From Ginglymostoma cirratum (lineage: Eukaryota), in the NCBI GenBank assembly GCA_024137785.1, contig JAHRHZ010000133.1:67132245-67196244 (forward strand): 64,000 nt of DNA, in the 5' to 3' direction. Shown here one piece after another: positions 1 through 64,000 of the stretch. Positions within the stretch are counted from its first letter, which is position 1; the number at the start of each line of letters is the position of its first letter. Below the pieces are notes generated by a model. The model saw only the letters and a list, made by a program, of their open reading frames with translations, had not been told where the DNA came from and made no database searches. The position numbers and the translations under genes are program-made.

Positions 1-469
1 GATCCCTAATTGGACCCATCACTACTTTATGACTGTAGAAAATCCTTAGGTGCCTTTAAAAACTCTGAATTTATGTTAGCTGTCAGATATTTTTCTCCCA
101 TATTCGTTGCTTCTATCTTACTTTGTCACTCCCCTTCTGAAATTCTGACATTCAGACTGGTTGACTTGTATTACCAAACTGACATTTGTCATATACAATC
201 TTTTTCTGCTTTACCTTAGTCTCTATTTCTTTTGTCAATCAGACAGCTCTGGCTTTGCTTGTCCCATCTAACCCAGCCATGGGAAAGTACCACAACAATA
301 TGTTTTAAAGGCAGTGCAATGGTCTATTACAGTTTGCCTGTCAATCTCAATTTAGCTGGTATAGATTTGTTCTCAACCCACGAAAACTGCCAATGTTCTA
401 ATTATTACTTTTACACTATCTGCATAAATTTATTATTATGCAGTATGCTGACCACTGTGTATTGGACAG

Positions 470-782
470 CTCCGGCCCTACCTCCTACCTCGGAGATCTC
501 TGCATTCTCCCGGTTTTATTCTCTTGAGTATGCCCAATTTTCATCACTCCATCACTAGCATCCAACCCTTCAGGTGACTAGGCTTAAAATCCTGGAATTC
601 TGTCCTTGAAACACTGTCTCCCTGACTTCCACAAGACCACCCTCAACACCTCTCTCTCTTTGCTCTGTCTTCCTGTTCTCTGATATGACTCAGTGTCAAA
701 TTGTATTCAATAATCACACTTTTGAAAAACCTTGCAATGTTTTGCAACATAACCAAGGTGCCATATAAATGCAAGTTGTTAT
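470..782 (+). mobile_element. Decayed L2-type LINE 3' end
   Basis: 'ggagatctctgcattctcc...cctggaattc...' ending in 'aaggtgccatataaatgcaagttgtt'. The same tail recurs at other L2-like fragments in the window. Confidence 0.55.
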
Positions 783-1289
783 TTGGCACAACTGGGGTCT
801 GGAAGTCTAGAGTTGCGTCCCAGGAATTCTTCTTGCTCCTACTTTATGCTGTATGCGATTCTACAGTAACCATGCTCTGGCCAAGCCTACCTCCTTCAAC
901 TGGTCTCACTTCACCTTCTGAAACTCAAGACAAGTTCATACCAGAATGGCTTTACACACCTTGCCCTGATGCGATGCTAAAGACACAGTCAATGTAAGTG
1001 AGTGTTAAATGTCTTTTATTACATTTGAAATCAACACCATTCTGAAATGCTCTGTCTCTTTCTGGCTGATTGATACTTTATTTTCTTGGTTTTAGCATGA
1101 ATGCCAAATCCTGATGTCATTTAATCCCAAAATGATTCTTTTGACCCATATAATCCAACAAAGCAAAACCAAAAGGAAAACCCCCATCTAACTTATTCGT
1201 TTCTAAATTTTTCTACATCGACTTTAATTTGAGCCAAGGGGAAAGAAAATCCCAATGGAAATGCTTCTATAACTTGTATCAGATACAGT

Positions 1290-1580
1290 TCCATGGGTAG
1301 AGCTCTTACTCGGAGTTTAGGAGATTGTGGGTTCAAATCCCAATCCAGAAACCTGAATGTAAAATCTGGGTTGAAAATCAACTGCAGAACTGAGAGAGGT
1401 GCAATCTTTCGGATACAGTTTAAGTCGAGACTGTACTTAAGCCAACAGTTGGGTCTTAAAATTCCCCAAGCACTACAATGAATAAAAAGCGAGTTGTAAT
1501 CATTGGAGAGTTCCATTCATTGTCCTGGCTAGAATTTATTCCTCAACAAACAGTCGCTAATACAGAGTCTTGTCATTGTC
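1290..1580 (+). mobile_element. tRNA-derived SINE, Deu-domain type (SacSINE1-like), 5' part
   Basis: tRNA-like head with B-box 'gggttcaaatccc', followed by Deu-like core 'gaggtgcaatctttcggatacag...'. Confidence 0.55.
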
Positions 1581-2119
1581 AAATACCAACAGCTCACATG
1601 AGAGTAGTTGGAATGACCAATGACACATTGAAGAATTAGGTAACTTTCCTTTATTCCCTTTCTCTCGAGCGTGTGATGGATTTTTGCCACATACAGTTTC
1701 ACAGCTACATCTTTGAGTCCTTTGGATCACCAGCCAATCAGCGTTTTGCTATACATCTATTTCCGAAAGGAGTGTCAGCAAACCATTCAAACGTGTCAGG
1801 TTTGTGAGCTAACCCAACATCCACGTACGGAGTCATTCTATCAGAAGGTGTACCTGGATGATTAGCAGTTGCAATCCTTTGGGCTAGCTGAAACCATCTG
1901 TAACACCCACTGGCTTCACAAAAATGACCGGAGAGTGAACCAGATCTGCTGCTCTCCTTGCATGGCTACCACATGTAAACTCCTGAAGAGAATCTCTTTA
2001 AGTAACGTCTTGAACTACGATCAGCCAGGTTAGCTTTTGCCTTCAGTTCAACTTACAAATCAAACCACTATTTGAAACTAATGAAAACAATAACGTGGAG
2101 GGGTAGGGATGTTGGTAGC

Positions 2120-2310
2120 AAGGTAAATGACTACCCATCCCCTAAGGTCCTCAAAAAGGTGGCAGTGAGTCATATTTCTGAACCGATGCAGTCCACAGTG
2201 CTGTTAGCAAGGGAATTCCTTTTAAGGATTTTCACGTAGCAAAAAATTCCAATATATATCAAATTCAGGCCAATGTATGACTTCAAGTAGAGGTTAATTG
2301 GAGGTCTCAC
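2120..2310 (-). mobile_element. Decayed LINE 3' fragment
   Basis: 'cccatcccctaaggtcctcaaaaaggtggcagtgag...tgcagtccacagtgctgttag' resembles a LINE tail that is common in elasmobranch genomes (from recall). Confidence 0.35.
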
Positions 2311-2744
2311 CAGAGGGTAGAGTTGTCTAGTAAGAACAGAATTCCTACTGTTTCTATAATATCTGCAGCTCGAGTTTATGAAAATGAAATGAGAGGTCTT
2401 CTGCATTAGAAGGACTTCCAAGGTAAACAGCAGCAAATTGTCAGTGAGAAAGTAACAGAGGGGAAAAAATATTAAGATAACTGTTAAAATAAAAGCAGGT
2501 AGGAAAAAGATATTTTGGAAGTGACCAATTAGAATGTGAAATGCTCAGTATTAACTGTACTTATTGTCGAAATACAAATCAGTAATTTATTTGAAAAGGA
2601 ACTAAGTTCAATGCTTGGAAAGGGCAATACGAAAGCAGATGGGAGAAAATATTGGAATCCGATCAGACCAACTTAAGTGAAGGCTAACACTGGTTCTCAT
2701 GGTTCACTGCAATGTTGAAAGTTACTTGTTAGGATTTGAGAAAC

Positions 2745-2945
2745 AACAATGAATTCTTCCAGGGTACAGCAATCATCCTTCAATCAACACAGCCAAAAGT
2801 AGATTAACTGGTTATTCATCATAATGTTTGATAAATCTGTATACAAATTGGCTGTCACATTTGCCTACATTGTGAAATTCAAAGGCCTCCAAAAGTAGTT
2901 CACTGAAGATCCCCAACGAGGCAAAATAAGCTGTTATATACCAAC
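2745..2945 (+). mobile_element. Deu-type SINE 3' fragment
   Basis: 'agattaactggttattcat...caaattggctgtcacatttgcctacatt...caaaagtagttcact' matches other copies in the window. Confidence 0.5.
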
Positions 2946-3199
2946 GAATGTCTTTAATGTACTAAAAAAGCCCACACATGGTACATTACTAAAAGTTATG
3001 GACAATCAAATTGTACAAGGAAGTTTAAGAAAGGTCCAACTAAACAGATAATTTTTCAAGGACGCAGTTCAAGATGTGAGGAGAGATGTCACTGGCTGGA
3101 AGGGTACGAGGACAGCCTCCTCTAGTTCTGTTTCTATCAGTCTTGTGGAATAATGAGTATTTTTCAGGCTCGAAGATTTGTATGGACTTCCCTGGAGGT

Positions 3200-3395
3200 G
3201 AGTATTGGGGCAAATGTTTTCCCTGATGTTTAAAATGATCTACATCTTGGTGTGGAGGGGGCAATTCCAAAGTTTGTAGGTGACACAGCATTTGGGAGAA
3301 CTGTAAACTATAAAGGAGAACAGCGTAGAACTTTAAAAGGGCACTGACAAGTTGATGAAGTGGGCAGGAAGGTGGCAGATAAAATTCAATAATTC
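3200..3395 (+). mobile_element. CR1 LINE RT fragment
   Basis: 'attccaaagtttgtaggtgacaca' is a decayed ISKFADD motif, followed by 'aagtgggcaggaaggtggcagataaaattcaat' (WA..WQ..FN). Confidence 0.6.
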
Positions 3396-3399
3396 TTGA

Positions 3400-3540
3400 T
3401 CCCCTGTCCCAATGTGATTTGCAGCCAACAAAGTATTTCAAAGTGTAATCACTTTTGTAATGTAGGAAATGCAGCAGACAATTTGTCAGTAGCCAGCTCC
3501 CACAAACAGTACTAGACAATGACCAGATTAATCTCAGTTG
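3400..3540 (-). mobile_element. Deu-type SINE 3' fragment
   Basis: 'cagccaacaaagtatttcaaagtgtaatcacttttgtaatgtaggaaatgcagcagacaatttg...aatgaccagat'. Confidence 0.55.
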
Positions 3541-3563
3541 CAAGATCAAAATGTATGTTGATA

Positions 3564-3613
3564 CAGTATAGGTATGTAGTACCTATATACTATAGGTATA
3601 GTATAGGTATGTA
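3564..3613. repeat. Low-complexity GTATAGGTAT-type repeat
   Basis: Three copies of (g)tataggtat, with a local inversion (acctata). Confidence 0.6.
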
Positions 3614-4779
3614 AATGCAGATGAGGAAAAGACCGGTCATGACAGAAGTAAGTGGCGGAAGAGAATCATGGAGCAAAATTCTGTTCTAATAATCTGGTAC
3701 CTCTTGAGATAGGAGAACAAGTTATCTCCAGGTTAAAACATAAAACAATCTGTGGGAATACAGTAATCTGAAACAAGAGGGGTGTTTCATTCCAGCTACA
3801 CATCCTTCAAGCTACTTCAGTACAATCTTGAGGGGAGGTTTAAGAGAGAAAGAGACAGAAATGTGTTTCTTCACTACAGATTTTCTTCTTGCGTAGAAGT
3901 ACCTAAACACTCGTGATCATTTCAAGAGAAATCTATCAAATGTCTTCATTTGTAAGGCTCAATAAACCAAATGTCTCATCCTTATTGGTACTGCTGTTCT
4001 CTCTATTGCTAGGCCACTCATTTTTCATTGAAAAACTAAAACATGCAATTTCAGTTAAAATAATAATTTCCCCCCAACCCTTCAGTCTTGTTCCCTTCCA
4101 TTCTGATCAACAAATTTATACGCAGACAAGTGAATCATGATTTATTGAAATATTAAATAAACTACACAAGCTGATACTTAAGCAAGGAAGTTGAAATAAA
4201 AATCTGAGTGGAGCAAATCAAAATCTAGAAATTCAACATTTCTTTTGTCAGATTAAATATCCATAATGGACTTTCTGTACTGGGCCTTAGCAAATATGAG
4301 GACGCAGTGAAGGTCTGACATACTTAACCTCGTGTCTCACTTCTCCATCATTCAAGTTAACTCAATGCAGCAAGACAGTTCACATATGCATCCATTATTC
4401 CCTTAAATTATTTACATGGTGGTTTTGATTAACTGGGCAAGGTCTCTGCTCTGTTGTCAAAATCTCTGCTTTAAAGGAAGCTGAACAGGCTCTGATCTAA
4501 TAACATTCCACAGCACTAGGCCTGTTTAATGCACACACAGTCACACGCACACACCCAAAAGCACATACTCAGTTCAACTGAACCATACAACTCTTAGCTT
4601 TCAGTCTGAATCTGTACTTTATCAGAAATGAGTTTTTAAGCACACAAACTTTAAACGCACAGTTACGTGACAACGCACTTTATAGCATTTAAGACAGCCA
4701 TAACACCAGGAGTGGTAATTTGTGAGACTACCATAGCTTGAAGCACAATATTGAAGGGTGACACTCCAGCGCAGTTCTG

Positions 4780-5538
4780 AGGTAAACAAACTGGAGGCTA
4801 GAAGAACACAGCAGGCCAGGCAGCATCTGGAGGAAAGGAGCAGTCAACATTTCGGGTATTATCCTTCTTCAGCCCTGCCGGTTTATTGTAAATGGCATAA
4901 ATGTCGATTCATAAACTGTCACCAGAAATGAAAACAGAGGTCAAGAAAGGGGAGGGAAATGTCTGAGACAGACCAAGTCAATTTGAGGGGGAGGTGGAAG
5001 TTGATAGCCCTCAGTTCTTTTCCTCTCCAACAGCCCCATCCATTCCCCACCACCTCAACGAACCAGTCCTCGCCCTCAATAATTCTCCCCACTTTCTCCA
5101 AATCCAGGGGGTTGCCATGGGCACTCGCACGGGCCCCAGCTACGCCTGCCCAATTGTCTGTAATGTCGAACAGTCCCTCTTCAGTATGTACGCCGGTACT
5201 GTTCCTCAACTCTCCCGCCTTTACATCAATGTCTGCATCGGTGCTGCATCCTGCACCCAGGCTGAACTGGAGCAATTCATCGACTTCACTCACGACCACC
5301 TCACCCTCAAATTCACTTCGTCTATCTCAGACACTTCCCTCCTCTTTCTTGACCTCTGTTTATATTTCTGGCAACAGTTTACACACCAACATTTACTATA
5401 AACCAGCAGTCCTGAAGAAAGGTAATACCCGAAACGTTGACTGCTCCTTTCTTCCAGATGCTGCCTGGCCTGCTGCGCACTTCCAGCCTCTTGTCTGTCT
5501 ACCTTGGATTCCAGCATCTACAGTTTTTTTTTGTCTCT
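4780..5538 (+). mobile_element. Internally deleted Penelope-like retroelement (RT fragment plus hammerhead-bearing terminal repeat) with an inverted ~225 bp duplicate arm
   Basis: ORF 4994-5401 encodes PLE-type RT motifs (FLQIQGVAMGTRTGPSYA; RLYINVCIG as decayed RYIDD; LKFTSSISDTSLLFLDL; then TNIYYKP in another frame). 4780-5005 is a diverged reverse complement of ~5287-5504. Confidence 0.85.
5405..5445 (+). ncRNA. Minimal type I hammerhead ribozyme motif
   Basis: AGCAGTC CTGAAGA A AGGT-AAT-ACCC GAAAC GTT GACTGCT. Perfect 7-bp helix I, core boxes CUGANGA and GAAA, palindromic ACGT helix III. Predicted cleavage after ~5438. The first pair of stem II is mismatched in this copy. Confidence 0.75.
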
Positions 5539-5559
5539 AACCCAGTTGAGGTAACACTT

Positions 5560-5690
5560 CTGAGGAAGGGTCACCGGACCCGAATCGTTAACTGTTTTCT
5601 CCTCCACAGATGCTGCCAGGCCTGCTGAGCTTTTCCAGCAACTTTGTTTTTGTTCCTGATTTACAGCATCCGCAGTTCTTTTGGTTTTTA
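5560..5690 (+). mobile_element. Short PLE-derived hammerhead element, family 2, single arm
   Basis: CTGAGGA A GGGTC-ACCG-GACCC GAATC GTT AACTG. Perfect 13-bp TSD TGAGGTAACACTT at 5547-5559 and 5691-5703. Confidence 0.85.
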
Positions 5691-5719
5691 TGAGGTAACA
5701 CTTGTTTTGGATGGGGTGT

Positions 5720-6012
5720 GAAAACCTAGGGCCTGTTTACTGTCTTGAATGGATGTTAACATCACACGGCACTATTGTGAAAAAGATCACAGGAATACTG
5801 AATATTCACAAACATTGGCCTCCCACTCAACACCACTGAACAGCTGATTATCATCATACTGTTGCTTGTGGGAACTCTCCTTACTTAAACTGGGTGCTAC
5901 TTTTCTTATCTTACAGGAGGTATAATTCAAAAATCATACTTGCCTGGCTGTAAAATGCTTCAGAATATACTGAAATTGAGATAAGGGCTAGATAAATGCA
6001 AGTCTTTCTTTT
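5720..6012 (+). mobile_element. Deu-type SINE 3' part
   Basis: 'ggatgttaacatcacacggcactattg...ggctgtaaaatgcttc...gctagataaatgcaagtctttctttt'. Confidence 0.6.
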
Positions 6013-6871
6013 TGTGGGATGAATACTTAGTACATTTATACAACAATTACATATATGCCTTTTAACAGAAACTTGCTTTAAGCCATTTATTTTATACTTT
6101 ATTCTCTAAAAGGAACTTCTAGACTTGCAAACATGCAAATCATAAATAGACTCACCATCTTATTATTCTTATTGCAAGTCAGAACCAAATGGATTTTCTT
6201 TAATACTATTTTTAATTGTAGACAGTTAGATCAGATCTACTAATCGTGATCTAGCGCAAACACCAAAAATTGAGATTCATTACAAAAAGGCAACAACCAA
6301 GAACTTTTGGAGGATGGAGAAAACGTGCTTTAGAAACATCCCACATAATTAAACACAGGTTATTTTGAACCCTGCAAAAAGCAGGAAATATAAGGCTTCC
6401 CTATTGAGAAAATATCAAACCATGGAATTGGGATGCAACTCCAGCTCCTGAATGACATGGGTCATTCTGGCTTCTGCAATAGTCTCAGTTTTCTCTTAGC
6501 ACCAAGCACACATAGACAATGCTGCATTGCCAAGATCACATGTTTTAAATCAATGTCAGCACCACATTCACTGACTCTCTACTGTGCAGCACACAGCTGG
6601 CCGGGGTGTTTGCAGGTGGTTTCCCACTAGCATCACCCTCCAACCAACCAAAACCCCACCCGTCTGCAATTTTACATGGAGGAGAGTCCTAGAAGGCTGG
6701 CCTGCCCTCTTAGCAACTTAGGCCCCTAAGGAGCTAAATTTCCAAAAGACCTCAACTTTGAGGCAGACAGGGGAGGTGCCTTCTTCAAGGGTCACATTCC
6801 ACTTCAACAATCCCTCCCACCCTGATCTCTCCACTAAGATCCCCAAGGAGTGGTAGACAGGGAGACTGTGT

Positions 6872-6945
6872 TAGAGAGAGAGAGAGATTAAGAAAGACAG
6901 AGACAGCTACAGAAAGAAAGAGAGACACAGTGTGAGAGACAGGGA
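6872..6945. repeat. Imperfect (AG)n/(AGAC)n microsatellite
   Basis: Directly visible AG-rich run. Confidence 0.8.
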
Positions 6946-7814
6946 TAAACAAAATTTTATCTTTATTTAAAAAATGGTGATGAATACTGGAAAATAGTGG
7001 GAGCCAACAGATACACATTCCATTTCTGAGTGCAGGAGCAAGTTTCTCCTTTTCATGTGAATATTTTGTTCCCACCTCCATTTCACTAACTATTTTCTTA
7101 GCTCTGCACACTCTGGTGATCTAAAATGACCTTTCCCTGTAAAATGGTCCATTAATCACTGATTTAATGGGCTGTAATCACATAACAAGCGCCTCACGTC
7201 CTGGTCTATTCTCAAGCATACCTAAGAGAGGGAGGATATGCCAATTCACCGAAGTAAGGCAGCGAAACCAACATCAGCCAGCTACCTTGTTTGAAACTTT
7301 AATCTAAGGCAAACAAGCCAGAGCAGCTGGTGCAAAAGGTTTAATTCAACCACAGTTCCTAATGCCCCACACACAGTCCCATTTAGAGACTGAATGCACC
7401 TTTCATTTTAGATACACTTTTTCATTTACGATTATCTGGAATTTTTGGGCAAGGAATGTAGAATCTGGAAAAGTTTTAGCCATGAGAGATTTAGTCTGAA
7501 CAGGCAGCATGTGCGTTTATAGAAAATTTCTCCAGCCACCTCTTCCTAATCATTATCCAGTGACTCCACTAGGAACTACATGTATGAGGGCAGCATGAAA
7601 CCCAATGGTGAGCTAGAGTGGCAAACATAGCTCATTTTCAACTCCCTGACATCCAATGCTCCAACGCCATGCACTCAGCACCAAGCAAGCAATGAAATCC
7701 CTAACACTCTGTTCAAAATAAAGACAGACACTGAGCCAAACTGAGCTGCCACTTTTCTCAGCTTGTAGGGATTGCTGAAACACATCCAAAAATTTGTCTG
7801 CATTCATACAGAAT

Positions 7815-8160
7815 CTTTAACATTAGCAACATGTTCCAAGGTGCTTTCAGAGGACCACTGTCATGTCATTTGACAGCAAGTGACATAAATAGTTAGGAAC
7901 AGTGACGAGAAGTTTGGTCAGGAGGCAGATTGTGAGGAGCCTCTTAAAAGAGAGGCGGGGCAACAAAGGCAAATGGGTTTAAGGACGGAACGTTCAAGCT
8001 TAGGGTCCAGGTAGCTGATGGTACAGTTATCAGGGGCCAACGACAAAAACAAGGGGGGATGGGTGCAGTGCGGAAGAAGCCAGAATCGGAGGACTGCAGA
8101 GACAGTAGAGATCCAAGTGTTGATGGAAGATTCCGTGATAGGGAGGGGCCATGGAAGACT
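7815..8160 (-). mobile_element. L2-type LINE 3' end
   Basis: 'ccaaggtgctttcagagga...aagtttggtcaggagg...cttaaaagagagg...agcttagggtccagg' is the reverse complement of the L2 tail seen elsewhere. Confidence 0.55.
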
Positions 8161-8934
8161 AGTGATTTTCAGGAGTGAATAACTAACCTACATTAACAAA
8201 AAATGACTGCAGGCTGACCCATGTGCATCAACAGTCACTTGTTTTGGACAATTTAAGGGAACGCCACTGAAACAACGCAAAGACATTAGCAAAAATATTG
8301 TAGTAAATGTCAACTCAGTCAATGAGGCAATCATTAACCCAAATGTGAGATACTGCCCTTGTCATATCCCTTGGCATTAAGAGCAGTAACAAGTTTAATT
8401 GGAATACTGGAATGATTGTCTTATACCTGTCTCTGGGACAGACGTGATTTTGTCTTGCTCACTCTCCTTTTTTTTTAATAAATGACAATTCTAATGCTGA
8501 AGTAATAAGAGGGCAGGTAGTTAATTAACTCAGGGCAGCTATGTATATCCCTACAATGATCCAATATGCAGTAGCCACAGCTTCCTGTCTCACCTTTTTT
8601 GTTTAAAAACCAGCCACATATAAGCACGCAGTTGTCACCTGAGACAATTTCAAGACTGGCGACCATGCAGTATTGCATTCAGATTACTTCCTGTGTCACT
8701 CCTGGTTACAAGCACTTGCCATGAAATTGCGATGGCACAAACAAACAAAACTTTATATATAGTGAATGAGCATTCATTGAGACAATCAATAAAATCTGAA
8801 CAATACCATTTAGTTTCTGCAAATTTACTAGTTTCCATTGACTATGCTTATCAATAAAATGAAGAGGCCTTACCTCTCTCATTCTCTTTATCTAACATAC
8901 TTCAGCACCATAAAATCAATTCTTTTACCCAAAG

Positions 8935-10330
8935 AATCAAAGGTTTTACAGTGCAGGTGGTCATTCAACCTACCGTGTCTGTGCCAGCTCTCCAAATGAG
9001 CACCGCGTACTATCCTCCTGACTTTTCCCTGTAACCCTGTATGCTCCTACCTTCCAAATAGCCATCTAGCCACTTGAATACCTTGATTAAGCCTATGTCC
9101 ACCACAATCTTGGGCAATGCATTCCACTTCAATGTAACTGATCCACTCATTACGCAAACAGATTTATTCTCATATCACTTTTGTTTGTTGGCCAGTATAG
9201 ACATGGTGGGCCAAACGTTGACATTCGCCACATTGCCTTCACATTCTTCCTAAGATGTATTACACTTTAGCTGAAGTCTCCTGTATTAATTTGACATAAC
9301 CTAATTGCTCTTTTATTCTATGCCCCTATTAATAAAGTATGCTTTAATAATTGCACTTTCAAACTTCAATGTCTTATGTACATATATAGACTGGTCCCTC
9401 TATGTACTTTTCAATATTTTTTGTCACTCCATTTTCTTCCTACCAAAATCACAACTCTCCATATTGAGCTTCATCTGTTCCTACCAGCCCATTCCACCAA
9501 CTTGCCTATGGCCTTCAGAAGTACTACAGTAACCTCCTCAGTCTACAATGCGTCCAAATTTCTCATCATCTACAAATTTTGAAATTGTGCCCCGTTTACC
9601 AAAGTCTAAACTATTAATATTTATCAGGAAAAAAAAAAAAGTCCCATGTGAGTGCAGGAGAACGCCAATACAAACACTGCTCCAGGCAAACAAAAATCCA
9701 TTAGCTGAGATAACAAGGTATAGAGCTGGATGAACACAGCAGGCCAAGCAGCATCAGAGGAGCAGGAAAGCTGACGATTCAAGCCTAGACCCTTCTTCAG
9801 AAAGAAATTTCTGAAGAAGGGTCTAGGCCCGAAACTTCAGCTTTCCTGCTCCTCTCGCGCTGCTTGGCCAGCTGTGTTCATCCAGCTCTACACCTTGTTA
9901 TCTCAGATTTTCCAACATCTGCAGTTCCTACTATCTCCAAAAGTCCATTAGCTGTTACTTTCTGTTTCCTGTCACTCAACCAATGCTGTTTCCATGTTTC
10001 CTCTGTTCTTTAACACAAGAGTTAAAACTTTTCTTACAAATCTGTTGTGTATCACTGCATTAAAAAACTTCAGGAAGGCCACGTACAGCACAGATCAACA
10101 CTCTTTGTTAACTCTTCAAAAGCTTTCAGCAAGTTAGTTGAACATAATTTTCTGTTAAGATATCTATGTCGGATTTCCTTAATTAACCCACATTTATCCA
10201 CATGACTATTAATTTTATCCCAAATTGTTTGCAGAAGAGTTTCAACCTTCAAAGTTCAGCTGACTGATTAATAGTGGCATGGCTTATCCTTACACTTTGG
10301 TCTTCAATTACCTTCCTCAGTATCCTTGGA
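8935..10330 (-). mobile_element. Fragmented CR1 LINE (3' UTR plus RT pieces), interrupted by a palindromic element
   Basis: Minus-strand ISKFVDDEKFGRIVD (ORF 9538-9747) and CSTNLLKAFEELTKSVD (ORF 10070-10252). CR1-type 3' end near 8935-9180. Confidence 0.7.
9705..9937. mobile_element. Palindromic PLE-derived hammerhead element, family 1
   Basis: Inverted arms 9705-9803 and 9808-9906, with a ~31-nt tail on the right arm only. Core CTGAAGA-A-GGGTCTAGGCCC-GAAAC at 9811-9835. TSD CAAAA(A/G)TCCATTAGCTG at 9691-9707 and 9938-9954. Confidence 0.9.
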
Positions 10331-10379
10331 TACATCATGCCCAGTCAGACTGACGGGGGTGGGGGCGGTGAGAGATCGC

Positions 10380-10700
10380 CAGACAGGGGGAGGAAGGGGG
10401 AGCATTCTGAGAAGATTCAGAGTTTTGGCAGCAGAGCTCTGGGTGTTCTGAAGTTCAAAGTATGAGAGGTAGAAAGTTGACCAAAGCATTGACATATTTC
10501 AGCCAAGAGATGACAAAAGGCATGGATGAAGGTATGAGCAACAGACTGGGGCAAACCACTGCCACTGAGTGCTGGAAGGATGGGAGTCAGAAACTCAACT
10601 GGTGAACAGCCCAATTCGGCTCGAGGTTCCAACCAGGGGCCCAGGTGAGAATTTTGAAAGAGACGAGGACAATGGTTTCAGTCTTTCCATGTTCTTGAAA
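10380..10700 (-). mobile_element. L2-type LINE ORF2 3' fragment
   Basis: 'ggcatggatgaaggtatgagcaacag...gtcagaaactcaactgg...acaatggtttcagtcttt' resembles the reverse complement of the L2 fragment at 41760-42850. Confidence 0.5.
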
Positions 10701-12829
10701 ACTGGCTTTGAAAGGTCTGCTCATAGAGAATTGCTGCAGGAACACTTTTGCTCTCCTTAGTCCAGCAAGTAAATGTTTTAAAAATTTGTTTTCAATTTCA
10801 TTTTAACACGGCACCTTTAAGTTTTCCTGCTGTCAACCATTTTCTAGTCAAGTACAGGCACATTTCAAATTATTTTTAGCTACCGAGTACAAATAAAACT
10901 GTGTATTTAATGTTTTAAGTTTCTAAAAAACACTGAATTGACCATCTCATTCAGAAAAATGATGAGCATGACTGGTTGCAGCAACTGATAAAAAGAAAGG
11001 GGTTGGGGCAGAAGCCAACAGTTTTGGCAGAGCTGAGGAGGCCTTACCCTGCAACAAGACAGCGCTGCAGCTGACTGTCTCAAGACACGTAGTGCTAACG
11101 CTGGGTAGCAAATCTAGAAAATTATACCAATCCTCACAACTGGCATCCGATTTTCATGAATCATCAAAATACTGGGCCAGATCTTTATTTGTTTCCTGAA
11201 CTTCTGGTGATTTTTCGTTTATATCCAGCACTTCAATTCCTATTGTTCACTGTTAATTGGTTAAGCTGAGTCTAGACAATATACCAGAGTAATGGAGGTC
11301 CCTGGTTAAACAGTGCTGTGTTTAACTCTTCACTAAGACAGAATCACTCCTTTTCTCCTTGGCTAAAGCTTGATAATTTTTTCCTGTGGTGAAGTTGTGG
11401 TAACTCCCTTGGTCGCCTTTTACTGTCTGCTCTTAAAAAACACAAACTAGGGAATATGGCCAATGTGCATATATATGGCTTACTCGAACTGCCATCAGCT
11501 AACTGGCATTTGAGTGAAATGTCGTCATCTCTTCCCTTTGACTAACATCTACTTTTTTTTGCGATGTGTTTCTAGCCAAATTGCTTGATCAGCTAATCTA
11601 ATAATCATGTCTGAGGCTGTTAACCTGGAAAATTGCAATTTGGTTAAATCTTCGTGTGTGTGGTGTATAGACTTGAAGGGTGCAGCCAATCTGCAACATA
11701 TCCAAAGAGGAGAGAGTCAGCGATTTTCCTTTACTCCTGCTGAGCAGGAACGTCTATTAAGATCTGCATTATGGTTCCTGGACTTTTGGTGCCTGAAGAT
11801 CAGCAACAACACTGTGCAATATAAAAGACAGGCACCAGGAAAACTGAAGGAAGGATTTAGGTGAGGGTCCCAGTTGGGGGGAAATCGTAAAATGGAGGAG
11901 GAGGAGAGATGCACACTGATTTCCATTAGTAAGCCATCAGTAAACAAATGCTGCTGTGGTGGCAACAAGGAAGCGAGCCCACATCTGAAAACCATCGAGT
12001 TGGACAAACTTTTTCTTTCCTCCCTTGTAGTGGTTTTCTTCTCCCACTACCTCCCTCCCCCAGCTCCCAACCCTCTTAAAAAGCCTTCTTTTTTGTTTTG
12101 TTTCCTCTGAAAATAAAACAAAAAAAAAAGTGGCTCACTGTCTCAGCCAAACATTAAGTACGCATTGTGGAATTGAGGACAAAAAAAGTGTGGTTTAAAA
12201 GACAGAGTAAATGGGCTAACCAACTTGGATGGCAGCTGCCAGAGCACATGACTGCCAATCACCCTACAAAGAATTAGCTGTAATGATCTTTCTTCTCAAA
12301 TTCTTGCTCGACAATATGCATTGGGATATTATATCGTGAAAGGTGCTTTGTGAACTCAGGCTGCTACCAGTTAGATTGGTGGAAAGTGAAGGTATAAATG
12401 GAATAATAAAATGGAGCCTGGCAGATCTAACCTCTAATGCTAAAAGCTATCGCTGTCAGGTTAGAGACAACTGATCTCACAAAAGAGGAAAGAGTGGCTC
12501 TAGCAGAAGATACTGATTCATCAAGAGTTGGACCTTTTCACTGTTCAGTTACGAAGAATTATGTGTCATTTCTGTTGAGTAAGCATGGTCATTCTTCCCA
12601 CTTTTACGCTGATAAAGCACGGTTTTGCACAGATGCCTGGCAGCTTTGCTAGCATCCCACTGTCTACAGAACTTTAGTTCACCAGTGAACCTCTGGCACA
12701 CTATATAATAAGTTATATTAATACATGGAACATACAGGATTGGAGTCAGATCCTGTCCTCAGCCAGCTTTCATAAGTTGAAAGTGACTGCTACTGAGCAC
12801 AGAAGCTCGCCCAGACGGTAGGTATCAAT

Positions 12830-14045
12830 GAGGCCGTAAGAATTTAAGACAGTAGGAACAGAAATAGGCCATTTGGCCCATCCAGACTGCTCTGCCATGC
12901 AATAAGTTCATAGCCAATCTGATAATGATAATGCTCAACTTTATTTTCCTGCCTAATCCCCATAACCCTCTATCTCAACCGTCAATATACTTAACAATTC
13001 AGTCTTGACAGCTCTCTCTGTTAAAGAAGTCCAGATTGACTATGCTCTGAGAGAAGGAACTTCTCTTCATCTGTCTTAAAAGGGGTGACTCCTTGTTCTG
13101 AGATTATGCGCTCTACTCTGTTCTCCCAGAAGATGAAAAAAATGCTTCTCAGCTTCCCACCTGCAACCCCGCCTAAGAATCGTATAAGTTTCACTTCTCA
13201 TTCTTTTAAACTCCAGTAAATACAAACCCAAACAACTGAACCTGCCCTCAGAAGAAAATCCCTCCATACCCAGAATCAACCTAGCGAACCTTTTCTGGAC
13301 AGCCTCCAATGTCAGTATCTTTCCTAAGATAACAGGACCTAAACCATTCACAGTATTCCAGGTGTGGTCTGACTTTTACCTTGTATAGTTTTAACAAGAT
13401 CTGCCTATTTTTACACACCACTCTCTTTGAAATACAATCCAACATTCCATTTGACTTCCCAATCACTCAAATGATCTTGGATACAAGCTTTTTCTATTCC
13501 ATGTATGAGGACTCCAAATCCCTCTGTGTTGCAGCTTTCTGTGTTATTTCCCCATTTAAATAATACTCAGCTCTTCTGTTCGTCCTGACTAAGTGGATAA
13601 CTTCACATTTTCCCCACATTATATCTCATCTGCCAAATCTTTGCTCACTCACTCAAACTGTCCATATCCCTCTGTAGACTCTTTTCCTTCTTCATTAGTT
13701 GCCTTGTCATCCGCAAACTTGGTCATTGAACGTTCACTTCTATCATCCAAGTCATTGATATATATTGCAAATAATACTGGGCCCGTACTGTTCCCTCCAC
13801 TAGTTGTAGGTGGTCATCCTAAAATTGCTCCCTTTCTCTTTAATCTCTGACTTGTATTAGATAGCCAATCATTTATCCATGTCTACATACTATCCCCAAC
13901 ACCATAGGTTCTTATCCGATTAAGTATCCTTAAATGCGGTACCGTATCAAAACACCTTTTGATAATCCAAATATATTCTATCTACTCGTTCACCTTTGTC
14001 TAGCCTGCTTTTTAGCTCCTCAAAGAGTTCTAATAAATTTGTATG
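12830..14045 (-). mobile_element. CR1 LINE, 3' ~1.2 kb, decayed
   Basis: VRPHLEYC (ORF 13281-13466) and LEAVQKRFARLILGMEGFSSEGRFSCLGLYLLE (ORF 13076-13351), followed by a CR1 3' UTR. Confidence 0.9.
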
Positions 14046-14424
14046 GCAGTTTCTTAATCAGCAAGCTTTCTCTGGGTGTCACCTTCTCCATTCTCCCTAA
14101 ATGCAGGGAAGGGGTGGGTATCCAAGACAACATTAGCACCATTATTATTACTCCAATTATGTCAGCAAGGGTTTAAAAACCCACAATATTTCTAATAATA
14201 TATTACTGCTGTAATTCCACATTAGCAATCATTGCCCCAGATGTTGCTAGTTCACCACATGAGCACAGCTAGTGCTCCCAAATAGCTTCAAAACAAAATC
14301 AATACCAAAAGCGATACAAGAGAAAAAGCAATGCCTATGATGCAATTCGGCAACCCAGAGTCAGCACCACAGCAGATACAAAGGAAAGCCTGAGGTAATT
14401 ACTCTAAATATTAATAAAAGCAAA

Positions 14425-14810
14425 AGGAAGACTTAAATTTATAGAATGCCCTTCTCAACCTTGGGACATCCCGAGTGCTTTACAGCCAATGAAGTACTTA
14501 TTGAAACACAGTGACTGTCGCAACGTTAGAGAAAGAGTCAACCAATTTACACACAGCAGCTTCCACAGATGTGGTAATGCTCAGATAAACAGTTCTGGAG
14601 ATGGTTTATTGAGGAATAAATATTAGTCCGGCCTGCGGAGAGTTTTCCTGTACTGTTCAAGTATAGTATTATGGGAGAGGGCAGGGACTACATCTGAAAG
14701 GTGACACCTCCTTTGATTATCAGCCCAGATTTTATTTTGAAGGCTCTGAAGCGGGAGCTCAGCTCACAACCTACCATCTCAGGCAAGGGTATCATCCACT
14801 GAACCACAGC
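14425..14810 (-). mobile_element. Deu-type tRNA SINE, near full length
   Basis: Tail 'aagacttaaatttatagaatgcccttctcaaccttgggacatcccgagtgctttacagccaatgaagtac' through to a tRNA-like head 'cacaacctaccatctcaggcaaggg...cactgaaccacagctga'. Confidence 0.7.
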
Positions 14811-17074
14811 TGAAACACACCTTACATGAGAAAGGGTTAACCAGACAAATGCTAGACTATATATTAAGTCTGACAGAGAGAGTGAAGACTCCCCACTACC
14901 AGTGCAGCTCTCCCCCTGTCTCAGTACAGTAACGGTCCAACGTAAGTTCAGTACTCAGAGCTCTGTGCCAAGCTCAGCAAAGGACTCTCAGGTTACAGAG
15001 GCAGTGCAATGCTTTTTTTTTTAATGATAAGTGGCATACTGCCACAGCCAAGTGCTGAGCTTCTGGTTAAGCTTAACTTTTAAGATTTTAAAAAGGTAAA
15101 ATGCCATTTTCTTAAAATCAAAAAAGGAACTGTTCCCTGAGGAATTGCAACTGGGATATGAACCTGGGAGTGCTACAGAATTTCTTAGCTCATACTGTAA
15201 TACTTGTTTCTATGTATTTTAACTACAGGCATTAAACTGGTGATTTGTGACTGATCAAATTTCATGAAAAGTTCTTCAGCCCGATTTCTCAGGAGTTTTC
15301 TATTTTGTTTTCCCCTCCCCCTCTCTATCCAACCCCCAACCAATAGTGTAATTTTCCTAGAGGCAAGGGGGCCTCCTTCATATTAAAAGATCTGAGAGTT
15401 CATCTGGCAATAATTCTACAGAAGACCAGTAGAACCTGGCCTGCTTTTAACCAGATACCAGGCTCCAAAGTTAGAATCATTTACTATTTTTTACACTCCA
15501 AACACAACCCGGTTTCTTATGGTGCTAGTGCCATTTAATAGAGCAGAGCAAAGCCAATGGGAAGCACAGACTTGACAGTTCATGGCACCAATTGTCCTCA
15601 GCATCACAATGGTTATCGTCATCATGTCTGTTCTCAGTGCTGTTCATACTCCCACTTGGTGAACTGGGTGCAAGGTCAGTGGACAGCAAGTCCAGAAAAC
15701 AGGAGGACCAACACAAGATTATTAATTCCTCCTTATTCAGGAGAATTATCCTTCCCAATAATTCAATGCAACAACGAAAGCAGGGTGGGAAACTCTATTT
15801 GGGATTAGCCTGGTCTGCAAATCATGGTTCCATTTTCCAACCTACAAAGGAGCTATTACGGTAGTGTCTGTAGAGTTGGGTTTCAACCTGAAACATCATG
15901 TACTTACCCCTCTATTCCTTGAACATTGCGTTTTCTTTCTCAAGGTGGCACAGTGAAGATGGTCAGTCTTATATTTCACAAGTGAGGGACACCCAACACT
16001 CGCTAGCAATAGAGATTTTTATGTTGTCTGCAGGCCTCCTAATGCACTTATGATCTATTCACTCGAAAAAGGCAAATTAATCTGTGACATCTATTATCTT
16101 TGGCCCATCGCCAAACTCTTGCTTTTGTGTCAAAGCTTTCTCATCCAAATGTGGCCCAAACTCTTAAGGTTGCTGTGACAGAGACAGGTACAGAAATCAG
16201 AAGGCAGCTGATTAAAGAGACACATTAGCACATACACAACAGAATCTGCTTAGCACGGTCACCTGGTTAATGAGATTCCTTTTTACAAAAATCTTTATCC
16301 TTGTAACCCCATGTATTGCCCGACTGCTTAGTCGGATCAGCTGGTGGCTCTATCTATTTTATAAGTTGGTAACTTAACATTTCAGTACCTGACCCTAGAC
16401 AGAGTGCAGGAGGTGTGATAATTAGAAAAGGTCATCCTTCTGTCAGCCTGTCTTAATTACAATGCTTACTGAAACGTTTTATTTTGTCTTAAAATGCCCA
16501 CTTTGGTTTGTGTAATCAAGGGATTTAGGGAAATGAATGCTCATGTATATCACAAATGTAACATGCTTGTGCATTCAGGCCTCTAGCAAAAGTTCAAACA
16601 CTCATCAGATGATGTCATCCACACCCAACTATACCCTGAACAATCCTAGTTAGCATGTCTAGATGTACTGCATAACAATTATGCTGTTCAGCACAAACAT
16701 GGGGCAACAATTATTGTCCGTTTTACTACGCTTTCCTCTATAACCTCTTCCCCACTTCACAAAAACCATTTATGCTTACCAGATTGCCTAATCAATGAGC
16801 AGTGTGGTTTTCTTCTTACAGCAAGGAAGTCTCAGCAACTCTGTTGAGCTGACCTCATTTGAAATGGCGCTCAGCTCATCAGCATTTGCCTCCTTCATGA
16901 AAGCAGTGGTGCTGAGGCCATCAAAAACATGAAACTGGCTCCTGATCTCAGTATTAAAGAATTTCCCAATGCAAAGGTTAGAGGCAGGTGGAAACCAAAT
17001 ATCTCAATGCCCGCTACAATACTTAAAGACCTTACACACTTGGGAAAGGTACAAATAACAGTCTAACCCTACCA

Positions 17075-17222
17075 GTGTTAATCTGAGATTAGCAGATTTT
17101 TGTTAGGCAAGGGTGTCAAGAATTGCAGGTATCTGCAGCTGAGATACACTACAGGCATGATCTCACAGAATAGTGGAACAAGCCGGAAAAGCTGAATGAC
17201 CTACTCCCAGTTCCTATATTAC
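17075..17222 (+). mobile_element. CR1 3' end fragment
   Basis: 'agatttttgttaggcaagggtgtcaag...catgatctcacagaatagtggaacaagccggaaaagctgaatgacctactcc'. Confidence 0.55.
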
Positions 17223-18059
17223 TCAACAACTAGTAAGCAGGTAGCATATATTGCAAACTATCAGCTTGACCATCAATCAAACTTCTCGGTTAACATTAGG
17301 TGAAATAAAAAGTATAGGAGAAATGTTGAACTGGTGTTTTACTCTCGGTCCAAGGTCAAAATTAGTCTCATTGTATCTGGAAGTGGAAGTCTTGAATGTA
17401 TCAGATTATCTGTCATCCTATTTACAATTAACTGCCTTTAAAAAAAGGTGCCTTTTTGGATTGGGCCCTGCCTACACCCTACAAAACAATGCAACTTATC
17501 TCATTTGTGAGGAGGGGAGCTGGTATGTCTATGCTTCCACGCACATCTGTTACAGTTTAAAATATTTTTCAAGAAGAAAAAAAATTATACTTTTCGCCAC
17601 AGTCTATCATGTATACAAGCCCTGCCAACTGGGATGCGAGATTGCTTATTTGCTCAGCTGGATGCAATAGTGTATCTCTGAGCAGGCAGCTTAAATTCCC
17701 TGCTAAAAAAAGAAACTGTCAAATAGAAACGCGATTACACTTCCAGTCTAACAATGATTTTAAAACAGTCAACACACTGCTTTGCAATGAGCCCCTTCAC
17801 TGGGACATGTTCAGGTCTGACAAGACACAAGGCCTTTGAGTTGTTTCGCACTTTCTTAACCTCCTTTTCGGAATAGCCTGCCGAGGACTTTCCAAAGCAG
17901 GTGTGGAAAGCGGTTCTCTCTTTACTTTCCTCCTCCCCCATCTTTCTGGCATGCCCAACTCATGCTAGGACATGATTTCACTGTCAATCCCAGTATCTCG
18001 TCGTTAGTGGCCAGTGGTCCAGCAGCAGACTAGACTACAAGTTTTGCCTCATTCAAACA

Positions 18060-18380
18060 ATACAAAACCACAGGCAAACCTGATTCTGTCCTGCCCCAAC
18101 ATCAACACACAGAGAGAAGCAAAGGGAATGCAGTCAAGCAATGTAGCCCTTATTACACTCTTGGCACACGTTAAATAGCCCAGAACAGACTTTTCAAGGT
18201 GAGTTGATAGACGGCACTAAGGAGGCACAGAACCTGGCTGATCTCATACCTGTATCTTTGGGAAACTGAGGGCAGGTGTAACATCCGTAAAGCGACTACA
18301 GCAGGGATCAGCTAACTTAGCGCGGACCAGGGATCAACTACAGGAGATATGTTATCAGTGGTGCATCAGAAAACAGTTAG
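18060..18380 (-). mobile_element. Possible ancient tRNA-derived SINE
   Basis: The minus strand reads 'gttgatccctggtccgcgctaagttagctgatcc', a B-box-like head. The body is highly decayed. Confidence 0.25.
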
Positions 18381-18409
18381 GTGGGAAATACATAACTTCT
18401 TTTAAACTC

Positions 18410-18735
18410 AAAATCACAGACTGGTTACTACACAGAAGCAGAGTTTTTGTTGGTACTCTGCATGAACAAGTTTGTCTGACACTCCTCTCCATTCCCTTGC
18501 ACATTTTTACTTTCAATTATTTATCTAATTCCCTTTTGAAAGCACAGTAGAGAATGCCCCCACCAACCTTACGGGTAATGCATTCCAGAGTGTAGCAACT
18601 CACCTGTATTTTTCTGTATAGGTTATTTGTTTCTTTTGCCATTTACCTTCTACTGATGTTCTCTGCTTCTCAGCCTTTTTGCCAATGGGAACAGTTTGTC
18701 ACTGTCTATTCTACTCCTCACAATTCTGAGCACTT
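18410..18735 (-). mobile_element. CR1 3' end fragment
   Basis: 'tatttatctaattcccttttgaaag...gtaatgcattccag...gccaatgggaacagtttgtcactgtcta'. Confidence 0.55.
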
Positions 18736-20219
18736 GTCAAAATTTCAGACTTTCAAGAAATGGAACAACTATATAGCTGTTTAGAACATGCTGGTATAAA
18801 CAGTAATATCTGCAGCTTTTTAACCACTTCACTTCATATACTTGGGAAAAGGGCAGATTACTAGACTGGAGTTCCTCAGACCGGCATAAATTAAAGAATT
18901 ATCCAGAAAGTTTTGACAGAGATGAAGCAGGTACATCTCAAAACAGTAACATTAGAAAATGTTTTAAAAATCAGCCACCCGCAAATGGCAATTAAAAAAA
19001 AAAAATCAAAACAACCACAACCAAGATCATTTTTCAGGTCTCGGGTGATTTCTAAAGTGGGGCGATCGAGTAATGTTTTTGGTCTTTTTATAGTCAGTGG
19101 CAACTTTATAAAAGCCTTGACAATTAATTGAGAACTGAAGATAAAGATAAATTAATAGGATTGCCTAAATTTGCACAGCAATTCAATTAAGATCAGTGAA
19201 GAGAAAAGTCGCTGTCTCTGTTATAGATTCATCAGAACTCAAAAAGCTAAACCACCCAGAAAAATTTTACTGTCATTTATTTTTTCCACCGTGAACTTCC
19301 AACGTTTATCATTCTTACTCTGTGGAGATCAAAAATGAGCGGCGAGGAAACAATGAAGAGAAAGTGGCCCTGGTCAAGTAGAGGGAATGTTAAAAAAAAG
19401 GAGACGTGAAGCTAATTCACGGCTGTATGACAATGCAAAGACAGCTTCAACACCACCGTGATACACTATCGTCAAAGGGCAACAAACCCAGCGTGATATA
19501 GCAAAGTGCACATTCAATGGCTACAAATCCTCTCCTTATCAGAGGTCAATGGTTTCTTCTCTGCCTCATGATTTTATGATTCTACCCTAACTCCTTTACA
19601 TCTCACTTATTCTAAAACCCTTAAATGGTTTAAATATTGCACGGTTGTTACCCTCTATTGCATCTGAGGCCCATCACATCACCGGGGCAAAAGTGGAAAC
19701 TCAGATCAAACACCCACTGTACCATCACCGTCAGCTTTGTGTTTAAAGCCACATGCAGGCTCCGATGATTCAATATTGAGCCCATTCTGAGAACTGCACA
19801 TTTTTGATCCCAGCTGTGTGCTGCACCACCAGCAAGACTGCGATATTCTTGGCCAACAAGTGCATTAAGGCAGAGAATGACAAAATGGCTGCAAGCTTGT
19901 TTACCAGACTGCAAGACAACGGCTGCTCTGGACGACATCATAAACCACAGAGTAGCAGACTGATGTCATGTGAACCCAAAGACTGTTACACGAGTAACCA
20001 CTCACTCATGCCTTGTTACAACTTCTATAAAATATGCAATTTCCTGGCTTTTATCCTACCCTCTCTGTCAAATTACTGAGCTTTTCCATTCTTAATTTGC
20101 TATTGGAGTTCATTTCTTCCATTGACATCAACTATTCCTCCTTTCATCTTTGAAATACTTTTGTTTTTGTGGATTTCACCTGCTCTAAAAATTTTTTTTT
20201 ACAAAAAAATTGTCTTTTT

Positions 20220-20505
20220 TACAGTACCTTTAACATTTCAAGGTGCTTCACAGTAGCACGATCAGACCAAAATTGCCAATAAGCTGAAAAAGGCAGCATT
20301 AGGGCAGGTACCCAAAAGTACCGAGGGACCGATTTAAGGATGAGAGTGTGATTGAGGCAGATAAGCTAAGGGAGGGAGTTATCTAAAGCTTCATCTAAAT
20401 ATCATAAGATTTGACTACCATAAGCGGAGTGCAGGAAATAAAAGATGTAAGAAAGGAAAGAATTTTGGGGAATGCAGAGATCTCAGATGATTGTCAGGCT
20501 TCAGA
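20220..20505 (-). mobile_element. L2-type LINE 3' end
   Basis: 'tagtacctttaac'-like terminus, 'caaggtgcttcacag', 'gaatgcagagatctc'. Confidence 0.55.
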
Positions 20506-20817
20506 AGGCCCTTTCTTTAATTGTCAAAAAGACATTAATGCTTAAGCAGGACTGTAACAACATTACGTTAACACATTTCTATCAAAGCGGACAGACAAAG
20601 GAAGAGAATATGCATGATTTTGTACGCTAAAAAAACACGCACATAAATTAGTTTCACTGCCTCAGTTTTTTGTAAACTAATTTTTAATTATTCAATATTG
20701 ATGAATGTCCAAATTGTGAACTGAAGTTCAGAGACAAAGGACAGGATCTTTGCCTCACTGATGATGACGACAAGAAGGACAAATCAGCCTTGGCAAGGTA
20801 CTCATTCACTTCTCACC

Positions 20818-21000
20818 AATAGAAAGAGAGGCCATTCAGTCTGTTACGTCTATTCCAGCTCTTTCCAAGAGCTTTCTCATTAACCCCATTTCCCTGCTCA
20901 TTCCCCAAAAGACCCTAGCAATTGATTTGCCTTTTTAAGAGTTATGTCCAATCCCATCTTGAAAGTTGCACTTGAATCAGCTTCTTGGGCATTGAATTCT
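20818..21000 (-). mobile_element. CR1 3' end fragment
   Basis: 'gaggccattcagtctgttacgtctattccagctc...ccccatttccctgctc'. Confidence 0.5.
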
Positions 21001-21197
21001 TTAATCTTCAGTGATGGCCTGGCTGCAACCCCAAGTCATCTGAAATTCTGCATTGAAAAATAAGCGATCTGGGGCAGCAGAGCCTGGCTTGGTTGTGTAA
21101 AGAGGATGTGGCTGACTCTTGGTGATATCATCCAATGTCACATACCCCTCATGCATCTTTAGGCAATCTTGTTATCACCTAGAGACACTTAAGCATG

Positions 21198-21227
21198 TTC
21201 TCTCTCTCTCTCACACACACACACACA
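21198..21227. repeat. (TC)n(AC)n compound microsatellite
   Basis: Directly visible. Confidence 0.9.
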
Positions 21228-23134
21228 AAAAACTCTGGCTATATGCTCCAGGGAGACAGAGGTAGAGAAAGGGAAGGCTTATACTGAGAGTTTCAGCAGT
21301 CACACAGTCTAAATTAAAATGGCTGCAACTATTTCTACTAGGGTTAAATAAAATCAAAACCAGATGAGCATTGCTCCACATTAATTCTTTGACAGTGTGT
21401 CACACTCGCCTCTCTAAGTGTGGTCGAAAGCAACGTCAGCGGGTCGTGCTGAAAGAAAGGGAATGTTGGGGGGTGGTGGTGTGGTGAATAAATCTCTGAA
21501 AATACTGTTTAAGAGGATTCAGATTCGCATTCCACTGGTATGGTGAAGCAAAATATACAGCAACTGAAGAAGAAGGGAAGAAAATGCGCTTTGACCAACT
21601 ATGCAATCGATACGACAATTGCTAATATTATACAATATTTTGAACTTTTCTTGTTTTAATCTATTACCACTGGGATTCTCACCTGAAAGGATGCTAGCAA
21701 GCTAGTTGATTTTTGAAAATAAAATTCTGATGGCTGAATGGTCACTATTATTGGTATCAACATTTGAATTCCAGACTTTTAAACTAAAATGAATTTCAAA
21801 TTGCCATTGTGGAACGTGAACTTGCATTCTCTCGATTTTTGATCCAGGCTTTCTGGTAGCAAAGACGCAGGTTGATCGGAGCACATTAACTCAAACACAA
21901 TTGTTCAATACAAGAACTACATTTGCAAAAATAGTTACTGTACTTATTATGCACCTACTATGTATTATCACATAAGAATACAAGAAACAGCTTCACCACA
22001 ATTATATCAAATACTACGATTCGTTCGAACAACAAAAGTAATTCCACAGAGGCAGAAACCACAGATTTCAATTCTGCATCACGTTAAACAGGGGCAAATA
22101 TTTTATTGGTGAACATGGTTCATTCTTTCTGCATGAAGGTTATATTTAATTCTTAAATTACATAACTGGCAAAAAAAAAGCACACAATCTGATAAACAAA
22201 CCTGGATGGGCACCAGCTGACAGAGAGCTCATATGCTTACCGCATTAATTTAGATGTTTGCACTTGTGTGTGAGTCAGACACACACTACACTGGGAAGAG
22301 TGAACACATTCCTCACTCAATAAATTACTTAATAAGAGCAAGGTAAGAAAAGACTTGTACAGTAATTAATCAGATTCCATGCAACTGCCCAAATTGTGAC
22401 AGGTTCGCCTTCCCTGGCAAAGTGATTGAAATCTTGCTCACAGCACAGAGATGTTATGCCCAGCATTTCTTTTCAAAACGGAATATTTAAATTACATCAC
22501 ATCTCTAATCTACAAATGTCATCAATGTTTTTATTCCACATCTGTAAAGCTAATATTGTGTTTGCTTTCCAAAATACACCAGGAGCATTTCTGCATGGAA
22601 ATACAAAGAATGATGTGACAGTTTCGTAAGCTGAATAAACATCAGTTACTTACTAGTAAACTCACTGCAAAAATAAGAGAATCTGCAACACAGGCATAGC
22701 CCTCACAACGCAAACTGTTCCGACGGACAACGTACTGCCATCACCTCTACTGGTCAGAACACTAATTCCAGCACAACACAAAACGCCACAACATTATGGA
22801 AAATGCTGAAGAATGCTTCTGGAAAAAAAAACTGGAAATGCATTTAACAGCACAGAGACTGTAAAAAACGTAAACAGTCATAATGCCTGCTTCTGGATCC
22901 ATCTTACATAGGGCACAGAGGCACATTCACCTGCGTAATGTCCAACTTCCAATAGCTGGGATAGTGAGTTCATTGTAGTGAATCTCATACACCCAATCCC
23001 AGCTCACGATAGATGGATCGAGCCAGATCATGTACTTGCAGTCATTACTGACCAGAAAGTCACTGCACAATGTACATGGCAAACAATAAGTAGATGAGGA
23101 TCAGACATCACTACGCTGCTGTCTATGTTTCTTC

Positions 23135-23272
23135 AGCATCCTCAGTCTTAAACTGCTCCACGACGGTAGTTCATGCTTTCAGCTTCCTGGGCCCAAAGCT
23201 CTGGAATTCCCTCCCTAAATCTTTCCATCTCTCCACTTCTCTTCTCCTGTCAAGACAACACTTAAAGCCTAC
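23135..23272 (+). mobile_element. L2-type LINE 3' fragment
   Basis: 'catgctttcagcttcctgggcccaaagctctggaattccctccctaaatc'. Confidence 0.6.
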
Positions 23273-24029
23273 TTTTTTTTTTTATTATCTATCCCAGAAT
23301 CTTAAAGTCAAGTCTTCTTTGATAGCATTCCTATAAAATACAAGCTATCATTGCTTTTGTCCAGCCTCTCATTTGAAGTGACCAATTAAATGAATTCCTG
23401 AGGGATGGAGATGCAGCCAACACCTGTAGAACTACACTCCTGTAACAATTAGGATCTTTAGGAAAGATGGGAAACATCCTTTGGAAGAATAAAATTAGAG
23501 CAGGAAGCTGCAAGAAACCTAATTTACAACGGCAGTATCTTTATGCAGTTGTTGCAGACATTACACTACATAACACCATTCTGACCTATTGTTTTCATGC
23601 CAGAATCCAACCTATAAATCATATCTTAGGTAATAAAAGGGGCTCACCAGGAGACACCATGATTACGAACATAAATTAACGCCCATTTAAAGCAGCTGAA
23701 ATGTAGCTACCTGAAAATTCCCCTAAGTAATATGGAAAGTTTCCAGAGTCACCTTATGTTTGAGTTCTCATTTTTAACCCAATTATGTACAATAACATCC
23801 CTGCATCATTGTGAATGGTTGTTTTCTTGTTCCAAATTAATACAACATTCTCGGGGTGTGAAGATTGCTTTTTAAGAGCCACACAGTCCTGTGCGGAAGA
23901 TTTCTACATCTGGAACATTGGTGCATGTTGCAAAATAGTGAAAAAGATCATTAAAGTGTATACACAGGAGACATGTCAATTCTGGGTATTATGCATATGG
24001 CAAGGCAGAATGCAAAACTGCCTTGTTGC

Positions 24030-24950
24030 CCTTTGTTTGACTTTGATTTTATTGTCACATGTACCGAAATACAGTGAAAAGCTCTGTTTACAAGTGGTGC
24101 AGGCAGATCACAGCAAGCAATGGATGTACAGATCAAAAAGACTTAAAGGCATCCAGGTTACATTGCAGGTTACATTATTTGAGGCTAAAGTCCATTCAAC
24201 AGTCTGATAACGGTGGGAAAGAAACTATTCCTGAACCTGCTCGTGCGTGTGTTCAGGTTTCTATATCTTCTGCCTGATGGAAGAGGTTATGGGAGGTCAC
24301 TACCAGGATGCGATGGGTCTTTGATGATGTTGGCGGCCTTTCCACAGCAGCAAGCCATGTAAATTGAGTCCATGGATTGAAGGTTGGCTTCCGTGATGGT
24401 CTGGGCTGTGCACACCACCTTCTGTAGTTTCTTACGGTCCGGGGTACAGCAATTGCCATACCTGGCTGTTATGCATCTGGACAGTATGCTTTCAATGATA
24501 CATCTGTAGAAGTTGAAGGTCATTACAGACATGCCAAATTTCCTGAGCCACCTGAGGAAGAAGACACGTTGTCGCGCCTTCTTAACTGTCGCACCTACGA
24601 GAGAAGTCCAGGACAGGTTGTCAGTTACCGTCATTCCAAGGAACTTGGTGCTCTTCACCCTCTCAACATCAGCTCCACTGATGTAGATGGGGGTGTGCTC
24701 TCCTGCTTTCTTTCTGAAGTCGATGATCAGTTCTTTAGTTTTGCTGATATTGAGACAGATTGTTTCACTGCAACACGTTACCAAGCCCTGTATCTTGACT
24801 CGTTATTATTAGTTATCCATCCCACTACAGTGGTGGCGTCAGCGAACTTGTCAGTGGCATTTGTTCAGAATTTGGCAACAGTTGCAGGTGTACAGAAAGT
24901 ACAGTAGGGGACTGAGGACATATCCTTGAGGGGGCTCCAATGCTGAGTGG
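24030..24950 (-). mobile_element. Rex1/Babar-clade LINE, 5'-truncated RT C-terminus and 3' UTR
   Basis: ORF 24287-24784 reads LNISKTKELIIDFRK...KFLG...NLSW...KKARQRVFFLRWLRKFG...FYRCIIESILSRCITARYGN...KAANIIKDPSHPG. Upstream are decayed APQGYVLSPLLY and KFADATTVVG motifs. Confidence 0.92.
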
Positions 24951-25072
24951 AGCCAGAAAATGGTACAGCCCTGGCTGCTGATTTCTGTTAAGTTGTGAGA
25001 AGTTCCCTACATCCAGACACAACTTGGCAGATGACACAAGTGTAAGATCGCAAAGACCAGCAGAAGCTGACT

Positions 25073-25201
25073 AGAGATAAGGAACTGCAGATGCTGGACC
25101 ATTTCTGATGAAGGGTCTAGGCCCGAAACATCAAGCTTTCCTGCTCCTGTGATGCTGTTTGGCCGCCTGTGTTTGTCCAGCTCTGCACCTTGTTATCTCA
25201 G
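25073..25201. mobile_element. PLE-derived hammerhead element, family 1, inverted tail plus one arm
   Basis: Inverted tail 25073-25098, then arm from TTTCTGATGAAGGGTCTAGGCCCGAAAC to TTATCTCAG. Perfect 11-bp TSD CAGAAGCTGAC at 25061-25071 and 25199-25209. Confidence 0.9.
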
Positions 25202-25544
25202 AAGCTGACCAACTCGTTTTGGATCTGGCTCACTGATTAGGAGCTCACCTGATCTCAGGGGCTTAGTGCCACTTAGCACTCTTGACTATGTCCAACACCG
25301 CCTTCCTCCACCCTTGCCACACTCCCAACTTGAGTATGCATCCACACACAGCCAATGCATTAGTTTCAGAATAAATGGAGGAAAGAAATATGGTAAAGTA
25401 AGAAGTGTTTTAAAATAGAAATTTCAGGTGAAACTGAAACTTCTTGAAGGGTAAAGGAGGGTAGGACAAAATTTGTGGACAGCACATACAGTTCCAGATG
25501 GGCTCTTCTGCCTATTTGTGGTGGAAATGTACACGTCTTGTGGG

Positions 25545-25815
25545 AAGGTGATGGTTTGTTCATACTATTGCTAGACTATTAATCTAACAGACTCAGGTCA
25601 CAGGGAACCTGGGCTCAAATCTTGTCATGGTAGGATAAAATTCTGAAAGTAATTAACATACTTAGGTAAAAAGCATCTGGTTCGCTAATGCCATCCTTAC
25701 CTGGCCTGGCCTACATTTGACTCCAGGCCCACAGCAATGGTGTTGACTCTTAATTAACTTCTGGGCAAATGCTGGATTATTGGTGTTGCCGCAACACCAA
25801 CATCCCATCAATATT
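25545..25815 (+). mobile_element. tRNA-derived SINE (same family as 53300-53625)
   Basis: 'ctagactattaatc...gaacctgggctcaaatc...ccatccttacctggcctggcctacatttgactccaggcccacagcaat'. Confidence 0.75.
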
Positions 25816-27864
25816 TAATGTAATTCTCTGTCAATTCAGCATTAGAAATGTTAAAAATGTTGTAAAGTTTTACAAGCAAGGCACTGCCTGTTTAATTTGA
25901 ACTGCTAAATCATGGACTGATACCAGGAATAAGGAATGACTGTACATTTCCCAATCACAGTGGAAACGTGCCAACTACATAGTGTGCATCATTTCTGAAG
26001 CTGTGCCTGGTTACAATAAATATCATTTTCAAAGATCCCGTTAGCAAACATAGTTCTGTCAGAAATGCTACCCCTACAGCAACTGACACCACAAGCGGTG
26101 GCCATTCACAGCTGCATTCATATTAACTCTGCCGGCACACCTCTACACTAGATAAAACTTTCACTTGTGAAAGAAGCTTGTACATAAAATGGAGGTTTTT
26201 ATAAAAATATTCTTTACCTTACTGACCGGCAACAGATTTCTTTGCGGGAATGCCATTACCAATTTAAAATGCTTGTCACTTAGAATCAGTCGGTTTCTAC
26301 CCGTCAAAGACAATCTGTGTCACAAAACTCCCAGTTATCAGCCAAGTGCATCCACTAGTTGCACAACACAACTTCATTCAGCAGCATCCGATGAACCAAG
26401 CATCCTTCACAAACAGTACCTTTATTCCCACATATCGGAGTGGGCTGGTTGGGCTACTGGATGTTGGGCCTAACTAGACCATGTAGGCATGAAGATCAGA
26501 GATTAGAATCTGCAAGTGCCTGAACACAGCACACAGTTAAGCAGATGATCAGTGTTACTGATTAATTAACAGGCTGGGTCAATATGAATGGGGAACAGGT
26601 GGAACTGGTGTGCCGCAGGAACTGAGATACTGAGTATTCAATAAACTTCATCCATAGAGACATGTTTTGTCTCACTGACTGGCTTGGATCTGAATTGTCA
26701 CTGTCGTGTCCTACTCACTATCCAAGCAAATCTACACTGCACACAGGAAACCTAGCACTGGAGCTCGTGTTCCAAGTCACTACCGAATCACACCTACCAG
26801 ACTCCACTCCTCACAGTTTAGGGTTTTCAAATCTAGTTGGACATGTTCTTCAGCATTTCATCATATGACCTCCCTTTAGGTCCACCCCCTCTGCCCACCC
26901 CACTGCTGATCCAACACGTCTATCTGAAGCGCTGCTTTCCAGTATCAACTGCAAAACAATCAAACTCTTCAATACTCAGATGTATGCTGATTCCCCATCT
27001 CCAATTTTTTTTTTTATAACCTACAAACAGATAGACTTATCTTTTTAAAGTCCTAAAGCGGTTCTCCTGGATTGCTGGCCACAATCTCCTGGAAATTAAC
27101 CCAGCATTTCCGGAGACTCCAGAGCAACCTTAATCAATGTCCGAGCCTCCACCGAGAATCAATAGATTCAGGATTGGGCGAACGTCCTGCCAACACTCAC
27201 AATTTGAGCTTAAACATTCAAAGAAAATTACAAGTGAAGGAAACCAAATGTGTTACATAAATAGAACTTTCCCTGAGTAACCACAGAATGCAAAACAATC
27301 TCTGAACAAACGCACTGAATATTTTTGGTATTCTGTATCTCCCAGAGGGATATCCTCTAACCCAATCACAATTACATCCCAAGTTTTGTTTTCCCTGCAT
27401 TCTAACCTCCTGGACAGTTGAAATGATTTGGGCAGATTGCTGGCAACAGCCGGAATGTGAATGCTCATAAGCCCATGAGACGCCTTCACAGAAACTCACC
27501 ACTCTCGTTGCTATCTCGTAATGACTAGCTCTGTTTTGATGTTATATATTACTGGGACATCATGAGATGTAACAAAAACAGGCAACTTTTTTTTCCCTCT
27601 TTCCTTTATCTCAGAAAATTAAAGTAAAATCGTTAAGTGCGGAAAGAAAATCAGAAGGAAAGTGTTTGGGTAACAATGGGCTTCAATCATAGGGTGTCTC
27701 ACGTTTATGTGCAGTACATAAAGTGACTGAACATAACAGTTACTGCAAGCCAACAACAAATAAAGGCCTTGCTCCAAGACAGAAACTTGACTTAGATGCC
27801 TTTCCTAAGGTGGGAGATACGCACAAAACCGCTGTCCTGTGAAAACAGGGACAGCCTTCATCAT

Positions 27865-28066
27865 AGATAAAAGGTACTGCAGATGCTGGAGAATCCGAGA
27901 TAACAAGCATGGGGCTGGATGAACACAGCAGGTCAAGCAGCATCATAGGAGCAGGAAAGCTTGACGTTTCGGACCTAAACCCTTCATCAGAAAATTTTCT
28001 GATGAAGGGTTTAGGCCCGAAACGTCAAGCCAGCCCCATGTTCATCCAGCCCCATGCTTGTTATCT
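27865..28066. mobile_element. Palindromic PLE-derived hammerhead element, family 1, young copy
   Basis: Apex CAGAAAA|TTTTCTG has no spacer. Intact cores on both strands (+ 27999-28026; - 27963-27990). Tail on the left arm; internal deletion in the right arm. Perfect 13-bp TSD CAGCCTTCATCAT at 27852-27864 and 28067-28079. Confidence 0.92.
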
Positions 28067-28124
28067 CAGCCTTCATCATGCTTTGCTACATTATAAACCC
28101 AAATCAGCAACAATGGAGTGCTTT

Positions 28125-28395
28125 TATACATCACTTTACACATAGTGAAAAGCTGCTAGGTGCTTTCTAGGAGATTAATCGGACAAAACGCAGATACTGA
28201 TCTACATAAGGAGATGCTACAAAAGGAGTCTAGGAGTTGGACAAACACACAGGGATTTAAGAGTGTCTTAAAGAAGAAGTGCGATGGTGAAGAGTTAGAA
28301 AGTGGGAATTTTAGAGCTTAAGGTTTAGGTGATTGAAGGCACAGCTGCCAACAGTGGCACAACTGTAACAGGAGACGCTGAACAGGCCAGAGATG
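28125..28395 (-). mobile_element. L2-type LINE 3' end
   Basis: 'ttttatacatcactttacaca...gtgtcttaaagaagaa...gggaattttagagcttaagg'. Confidence 0.55.
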
Positions 28396-29467
28396 GTGAA
28401 GGTCAAAGCATCACCAACAACAGAGTTGAAAAAAAAATTGAAACTTTTAAAGTCAAAGGTGAGAAACAGAATTAAATAAATTCAGAAAGGAAACAATGAA
28501 AGCATATGAAAGCAAGACTAGGATAGTCGCTGTCAACAAGGGAGTTTACACCGGAACCACTACCACTTGCCAAACAACTTCCTTATATAGCAAACCTTTT
28601 GAGTCAGTACAACAGTGGCCAGAGACAGTAAACACTCATTTCTCTCCTTGCTCACACTAGTATTAGCAATACAGCACATATCTGCACCAATCACCTGTCT
28701 GCTGGCAAAACTAGAACACAGGCCAAAGTATCATGCTTTAAAATAACATACATAGCCTGTTTATTTTGGAAAACCAAAAGGAATTCTCACTTCCAAAACA
28801 TCCCAATTTTTTGCCAAAACCACCAATACCCTGCAATAGAAGTATCTTTATTTACAATAAGTAACGAGGAATGCCTGCTTTCTTCCCTCTTCTTACAGTG
28901 CCCATGAACTGAATCTTTTCTGACTACTGAAATGGTGCAGTGCTGATCAGCCTTTCTCTCTCCCTCCAACATGTTATTCCCTTGTGGAAATTAATGTTAG
29001 TTATTCAGTCCTGTTACTTCTACAACACATACTTGTGCTGTTATTTTGCTGTAATTTGTAAAATCCTTTGTTTGTAAAATACAACCTTATTCTACTTATG
29101 GAGACTTTTTCTTAATGCCACACTTATAAAATTTTACTTCTGCTGTTTAATTATTATTGTGATATTGCAAATATATTACTTTGAAATAACTAATTTAATA
29201 TAAACTATACAACAAATAACAAAACAAAAGTAATAATTTTGAAATGTTAAGTAGCTGACTACCAACATAAATATCTTTACTTATGGGTATTCCATTTTAT
29301 CGTAACTCACCAAAATGTACAACGTAAATGCCCAGTGGAGTATGGTCATTTATTTAGAGGAAGTACCTCTATGCTGTCTTTAAACAAATAGAAGCCTGAA
29401 ATTCAAACTGTAGAATGGTCCCAGCATACAGATGCAGGTTACACATCACATCAATGTTATTTGCTAT

Positions 29468-29570
29468 GAGTTACAGTCATACAGATGTACAGCATGGAAA
29501 CAGACCCTTCGGTCCAACTTGTTCATACCGACTAGATATCCTAAATTAACGTTGATCCATTTGCCAACTA
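29468..29570 (-). mobile_element. CR1/HER1-type 3' terminus
   Basis: 'agtcatacagatgtacagcatggaaacagacccttcggtccaac' is the reverse complement of the terminus at ~35960-36015. Confidence 0.75.
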
Positions 29571-30259
29571 CGGTAAAAATCTGGCAAACTGGCATGCAAG
29601 TGCTCAAAACTCCCACATGATTTTTCTTATTCCACTCATTGAGTCAAGAAATAACAAGAGTTATCCACAACAGGGGATCCCTTTGTTGAGACAGCAGAGA
29701 GAGGTTCACATAAATCTTTTGAATGTTCACATGTTAGTGGACCCATAGAAACACTTCACTGTGTTGATGATCCAGCCAGATTATCCAACGCATTGATAAC
29801 AGAGTTAAAAGGAAATTATGAAATAAGCAAAATAAGTAACCTTGCCACAGGTATGTTAAATGGAAAAGGCAGCAAACCAGAAATATAAGTTATTTGAATA
29901 TAAATATATTTTCCTGGTCTGAAAACACACAAAAATAAACAGTTATATCTAATGTACTGTGGGCAAAATAAATTCTACCTCTAAACAGCTATGAAAGAGT
30001 TTGCTCTCTCACACCAAACATTTTCTTTTAAGCCACGTTGCTGCAGAATTTTTTTAAACTTCCTTTCTTATCTAATTAATAATATTTATTGCAAAAGGAG
30101 AATTGATACGGACCCAAGTTCTAACCTGTCCCGTCCAATAGGAAGATTACCGTCTCCTTCAGTGCCTGTGACTACTTTCAGCAAGCATGGCAGAAATAAT
30201 GTGAAAGACTCCAGCTGACTTGCATCTCAGAGGTGTTTTAAATGGATGTTTAAATTGCA

Positions 30260-30550
30260 TTCATTCTCCCACACTGACTGCTATTTACTCCTTTGTCCGT
30301 CCAACTGTTCTTCTCTCTCTTCGGGTTCTATCCCCACTTATTTACTCCTTACTCCCTCGCCCTACCTTACCTTTTGCATAAAAAAAAACTGTTTCCTAGC
30401 TACCATCTGTTGTGAAAAAGGGTCACTGGACCCGAAATGTTAACTCTGATTTCTCCCCACAGATGCTGCCAGACCTGCTGAGCTTTTCCAGCTATTTCTA
30501 TTTTTGTTTCTGATTTCCAGCATCCACAGTTCTTTTGGGTTTTCTTTTTA
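30260..30550 (+). mobile_element. PLE-derived element, family 2, with ~150 bp extra upstream sequence
   Basis: Pyrimidine-rich upstream segment, decayed core gtt-GTGAAAA-A-GGGTC-ACTG-GACCC-GAAAT-GTT-aac, then the family-2 arm and tail. Possible decayed TSD ttaaa(t/g)ggatgt at ~30238 and ~30551. Confidence 0.75.
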
Positions 30551-31284
30551 TTAAAGGGATGTCTTATTGTTTTCCCCCCACTTCCTGTTGCTCCAACTCC
30601 CCCACACATAGGCTCAAAAAGGAAGAAAAGTCATTCTTTCTAGTTGGCTGGAAGTCAGAGCAAAACATTAGTAATCATTGAAGAAGGGAGTAAAAACTCA
30701 AAGTGTGTGAAATGGATTCTTAAATATGCTTTAACTTCTCCCTGAGGGGTGAAATAAAAAGGCTGGGATTACTGCAGATGAAAGATTGGAGCAATTTTGA
30801 TTTTGGCCTTTTACTGCAAATCAGGTCAGTGGGTGTGCAATGGATGGACAATCCGGTATGATCACACCCAGTAATACCCTGTGGTTCAAAATCACCCGGG
30901 AGGTTGTGTGTTACAATTGTTTGCACTGAGAGGGAGGTTTGAAAACTGCACGTAGCAGATGCAGAGAACACAGCTCATGCAACATTTCTGCCATCCTAAC
31001 ATCAGGACATGATATTGTACAGCCCAACTGGCACCTAGTTTAGATTAATTAACACAGAATTAATGAACACAAGCATAATATAGAGGTGGAAATACTTTGT
31101 CTTGCAATGCAGAGATCTGGGCACAGCAATAATTTAAACTTGACATGCAACAGCAAGGTGACCAGCTTCATCACAACTGCTTTGTTTCCTGTGAAAGGAG
31201 GAAAGGAGGAGCAAGCAAGCACACAACGTATGGGCAGTGTAAACTCCGATATAAAGAACAGGATTCCAATTAAAACAAGTTGCA

Positions 31285-31475
31285 TTCATATCGCATTTTC
31301 TTGTAGTAAAACATCTCAAGGTGCTTCACAACAGTTATCAGACGTGACTGGAGACTGAGCCAAGTAGCCAAAAACTTAGCCATTTATTTTAAAATGTGGT
31401 GTAAAGAGAAGAAAAAAGATGTAGTGAGACTGGTAAGGGAATTCGACAGAAGAGGGTCTCGGCAACCGAAGGAGT
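31285..31475 (-). mobile_element. L2-type LINE 3' end
   Basis: 'ttgcattcatatcgcattttcttgtagtaaaacatctcaaggtgcttcaca'. Confidence 0.55.
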
Positions 31476-31479
31476 TGGA

Positions 31480-33220
31480 TAAAGTACCATGTAACGGGCT
31501 GGTCAGCCAGGCTAAAGTAAATTTGAAACAAAAGGAAGAGTTGTTGCACAGAACCAAAGTTGTCTAAGTGACAGGAAACGGAGATAGTGTTGGACAGTTG
31601 TTTTCCGGACTAGAGGAAGGTATACAATGGGATTTCCGAGTTGTACCCTGAGCACTGCTCTTCGCGATATGTATCATACTAGACTTGGATGTATTGGGCA
31701 AAATTTCAAAATTTGCAGATGACAAAACAGAAGTATTGTGAACTGTAAGGAGGATAATGACAGACTTCAAGAGGACAAGAAGTTGATTAGAATGGGCAGA
31801 GAGGAAGCCGATGCAAGTTAATGCAGAGGAGAGTGAAGTGAAACAATTTGATAGGACCAACAAGGTGATGGAATATAAAACAAAGGGTACAATTCTAAAA
31901 TAGCTGCAGGAATAGAGAGATCTGAGAACATAGCAGCATAAACTATTGAAGATGGCCAGGCAGGTTGAGAAAATGTTTCAAAGCACATGGAATCCTGGGC
32001 TTTATAAACAAAGGAATAAAGCACAAAAATAAGGAAGTTTTCATAAATCTGTAGAAAACATTGGTTTGGCCTCGATGAGAGTATTGTGTTCAATGCTGGG
32101 CACCACATTTTAGGAAGGATGTGAAGGCCTTACAGAAGGACCAAGATCATTTAAACTTGGGCAGGGAAGGCCATTCAGCCCCTGATGTCTGTTCTGCCAT
32201 TAAGACATGGCTCATCTGAAACTGTGCAGGACCATGGGAAAGTAATAGGTAGCAGTGTGGACTAATTTGATAGCTCTCTCTCAAAGAGAAGACAGAGGCA
32301 CTAAAGGCCAAACGGCCTCTTTTTGTGCTATAATATTCCATGATTTCTATGATTCTACGATTGCAACCACAACTCCCATTTCCTGCCTGCCCCAATAATC
32401 CTCAAATCCACCAATCGAAAATGAGTGTAACTCAACCCTGAACATGCTCAACAACCCAGTCTCCATTCCTGTCTGGGGAAGAGAATTCCAAAAATTAGTG
32501 ATGCTCAGAAGAAATTCCTTGCAGTGTCCATCTTAAATTGAAGACCCTTTATTTTGCCCATGGTTCTTTATGGCCCTGAGAGGAAAAATCCTCTCAGCAT
32601 CTAGCCAATCATGTTCATGAAGAATAATCGTTTCAATAAGATTACCTCATTCTTCTAAGCACAGTTCAACCTGCTCAACATTTCCTACATGACAACCCTA
32701 TCATCCCAAGCATCAGACTAGTAAACTTATTTTGAGCTGTTGCCAACTCAAGTACATGGTGCAAGAAGTATTTAGAAGAACAGGTCAGAGAAACCAGTGT
32801 TATTCTCCTTGGAAAAGGGAAAGGAACGAAAGGATATGAAGAGGGACTCAAAATCACAGAAACAAGCTAAATCAAGTAGATGAAGTCCAAATGTGCCTAC
32901 TGACAGTACCATGAGGATACTGGCTTGGATTGGGAAAGGAATGAACAGTCAAATGAAAAAGAAATTTTCTTCAACATAATGGGTGGTTACACAGAGACAT
33001 GCATTGCTTGAGAGATTTGTGGAAGCAAATACAATTATGGCCTTCAAAAAGGAATTAGATAGGCATCTGAAGAAAAAGAAATGCAGGGCGGCAGGAAAAA
33101 GGGCAAGAGAAAGTGGGGCGAGCTGAGCTAAGCTAAGCTACTCTGCTCTTTCAGAGAGCCAGTACGAATATAACTGGCAGAATGACCCCTTTCTAGGTTG
33201 TTATAATAGGATTCTGTAAT
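31480..33220 (+). mobile_element. Decayed CR1 LINE (RT to 3' end) with nested CR1 insertions at ~32146-32740
   Basis: 'atttcaaaatttgcagatgac' encodes ISKFADD and 'gagtattgtgttcaatgctgggcaccacattttaggaaggatgtg' encodes EYCVQCWAPHFRKDV. The element resumes after 32740 and ends in a CR1 tail. Confidence 0.8.
32146..32740 (-). mobile_element. CR1 3' fragment (minus), itself interrupted by a plus-strand CR1 tail at ~32220-32357
   Basis: Similar to the 12830-13300 element. The internal piece ends in 'atgatttctatgattcta'. Confidence 0.65.
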
Positions 33221-33669
33221 TAATTATGTCAGCCAAGGTCAAAATCTTATTCCTTCTGGTTTGTACATCTTGGTAATAATGGGCTGTGCAATAATGCAGC
33301 TAACCTAGGGTCACAGGCATTGGCCTGGAATGAAAGCAAGCATTGGAGAGCTGTATGTAGCCGAATCCATGTCGTTTAGAGTTAAACTTAGCTCCTGCTT
33401 GCAATCACACCTTGTAGAGATTGCAATGCATGCTTCCTTGCCAAACTCTCTAGTGCTTAGTCCAGATTTTAGCTCCCTGCCAACAGCTCCTAGCTAAGAA
33501 ATCTTGGGAGCTGAGCCTAGCTTCTGTCAAAATTTTCAACAAACAACAAAAAAAAAACAGCCAAGGTTCTGTACAACTGGCCAGAATCAAGTGAGTTGTT
33601 TTAGGCAATAGTTTCTACTTTTTGCTCTCCCTTCAACTTTTTCTACTTTGGCACAGCTCCACATTAACT

Positions 33670-33980
33670 AAGCAAAACCTTGCTTTACATAGGGTCTTTC
33701 ATGACCTCGAAGTGTCACAAAGTGAAATTACAGCCAATTGGGGTAGTTTGTTGAAGTGTAGCCATTGTCGTAATGTAGGAAACACTGCAGCCAATTTGCA
33801 CACACCACAAATTCCCTCAAACAGCAATGTGATAATGACCAGATAATCTGTTTTAGCAATGCTGGCTAAATGTTGGCCAGGCCACCAAGAAGATTTCCTT
33901 TGTTCACGTTTGCAACAACATCAAGGGATTTTCACCATCCACCTGAACGGATGGACGGAGCCTCACTATAAAATCTCACC
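33670..33980 (-). mobile_element. Deu-type SINE
   Basis: 'tacagccaattggg...aatgtaggaaacactgcagccaatttgcacac...aacagcaatgtgataatgaccagataatctg...catccacctga'. Confidence 0.8.
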
Positions 33981-34053
33981 CTGCTTGATCTGCTGAGTAT
34001 TTCAAGAGATTTTTGGGTTTTAGTTCAGACTTCCAGAACCTGTGGCATTTTGC
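33981..34053 (+). mobile_element. Decayed family-2 PLE arm/tail fragment
   Basis: 'ctgcttgatctgctgagtatttc...ttcagacttccagaacctgtggcattttgc' resembles 5610-5685. Confidence 0.45.
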
Positions 34054-35005
34054 AACAACACAGCGAAAAAATAATGGAGCTGTGCAGGAGGAAAGCTTTC
34101 TCTGGTCTTTTCCAAATATTCTCACAAGTGCTTTCTAGCTCCTTCAATTGACATTCCAGCTCTCATTTCCTGACAGCATCAGCTTCAACAGAAGTTTAAA
34201 AATATGCTTATGTTGCACGCAGGCTGATTACTTTACAGCATCAGCCACTTAGTTCTGGAAGAGACTAATGCTCCTCCTTTTCTTGTTTCTCCATTTAACC
34301 TAATCTACTCTGCAAGATATACTTACATGCCCTCGACTGCATTTCTGGGCATTCTGCTTAATTTCTACCTGACAATTTACATATTTTACTACTTGATTTC
34401 CAACTTCCAACCAGCAGCAGTCACAGTGCCCGTTGATCTGACAATGGGCCAGCACATTTCAAGAGAGGGAAACAGTCACAAAATCAATAGAGAGCTTAAG
34501 AGGTCCCCACTCACAACATTATTTTCTTTGTGTTTGTTAGACAGAGCACAGCAAACTCTGAAACAGAATTAGTCCTATTCCTCTAACATGGGGTGCATGT
34601 AACCTGGACCCCTCTCATTGCACCATTACTCGCACCACATTTCTCTTCACACCTTGCAATGGCAAATTCTCAAATCATCTATTGCGCTGTCATACAGCGA
34701 CTGAGCCATCCTGAAACCTGGGATTCAGGGGGTTCAGAAGAGTCAGGGAATGCCTGAAAATCACTCTTTTGACAGACAAAAATGCCATTAGGCTCATGTC
34801 TTCACTAGTGTCAGAAACAAGACATCTGCAAAATGTGGTACTCTGTCCCTTAATTGCAGAGGTCACAGTGCCTTTTGATAAATACACACAAGCCTCCAAA
34901 GCAGCAAAATTTCTACACAGACAGACTATGGCATATTTTTTGTTTCGGTTCAGGGCTTGGCCTGGAGCTGGGTAAAAGTGCTGCAAAGGACAGGTCGAGC
35001 AGGTT

Positions 35006-35135
35006 TTAGAATAGAATCCTTACAGTGTGGAAACAGGCCCTTCGGCCGAACAAGTCCACACTGACCCTCAGAGCATCCCACCCAGAACCATCCCCCGATA
35101 ACTCACCTCATCCACTCATCCCTGAATAGTGCGGG
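35006..35135 (-). mobile_element. HE1-like SINE / CR1-tailed SINE 3' part
   Basis: 'tagaatagaatccttacagtgtggaaacaggcccttcggccgaacaagtccacactgaccctc'. Confidence 0.6.
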
Positions 35136-35494
35136 TTTTGTTACTAGACAGATCAATGTTTGCAGACCATCTACTCGGGAGGAACACTGAAGCTCGAGTC
35201 ACCATCTTCATTCTGCATGGCTTGACAGGGCCTTTGCTACCTGGGAAATAGGTGGACTAAGAGGGCCAAGGACAAACAAGGCAGGCCAAATGGCCTCCTT
35301 CTACACTACTACCATTCTGTGATTCTACACTGAAGTGTCATTAAACAAAATGAAAGACTAGAATTGTTCAGAATGCCTGAAACGTCTATTCAATAATTTA
35401 TTGTACAATAGAACACAATAATTTGCAGCAGCATGGTTGTCTGCAAACTTCCCTTGAGGAATAAGGGTGGTGGGCAAACATCTTTCAGAGAATA

Positions 35495-36016
35495 CTGTGT
35501 GCAATTCTAATATCCCTGCTATAGGAGGGATGTCGTGAAACATGAAAGGGTTCAGAAAAGATTTACAAGGATGTTGCCAGTGTTGGAAGGTTTGAGCTGT
35601 AGGGAGAGGCTGAACAGACCAGGGCCATTTTCCCTGGAGCATCAAGGGCTGAGGGGTGACCTTATAGAGGTTTATAAAACGATGAGGAGCATGGATAGGG
35701 TGAATAGACAAGGTCTTTTCTTGGGAGTCCAAAACTAGAGGGCACAAGTTTAAGGCAAGAGGGGTAAGATTTAAAAGGGACCTAAGGGGCAACTTTTTCA
35801 CACAGAGGGATAGTGCATGTATGGGATGAGCTGCCGGAGGAGGTAGTGGAGACTGGTACAATTACAAGATCTAAAAGGCATTCGAATGGGTCTATGGATA
35901 GGATGTGTTCAGAGGGACATGGACCAAACGGAAATAAATTAATTTTGGATATCTGGACAGCATGGACAAGTTGGACCAAAGGGTCTGTTTCTGTGCTGTA
36001 TATCTCTATGACTCTA
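35495..36016 (+). mobile_element. CR1/HER1-type LINE, 5'-truncated, relatively young
   Basis: ERVQKRFTRMLPVLEGLSCRERLNR...LRGDLIEVYKTMRSMDRVN (ORF 35535-35738) and WDELPEEVVETGT. Tail 'ctctatgactcta'. Confidence 0.92.
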
Positions 36017-36151
36017 AATGTTTGCACCAATTTCTTAAAATACTGCATTCAACTGAGATCCTACAAACCTGGGTGATGCAGGATTAAATCCAAATGGTCG
36101 TTGAGAACATTCTTACAGAAAGTAAATTTTTAATTTACCTAAAACAGTCCT

Positions 36152-36175
36152 AACAACAACAACAACAACAACAAC
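36152..36175. repeat. (AAC)8 microsatellite
   Basis: Directly visible. Confidence 0.9.
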
Positions 36176-37334
36176 CTGCCAGCAATTTATTAAAAAATAA
36201 AAATGAGTTGTGTTTCAACTTTACACTTTAATGCTCATCGTTATTACTATAGCTCTGTAAAAGTACTAATCCTCGAGAGAACGCTATGCGTAGAAAATAT
36301 TGAAATCAGCCATAGAATAAACTTATTCACAATGTCACTGTAAACAATGGATTGAGAGATTCTCTTTCCTCCCAATCTGCAGTCCTCCTCTTTTAAAAGA
36401 AAGGCACTTTAGGACATAATCAAGCTGGATGGCTTACTTTGATGCATAGCCTATCGAAGCAGCTCTTAAACCATTAAGAGTTACTTCAACCTGCCTCTGC
36501 GATGCAGGTTGTCTTTTCTCTGCATATACAGGTTTATTGTTATCATTATTGAATTATAATGACATGGGAGTAAGGTTAAAAAACATCATATTTTTCATCC
36601 TGACCTGTTTTCATTATGTGCCACAGAATTCTGTGACACTTGACATTAATGAAAAGGTCAGGTTAGCCAACATGTTCTTGCAATTTTCCCTCCGTGCTAC
36701 ATTCCCCCACCAATCAAAATAAACCCCTAATGGATTCACATGCCTCTGCAATACCACGACGTATTGACAAAATGTCATTCTGTCTCATCCAATTCCAAGC
36801 TAAAGTAAAGGATATGGAGATGCAGAGTTTATTGCTGCAGGGGCTTGTGAAAATGTCTTGCAGGATAGTCTATTTAAGGATCCTAATAAGAGCCTCTCAC
36901 TTATTTATTAATTTGTTCTCCTGTGATGAGCCACTTTGCTGTATATAGTACACATCGCAATTTCATTAACAGAATAGCATGAAAGGCAAGGCCACAGCCT
37001 TTCTCCAACAACCCCATATAATTTCTGTCACCCTCTGACCGGCTGGCAGCACAGGCAAGCCAAGAAAGGGGTCAAGTCAGGCTCTCGTGATCCTACTCCT
37101 TAAGGTCTAATGTGTTTAGGGAAGCAGCTGTTACAACGTGCCCCATGTGTACGGAAAGAAACGGCCTGCCATCTCACTGAACTGAATTCATGGCATATCT
37201 GGAAGGCATACAGGCAATACCCACTGTCGAAGATATCGAGCAGCGGCTACAGATATAATAAAGTCAATAATAAAACCTAATGGAAATCCTTGAGAAACCT
37301 CTCTACACATTGAATAATTAGGATATGGTATATA

Positions 37335-37530
37335 CTACTGCAAGGAGGCTTTGAAGCAATTACACTGATGCTTTAAGGCTAAGCTTGTTAACTACACAAG
37401 GGAGAAAGGAAAGTGAGGTGATGCTAACAATGCTAAAGAGAGTGAGAGGTGGTGCACGGTTCATGTGGAGTACCAGCCCAGGCCTGATGACCTAATTGCC
37501 AGTTTCTGTGTTGGATCCATGCAACTCTGT
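37335..37530 (+). mobile_element. CR1 3' end fragment, decayed
   Basis: 'ttgaagcaattacactgatgctttaaggctaagcttg...ttcatgtggagtaccagcccaggcctgatg...gtttctgtgttg'. Confidence 0.45.
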
Positions 37531-38659
37531 ATAAGAAAGCACAGTTCAGAAATTCAAAGGTTCAAAATAAACAAACCGCAAACAAGGAATTCCTAATATT
37601 TGTGAACACCCGTCTACTACAATTTCAACTCTTATGAAAGACTTTGAGAAGGCCTAAGGAGGCATCACTACACAATCTCACCTAGATTTTAACATTTAAA
37701 GTATTCTCATGCAATTTCTAGAGCTCAGTCTTTTTTAAAGGAAGTCATTTGATGCCATGGCCACTTTCAGTCAGGAATTCAAGAAATTCCGACTAAAAAT
37801 GATCACCTCGTTGTTACTGTACCTTCAACAACCATCATGGCTCCAGATACCAAGTGTGGGCATGCATTTCATCTCATCTCACTTTTATCAGGTGGTTCTC
37901 TTGCCTACTATCCTTTGTAACCTATTTCAGAAGGAACAGACCATAATGGAACACAATGGTCCTCACTAGGTCTGTTGAACAAGTCTGAATTTTTATTAGG
38001 AAGCTCCTCTTGTGTTGACAGTTATCTTAAACAGTTCAATGAAAAATATCCCAAATAAAAATGGTATAAATAAAAAAGTACAATTTTTTGAACAAATATT
38101 CAACTATCTTTGGTTCTAGCTTTATTATTTTCTTTGGCTTAGGTAACAGATTTTTACTTCTTTCCTGGAATGTATTGTGAAAACTATATATTATTTGATC
38201 ACTTGCAGAAATTGAACAATTTGGCAAACCAAAATCCAAACTAACAGCTGTACAAGTCTTAAAATCACTGAACACTTCAAGTACCTATTTTTTTTTTTTT
38301 AAAAAAACATATCTCTACATTTTAATTGCTTCCACATACAGATCTGCAACGTAATTGTCCAGGATGGTGATAATGCTCAGGGCTCTCCAAATCCCATTGT
38401 CAAGCCTACTAATGCAAACCTTACTGGAACACCTTCTGATATAATTGTCCTACTGCTTCTTAATCTTTTGATTTTTTTGGGGCAAGGTAGGGGTTGAAGT
38501 GGGATAGAGGGAAAAGAGTGACAACGAACATTTCCTCAATGTTTCATCCATACATGTTAGAGAATGGTTTGAGCACACAAATAAATAATCCATTCATGTA
38601 ATGGAATCTTTTGCATAAATTCCTTCTATAAATTAGTACATACATTACTATTACATACA

Positions 38660-39125
38660 TAACTACACAAGTAGACCATACAGCAATCTCTGAACCCCCA
38701 GTTCTATCTTTCAATCAGCTCATACCTGTATCCTAACGCAATCCAACTTTCTTGGCTCCTCTTCCTTTAAAATTCTTGGCCAACAAAAAATCAATTAAGT
38801 CCAGATTTAAAGTCATTATTGACATCTGCTTTGTTTTGTGGGAGAGTTACATTTTTCAACCAGCCTTCAAGATGTATTTCCGAACTTCTCTCCTGAATGG
38901 TCCAACTCTGATCTGAGATATTCCCAACAGGAGATACTCTCTCTCTCTACTGACCATACTAACTCCTTCTAAAATTCTAAAAGGATCAATCATACCACAT
39001 CTTAAACTTCTGTATTCCATGCAACATAAAGCTAGTTTTTGTAACCTTGCCTCACAATCCAATTCGAAAGATTAATATACTAACAGCGGTGAATGTGCAC
39101 TGCACTATTTCCAAAGCCATTGTAT
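38660..39125 (-). mobile_element. CR1 3' fragment, decayed
   Basis: ORF 38856-39062 EARLQKLALCCMEYRSLRCGMIDPFRILEG is a decayed ERL..LGLFSLE.RRLRGDLI motif. Confidence 0.65.
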
Positions 39126-39934
39126 CCTTGGAATGTGCACTGTAAGGTGGTCAACACTTCTTTAATACCAGGGAGGCTTTGATCTGGGGCGACATTTTAC
39201 TGCACTCCATTCCCCCCCTGCCCTGAGTGTTCTGGGGTCTCTTCTGGCTTGCCTGCGTGGGTCCCAACTTTATACCCTCGCCCTGTCAGGTCTCCTATTT
39301 TTAACAACTGATCTAATCACTTTCATCTTCCTTCACTGGTCATCAAAAATTCCCCATGTACTGGAACTGCTTTAAAGTGCTACTTACAATACTGCATTAA
39401 AAATTAATTACACATGCTATTTTATTGATAGTGCATATCTTAATGAGCACCAGCTGTGCAAGGCAACCAAACTCAATTTAAAGACAGCAATAAAAAAAAG
39501 GCTTCCAAGTCTCTCGCTCCCTTTCATAGTTAAAATGGCAACATCTTGCATGGATTTAAAACAGAGAACTTTGATTTAATACTAAATTTAGATGGGTTTT
39601 TGAAGGGCTGTGCGCATACAGTTTTGACGCTTTAGTAGAGGAGGGGCACACTGTTTTGTTAATCTACATTTAAAGCACCTCCCTGCTTGCCCTTAGAGTT
39701 CAGAACATTATGTGTTTTGAGCCCAAGTAAACAACCAACGTATACTCAGGAGGAACAACTGTGTTAAAAATATCAGGCGATTTTAAATGTTTTCTTTCAT
39801 GTTGAACTGGACAAGCGGCTGTGGCAGGGGGAAATAAAGCAAATCTTTCCTTGTTAAGTTGTACAAAAAGTTCCATTTTGCTAAATATTTGTTCAACAGG
39901 TTATCTGCTGAAAAACAGAAATCAAAATAACTTA

Positions 39935-40524
39935 GAGATAAAAGGTACTGCAGATGCTGGAGAATCCGAGATAACAAGCATGGGGCTGGATGAACACAGC
40001 AGGTCAAGCAGCATCATAGGAGCAGGNNNNNNNNNNNNNNNNNNNNNNNNNNNNNNNNNNNNNNNNNNNNNNNNNNNNNNNNNNNNNNNNNNNNNNNNNN
40101 NNNNNNNNNNNNNNNNNNNNNNNNNNNNNNNNNNNNNNNNNNNNNNNNNNNNNNNNNNNNNNNNNNNNNNNNNNNNNNNNNNNNNNNNNNNNNNNNNNNN
40201 NNNNNNNNNNNNNNNNNNNNNNNNNNNNNNNNNNNNNNNNNNNNNNNNNNNNNNNNNNNNNNNNNNNNNNNNNNNNNNNNNNNNNNNNNNNNNNNNNNNN
40301 NNNNNNNNNNNNNNNNNNNNNNNNNNNNNNNNNNNNNNNNNNNNNNNNNNNNNNNNNNNNNNNNNNNNNNNNNNNNNNNNNNNNNNNNNNNNNNNNNNNN
40401 NNNNNNNNNNNNNNNNNNNNNNNNNNCAGGAAAACTTGACGTTTTGGGCCTAGACCCTTCAAGTTTTCCTGCTCCTATGATGCTGCTTGACCTGCTGTGT
40501 TCATCCAGCCCCATGCTTGTTATC
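39935..40524. mobile_element. Palindromic PLE-derived element, family 1, spanning an assembly gap
   Basis: The left arm is nearly identical to 27865-27955. Perfect 14-bp TSD ATCAAAATAACTTA at 39921-39934 and 40522-40535. The apex is deleted. Confidence 0.88.
40027..40426. other. Assembly gap (400 N)
   Basis: Run of N. Confidence 0.99.
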
Positions 40525-41095
40525 AAAATAACTTATGTACTTGACTTTATATCTAATCCATATGGTGTTCAGTATTTATGATTAATTCCACGTCTCCTCC
40601 ACAGGTTATTTTCCCAATCTATTCAGGATGCGGGCTGTACAGACTGGGAATACAAAAGGAATTTCTTTCACGTGTCAATTCCTTAGCTGCATCCCCTCCT
40701 CATCCCACACCTCTTGGAAGCATTGACTGTGCTGCGTTGGTGACAGTCCCATAGCAGTCTCGTAGGTGAATACCACGTAAAGATATAGCCGTGAGGTTTG
40801 ACAAGCTATTCAATCGTTGAAGATAGAAAGGGGAGTAGAGTGGAGGCATCGCCCACATTTCCTAGTCTGTTACTACCAACTCTCCGCCCAAACCTGGGCT
40901 TCCGACCTGACCACAAGCCTAGTTAGCCCACACGGTGACTGAACATGGACAATCTCTCCCGGCCCACAACTTCACCCTGGGGGACCAAGTAAACTAATTT
41001 CGCAGAGATCAGTACAGGTTGAAGAGTGGCACTGGAACTTTTCCCAGTCCTTTGGCTTGGCAACTCACTGAATCCACATATGATAAAACATCATC

Positions 41096-41208
41096 GGGTT
41101 CTTGTGATGCAGCGGTAGCGTCCCTAGTTCTGAGACAGGAGGCCTGGGTTCAAGTCCCCATTCCAAAGGCGGGTAATAATGTCTCTGGACAGGTTGATTA
41201 GAAAATTG
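41096..41208 (+). mobile_element. Short tRNA-derived SINE
   Basis: A-box-like 'tgatgcagcggtagc' and B-box 'gggttcaagtccc'. Confidence 0.6.
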
Positions 41209-41480
41209 TTACTTGAGTCTGTTGTAACAATCAGGCTGAGTGAATCCAAACACACTCCTGAATTCACAGGCTATAGGGCCCAAAATGCACCAACGTGCTC
41301 CCAAAGCTCACCCACAGAAAGAACAGAACATCACGCTGCAGGTTATGCATTACAAGAGTTTCTTCACTTATGAGGACACCATCAAAAGGGAGTCATTCAT
41401 GCTTGTGATTTATAAGGCTATTGCATGGAATGCCTCTAAACGCATAATATCTGTTAATTTGCAAAAGAGTCATGCTTTGC

Positions 41481-41507
41481 CACACACACACACACACACA
41501 CACACAC
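41481..41507. repeat. (CA)n microsatellite
   Basis: Directly visible. Confidence 0.95.
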
Positions 41508-41759
41508 GGCAAACATGTCTGTGCATTCAAAGTCCCAAACAATAGTGAAAAATAAGGAGAAAGAAATGTCTTAATCATCACACTCCAAATCTGAGAATTG
41601 CTTTCAGATATGCTGATGATATGAAAGAATGAAGCAAATTTTCTCCCCCCCTTTATCCCCTTCTTCCCAAAAACCCTGCACTCAAGGGTTTTGTAGAAGA
41701 TACAAATCCAGTTCAGAATCTGAAAATCATTGGTAAGCCCCAACTTTAACACCCAAGCA

Positions 41760-42848
41760 GCTCTCTCAGCTCCTCCAATGTTGTTAAATTATCAGCCTGG
41801 TGTCTAACATTCACTACGGGATGAGCAGAAATGTTCTCAAATTAAATATCGGTAAGAATGAAGTCAGTTCACTTCGGTTCCTGCTCAAAATTCTTAGGCT
41901 AACGATTCCATCCCTCTCCTTGGCAGTCTGAGATTAAGCTGGTCTATTTGCATCAAATAAAAACAGAAAATGCTGGTTAAACTGAGCTGGTCTGGCAGTA
42001 TTGGGGGTAGAGAAAACAGAGTAACATTTCGTGCCCAGTGACCCTTCTTTGGCATAACGTTCAGTTCTGAAGAAGGGTCACTGTACTTGAAACACTAACG
42101 CTGTTTTCTCCTCACAGATACTGCCAGACCTGCTGAATTTCTCCAGTAAATTCAGCTTGTTTTTTTCTCAGATCTTCAGCATCAGCAATTCTTTGTTTTG
42201 TTTTAGTCTGTTGGTATGTTTGGTGCTACATATAACATTGAAATAGTTTTCCAACTTCATATTCATGACATTGCTAAAGTTGTCCGTTTCCACTTTCTGT
42301 AATATCATCCAACTTTGCCTCGTGTCAGTTTATCTGTCCTGAAACCCTCATCCATGTCTTCAACATCTTGATGGTTCCAACACATTGCTGTTTTTCTCCC
42401 CCACATTCTACCCAACCTAACCCTGAAGTTCAATCTCCCTAACACCCAAATACTCACTGACCAACACTGGCACCTGGTCAATAAACATTTTGATTTTCAA
42501 ACTCCCATCCTCATTTTTAAATCCCTCCATGGTGTCATCCCCCTTTTCTCTGTAATTTTCTCCAGCTCCAAATATTGAGATATCTGGCTTCTTATGCATT
42601 CCCAAATATAACTACTCCTCCCTCAATAGTCATGCATTCAGGTGCACTGACACAAACTCTGGAATAATCTCATTACACCTCTCTGCTTCTGTTGCTTTCC
42701 TCTTTTAAGATATTCATTAAGACAGTCCCTCTTTCCCAAGCTTTTGATCATTCCATTTAATATCTCCTTCTGTAATTTCATGTTGACTTTGTTTTAAAAT
42801 GCCCCTGTGAAGCACCTTACATTCAAAGGGTTATACTGCTGTTGTTCA
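41760..42848 (+). mobile_element. L2-type LINE 3' ~0.85 kb, interrupted by a family-2 palindrome
   Basis: 'ggatgagcagaaatgttctcaaattaaatatcggtaagaatgaag' (WM..N.L.LN..K.E), then 'ctcatccatgtctt' and 'acactggcacctggtc...ttgattttcaa' (HWLPV..RI.FK-like), then an L2 tail. Confidence 0.75.
41954..42205. mobile_element. Palindromic PLE-derived hammerhead element, family 2, older copy
   Basis: Arms ~41954-42050 and ~42063-42165, with a tail on the right. Core CAGTT-CTGAAGA-A-GGGTC-ACTG-TACTT-GAAAC. Decayed TSD GTCTATTTGCAT / GTCTGTTGGTAT (9/12). Confidence 0.8.
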
Positions 42849-44714
42849 TGGTGCAAGAACAGAGAGAGAAAGCAATAAAATAAATGCCTGATAATTCCTT
42901 CAGTTCTCCACATTCTATCTGTATCCATTATTTCTATGTTCCAATGAGAGATACCCCATCTAGCCCTTTTCTCCCTCTATAACATTCAGTAGCTATTCAG
43001 CTGTAAAGGGTATCACAGCTATATCCAGTCCTACCCATTCTCATCTTGGTTTCACACATCTGCATTTTCAGTTGGTGGCAGTGGGGGGTTGGATATCAGT
43101 CTTAAGTCAAGCCAGTGTCCCCCACCCTCCCATTGTCTCATACCACCATCCAGATGATGGAAGGCAATTAACCATGATAGGCTTCGGTATCTCCATTCTG
43201 CAGCTGCTAGATTTGTGAGCTTTAACCACCAACCTGGAGAAATGCTGTATAAATGTGCAAGAACTGAACAGGCTGAGTGTGGGGCGGGAGCCAGGGGTTA
43301 ACAAGAGAGCACAGATAGTTATGGTGTTAAATTATTTGAATTCAGTCAATTGGAATATCAGAGAAGATGATTTCAACAGCGCTGGAATTAGCTAGTAGTT
43401 AACAATGCTGACAATAGTACAGTCTTTGGCAACCGTACAGTAAACATGGTGCTGCTGCTCCTTGGGTTCCAGTTACAGTAAAATACAAGGCACCCAGCAG
43501 GAAAGACAGCCTTGTTCACAGAGTTGTAACACTCAGCTGGCCTGAAAAGACTACAAAAAGTTGCTCCCTGCAACACACCAGCATCTGAAAGGGTACTTTT
43601 TATCTCCACTTCCCCCCCACCCTCCCATAACAATCGCCAACCTTAGGTGAGGCCAGGTCTGTCCAAAAACCAGTCAGGAAATCATAGCATTAAGGCAACC
43701 ATGCCTTGGCAGAGCTCAATTTGTCAGGTATGACAAGTGGATTTTGACACACAGCCTCCCTTTTCAGACAATTACAGGAGCTTCCTCTCTAAGAAACTAA
43801 GCTTTCAGAGGAGCTTTACTACAGCCACAATGAACAGGCTTCATCCCCTCCTGATAAAATGAACTGCTTTCCCTACCCCATCTCAGACAGAAAAAAAAAG
43901 TATCCAAAAATTGGCAGATTAAAGTGCTCCCTCCTTATTTGAAAAGATCAAGTGACCAGAATGGTCCAACAAGTACTTTTTTTAATACTGCAAGACCAAT
44001 AGTGTTTCTTTCTTGAGGAGTGGAGACAGAAAAACGTTTGCAAAACCTAGTTATTGCGGTTTAATGAAATACATACTATGATTTTTCAAGCCAGTCTTAA
44101 GCAAAAGAAGCGTCCTTTGTTCCCTGCCTAAAACAGTGGTACACTAATATATCTCCAGTATTTCCCTGCAAAAGCTGTCCTACAGCCTCCCCTATGTGGG
44201 AATAGTGACAGTGCTGGTTGAAGCTGCGCAGACTGCAACCAGCAAGCACTGTTGTTTCCACAAGAACCTTCCTGGGTCAAAACAGATTGAAATTACATTA
44301 TCACATCCTTTCAAAATCCCTGTTCCAATCTCCCATTAGTTCAGATTATTTATTTCTACTTCATTCGTGGGGCAATAGGGACGTGGGGAAGGGTGGGGGA
44401 GATTACAAGCAAAACATAAGACACTAAAGATTGCCGAATCTTGCACATACAGTAAAAGTTGCTTTGCAAGATTGCAGTAAGATTTAAAGGACAATGGGAT
44501 CTGACAGCACGATAAATCAAAAGAGATCAATAGTCACGGTGAAACAACAGCGATTCCATCAACCCTGCTGGTTCATTCCAGGTCACTGTTGTTTTTGTTA
44601 AAATAAAATCAGGGTTATCAGTGGCCTTAATCAAAGTGGCGCAGCTCCCAAGACTTAGGGGCTTTGCAATCCATTCAAGTTCCACACAGCAAGATCCCAC
44701 AAACTGCAATTTGA

Positions 44715-44870
44715 GAATGTCCAGATAACCTATTTGAGCTATGCTGGTTGAGGGTTTAAATACTTTCCAGAACAATGGCAAGAATTCCCCACCATTGTCT
44801 GAAATAGTGCCATGGGAATCTTTAATGAGCATATAGGTTTATCATCTCATCCTCAGCACTGACGCTGGGG
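44715..44870 (-). mobile_element. Deu-type SINE fragment
   Basis: 'ccagataacc...atgctggttgaggg...aatagtgccatgggaatctttt'. Confidence 0.55.
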
Positions 44871-45069
44871 CTATTCAATACAGATATTGGAAATGAATCC
44901 ACACCCATGCTGTTACCAGGGCACCCAAATGCTTGGAGTTGTTTTACAGCAGACATGACAACAAAGGAGATTCTATCACAAATTTTAATCAGGCCTGGAC
45001 ATACATCCAATGAACCTTCAAGACAAAGATGAAGGCAAATCAAATATTTGTTCACAAATTTTATTTTTG

Positions 45070-45560
45070 CAAGAACATAGAACAGTACAGCACAGTACAG
45101 ATCAGGCCCTTCGGCCCACGATGTTGTGCTGACCTATTATCCTACGTTAAGATCAAACTACCCTACAATTTACTATCATCCATGTGCCTATCCAAGAGTC
45201 ACTTAAGTGTCCCTAATGTATCTGACTCTACTACCACCACCAATGACAGCACATTCCATGCACTCACCACTCTGTGTGAAAAACCTACCTCTGACATCTT
45301 CCTTATACCTTCCTCCAATCACCTTAAAATTATGCCCCCTCATGATAGCCATTTCCGCCCTGGGAAGAAGTCTCTGACAATCCACTCGATCTATGCCTCT
45401 CATCATCTTGTACACCTCTACCAAGTCACCTCTCATCCTTCTTCGCTCCAAATGAAAAAAGCCCTAGCTCCCTCAATCTTCCTCAAAGACCTGCCCTCCA
45501 GACCAGACAGCATTCTAGTAAATCTCCTCTGCACCCTCTCTAAAGCTTCCACATCCTTCC
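45070..45560 (-). mobile_element. CR1/HER1-type LINE 3' end
   Basis: ORF 45203-45451 MERRRMRGDLVEVYKMMRGIDRVD...RGHNFKVIGGRYKEDVRGRFFTQ. Terminus 'agaacatagaacagtacagcacag'. Confidence 0.92.
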
Positions 45561-46644
45561 GATTAAGCTGATCACTTTATAAAGGATAGGGCTTTATTTA
45601 ATATAAAGAAGCAAGAAAATGATTTCTGAAATGATCAGAACAGTTATGCAATTTATCTGGATGAAAGCACAAATATCTTTCTAGCCACAGAGTTTCATAA
45701 CAGGCAAGGCCATAACACAAGGCCCTTCCCAATTACATTCAGATGGACAATTGCTCCTGGCACCACAGTTTCAAGCCTCTTTGCTACACTGCTTCCCCAC
45801 AACTTGAACCATATCTGTCTTGAATCTCCTTCATGGCATCCATTAGTGTTTTCTTTCTGAAAACTGATGGTTCCACTACAACATCTGGCCCATAGGGACT
45901 AAGAGAACCATGTACCATCCAGTCCCTCCAATACAATCACAGAGTAAAGGCTATTATTCAGTTTGGAAGCACAGAATCTTAAAAGCACAGAAGAATGACC
46001 ATTCAGCCTGTCATGTTGTGTTGTCTCACTGTCAGAGCTATTTGACGAATTCCACTACTGTGATCTGTGCAGGTTTCCTTTACGTGTATCTATCCTTTGT
46101 AAACTATTCTATCTGCTATCATCATTCTTTCAGCCAGAAAAATGGTAACAGTATTAACAAATTTAGTGAAAACATTGCCAGAGTTTGGAAAAAAAAAGGC
46201 TGCTCTGATGTGGTCAGTTAAAAAAAAAAGGTATAATTGACAGCTTACAATCAAACTTTACACACCATCAGAACACGCCTGAGATGAACCAGTTAAAAGA
46301 CTGTAAATACAGAGGTATTAATTCTCCACTGTGAACGCCACAGTGTGTAGCTTACTAGTAACAGATTTCCACATTCACAACTGCTGGCGCTACGCAAATG
46401 CACCACCAGCATTTGGGAGTGAGGTTTTCACACAACTTAAACCAATAAATCACTTCCAGGATATAATACGAGGATTCAGATAATTATTTTAAGTCACTTG
46501 ACCTTCAAAAACCCCGGTGTGTGATGCCATTTGCACCTTTGGTTAGGTCACCATTTCTGGTAACTCTATCCATGCACTATTTCCCTCCACTTAATGGGTT
46601 CTTTCAATATTAACGCGACTGCTCTGTGGACTTGGGCTGCACAG

Positions 46645-46848
46645 CCATTCGATCTGATCTTCCGCAAAATGTGGTGGCAGCAGAATCTGTAAGAGCTTTT
46701 AAAAAGGAAGCAGATAAATATTTGAAGAAGAAAAAAAATTCAGAAGGGTGCAGGGAAATAGAACTAAGTGCACAGCTCCTTCAGAGAACACAGAACACAT
46801 ACGATGGGCTGAACTGCTTCCCTCTAAACTACAGGACTCTATAATTCC
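46645..46848 (+). mobile_element. CR1 3' end fragment
   Basis: LPQNVVAAESVRAFKKEADKYL (ORF 46626-46844), followed by a CR1-type tail. Confidence 0.65.
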
Positions 46849-47039
46849 AAGTCAGAGGAGCCAGGGAAGCAGCAACGACATGTCCATCCAATTATATCAA
46901 TCATAAAGCCAGGAAATAAAAGAGAACAATACTGTGGAGTCATGAGATTATGACCACATACTTATATAATATTGTCACAAGGGAGCAATGCTGCCCAAGA
47001 TACATTTGCGACTTGAGCTTGTGAGCAAAATGACTGAAA

Positions 47040-47300
47040 TACATGCAAGCCTGAAAAACAGTTAATGCATTCCCATGATGTCAGCTTTGCTGCTCTGCAG
47101 AAACGGTGATTACACGCCTAACCGGAACAGTTGACTATTTCTTTCAATAATTGACAGATTATTTAATTGCCATAATAATTGGTTAGCGGAGCTTTAATCA
47201 ATACCCCTCAGCAATTCGGGGGCCTGATGCAAATTGTCGCTTCTCATTTGCTGCATTTATCAAAAAGTCCCAACTCCCAGGACTAAATTACCTCCATCAA
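47040..47300. promoter_or_regulatory. Candidate conserved non-coding element (enhancer)
   Basis: Repeat-free block with TGACAG (47152), TAATTG twice, ATGCAAAT (47227-47234) and retained CpGs. Conservation cannot be tested here. Confidence 0.4.
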
Positions 47301-47929
47301 CACCTCTGTGGCAGGTTTGAATCTTGAGACTGAAAAGGCTTCCTTGCAAAGGACCCTTAGAATCAGGGAAAGCTTATATTTAAAACCAACAGGGCATGAA
47401 AAATTGAATTTTCTTCAAAGTACAAATTCTATGTGCAATATGAATGATTTCTGTAAGCTTTATTTATATTTGTTAATTCCATTAAAGCTGTGATAACTAT
47501 TTTCACCCCATGGTAAGGAAAAATATGCCATGCAAAAATACTTTATCAATCAATTCTCCTGATGAATTACTACATACTGTATATTGCTTTATTTTGTGGG
47601 ATTTACATTTTGTTGAAGCTTAATTTCACTCTATCGCCGATGGTAAATAGCGTTAAATCAGCCAAAGGAAAAAATAAATTTGTCTGGGTTTAATTTAGTG
47701 ATTTAAAAAAAAAACAAACAAATTGAAATCTGTCATGTGATGTGTTTGGTAATTTCTTCATTTAGTCATTTGTATTGATCAGTTTAAAAACCCAGACTGT
47801 CTTATTTGCATTTCAACTTCAAAAATAAACGCAATGGGACAGAGATTCAGCTCTTCATTTTTGTCATCAGTCTCAGCCAAACTGCTGGGAGGGGGAGGGA
47901 GGGGAGTGAGTGGGTGGTCAGTGATCTAG

Positions 47930-48100
47930 TCCCTTCCACAGCTCCTTCAAGACATCACTTGAGACCATGCAGGCCCTTAAAGCTCTGAATTCTCTCTCTG
48001 TCTCACCATCTTCACCTCAGAGTCAAGTAAGAAGTTACCTCTTTGACCAACCTTTTGGTCACCCATCCTAACATCACCTTCTTTGGTCTGCCTCGATTCT
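47930..48100 (+). mobile_element. L2-type LINE 3' fragment
   Basis: 'aaagctctgaattctctctc...acctctttgaccaaccttttggtcacccatcctaa'. Confidence 0.55.
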
Positions 48101-48829
48101 TTCATCTGATTAACATCATGGGGCATGTTATTATGTCTAAAATGTGGTACACATGTACATGTTGGAAAGAGCTCAACATGCAAACTCCCACCAAGATGCT
48201 GAAGCTTTGCACAGACTGGTTTTGTGACGAGTTTCTTCCATTTGATACCTGGGTCCTGCAAGGCTGGGAAAGAGATGGAAAGGAAAATCAAAGGTGTTCC
48301 CTACAGCCACTGGTAACACTGACATTGCCAACCACAGCAGCAGTCCCAGAGAACAAAGGTTCTAAAACAGAACAAAATCCAATGATGAAGCAGCTTAAGA
48401 AACAAGAAGAAACATAAGTTTACAAATTGTAAATAGGCAGCATCAGGAAAGCGGAGGTGGTCCAAAGGAATGACACTCAAACTTATCCTCTTAAACGGTA
48501 CAGGCTATTGCACTAAGTCTGTCATGACGACAATGCAGCTGATCAGATTCCATCTCTTCAGTCATGATCCATGGGGTCCATGGGTTGATAACGACAGCTA
48601 GTCAAAATACTTCAACTAAAAACAACTAATCAATATGGACCATGGTGGGTTTGCTAGTTTTGTTTAACAGGTTGACTTCTCTCAATAGCACAGTCAGGAA
48701 AAGTAACAGTCAGCGTCAGAGTCAGAAGATTCCAGGATTTAGTTTCCCACTCTGATTGTAAGTGGGCAACAACCAGATGTTCTGATTGGTCTGACTGGTG
48801 CTGGGCTAGTGAGGAATAAAATCAACGAG

Positions 48830-49470
48830 GTTAACTTTGGGAACGCAGAAGATATACGTTCCATGTAAATACAAAATATCTGTGCATATGCAGTGAATCT
48901 ATTCCCCATGACAATTTCGCAAGGAAGCAGAAGTCATGCTTCAGATTTGCAAAGATCTTGTTAGACCACAGCTGGAGTACTGTAATAAAAGTAATATACT
49001 GCAGGTGCCGGAAATCTGAAATAAAAACAAAGTATTAGAGAAACTCAGCAGGTCTGACTGCATCTGTGGAGGGACAAACAGAGTTACTGTTGGGTCTGAT
49101 AAAAGAGTTTGGTGTCAGTTTGAACATGCAACTTGGGGTAATTAATTTGAAGGGTTCAAAATAATAGGGGAACATATAGAACAGACAGAGAAACTTAATC
49201 TTAGAATCCCCAATCAGCAGAACTATGGACACGGGCAAAAGTTAGAGCCAAAGGAGAGAAGTTAGGAAATTTACACAAAAATTGTGGTAGGCATTTGAAC
49301 TCTTCCACAAAACGCCAAGTGATACTTCATCAATTGTTAATTTTAAAATCTGAAATGGATAAGATTCTTGCCAACCAAAAGCATCAAGGGATCTGGGGGA
49401 AACTTGGAAATATAAAGTTAAGTCAAAGACCAACCATGATTTCATGGAATGGCAAAACAAGTCTCAGTCC
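48830..49470 (+). mobile_element. CR1 3' fragments, interrupted by a family-2 PLE arm
   Basis: 'gttagaccacagctggagtactgt' encodes VRPQLEYC. The CR1 3' end follows after ~49150. Confidence 0.65.
48986..49086 (-). mobile_element. Decayed family-2 PLE arm with tail, hammerhead core absent
   Basis: 'actgcaggtgccggaaatctgaaataaaaaca...aaactcagcaggtctgactgcatctgtggagggacaaacagagtta'. Confidence 0.65.
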
Positions 49471-49477
49471 GAAGCTG

Positions 49478-49675
49478 AGGAATTTCCTTCATAAACCTTT
49501 CCACCTCTCTTTCATTCTGTCTGTCATTCCTTAAAACCTACCATTTTCATCAGATATTTGGTCCTAATACTTCTGTGTGTGGCTTTGTGTCAAATGAAAT
49601 CCCTCTTAGGAAGCATCTGGAGATGATCTAATACGATTTACGAAAGGAGCTACATAAATGCAAACTGCTGTTGTA
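49478..49675 (+). mobile_element. L2-type LINE 3' end
   Basis: 'ggaatttccttcataaacctttccacctctct...aaaggagctacataaatgcaaactgctgttgt'. Confidence 0.55.
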
Positions 49676-50624
49676 ACAGGGACAGAGCATTTACAACACT
49701 ATGGATACCAAGAAGAAGTGTTCAACATCCCTCCCTCTTATTTTGTTTCCAGTTAATCCTAAATCCCATTAGAGCAGAATTTCACAAGCTCCTGAACATT
49801 CTGATACCTGGCTGGACCTTCATGTACAAACGCAGACAGTAAGTGTGCAGAGAAAGGTGCTCAAATCAGATGGGTCACTATATGTCAACAACTCAAAGCT
49901 AAGATGGTGGCAGTGAATTGAGAGACTGCAATCTGGAAGGACATCCAGATAATCTGCTGACTGAACAAGAGGTTTCAGTAAAGTGCAACAGTTGTACAGA
50001 GCTTCTGCCACCTCTTCATTTACAAAAAGGAACAAGAAAACAATTCACAACTCACCATGCACACAAGGCAAGCTCACCAGATTGCTAAGCGTACCTGATT
50101 CCGACAGCACAACAGCGGTGCCTGCCAGAATAAGCTTTCACTTGCATATAAACAGAGGATGAGAGAAAGGTTAACTATTACCTAAGAAAATTTTGTTTTG
50201 TACTCCCCTCACCCCACACGCCTTGCTTTTTGTACATGAATCTAACGTGCAGCTAGTTGGATATTAGCAGAGCAAAAACAGCATCAAAATGGGGGGTTTA
50301 TAATTTTACAAAAAATTAAACCAACAGATTATTCAATCAACACAAGCTGAAGTTAAGGTGAAAATGCTGATATGCAAAGCCGCTGTTAAATAGCATTACT
50401 TTCAACAACGAGCTTATATAAAGACTAAAGTTTATCATAAATAAAACCCCAAAAATTAGGACTGTGAAATGTCACATAAGAGTTAAAAATTGGCTCATCC
50501 AGAGTGCTTTTGGGAATGGCTGGTGACAGGGAGCCATGGGCAGGCAGGCAAAGCAGTGAGGCTCAGCAGCTACATGACAGTAGCATCACCCTCATCTCCC
50601 TCCCTCCCCCACGCCAAGACATTA

Positions 50625-50785
50625 ATTCTCAAAAGTCATGAAAATTACCATGCATGAATGCAAAAAGCATGATCAAAAGTAATTAACAGAGCTTCATATG
50701 CAAATTTTATTAATGCAGAAGTACAAAGTCATTATGCAAATTAAACCTACGTCAACTCTCTTGACAAATATTCAGCACCAGAATC
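50625..50785. promoter_or_regulatory. Candidate CNE with a POU octamer cluster
   Basis: ATGCAAAT at 50698-50705 and 50734-50741, ATGCAAAA at ~50658, plus TAATTA and TTAAT sites. Confidence 0.45.
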
Positions 50786-51019
50786 AATTTCTGGGAGATT
50801 TTTTTTTAAAAAAGGGGAGGGGGTAGGTTGGGCTGTGGGTGTGTTGTTGTTGGTGGTGGTCGGGGTTGGCGGGGGGGGGGGGGTGGAAGGTGGAAGAAAT
50901 AACAGCGATGAACGGAGAAACTTGTCAAGCCTGTAGGCCCATGCTCTTACCGAAAAGGAAACAACATTTTTTTTAAAATCTCTTCTGTTGTTGCAAGTTT
51001 TGACAGAAACAGAACAACT

Positions 51020-51225
51020 CATCAAGAATCGATCACCACCAGGCGGCCAATCAAAACGGCAGCAGGCGTAATGAAGGCGATATATGAGTGTTTGGCTTTA
51101 CTGCAGGGTAATGAACTAGAATCCAGTCAAAATATGAATATTCATGAAGCCGCTCCTGCCTTTGATGATTAAAGAAATTTTTAATATTCAAATGAGCGCT
51201 GCCGAATTATTAACAAAGAGCAAGT
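51020..51225. promoter_or_regulatory. Candidate CNE
   Basis: CCAAT, TAATGA twice, perfect palindrome ATGAATATTCAT (51134-51145) and many retained CpGs. Confidence 0.45.
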
Positions 51226-51263
51226 GTGCAGAAAATGGAAATGGAAAAGGGTAGATTTGGGAA

Positions 51264-51283
51264 GGGGGGGGGGGGGGGGGGGG
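51264..51283 (+). repeat. G20 homopolymer
   Basis: Directly visible. A G13 run also lies at 50871-50883. Confidence 0.9.
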
Positions 51284-52513
51284 ATTGCAGTGCACAACCA
51301 GAGCTTGGCAATTTTTAAAAATATCTTTTTAAACAAAAAGAAAAAGCACCCAGACGCAACAAAAGACAATAGGAAATTAAAACAGAATTGCAGGATCCAA
51401 TTGTCTACTAATGAACTGATTCTCGGGTTTCACTGGAGCAGGGTTTTCCAAATAACATTAACTCTTTTTTTTCTTGGCTCCCCCTCCTTCTCCCCTGTTT
51501 CACCGACTCATGCAGACACAACCCCAACAGTTTTCCACATCACCATGTTCCCCCTCTTGGCCACATAGCAGCTCACTCAGGTATGGCCCCATCTGTTGGT
51601 ATTTGTCCCGCTGACTAAGGTGAGGGGCTGAGGGGGGACACCTTCCCAGAAGATCTCAAGGGAGGCACTGATCAGAAGCAGGTACTTAGGCTGATTCTCT
51701 CAGGATACCACCACTCACCTCCTCCGTTCCCTCTCCACACACCCACAATCCTCAAGGCAGCACCCTGCCAATTTCATGCCATTGCTACCCAGGTACCAGC
51801 CACCCAGATCTAACTCAGATCAGGGTGGTAGCAGAGATCTTATCAAAGAGTTTCCTGAGCTGAACAGTTCAGTAGCACACCAAGCAGGGAATAAAGCTGC
51901 TTTGCCACCACTGAGAGCAGTCGATGTCATTTTTGCTTTAAATTGTAGCTACGCTTCCCTTTTCAACCTGGGCTCACACTGGGAGAACGTACACCACATT
52001 CATCCCCAACTCTGTTTTTCTTGCAAAGAATAGGTTTTAAGCCTATACCCAGAAACCGTTAACGTCTTCACAAATTCCACGCATAATTTTAAACATATAA
52101 AACGGTTCTCGGATTTTATCTTCCATCTCCAGATATAAAGCAAATAAAACATCACTAATCTATTGTGAGAATAGAGAAATTAAACTTGGATACATTTATT
52201 ATCAGCTCTGAAACCGCACTGATAATGAACTGCAAGCTCCATGTACAGTCCAATGTTTAGTCTGCTCGGTGTAAGAATGTAACCCTTCAGATTTACTCAG
52301 GTGACAAAAGTAAATCAGTAAATTCCCAGATAATAACAGAAACATGGAAAAGAAAATTCTGAAAAATTCTCACACTCAGTTGTTATTCTTCCCCAATATT
52401 ATACACTGTCAGATATACACATCAGTTTATGATTAAGAGCTGGGCTCTTAAATGGAAGAGGATGGCATCGTCATCTGAAAGAAATCAAATGGGCCAGAGG
52501 ACACTGCAGTGAT

Positions 52514-52739
52514 TGTCACAAGGTCAGCTAGGTGGACCTCACAGAATGTGAGTTCCTGATTGGGGCTGTTAATCTGGTCCAATCAGGGAGCCCTGGCTGA
52601 CAGATATAAACAGGAGTGTCAGGGGTTCTATTCACCCTAGAACCCAGCTCTGAACTAGCTGGGTAAGTGTCGTGTACTGTGCTTGGGTGAATAAAGAGTG
52701 ACTTGGTGACAGGATACCAGCCTTCATGGAGTTACTTCG
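52514..52739 (+). mobile_element. Solo-LTR-like element
   Basis: Starts TGT; CCAAT (~52579), TATA-like GATATAAA (~52603), AATAAA (~52690); ends TTCG rather than TTCA. No clear TSD. Confidence 0.55.
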
Positions 52740-53299
52740 GACATCATCCTTTGGATTAATATTTTAACCTTTGTGAGAGCATGCACATGTAACACATTCC
52801 ACATACAAACACAAACAAACACAATTTCAGTGCAAAAATAATGCAGCTGAGGACTTTTTTTGGATTAAAAGGAGAAAGGAAGAATGAAAGAAAGGGAGAG
52901 AGGAAACAAAGGAAGGGCAGAATACAGGAAGGATACAATGAATGAAGTAAGGAACGAGAGAAGGCAAGTGGCACCTTTCACAACCTCAGAATGGCCCAAA
53001 GCATTTACACAGTTATTTAAGTATGTTATCGGCTTGAAATGATTGAATTAAATATAAATACAGCCAGGCATGTTCTGAATTACCCCTTTTCCTGCCCAGT
53101 GAAACGGTCACATTAGAGAGGGAGCTATGTTCATTACCTATTCTCCTAACAAGGAAATTCCTCCCAGGAGCACAAACCAAAAATTCAGATGTGAGGACAT
53201 AGGGTTTCTCCCTGGACTAATTTCAACAATGAGAATTTCTAACGGCTTTGCTGTCCATTCTATCCAAATTCCAGAACAGCAGTTCCAACAGATTTTTTA

Positions 53300-53625
53300 A
53301 AAATTCACTGGCGGGATGACCCTGCAGCATTTATTGCCCAGAGGACAGTTCAGAGTCAACCACATTGCTGTGGGTCTGCAGTCACATGTAGGCCAGACCA
53401 GGTAAGGATGGCAGTTTCCTTCCCTAAAGGACATTAGTTAACCAGATAGGTTTTTTCACGACAATGAATGGATTCACGGTCATCATTAGGCTCCTAGTTC
53501 CAAATATTTTTATTGAATTCAAATTCCACCTGCCGTGGTGAGATTCAAACCCGGATCCCCAGAACATTACTTCGGTCTTTGGATTAAACAGTCCAGCAAT
53601 AATACTGCTAGGCCATCACCTCCCC
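53300..53625 (-). mobile_element. tRNA-derived SINE, full length
   Basis: Minus-strand head 'ggggaggtgatggcctagcagtattattgctggactg...ccgggtttgaatctcacc'. The body matches 25545-25815. Confidence 0.85.
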
Positions 53626-54169
53626 AAAAGAACAAGATCTTGCAGGAAAAGCTCATACTGGCAGATGTGTTTGGGTTTTTGTAGAGCAGACAGTAAGGAC
53701 CCTGGACAAATGGAAGCACAACAGTCCACTAATAATATCTGCAGCAGCTCTTACTGTTACAGCATTTAGCAACTTCTGTAGCTTGGATCACAGGAGACAG
53801 CTGTGTTTGTAGATCCACGATTGTGCCATCGCGGTAAGGAGCTGGTTTTAACAACATAAACATGAGCAGCCTGTACATGGGTGTCACTGTCTGAACTACA
53901 GGAATACCTCAAGTTTAAACCAGGATCAGCTGCACACTGCTGGATCATCCAACTCTTGTGTCAGCGAACTGTGCCAGCAAGTCAGGGTGTGTGAAGATTG
54001 CCCTTGCATTGTCCCCACCAGGAAAGAGTTCCTATTCCTTGATTATACATACAATATAGGATACCACTAGCTGCCTAGATATGCTAGGCTATGTGGGTGA
54101 GGCTGATTTTAAAAAGACAAGAGCAAAGGGACCCCTTGGGCACTTTCCGGCAGCTAATTCAAGAATCAT

Positions 54170-54358
54170 CACAGTGTGGAGCTGGAGGAACACAGCAGGC
54201 AAGGCAGCATCAGAGGAGCAGGAAAGTTGACGTTTCGGATCGGGACCCTTCTTCAGAAATGTGCTGTCCCGCTCCTCTGATGCTGCTTGGCCTGCTGTGT
54301 TCCTCCAGTTCCACAGTGTGTTGTCTCTGACTCCAGCATCTGCAGTTCTTGCTATCTC
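54170..54358. mobile_element. Palindromic PLE-derived hammerhead element, family 1 variant
   Basis: Minus-strand core CTGAAGA-A-GGGTC-CC-GATCC-GAAAC-GTC at 54229-54256. The right arm lacks the core and carries the tail. TSD CTAA(T/C)TCAAGA(A/T)TCAT at 54154-54169 and 54359-54374. Confidence 0.88.
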
Positions 54359-54624
54359 CTAACTCAAGATTCATACTGTTAGTCCTCTCCTACTTCATGC
54401 ACTTTGAAGCAGGGTCTAGCAGTTACTAGTTCAGCAGCCTTTGGAATCGGCATGGCAAGAGAACCACATTTGTTTGCAAAAGAACCAAACCTGCAGAATA
54501 AGCAAAGATTCCTCACACATGCCCAAGGCAAGCACATCATATTTGGATTATTTCATCAGGACACCACAAAGAAAGGTGGAGGAAGAACACAGCCTATCGC
54601 GTAGACATCATGCCACTTTTCATT

Positions 54625-54836
54625 GAGTCAAGTTGCCATAGTCTTACTAGACAACAGGGTTACTTTCTCATTAGAGAAAGGCAACTGGTGGTGATTTAAC
54701 CTGGGAACCACCACACCTCAGGCAAGGGGAGTGGTTAAGAAGGGGAGTCCTTCATGGTTACAAGGGATTGAACCTACTGTTGGCATCACAACGCTTTGCA
54801 AACCAACCATCCAGCCAAGTGAACTAAACCGACCCC
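54625..54836 (-). mobile_element. tRNA-derived SINE (another family)
   Basis: Minus-strand head 'ggggtcggtttagttcacttggctggatggttggtttgc...ggttcaatccc'. Confidence 0.6.
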
Positions 54837-55905
54837 GAATGCTTTGCATGAAGCACTGCATGTCTCTTCTCAATGTTTCAATTAAAAACGTCAGAAGAGG
54901 CAGAATTTTAAAAGAGAAAGCAATTGCTTATTAATCCCTATCTCAGTGGATTGGTCAGGGTTGGAAGTGGGGGCTGCTGTTTTTCCTCAACCTGCTTCTG
55001 CTCCATCCATAATTAAACTGCAAGAACATCCGTACAATTTGCTTAGTATTCCAAGTACTGTATAAAAGCAAGTCGCATCCAACTTTAAAATGGCCTCAGT
55101 GATAACACCTCAGGGAAGCAATATGGTGCAGGTTTACTGACAGTGTCCTCATTCGGTATAGCATTTCTAAGGTTTCACTTCAGCACATCATCAAAACATG
55201 GGCTTATCATTTATTTAATATTTCTTGCAACTGCTTCTCTTCTCTTCAGCATGCCAAACCACTTTGTTCACTTTCTTAAAAAATAACTGCCACTGTGTTT
55301 TCATTAAGAGTCGCTCAGCGTTTGTTTTTATATTAAACATGCAAATCCAGCTGAAGCAGTACAGAGCCATGTCAGACTCAAAGGCGAATTGAGTCAGCTC
55401 ACTCTCTCTGCACCAACAGTGCACAGCTATATGCCGGTCAGAATTTAGCTAGGACTTGAAACGAGAGTCAGCATCCAGAAATCGCAACCTTCGGTAGTTA
55501 CAAGCAACAAGACCCTTGACTGATGTTTGTAACAAGAACTTAAGAGGTTTTCAAGACCTAGTCTTTGAGGGGCTCTGATAGATGTGTACTTCTAAAGAAA
55601 ACAAAATGTAGCAGTTTTGAAGAAAAGCATACGCGAGGTCACAATGAATCTGGCAGAAGATCTATGCGGCACCAGCAACAGTAAACCTGAGACATTCCAA
55701 GACAGGAACTTCAAGCTCAGTCTGTTATGCACAATCTTATGATGTGTTCAGCCATAAAATGCAATACGAGAGAGAAACTAAGCAACTCAAATAAACAGCC
55801 TCCAGACACTCCACTCAGCTTTCAACATTAAGCCTGCTTGAAAATCAGAATGAAACTGGACAGTGAATATCTCAGGCAGTGCTGGAGCCTAAATGAGTAA
55901 TAGAA

Positions 55906-56489
55906 TGTGGGGCTGGATGAACACAGCAGGCCAAGNNNNNNNNNNNNNNNNNNNNNNNNNNNNNNNNNNNNNNNNNNNNNNNNNNNNNNNNNNNNNNNNN
56001 NNNNNNNNNNNNNNNNNNNNNNNNNNNNNNNNNNNNNNNNNNNNNNNNNNNNNNNNNNNNNNNNNNNNNNNNNNNNNNNNNNNNNNNNNNNNNNNNNNNN
56101 NNNNNNNNNNNNNNNNNNNNNNNNNNNNNNNNNNNNNNNNNNNNNNNNNNNNNNNNNNNNNNNNNNNNNNNNNNNNNNNNNNNNNNNNNNNNNNNNNNNN
56201 NNNNNNNNNNNNNNNNNNNNNNNNNNNNNNNNNNNNNNNNNNNNNNNNNNNNNNNNNNNNNNNNNNNNNNNNNNNNNNNNNNNNNNNNNNNNNNNNNNNN
56301 NNNNNNNNNNNNNNNNNNNNNNNNNNNNNNNNNNNCAAGCAGCATCATAGGAGCAGGAAAACTTGACGTTTCGGGCCTACCGAAACGTCAAGTTTTCCTG
56401 CTCCTATGATGCTGCTTGGCCTGCTGTGTTCATCCAGCCCCACACCTTGTTATCTCGGATTCTCCAGCATCTGCAGTACCTTTTATCTC
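55906..56489. mobile_element. Palindromic PLE-derived element, family 1, spanning an assembly gap
   Basis: Inverted arms with a deleted apex (tcgggccta|ccgaaacgtc) and a tail on the right. TSD TGAGTAA(T/C)AGAATGTG at 55894-55909 and 56490-56505. Confidence 0.88.
55936..56335. other. Assembly gap (400 N)
   Basis: Run of N. Confidence 0.99.
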
Positions 56490-56839
56490 TGAGTAACAGA
56501 ATGTGCTGTATTTGACTTAGCTACCATATTTTGTACAGTCCAATAGTAGTGATACTTCAAAAGTACCTTAATGTCTGTAAAGAGCTGTAGGAAGGCCTGA
56601 GATTTTGACCAGTGCCAAAAATGTAATCTATTTTCTTCAACAGTGGTGAGCAATCAAAATCACTAAATTTTAAGAGGTTAAACTTTGGATTTGAGATGAA
56701 TTTTTGAAAAGGTTAGAAGTGGGAATAAAAGTAATTACCAGAAGCACTCTGTGGTAGCAATAGCAAAAACCATGGCACTAGGATGGGTTAATCTCTATTT
56801 ATTTCCAAACCATGACTGTACCAAAGCAGAGTGACAGAT

Positions 56840-56970
56840 TTTCTGAAGAAGGGCCTAGGCCCGAAACGTCAGCCTTCCTGCTCTTCTGATGCTGCTTGGC
56901 CTGCTGTGTTCATCCAGCCCTACACCTTGTTATCTCAGATTCTCCAGCATCTGCAGTTCCTACTATCTCT
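56840..56970 (+). mobile_element. PLE-derived hammerhead element, family 1, single arm with tail
   Basis: TTT-CTGAAGA-A-GGGCCTAGGCCC-GAAAC-GTC (core 56843-56870), then the full arm and tail. TSD unclear. Confidence 0.9.
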
Positions 56971-57109
56971 AACAGAATGTAACACTTGGTTTTATACTTG
57001 TAATTTTACCTGAAAATGGGCTCACTCCCTTCCAGGTCATCTTGTGACGTGGGCAAGACTCTTCTCAAGTAGGAAAGTGTGAAAATCAAAAAGTGTGATT
57101 CACGAGAGA

Positions 57110-57185
57110 AAACAAAAGAGAGAAGACTGCTAAAGGTGGGAATCATGAATTAGAAAAGAAAATGCTGGAGGTACAAGTCAGGTCT
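57110..57185 (-). mobile_element. Decayed family-2 PLE tail fragment
   Basis: 'aagactgctaaaggtgggaatcatgaattagaaaagaaaatgctggagg...tcaggtc'. Confidence 0.3.
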
Positions 57186-57449
57186 ATACAGAGAACAAGG
57201 CCGTTTATCAGAACTGTGCACCACTGAACGATCTACTGTCCAAACATTACAAACCTTTTTTCGCTCTTTTTCTGGAGGTGAGGGAAATCTTGCTCTCATT
57301 TCCCCCTCCACGACCCTGTCCTTTACATAAACATCCTACAGAACACAAAAAGGAGAAGCAAGTAAGATCTAAGTCTCAAAAACCTGCATTTCTATATTAT
57401 CCGTCATGGTTGCAGGCATCTCAAAGCAGTTCACCACTAACTACTGTAG

Positions 57450-57665
57450 GCAGTCACTGCTGTCAAAATGGCAGCCAATGTGCACATAGTTAGATCCTGC
57501 AACAGAATAATTACCAGATAATCTATCTTTTGGCTTTGGGGGAGGCATAAATACCGGCCACAATGTCAGGGATAAATCCTCCGTTCACTGAAAGCACACC
57601 CATAGGACCTTTTGCATCATCCTGAGCAGACAGGCAGGCCCTCAATTTAAAGACCCATCTGAATA
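57450..57665 (-). mobile_element. Deu-type SINE fragment
   Basis: 'ggcagccaatgtgcacatag...ccagataatct...cctgagcagacaggcaggccctcaatttaa'. Confidence 0.55.
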
Positions 57666-57960
57666 TATACTACCACATAGAAGAGTTTTTGTTTCAATGC
57701 CTACAACCCCATCCCCACATACCCAACATTCAACTTCTGCTACTGCAGCATAGCAACTGAACAGAATTGCCTGTGTGGGGTATGGCTCTTATGAATACTG
57801 GGTTTCATCCAACACAAAACTGCCACGCTCCGGAGAGTCATTCTGAACCTGGAAGATTTAGGGTCATCTCACGTAGCCATGAAGTCGACTTTTAATCTCA
57901 TTATCCAAAAAAATTAAACGATATGTTGCTAAGATTCCAAACACAGGGTAAAAAATGAGA

Positions 57961-58061
57961 ATAAAAAAAACTTTCCAAATATCCAGCTGCACTACACAAT
58001 CTGCTTTGGATTAAAAAATACTTTCCAAATATACAGTTATATTACGCAATCTGTTTTGGAT
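57961..58061. repeat. 50-bp tandem duplication (2 diverged copies)
   Basis: 'ctttccaaatat...caatctg.tttggat' at 57971 and again at 58021. Confidence 0.85.
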
Positions 58062-58454
58062 AACTCATTAGTCCATCTATTCTTGTCCCCACTTCTAATT
58101 CTTAATTCCCCACCCTGTTCTGTCACATTTGTTTCCTGGATACATCCTTTTTAAACAATTACCCAGACAGCACTTCAGAGCTTGAAGGGGCACCATATAT
58201 CACAGAATCCAAAAAGGAGACATTTGCCTCATGTTCGTTTGTTATTGAATGCATAATCTGCAACATCTGCAATCCTTAACAAAAAGGATACATAAGTCTG
58301 TATAATATTCTAATAACTTTCTCGATATAAAACCACAGACTAATTTGTAAAAATTTGGATCAAGGAAATGCTGCAGAGACTCCTCTATTTACAGCTCTGA
58401 ATGAAACAGGTGCTGTGATTTTTATTCTATTCATAGCATGACATCAATAACACC

Positions 58455-58750
58455 ACCAATTTTTATAGCACCTTTTGAAAGTATCCCAAAGCCAAACCTC
58501 AGAAAAGTCTTCAAACAAAATTGACACCAAGTCACAGAGGCTGGAGTGCCCACAAGACAGGTTTGAAAGTGTGTCTTAAGAGGATGAAAGAGAGATAGGT
58601 TTGATGAAGAAATTCCAGAGCTCGCAACCTGCATAACATGGTCAGCAGTGGTGGAACGATTCAAATAAAACCAAGGATGCACAAAAGTCACACAGAGATG
58701 TCAAGGGATTGAGGGCTGCAACAGGTTATGGGATAAGAAGAGCTGATGCC
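58455..58750 (-). mobile_element. L2-type LINE 3' end
   Basis: 'tttatagcacctttt...aaattgacaccaagtcaca...gtgtcttaagagga...gaaattccagagct'. Confidence 0.6.
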
Positions 58751-59064
58751 ATACGGAAGGGTGCTATGAATGCGAACGCGAGCTCAAACTCAAACTGGAG
58801 TCAAAATCACTGAAAATTCAGTTTGGTGTTTGGAGCGACTAGTTCCCAGTCAGTCCCAAATCTCGGACTTCAGAGCAAGTGAGAGCTGATCGACATTCCC
58901 GTGTGTGGTAAGGGAGACCTGATGTTAGTGAATTCATAATCAGTTCAACAATGGTTGCCAAGGTACTGATGTCATCATAGATCCAATTCTGAACTGCTTT
59001 ATAATCGAAAGTCTCCAAGAAATTAAAAACTACATTCAGACTCAAGGATGTTCCACCTCAGTGT

Positions 59065-59165
59065 GTTAACTGGCTTCTTAACTCTCAAAAGCTGACTAAC
59101 CTGATGTGAACTGGCAGCACTTTTAATTTTCATTTTCAGATTTTCAGTCTCCTCAAAATTGCTTT
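59065..59165 (+). mobile_element. Highly decayed family-2 PLE arm
   Basis: 'tgttaactggcttct...acctgatgtgaactggcagcactttt...ttcagattttcag'. Confidence 0.3.
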
Positions 59166-59657
59166 TTTAAAATCAAGATTCTAACCAGAATCAAAACTCT
59201 CTCAAATTCAACGTGATTCCTCTTTTCAATTGATCAAACACCTTAGCCACTATGATAAGACACCACAGCTTTTATCAGTCCCAGCTATACACAAGGGAGA
59301 GATAACAGACAGTGCACTGAAAATCCAAGTCAGTTTAATTGCAGCCTTCAATGCAGTCCCAAGTAAACCTGAGGGAGGTGAAGAATACCACAGTTGAGTT
59401 ACAACAGTGTACAGTAACAGTGTGATCCATTTACTTCATCACAATCTCAATTTGTACACAAGTGCACTGATGTCTATAACATTCAGACTGACAGAACTGA
59501 AATAATTTTAGACTTCTCGCCTTTACCATGGCCTTTACTCTCTGTCGAACCCCTCTGCCTCACTCTCAGTTCCTTCAATCTTTGGTCATTTATACAGTAT
59601 TCACCGTTATACCTGACTGATGGCTAAAGCACAGTAACACATTTAGTTAAAAACCTA

Positions 59658-59753
59658 AGATAACAAGGTGTAGAGCTGGATGAACAAAGCAGGTCAAGCA
59701 GCATCAGAGGAGCAGGAAAGCTGACATTTCGGGCCTAGACCCTTCTTCAGAAA
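59658..59753 (-). mobile_element. PLE-derived hammerhead element, family 1, single arm without tail
   Basis: Minus-strand core CTGAAGA-A-GGGTCTAGGCCC-GAAAT-GTC. 9-bp TSD AAAACCTAA at 59650-59658 and 59751-59759. Confidence 0.88.
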
Positions 59754-60896
59754 ACCTAACCTAGATAAAGTAAGCACCAACATAAACAAATCCAGCACAG
59801 GTCTGATCTAAAGTTCATGCATACATGCCAATCGATGGAGAATAGTTCAGACTGATAAAGTATTTCGTTACAAGAACGTTAATAGGCAGCCACTTAAATA
59901 ATATAGATAAAGAACTTCGCAAAATATTATGCTGTTCAGGTTAGACTGAGGAGTGCAGCAGTTTGAACACATGGGGTGTTTCTGTGTTTACATGCTTTGA
60001 AATTCCATGCAAGTTTACGTGATAACTATGAACAAGGAAGGCCCAACAGCCTATTTGCTTCAACTCTCACACAAGCCTGCAAACCAGAGCTTTTAAAGAC
60101 AACCAACGAGAAAAACAACAAGTGGAATGTTTTTCCAATACCTGGGAAAGCCGAAGTCATGGGCTTCCACTGAAAGAACATGGAAACCCAGACGTAAAAT
60201 CTTTTGCCTACGTAGATATGTGAGTGAGTCAGTTAACACAATGCTGGATATTATCTTGTGCTGATTAGAGAAAAGGAAATAACAAAGAATCCAAACAAAT
60301 TAAAATTAAAAAACAAAAGACTATTGTAAAAACAATAAAGTTCAACTTTGTAGAATGTGCATCCCTTCTGAATTTCTAAAACTATCAGCAAACAAACATC
60401 CAACTGCATACTTTCTACAGACAAAACTTATTTCACCACAATCATTTTTTAAGTCTGCCTAACATCATCCAGCATCCTGTATCCGAGCTCTGTTCTCCAC
60501 TCCTAGTGCCCAGTCTCTTTACCCACCTACAATTCCACCACCCCCACCACCCTCCTGTCCCCGGCAGCTGTGACCTGCTCCCTACTTGCGCGCCCTATGT
60601 GATAGATCGCTGTGGTTTCATGTAGCAATTGCTTGTTTCACCCTTGTTGTTGGGAAGTGCAGAGCAAGGATGGATCTTTCCACCAGCAACTCAGCAACCC
60701 AGGGAGTGAGAGCCAGAAATGCCCAAGGAGCAGAACAGAGCCTCCCCCACAGCTCTGGAACTATCTGGCTAGAAAGTTGGACTTGCATACAAGCAACCTG
60801 CAGTACAAAAGGACTAACAGCAGGATTGACCAGCACACATCACAAGCATCAAAATATTCCTACAGTGACCAGGAACTGTAGTGTCAGTATCCCACA

Positions 60897-61020
60897 GTTT
60901 GATTTGATTTGATTTATCATTGTCACATGTACTTAGGTACAGTGCAAAGTTTCGTTTTGCGTGCAGTACAGGCAGATCATGTCATACAAAGTGCATAGGG
61001 CAATAGAATGGAGCAAGGAA
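60897..61020 (-). mobile_element. Rex1-type LINE 3' terminus
   Basis: (TTTGA)n terminus followed by 'attgtcacatgtac...tacagtg...caggcagatca', matching 24035-24115. Confidence 0.7.
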
Positions 61021-63831
61021 CTGAAGGCTGAAATAACATTCCATCAGTGGGCCACCCTCACAACCATAAGCTTAAATCCTCACAGTAATAATTGAAACCT
61101 GGCAGATTTATAACCTTGCACAGCAGAGAAAAGAAATGATCAAATGTTCATCAAATGCAGCCAGCTTTACAGACTTTGGGTATTTGGCCACTGGTCTTCC
61201 AAACTCTCACCTACATCATTCCTCTGCGAGTGTAAACCTACAGATTAATTTGTAACGTGTGTGTATTAATGCATTTAAACAGATTGAGGAATGAAGATCT
61301 GCATACACGTACACAAATATCAAACGCTCAGTATAACTGCATCGGTCATTTCACTCCTGTGCAGACGTGGTGAAGTGTCATGAGCTTTTTCACAAGTGAA
61401 TTAAGAGTCAGTTTACCTTTCAGAAAGAGCACAATTCCTGCCACAAGTGGTAACGTCTATGTAATGCTTGCTTGGCTACAAAGATGCATCAAAGGAAATA
61501 AAAGAACACGGATCTTTATATGTCTGATAACAGAATCAGAGATAAAATTGCAGGTGCTCAAAGGTGCTGAGAGTTATGGTCCAAACTTGTTTTAAAACTA
61601 GGTCAAACTCTGCTTGAACCTGCTGACCAATTTGTAAATTTCTTAAAACAGCATTTCATTCAACCCTATACTCCATATTCTCAACTGGGGATCAAAAATC
61701 AACACTAGTTAAAAATAAAGGTCAGCTGGCCCGTGGAAAAGACTAACCAATCCCCTACCCGACAAAGGCTTCCTGGGGAACACAAAGAAACAAAATCATT
61801 CTTCCACTGACACTAATACAAATAAGATTCAATTGATACTATGTCAGCAGAACTCTGCTACTGCCCAGCAGTTTCATACACTGCACAGAAACCCTTTATG
61901 TTAACCTGTCGAGATTGCATTTCAAAACTATCAACGAAATAAAGGCAATTCTGCACCATGCCTTCTAACACACTTCAGCCTTGTAAAACAGGCTTCGTTG
62001 TCAAAGGTAACATCTCAGGAAGCAATTTCCATTCCCCAAGTAAAGGGAAATGATGGCAAGTCAACTTCACCCATTTATAATTATCTCATTAGATGAATTC
62101 AGAATGTATTGCAGCTCAAAATCACCAGAATTCTTTTTCTGGTTCATGATACCATTGCACCAAATGGTTAAAATCATGGGCTTCTGACCCAAGAAAACTG
62201 ACGCATTCAATTTTTCAGTTTAAAAGGGGTCAGGGATAACTTGTATTCATCCCAAAGGGTAATGTCCCCAATTAGAAATTTAGGTATGTGATTAGATGCA
62301 TTCCAATCCCATTCTTGGAGCTAGTTCTTGTGCCTTTAAACCTATAGTAGCTTCACAGCCAGTAAGAGTTTAAAAAGTAGTAATGATAAAAGGTTCTTCA
62401 CCATGCTGCCGTTTCATTTTAACTAACAGGGCTGCAAACAGGTATCATTTTAACTGATTTGTGGTCCTGACCCACAGCCTCTCAGCTGTATGTCAGTCAA
62501 GAAGGCATAAGGTAAATTTTTTAAATGTATTAATTTAATAAATAAACATGACTTAATCAAGGAAAATATGGGCTGGCAAATGAAAAATAATTTTCTATGC
62601 ACAGTAAATAATCGGACACAGGCACGTACAAGAAACAATTAGCTGCATTTATACAAAAATTCACACAGGATGACTTCCTCTGTACCAGGTCGAACAATAT
62701 CGCAGCTAAATTTATAAAGGAACGAGTATACAATCCCACAGCAGCTAGCGCACAGAGGAAATCTTCACTTATGGTCTACACTTTTAGATGGAAGCCTTTT
62801 GAAGACTCATGCATAAAAAAGCACTTTGTTAAACATCCTCCTCATCCTCCCCTACCCCTTCATCTCCCTGTACTATCTGCACAAAATCAAACACAGCATT
62901 TTTCCTCTTTAGTATCTATGAATTATGAATACAGCTGTCTTATCCCGAAGTATATTTACAGATTTTCAAAAGTAGATGGTATCTTGTTAGATTGTAATAA
63001 ATGGGGCCCAGGAGAATACTCTGAAGTCGGTGCACGGCAACCACCAAACAATAGCTCCTTCCTCATTCAGATGCATGTCTTCAAAAAAAATGTCGTAATT
63101 AAGGATGCTACAAAGTACTTTCAGCAGTCGCTTTCTCCTACTGCAATTGAACTAATCACGACAAATCATCTTGTACTGCAGAAAGCTGGCTGTCAGTTTA
63201 CTTAACCCTATGCAGTCCCCAGTTGCACTCCTACTGTAAGAATGAGTATTTTGCAGGCTTTTTGGACATTCCTATCAAGTTTAGAACCACCTCTGTGTTT
63301 TGCTTTAGTGACTAATAATTTGTGTTTTTTTTTTAAATTCTATATATTCTCCAAACTCCAGTAAATTTTTTTCAAATATCTGGCTTTTCCATCAAAGTAA
63401 TTTTCTGTCCAGCTGTAACAGTATAACAGCAATTTCAGACTTCGTTCTGATGATGAATTCTAATTTCCTTGATATTTTCTTATCATTCCAAGGAATTATC
63501 CAAAAACATACTAGCAATGTTTCTGCAGCATTTCAGCGTAATACTGTTAACAGAGCTTGTTGAAGTCGGCAAAGGCTCTCCTCACATTCCCAGCAGTGTG
63601 TGCAATAGATGACACAACAAAACCTATACGTAATAATGGCTAATACCCAGATATGACAGCCTTAAAATCAGTATGTTCAGCTCAATATTCTCTGTAATTG
63701 CAGGATGTAAATCTGCAGCCTTTTGCCAAAAAAAGGAGTAAACTTTACAATTCAATTTCTAACAGAAGCAAAAACTGAGGAGGAAAATAATTTCAAAAGA
63801 GCCAGACTAACAATGTTAGAACCTATCTTCA

Positions 63832-64000
63832 TCAGCCCTGAATATCCGAGAACATTTTACCCATTCTATCCCCTCTTGCCCTGAATATTAAAGCAGTGTT
63901 TTACCCATTTTATTCTCCAATGCCCTGAATGTTAATTTGGTGTTTCAGTCATTCTATTCCCTCCTGCCTGAATACTAAGAATGTGTTTTACCTAATCTAT
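63832..64000. repeat. Diverged ~43-44 bp minisatellite, 4 or more units, running off the window end
   Basis: 'cctgaat...tttacccatt.tat' recurs at ~63836, 63879, 63923 and 63967. Confidence 0.8.

Follow-up and report, generated by a model that had tools for sequence, protein, structure and literature searches.

What are the tiny, often palindromic repeats scattered through this stretch of the Ginglymostoma cirratum genome (64 kb, hereafter the window), and how were they made? The original prediction described an abundant family of hammerhead-bearing derivatives of Penelope-like elements (PLEs), regarded as SINE-like retroposons that would be mobilised in trans and inserted as hairpins. The abundance of the repeats is confirmed, an arm being found at the 12 listed positions (12/12), and the CTGANGA-N5-35-GAAA core matches the window 23 times against 7.7 +/- 3.1 expected, with 23 or more matches in none of 100 shuffles. 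The existence of multiple arm families also stands, although three can be distinguished (A, B and C) where "at least two" had been counted. Target-site duplications (TSDs), accepted at a score of at least 9 (chance rate 0.3% in 977 random windows), flank nine of the 12 copies, and their lengths (9-17 bp) and mutually unrelated sequences are those foreseen; the search found none at copies 4780, 41954 and 56840. As regards the palindromic form, it applies to seven of the window copies, which have two arms (four have one arm and one has only an inverted tail), but it represents a minority in a wider sample, in which 444 arms include 62 two-armed pairs plus 11 across gaps. Two of the palindromes (39935 and 55906) contain a 400-N assembly gap at their centre, which leaves the interior of both uncertain. 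An empty site for copy 54170 was looked for without success: contigs of two other runs span the flank and the arm, and no element-skipping joint appears among those shown.

Table. Repeat copies and associated features in the window
Feature	Position	Strand	Remarks
Family C arm, no tail (left arm, 4780 copy)	4782..4877	-	Hammerhead box at 4872
Mirrored piece of RT fragment	4898..4997	-	85% complementary to 5296-5395
PLE reverse-transcriptase (RT) fragment, between both arms of copy 4780	5000..5371	+	64% identity, 107 aa, to RT of long PLE copy L026; abuts arm directly, junction occurring once genome-wide
Family C arm with tail	5408..5540	+	From +1; 4780 copy without clear TSD
Family B single arm with tail	5558..5692	+	TSD 13 bp (5547 / 5691)
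Family A palindrome	9705..9938	.	Tailless left arm (-), tailed right arm (+); TSD 17 bp, one mismatch
Family A, inverted tail only (about 25073-25099), then arm from +1, no tail	25073..25200	+	TSD 11 bp
Young family A palindrome	27865..28067	.	Left arm tailed; right arm tailless, internally rearranged; TSD 13 bp; junction occurring once genome-wide
Family B copy (30260), about 150 bp of upstream pLTR kept	30250..30545	+	Degenerate first box; TSD 12 bp, one mismatch
Young family A palindrome	39933..40524	.	Central 400-N gap 40027-40426; TSD 14 bp
Older family B palindrome, one tail	41955..42205	.	No TSD found
Decayed family B arm	48998..49091	-	–
Family A palindrome (copy 54170), subfamily with different helix II loop	54162..54359	.	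Left arm from +1, tailless; right arm from near +34, tailed, without hammerhead; junction unique genome-wide; TSD 11 bp, one mismatch
Young family A palindrome	55906..56490	.	400-N gap 55936-56335; TSD 16 bp, one mismatch
Family A single arm with tail	56839..56970	+	From +2; no TSD found
Family A single arm, no tail	59658..59753	-	From +2; TSD 9 bp

The minimal hammerhead with a palindromic helix III that had been expected is borne out by 20 copies of the three families, in which 87% of cells are paired and the first pair of helix I changes from U-A to C-G. One of 500 shuffles, which take no account of relatedness, reached the covariation score. Among the arms found by homology, both boxes are kept in 97 of 181 and the full motif in 48 of 181. 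The Rfam scan of the window gave no hammerhead match; its sole hit, mir-761 (E 0.075), lies below threshold and is a chance microRNA hit. Two motifs shared between families also pair as a 7-bp stem, which is a lead only, because it is invariant and its single-sequence folding z-scores are weak (-1.9 to +1.2).

The proposed PLE origin is supported by long copies in the same genome, in which arm A lies directly downstream of an 892-codon frame carrying RT and GIY-YIG domains. The frame of L026 matches RVT_1 (E 1.8e-6, below the Pfam curated cut-off) and GIY-YIG (E 2.5e-10), and that of L029 matches both at weaker scores; RVT_1 matches were obtained in four of six frames, the other two being without any match, and a PDB search gave no match. 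Arm C is close to PLE RT matches in 14 of 15 loci, and arm B has RT homology upstream in 7 of 12. The features of EN+ PLEs are present in the parents (a single ORF with RT and C-terminal GIY-YIG, pLTR) and in the short copies (optional tail and inverted copy, variable TSD). A CxxxxCxxC stretch lies between RT and EN and agrees with the motif description of the Neptune clade (PMC8557442), to which the parents may belong. Nine of 30 ORF-start loci are continuous into the arm; six of these begin at -1 to +2 without an upstream pLTR and three keep it, and the order pLTR-arm-ORF start, a partial tandem, is seen in L243, L247 and L260. Since arms run on into the ORF start, the arm corresponds to the first ~130 nt of the transcription unit. 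The upstream pLTR is present in about half of the exact young cores (30,890 vs 58,553), and thus the short copies are one extreme of a continuum of ordinary PLE insertions.

The ends of the arms were collected in a sample of 1.22 Mb that is not strictly random, with 19 of 40 random 10-kb stretches dropped for being all N and later blocks located mostly beside readable stretches. Arms constitute ~3.4% of this DNA and lie at an edge of 19 of its 29 assembly gaps; by extrapolation, the genome would contain roughly one million of them. Clean 5' ends of 266 arms fall within -5 to +5 in 91 cases (80 at 0 to +5, 11 at -5 to -1) and at -49 to -6 in 10, giving 8.3 starts per nt at the spike vs 0.23 upstream, and further starts are scattered from +6 to +100. 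In the stubs of family A, the commonest start is not +1 but +2 with an extra T. Long copies carry, near -30, TATTTAT (A), CATATAAA (B) or CTTTAT (C), together with a CA dinucleotide at -1/+1. Judging from these TATA-like and initiator-like motifs, +1 may be the RNA start from a Pol II promoter in the pLTR, and it would also be the first base of hammerhead helix I. Taking into account that about half of the young cores keep the pLTR, many templates run through +1, and the wall reflects one template class only. The 3' ends fall into two groups, near +97 and near +131, and the interval between them is the known PLE tail; the tail, the inverted ends and solo hammerheads have already been published (PMC4209133; PMC3846280). 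Breaks in contigs from other runs coincide with the same three points.

At -1, an excess of G occurs where the template has C. Among the hits with three non-C bases before +1, a hand tally of the first 100 in each listing gave G 52, A 39 and T 9 in family A (of 3,358 hits) and G 43, A 38 and T 19 in family B (of 770 hits); for G versus T, p is 4e-13 (A) and 3e-6 (B), and 6e-9 once 13 A cases open to templating by the partner arm are removed. The excess is likely cap-like, untemplated G being a mark of capped RNA for L1 and SVA (PMC4859970). Among 34 G-class loci, the G is clearly outside a clean TSD in four family A cases (L205, L207, L211 and L221); in the remaining loci it lies inside the TSD or in partner-arm microhomology, or no TSD was found, and four of the 24 family A loci are readable as the partner arm's own -1 base. 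A recurring GGA prefix in family B was considered as a possible master element and rejected, as in six loci it resembles a local repeat of the arm's first bases. Neither the start-site wall nor the extra G was found in the PLE literature searched.

The stubs are probably the first 97-131 nt of the PLE transcription unit, each likely made separately by an internal RT start on a capped RNA, with run-off at its 5' end. In the mechanism proposed, the Pol II promoter of the pLTR would set the RNA start at +1, and the element's enzyme would nick both target strands, 9-17 bp apart. Priming would take place at +97 from one nick and at +131 from its counterpart, likely on one shared RNA, and each cDNA would reach the cap, often adding C opposite it, or stop short. 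The two cDNA ends would then be joined head to head, via microhomology or filler, the product being a palindrome, a lone inverted tail or a single arm. Retroviral strong-stop DNA is also a short cDNA, begun internally and extended up to the 5' end of its RNA, but it is an intermediate that is not integrated; the stub resembles it by analogy, not by membership. An anole PLE nicks and extends both strands in vitro, using two internal RT starts that bound the tail and without needing hammerhead cleavage (PMC11167929). The two arms of a pair agree at 157 of 173 subfamily sites (58% for shuffled partners), and families are mixed in none of the 62 pairs; only 6 of 50 rare alleles are common to both arms, and the concordance could alternatively reflect different periods of subfamily activity or later gene conversion. 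Being without an upstream promoter, stubs would be dead on arrival; by analogy with the internal Penelope promoter of D. virilis (PMC2377424), they could be transcribed.

The idea that hammerhead and PLE end form a SINE-like non-autonomous element, transcribing itself and being re-copied in trans, palindrome included, appears improbable. A stub holds all the cis signals that the RT likely needs, including both start sites, and one 5' end is common to about 40% of the high-identity arms (67 of 160, counting long copies, start no later than +5); moreover, PLE ends can mobilise foreign sequence in trans (PMC3846280), and PLE-derived non-autonomous retrozymes have been described (bioRxiv 2026.07.22.740005). 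However, ORF-bearing copies begin at the identical 5' end, for the short subfamilies seen there are long counterparts with an upstream pLTR, and all 62 palindrome centres differ, the four junctions searched genome-wide occurring once each. Multiplication of the reduced element as such is not supported, and neither, by a test that covers the palindromes, is a non-autonomous family derived from short masters; some single-arm copies may be re-mobilised in trans. Membership of the SINEs is rejected because the window contains no tRNA gene and no tRNA, 5S or 7SL Rfam match, and because the whole arm is PLE sequence.

Random 5' truncation of long PLE cDNAs, with palindromes formed by fold-back self-priming of cDNA or antisense RNA, as proposed for rotifer PLEs, is an unlikely and already strained explanation. 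High arm-to-arm similarity and the starts spread from +6 to +100 would suit it, and antisense self-priming has been proposed from palindromic junctions (PMC3846280). Nevertheless, random truncation gives no spike with an empty upstream zone, and an antisense template leaves the sense-strand G at -1 unexplained. Fold-back would copy the tail or stop anywhere, whereas the end of the second arm coincides with the other RT start, with exactly one tail in 41 of 47 classifiable palindromes (p about 1e-7); five of the six exceptions have two tails and one has none. Pairs are head-to-head in 62 cases and tail-to-tail in three. The distinct centres, and arms that are asymmetric at two known RT start sites, also speak against the suggested insertion as a ready-made hairpin.

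Very improbable is the possibility that the 5' wall is not a transcription start but a site of RNA processing or stalling, be it the hammerhead cut, a splice acceptor or a stable structure. A pyrimidine-rich CAG, similar to a splice acceptor, coincides with the wall in families B and C, and in D. virilis the 5' end of helix I is also the end of an intron (PMC4209133); however, family A has no AG at the wall, short copies have no upstream exon in common, and a stalled RT would halt at the 3' base of a helix, not past its 5' end. The wall is ~32 nt upstream of the hammerhead cut, where 5' ends show no peak (9 starts at 2 nt or less from it, 65 in the 40 nt on its flanks; p 0.44, n=160). We infer that the hammerhead was mostly uncut in the RNAs that were copied. 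Ungapped extension across indels probably accounts for the small 5'-end peaks at +22 and +47. Another peak, at +30 to +36, was considered as hammerhead cutting and rejected, base-level inspection revealing mostly an alignment artefact and the refined test being flat.

Finally, a MITE or DNA transposon is rejected in favour of retro-insertion, as had been anticipated, by outer ends unequal by the tail in those 41 of 47 pairs and by the varying TSD length, and a non-LTR retrozyme by the lack of any head-to-tail tandem hammerhead array in the window and by seven same-strand neighbours within 45 bp against the 62 head-to-head pairs among 444 arms.

The preferred reading, separate synthesis of each stub from an internal RT start, can be compared with known systems. 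With the EN+ PLEs, as far as they are described in the available parts of Arkhipova 2013 (PMC3846280) and Craig 2021 (PMC8557442), the repeats share the RT + GIY-YIG parent, partial tandems, a 5'-side inverted copy, an optional 30-40 bp tail on one end, variable TSDs, TATA- and initiator-like pLTR motifs and solo pLTRs; in contrast to them, the commonest short form here is without any sequence upstream of +1, and about a million arms (by extrapolation), the G excess at -1 and the one-tail rule are found. Anolis Poseidon (Frangieh 2024, PMC11167929) has the same two adjacent internal RT starts bounding the tail, nicking and extension of both strands and dispensable cleavage, but it was studied in vitro and belongs to another clade, the parents here carrying a CxxC linker, Neptune-like by motif, and the available part of that paper describes neither start-site stubs nor palindromes as products. 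The minimal PLE hammerheads of Cervera and de la Pena 2014 (PMC4209133) present similar core boxes, an extra base before helix II, G10.1-C11.1, a short helix I and a palindromic 15.2-16.2. Dispersed single motifs predominate among them, and some lie 100-700 bp from one another on opposite strands; the single ones were read as probably truncated PLEs, and cleavage was proposed to release RNA. In the stubs, by contrast, the ribozyme is entire and uncut, and the inferred RNA start is also where helix I begins. Non-LTR retrozymes (PMC7229834; bioRxiv 2026.07.22.740005) are also non-coding, derived from PLE ends and provided with a type I hammerhead, but they are head-to-tail tandem units, whereas stubs occur singly or head to head, with a separate TSD for each. 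In L1 twin priming, two primers from one staggered break likewise lead to inversion, and an extra G likewise reflects copying of a capped end; L1, however, primes at the poly(A) tail with a random second site, whereas here both sites are fixed (PMC4859970).

Since the element class and its structure were already known, the surprise is limited. According to PMC8557442, PMC3846280 and PMC11167929, the origin of PLE inverted ends and tails, the sense or antisense nature of the template and the role of the hammerhead are open, and the G. cirratum genome holds enough short TSD-bounded events for statistical tests of questions of PLE copying. The 131-nt stub is, in addition, a small defined template for the existing in vitro assay, and it has to be noted that annotation can easily mistake the arms for MITEs, SINEs or microRNA hairpins. 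On a broader proposal we regard the balance as even: PLEs might routinely insert strong-stop-like cDNA, with a paired RT-endonuclease priming from both nicked strands at two fixed sites of one capped, uncut sense RNA, and one-tail palindromes, inverted tails and stubs as its footprint. If this is true, the promoter could be mapped from some 10^5-10^6 events of a single genome, which would also show that the template is a capped sense RNA and that the hammerhead (nucleotides 1-37) is bypassed during insertion.

All 12 copies singled out by the original prediction consist of one arm of 95-135 bp or a pair of arms (an arm being the first ~97-131 nt of a Penelope-like element, PLE, transcription unit), and the hammerhead-like pattern occurs 23 times in the window against 7.7 expected. 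Seven copies are two-armed, one has an inverted tail only and four are single-armed. The predicted target-site duplications (TSDs) of 9-17 bp were recovered at nine of the 12 (chance 0.3% each) and not found at the copies starting at 4780, 41954 and 56840. The expectation of at least two arm families holds as a minimum, three (A, B and C) being seen. A further family, with its own helix II and helix I sequence, lies outside the window (G000:C1:1099948-1100141 and 1169446-1169671). Rfam did not detect the ribozyme in the window. These repeats are a real feature of the window, which also contains four further families of small dispersed repeats that have no relation to the arms, and the other features tabulated here.

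Other features of the window
Feature	Position	Strand	Remark
171-codon frame, reads like C-terminal LINE RT	24287-24802	-	Pfam only ALKBH8_N, E 6e-7
Dispersed repeat family, three copies	3441-3534, 33754-33865, 44683-44747		
Dispersed repeat family, two copies	24032-24110, 60898-60979		
Dispersed repeat family, two copies	25689-25774, 53325-53413		
Dispersed repeat family, two copies	29471-29549, 35939-36017		
Short tandem array	57962-58061		50-bp unit
Short tandem array	63855-64000		44-bp unit

In the 4.36-Gb assembly, the exact 31-letter core of family A occurs 58,553 times. A sample of 1,221,157 readable bases, comprising the window, its neighbours, seven blocks and 21 of 40 random 10-kb loci (the other 19, all N, were left out), contains 310 arms by strict and 444 by lenient search, covering 3.4% of it; if this sample is typical, extrapolation gives about a million arms in the genome. 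Arms also lie at the edge of 19 of the 29 assembly gaps in this 1.22-Mb sample (in the window, 39933-40524 and 55906-56490), and the centre of two window palindromes is a 400-N gap. Young palindromes seem to break this assembly, and therefore are probably undercounted or distorted in it.

With regard to the ribozyme, helices I-III are paired in 87% of cells (20 copies, three families), falling to 48% or less when partners are slid, and one helix I pair switches between families from U-A to C-G. An additional base ahead of helix II, G10.1-C11.1 and a palindromic CG are found both in the arms and in the minimal hammerhead described in the available part of PMC4209133, so that boxes, pairing and these features agree with the proposed minimal hammerhead with palindromic helix III, the type assigned here by predicted structure. 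As anticipated, the catalytic boxes are better conserved between families than loop II and the pyrimidine linker, which vary; two blocks downstream of the hammerhead are likewise conserved. Among the homology-found arms reaching +5, both boxes are kept in 97 of 181 and the full motif in 48. The conserved blocks, at about +52-58 and +108-114 in all families, are complementary, forming a 7-bp stem around the +97 start site, a candidate RT-binding structure without covariation.

The Penelope origin suggested for the arms is borne out by their parents. In 20 loci selected for long open frames, an arm lies at or near the 3' end of the frame on the same strand (A-type in 19, C-type in one), and the frame of L026, a long copy elsewhere in the genome, contains an RT domain, a GIY-YIG domain and a cysteine linker of the Neptune-like type by motif. 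RT matches occur near the family C arm in 14 of 15 loci, and RT homology upstream of the family B arm in 7 of 12. Between the two arms of the 4780 copy there is an RT fragment, 64% identical to the RT of the long copy, with 29,351 first-look candidates across the genome. Using the N-terminal DNA of the ORF as a query, 30 loci were obtained, nine of them with an unbroken run into an arm whose first hammerhead box lies 232 nt upstream; six of these begin at -1 to +2, with no element sequence further upstream, and three keep the pLTR (the repeat including sequence upstream of +1). Every insertion therefore ends with the arm and the transcription unit begins with it, which fits the internal RT start described in the accessible portion of PMC11167929. 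Beside these parents, the proposal of a short family propagating itself seems improbable.

Some individual copies deserve mention. At 5380-5412, RT coding sequence is fused directly to arm +1; the fusion, mirrored in the left arm and unique in the genome, looks like a template jump once the RNA end was reached. In the ORF-start loci L243, L247, L244 and L242, a short frame from within the arm (about +54 to +135) shares the reading phase of the main ORF and ends at a TGA at the tail end in all four copies translated; the main ORF likely begins at the next ATG near +172, and the short frame may be an upstream ORF or reflect read-through. In L256, an inverted family B tail just upstream of +1 of an ORF-bearing family A copy represents either one insertion nested in another or an uncommon event that mixed two families.

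Head-to-head pairs outnumber tail-to-tail pairs in the sample by 62 to 3, and none of the 62 is mixed in family. Exactly one tail (about +97 to +131) is present in 41 of the 47 classifiable pairs, two in five and none in one. The two arms match at 157 of 173 subfamily sites (58% with shuffled partners), but only 6 of 50 rare alleles are common to both. All 62 centres are distinct, and four junctions searched genome-wide, allowing 2-3 mismatches, occur once each; therefore, the mirror half is made at each insertion. Random truncation followed by fold-back or antisense self-priming, another account of such pairs, is just as unlikely as self-propagation.

Arm 3' ends in the sample cluster at two points, about +97 and +131, and contigs from other runs are interrupted at +2, +97 and +131; the stretch between the last two is the 30-40 bp PLE tail described in the consulted sections of PMC8557442 and PMC3846280. 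The 5' ends concentrate at the base that opens helix I (+1). Of 266 arms, 91 start at -5 to +5, against 10 across the 44 nt before that; another 31 start still further upstream, and downstream the numbers taper off. The hammerhead cut site has no excess of 5' ends (p 0.44). In long copies the +1 site is CA, with a TATA-like box ~30 nt upstream in families A, B and C, which we take to be initiator and TATA motifs. Both have been noted in a rotifer pLTR (PMC3846280, in part).

Base -1 was tallied by hand for matches in which none of the three bases before +1 is C. Among the first 100 family A matches listed it is G in 52, A in 39 and T in 9; among the first 100 listed for family B it is G in 43 and T in 19. 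In family A, 28 of these 39 A cases resemble the partner arm, and base -2 of the listed G cases is G in 13 of 52, the background rate. In four of the 34 G loci read, the G clearly falls beyond a clean TSD; in others it sits within the TSD or partner microhomology, and many loci have no TSD. The excess is strong overall, its proof at single loci thin. Untemplated G is an accepted sign of capped-RNA copying for L1 and SVA (PMC4859970, as far as its available text goes). Upstream pLTR bases are kept in 30,890 exact cores, and therefore about half of young copies derive from RNAs running through +1, which counts against a simple start-site picture. The least credible reading is that +1 marks a point of RNA processing or stalling.

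The literature already covers inverted pLTRs and the tail, as well as solo pLTRs and dispersed minimal hammerheads. No description of the pile-up of 5' ends at +1, of the additional G or of how often pairs carry exactly one tail was found in the literature searched, with few subscription papers and no supplements, including the available parts of PMC2377424, PMC5625713, PMC8969392 and PMC5753468. Retrozyme identity was rejected, class tests having failed (bioRxiv 2026.07.22.740005, partial text). The SINE-like label was abandoned on the same kind of test, which also upholds the distinction from MITEs. By every structural test applied, the elements belong to the endonuclease-bearing PLE class.

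Taken together, we consider it probable that the stubs arise from internally primed cDNAs on capped PLE RNA, joined head to head. The data themselves establish the link to the parents, the positions of the ends, the single tail in most pairs, the distinct centres and the G excess; beyond that, we infer a pLTR promoter that would give a capped RNA beginning at helix I. The element enzyme would nick both target strands, and reverse transcription would begin from the two nicks at +97 and +131, probably with a single RNA as template. The resulting cDNAs would reach the cap or stop early, and their ends would then be joined head to head. A +131 cDNA stopping at about +100 would leave the inverted tail alone, as in the 25073 copy, and failure of one of the two primings would yield a single-armed copy.

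Follow-up and report, generated by a model that had tools for sequence, protein, structure and literature searches.

The hammerhead motif at 5405-5445 (+ strand) of a 64,000-nucleotide stretch of the Ginglymostoma cirratum genome (contig JAHRHZ010000133.1; the window hereafter) is very probably the minimal type I hammerhead of the pseudo-LTR (pLTR) of an endonuclease-bearing Penelope-like retrotransposon (PLE), carried in a dead elasmobranch copy that was formed by one insertion, has decayed neutrally and likely no longer cleaves itself. Cervera and de la Pena described this class of pLTR hammerheads in 2014. Our literature search found no paper characterising shark PLE hammerheads, and sharks are not named in the examined portions of the text and supplement of PMC4209133. 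One chondrichthyan genome is counted among the bearers of hammerhead retrozymes in the available part of a recent preprint (bioRxiv 10.64898/2026.07.22.740005).

Anatomy of the motif and its damaged stem II

Read from the sequence, the + strand at 5405-5445 holds a hammerhead motif whose helix I consists of seven Watson-Crick pairs between AGCAGTC (5405-5411) and GACTGCT (5439-5445). Between these strands lie the core C3-A9 (5412-5418, CTGAAGA in DNA and CUGAAGA in RNA), an extra A (5419), stem-loop II (5420-5430, AGGT-AAT-ACCC, with three pairs and a three-base loop) and the segment 5431-5438, in which GAAAC (5431-5435) and GTT (5436-5438) supply G12-A14, an ACGU palindrome (5434-5437) in the place of helix III, and U17. 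A preliminary description of this DNA had read the same succession of helix I strands, core, stem II, GAAAC and GTT. It had also called the motif a complete minimal hammerhead with a perfect 7-bp helix I; the seven pairs stand, whereas "complete" was too strong for a motif with three pairs in stem II and an A at 5420 facing C5430. All core nucleotides (C3-A9 and G12-U16.1) are intact, the arrangement CUGANGA...GAAA with a NUH cleavage triplet is present, and the cut is predicted to fall between 5438 and 5439. The triplet is GUU, which is cleaved more slowly than GUC.

The exact core pattern occurs five times in the window, where 0.06 occurrences would be expected, and only once, at 5405-5445, when a helix I of at least 4 bp or of at least 7 bp is added; none of 300 Markov shuffles yielded such a match. 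A chance match was rejected on the result of 0/300 for a helix I of at least 4 bp. A random match, or a ribozyme taken over by the host, is hardly credible as an explanation of the motif: no hammerhead family appears among the Rfam covariance model matches up to E 10, as this reading would have it, but the shuffles, the location inside a high-copy PLE pLTR and the lack of any excess of conservation all speak against it, and we infer that Rfam misses the motif because it has no helix III. By eye, no host gene stood out among 130 ORFs of at least 55 aa in 1-22000.

In the available parts of PMC4209133, the PLE class is defined by four features: helix III is absent, 15.2-16.2 forms a palindrome, one additional nucleotide sits between positions 9 and 10.1, and the pair G10.1-C11.1 is conserved. 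It occurs in the fish elements Xena, Poseidon and Neptune, with thousands of copies per vertebrate genome that are mostly solo, some forming opposite-strand pairs 100-700 bp apart. The motif at 5405-5445 resembles this class in the palindrome that replaces helix III, the extra nucleotide, the pLTR location and its occurrence in a truncated copy, and the earlier assignment of a helix III made of ACGU alone to a known dimeric class agrees with the same source. The extra A is typical of PLE hammerheads (PMC4209133) and is also known after CUGANGA in natural hammerheads (PMC3705267), so that its tolerance, as first proposed, is borne out by both; in the window, A5419 is invariant in 13 of 13 aligned copies. 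Unlike the class as presented in PMC4209133, the motif has a broken G10.1-C11.1 pair, a short stem II (4 bp in its ancestral form) and a helix I of 7 bp. Of the listed features of PLE minimal hammerheads, G10.1-C11.1 is the only one absent from 5405-5445.

Position 10.1 (5420) is an A opposite C5430 (11.1), so that the conserved G10.1-C11.1 pair is now an A.C mismatch. All 12 other aligned window copies, including an inverted twin of the motif, have G at 10.1. What remains of stem II at 5420-5430 is worth -0.6 kcal/mol, compared with -3.7 to -7.0 kcal/mol in six of nine other folded copies; stem II is likewise damaged in the remaining three. According to the available parts of PMC3088659, G10.1-C11.1 is the most conserved hammerhead pair after A15.1-U16.1, with a U-U mismatch tolerated best, and natural hammerheads with a stem II of 1-2 bp are active. 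If the register slipped so that G5421 paired with C5430 and G5422 with C5429, at the cost of two extra A, a G-C pair would be left beside the core. The stem II variants of the motif and its twin had been correctly given as AGGT and GGAT, and the ancestral stem reconstructed from them, GGGT-AAT-ACCC, implies that the A at 5420 is damage, a consequence overlooked at the time. The ancestral stem II of this element thus had 4 bp. Because its G10.1-C11.1 pair is broken, 5405-5445 is a mutated descendant of the PLE minimal hammerhead class, not an intact member. Across 13 window copies, which are related to one another and mostly lack the 5' strand of helix I, stem II was 96% paired and helix I 64% paired, with values as high in 6 of 500 shuffles for pairing and 27 of 500 for covariation; we do not take these counts as proof of structure.

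A PLE insertion with an internal deletion and an inverted arm

Directly upstream of the motif lies a decayed PLE reverse transcriptase (RT) fragment (5003-5404, +; 5' limit approximate) that extends from the core motifs to the thumb motif YYKP with one frameshift at about 5355-5360. At an E-value cutoff of 0.001, searches with this fragment returned 612 homologues, with a best identity of 62% among the best 150 of the 612, in agreement with the RT sequence first noted at this position. Twelve homologues were scanned in Pfam; about eight contained RVT_1 and GIY-YIG, two GIY-YIG only and two neither. Five were looked up and proved to be four whale shark gene models and one stingray protein. All 11 long homologues checked carry a CX2-5CxxC linker, which, in the available part of PMC8557442, marks the Neptune and Nematis clades when found between RT and endonuclease. 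By this linker, rather than by a tree with named references, the homologues appear to be of Neptune/Nematis type. Both the linker region and the GIY-YIG endonuclease, present in the long homologues, are deleted at the locus, where the RT fragment was kept. Pfam gave solely a spurious poxvirus match (E 0.039) for two translations from the window, and pattern scans for relatives of the family found none in viral contigs and none in two metagenome scans.

The deletion junction lies at 5404-5405 (+, with the breakpoint placed to within a few bases), and about 290 codons (the rest of the thumb, the linker and GIY-YIG) are missing together with the 3' UTR; in three homologues, 291 (P0054), 288 (P0067) and 294 (P0028) residues follow the YYKP motif. 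The adjacency of RT and hammerhead is therefore a result of internal deletion and reflects no functional arrangement. Splicing as the cause of the junction was dropped on the inference that the KPTD-type codons of homologues provide no GT donor; the motif continues with (T/I/M/A)(D/N) in 31 of 33 homologues.

Alternatively, the junction could belong to a compact non-autonomous element, a deletion family that was amplified with the whole hammerhead retained, rather than to a one-off event; we regard this alternative as unlikely. Both arms of the insertion share the junction, and it coincides with the 5' boundary of helix I, as such a family would predict. On the other hand, the junction occurs in no other copy in the window, contigs of the family cease to match at 5403-5404 (among the 15 of 303 joints listed), word-based and hence weak protein searches with the junction-spanning frame returned nothing, and the left arm could have been copied during the same insertion.

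The junction also bears on the origin of helix I. The 7-bp helix might in part be an accident of the deletion or the fold-back, the parent helix having been shorter; we consider this possible, if doubtful. The 5' strand starts at the junction and pairing stops exactly there, and minimal hammerheads of Schistosoma have a helix I of only 4-5 bp (PMC4209133, in its available parts). Against an accident, seven chance pairs have a probability of about 6e-5, the loose ends of the family inserted at 5558 end in CAG in three runs, and the whale shark gene model P0024, which runs backwards through a related pLTR, has the four residues SSGL in common with this locus across the core and its neighbouring strand, a degenerate kind of evidence. 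From P0024 and the CAG ends, about five pairs of helix I look native; on this comparison of sequences the helix is probably ancestral in part, over roughly the five core-proximal pairs.

The whole insertion spans about 4776-5538 and consists of an inverted left arm and a right arm with a tail. The left arm (4776-5005, -) abuts the RT fragment head to head and represents the 3' part of a 5'-truncated element, with the RT end, the same RT-hammerhead junction and the pLTR, and has no tail. Aligned with 5288-5508 it shows 38 mismatches over 221 bases, placing the arms 17% apart. It contains a second, dead hammerhead copy at 4839-4879 (-), earlier placed at 4841-4880 and rightly described as the more decayed of the two; it differs from 5405-5445 at 6 of 41 positions: C15.2 has become U, both pairs that close helix I are mismatched and stem II is broken. 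A 9-base duplication at 4900-4912 (-), just ahead of the YKP codons of the left arm, is absent from the right arm. Downstream of the motif, the right arm continues with the rest of the pLTR (5446-5508, +), which includes a pyrimidine tract, CAG and, at 5458, an ATG whose reading frame stays open across the tail, and ends in the tail itself (5509-5538, +; 30-34 bases), which is found on this arm only. A possible left target-site duplication at 4768-4776 (+) matches 5539-5547 at 7 of 9 positions and is tentative. A tail confined to one arm was seen in all four inverted pairs inspected in the window.

An inverted arm with a one-sided tail is a described PLE pattern in the available parts of PMC8557442 and PMC3846280, which include a Pen2_Av copy on scaffold 304 with inverted pLTRs, a 10-bp duplication and an internal deletion. 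The insertion at 4776-5538 resembles the complex EN+ PLE insertions of these reports in its inverted 5'-truncated arm, one-sided tail (30-40 bp in theirs), short target duplication and internal deletion; unlike theirs, the inverted arm here reaches into RT and repeats the deletion junction. Two priming sites have been invoked for such insertions in PMC11167929, as far as available, where the Poseidon element PAc of Anolis likewise has a pLTR hammerhead near an ATG and two priming sites separated by the tail. PAc, however, is an intact Penelope/Poseidon element whose cutting was shown with the help of protein, whereas the present case is a decayed copy with homologues of Neptune/Nematis type, known from sequence only. 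In one insertion, the right arm with its tail would have been primed at the distal site and the inverted, tailless left arm at the proximal site. Both arms carry the jump that removed about 290 codons and brought the RT thumb against helix I, an event that may have come before the copy entered its presumed neutral decay.

Folding, decay and transcription of the genomic copy

A 51-mer around the motif, folded alone, adopts the hammerhead as drawn (-10.9 kcal/mol, z -2.1), and 7 of 200 shuffles were equally stable. For RNA ending at 5447, helix I has a predicted probability of 0.98; extension to 5455 lowers it to 0.68, and beyond that, from 5462 onwards, it is about 0. These values are equilibrium predictions, and during transcription the fold would be open for about 10 bases. 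Helix I is thus predicted to be lost once about 15 downstream bases are attached, because 5403-5422 pairs with 5446-5468, and in longer RNA the best hammerhead-compatible fold lies 3.0-7.5 kcal/mol above the predicted minimum. When the left arm is part of the transcript, it is predicted to pair with 10 of 11 sampled positions of the motif, at probabilities of 0.84-1.0. The pyrimidine-CAG tract also supplies the strand that competes with the ribozyme core.

No dimer partner in cis with an intact palindrome was found, the nearest candidate (5560) reading UCGU. A cis dimer with the 5560 motif was ruled out by this palindrome and by a predicted 5400-5610 fold that keeps the two motifs apart. In an active parent, two motifs would pair their ACGU palindromes to build one helix III between them, with cleavage after U17; judging from the literature, such cleavage would be weak and probably assisted by the protein of the element. 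Weak cleavage in dimeric form is probable for the reconstructed ancestor; this is the expectation for the published class and not a new property.

Loss of the 10.1-11.1 pair, the competing helix, pairing with the antisense arm and the lack of an intact partner nearby make it very likely that the genomic copy is inactive. The earlier proposal that this is the best candidate for real self-cleavage in the window holds in that no other window copy has a long helix I, but the A.C pair, folding in context, lack of conservation and lack of an intact cis partner leave real cleavage unsupported. A weakly active ribozyme is conceivable and quite improbable; it would act in a short or nascent transcript, with helix I formed and a stem II of 2-3 bp, and as a trans dimer with transcripts of the family. 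The intact core, the perfect helix I and the isolated fold are what such an activity would need, short stems II can work (PMC3088659, available parts) and RNA of the family is abundant in one sequencing run (X22). Besides the A.C pair at 10.1-11.1, the competing helix and the antisense arm, it is opposed by the behaviour of undamaged minimal PLE hammerheads, which, according to the available parts of PMC4209133, do not cleave as monomers and cleave only to a low extent as dimers; the anole PLE hammerhead cuts only with the protein of the element, and no reads ended at its cut, in those of PMC11167929. Little sign of transcription of the locus in two raw RNA runs, read in part, also argues against weak activity.

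The reading of an inactive copy in neutral decay can be compared with the rates of change along the insertion. Between the arms, the hammerhead differs at 6 of 41 positions and the other bases at 32 of 180 (p 0.82), with 1 of 13 core positions changed. In a DNA run from a second organism, 5 of 190 positions differ over 5245-5434, a piece extending only 30 bases beyond the junction. Two flanking pieces together differ at 31 of 755 positions (16 over 4400-4819 and 15 over 5666-6000), and the greater conservation of the piece with the hammerhead is not significant (p 0.40). The hammerhead thus appears to have decayed as fast as the rest of the insertion, in small tests with which mild constraint is compatible. 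Since pieces of both were found in the second organism, this insertion and a neighbouring one at 5558-5691 seem older than the split.

Reads were aligned at 80% likeness for 4 of 24 sequencing runs, with 24% of X22 and 57% of X23 read. In these portions of the raw RNA, no pile-up of molecule ends was seen in either run, fragmented libraries being of a kind that hides ends, and the flank bins were empty in 9 of 13 cases for X22 and 13 of 13 for X23. Family-like reads were numerous in both raw runs, with 24,157 at a likeness of at least 80% in X22. Run X1, taken as RNA by guess only, yielded contigs over the flanks, one with a single difference in 363 bases; transcription from this locus may therefore take place in some tissue.

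Related copies in the window and a possible role of the hammerhead

The window contains 11 relaxed hammerhead cores and 23 pLTR segments, the latter making up 3.5% of its length, with some segments being two parts of one insertion. The nearest, a short pLTR with tail of a related family (5558-5691, +), is flanked by a perfect 13-bp target duplication (5547-5559 and 5691-5703) and has its own hammerhead, 148 bases downstream of the 5405-5445 motif on the same strand, with its core at 5560-5589 and A15.1 changed to U. Reads of this family have loose ends at 5558 and 5691, and most have A at 5585, as against U15.1 in the 5560 motif. In DNA and RNA runs alike this family is represented in very large numbers, with head-to-head and tandem forms among them. 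A pyrimidine tract with CAG and ATG follows both hammerheads on their 3' side (5446-5460 and 5594-5610), with a frame of 27-28 codons through the tail, and by its sequence looks like a 3' splice site joined to the start of a PLE ORF.

Type I hammerheads in PLE-derived non-coding repeats are a feature that the locus shares with non-LTR retrozymes (PMC7229834 and bioRxiv 10.64898/2026.07.22.740005, in the parts available). Unlike these, it forms no head-to-tail array; its two same-strand hammerheads belong to separate insertions of different families.

Head-to-head fold-back pLTR insertions were also noted at 9691-9957, 27860-28075, the 42047 region, 54174-54363, 56336-56490 and 25072-25202, and the insertion at 9705-9943 has a 14-bp target duplication that is clearer than that of 4776-5538. 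The assembly gaps of the window (about 39990-40426 and 55935-56335; 800 N) lie in or beside fold-back pLTR insertions, and from these positions fold-back hairpins may be under-assembled. Fragments of LINE-like RT, found by tblastn through chimeric gene models, are present at 10094-10186, 13175-14051, 24578-24712, 32024-33099, 35571-35944 and 45362-45463; by their motifs we take them to be of CR1/L2 type.

The 5' ends of the pLTR segments fall 2-7 bases before C3 in 9 of 23 cases and further downstream in 10, the other four being the queries or the twin. About two copies begin at the predicted cut, and the 5404-5405 junction lies at -7. In the fold-backs 40427-40524 and 54260-54363, the start of one arm coincides with the predicted cut or lies no more than a few bases away, inside a 3-base microhomology in the first; such starts are compatible with a cleaved RNA template and do not prove one. 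Since the 5' strand of helix I, ahead of an uncut core, holds most 5' ends and the junction, with about two ends at the cut, the PLE hammerhead could act mainly as an RT stop or template-jump signal, kept uncut by the pyrimidine-CAG helix, rather than as a cutter, a role that we propose as a rather unlikely one.

By itself the locus matters little, as it is one damaged copy among presumably very many in the genome. It is useful as a worked example: the deletion spared the whole of helix I, missing from most short copies, and from the two arms the parent motif can be dated and reconstructed. If the hammerhead does serve as a stop or jump signal, shark PLE copies would be a fossil record of its role in vivo. 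An active parent form would extend the known class to elasmobranchs and would not open a new one.
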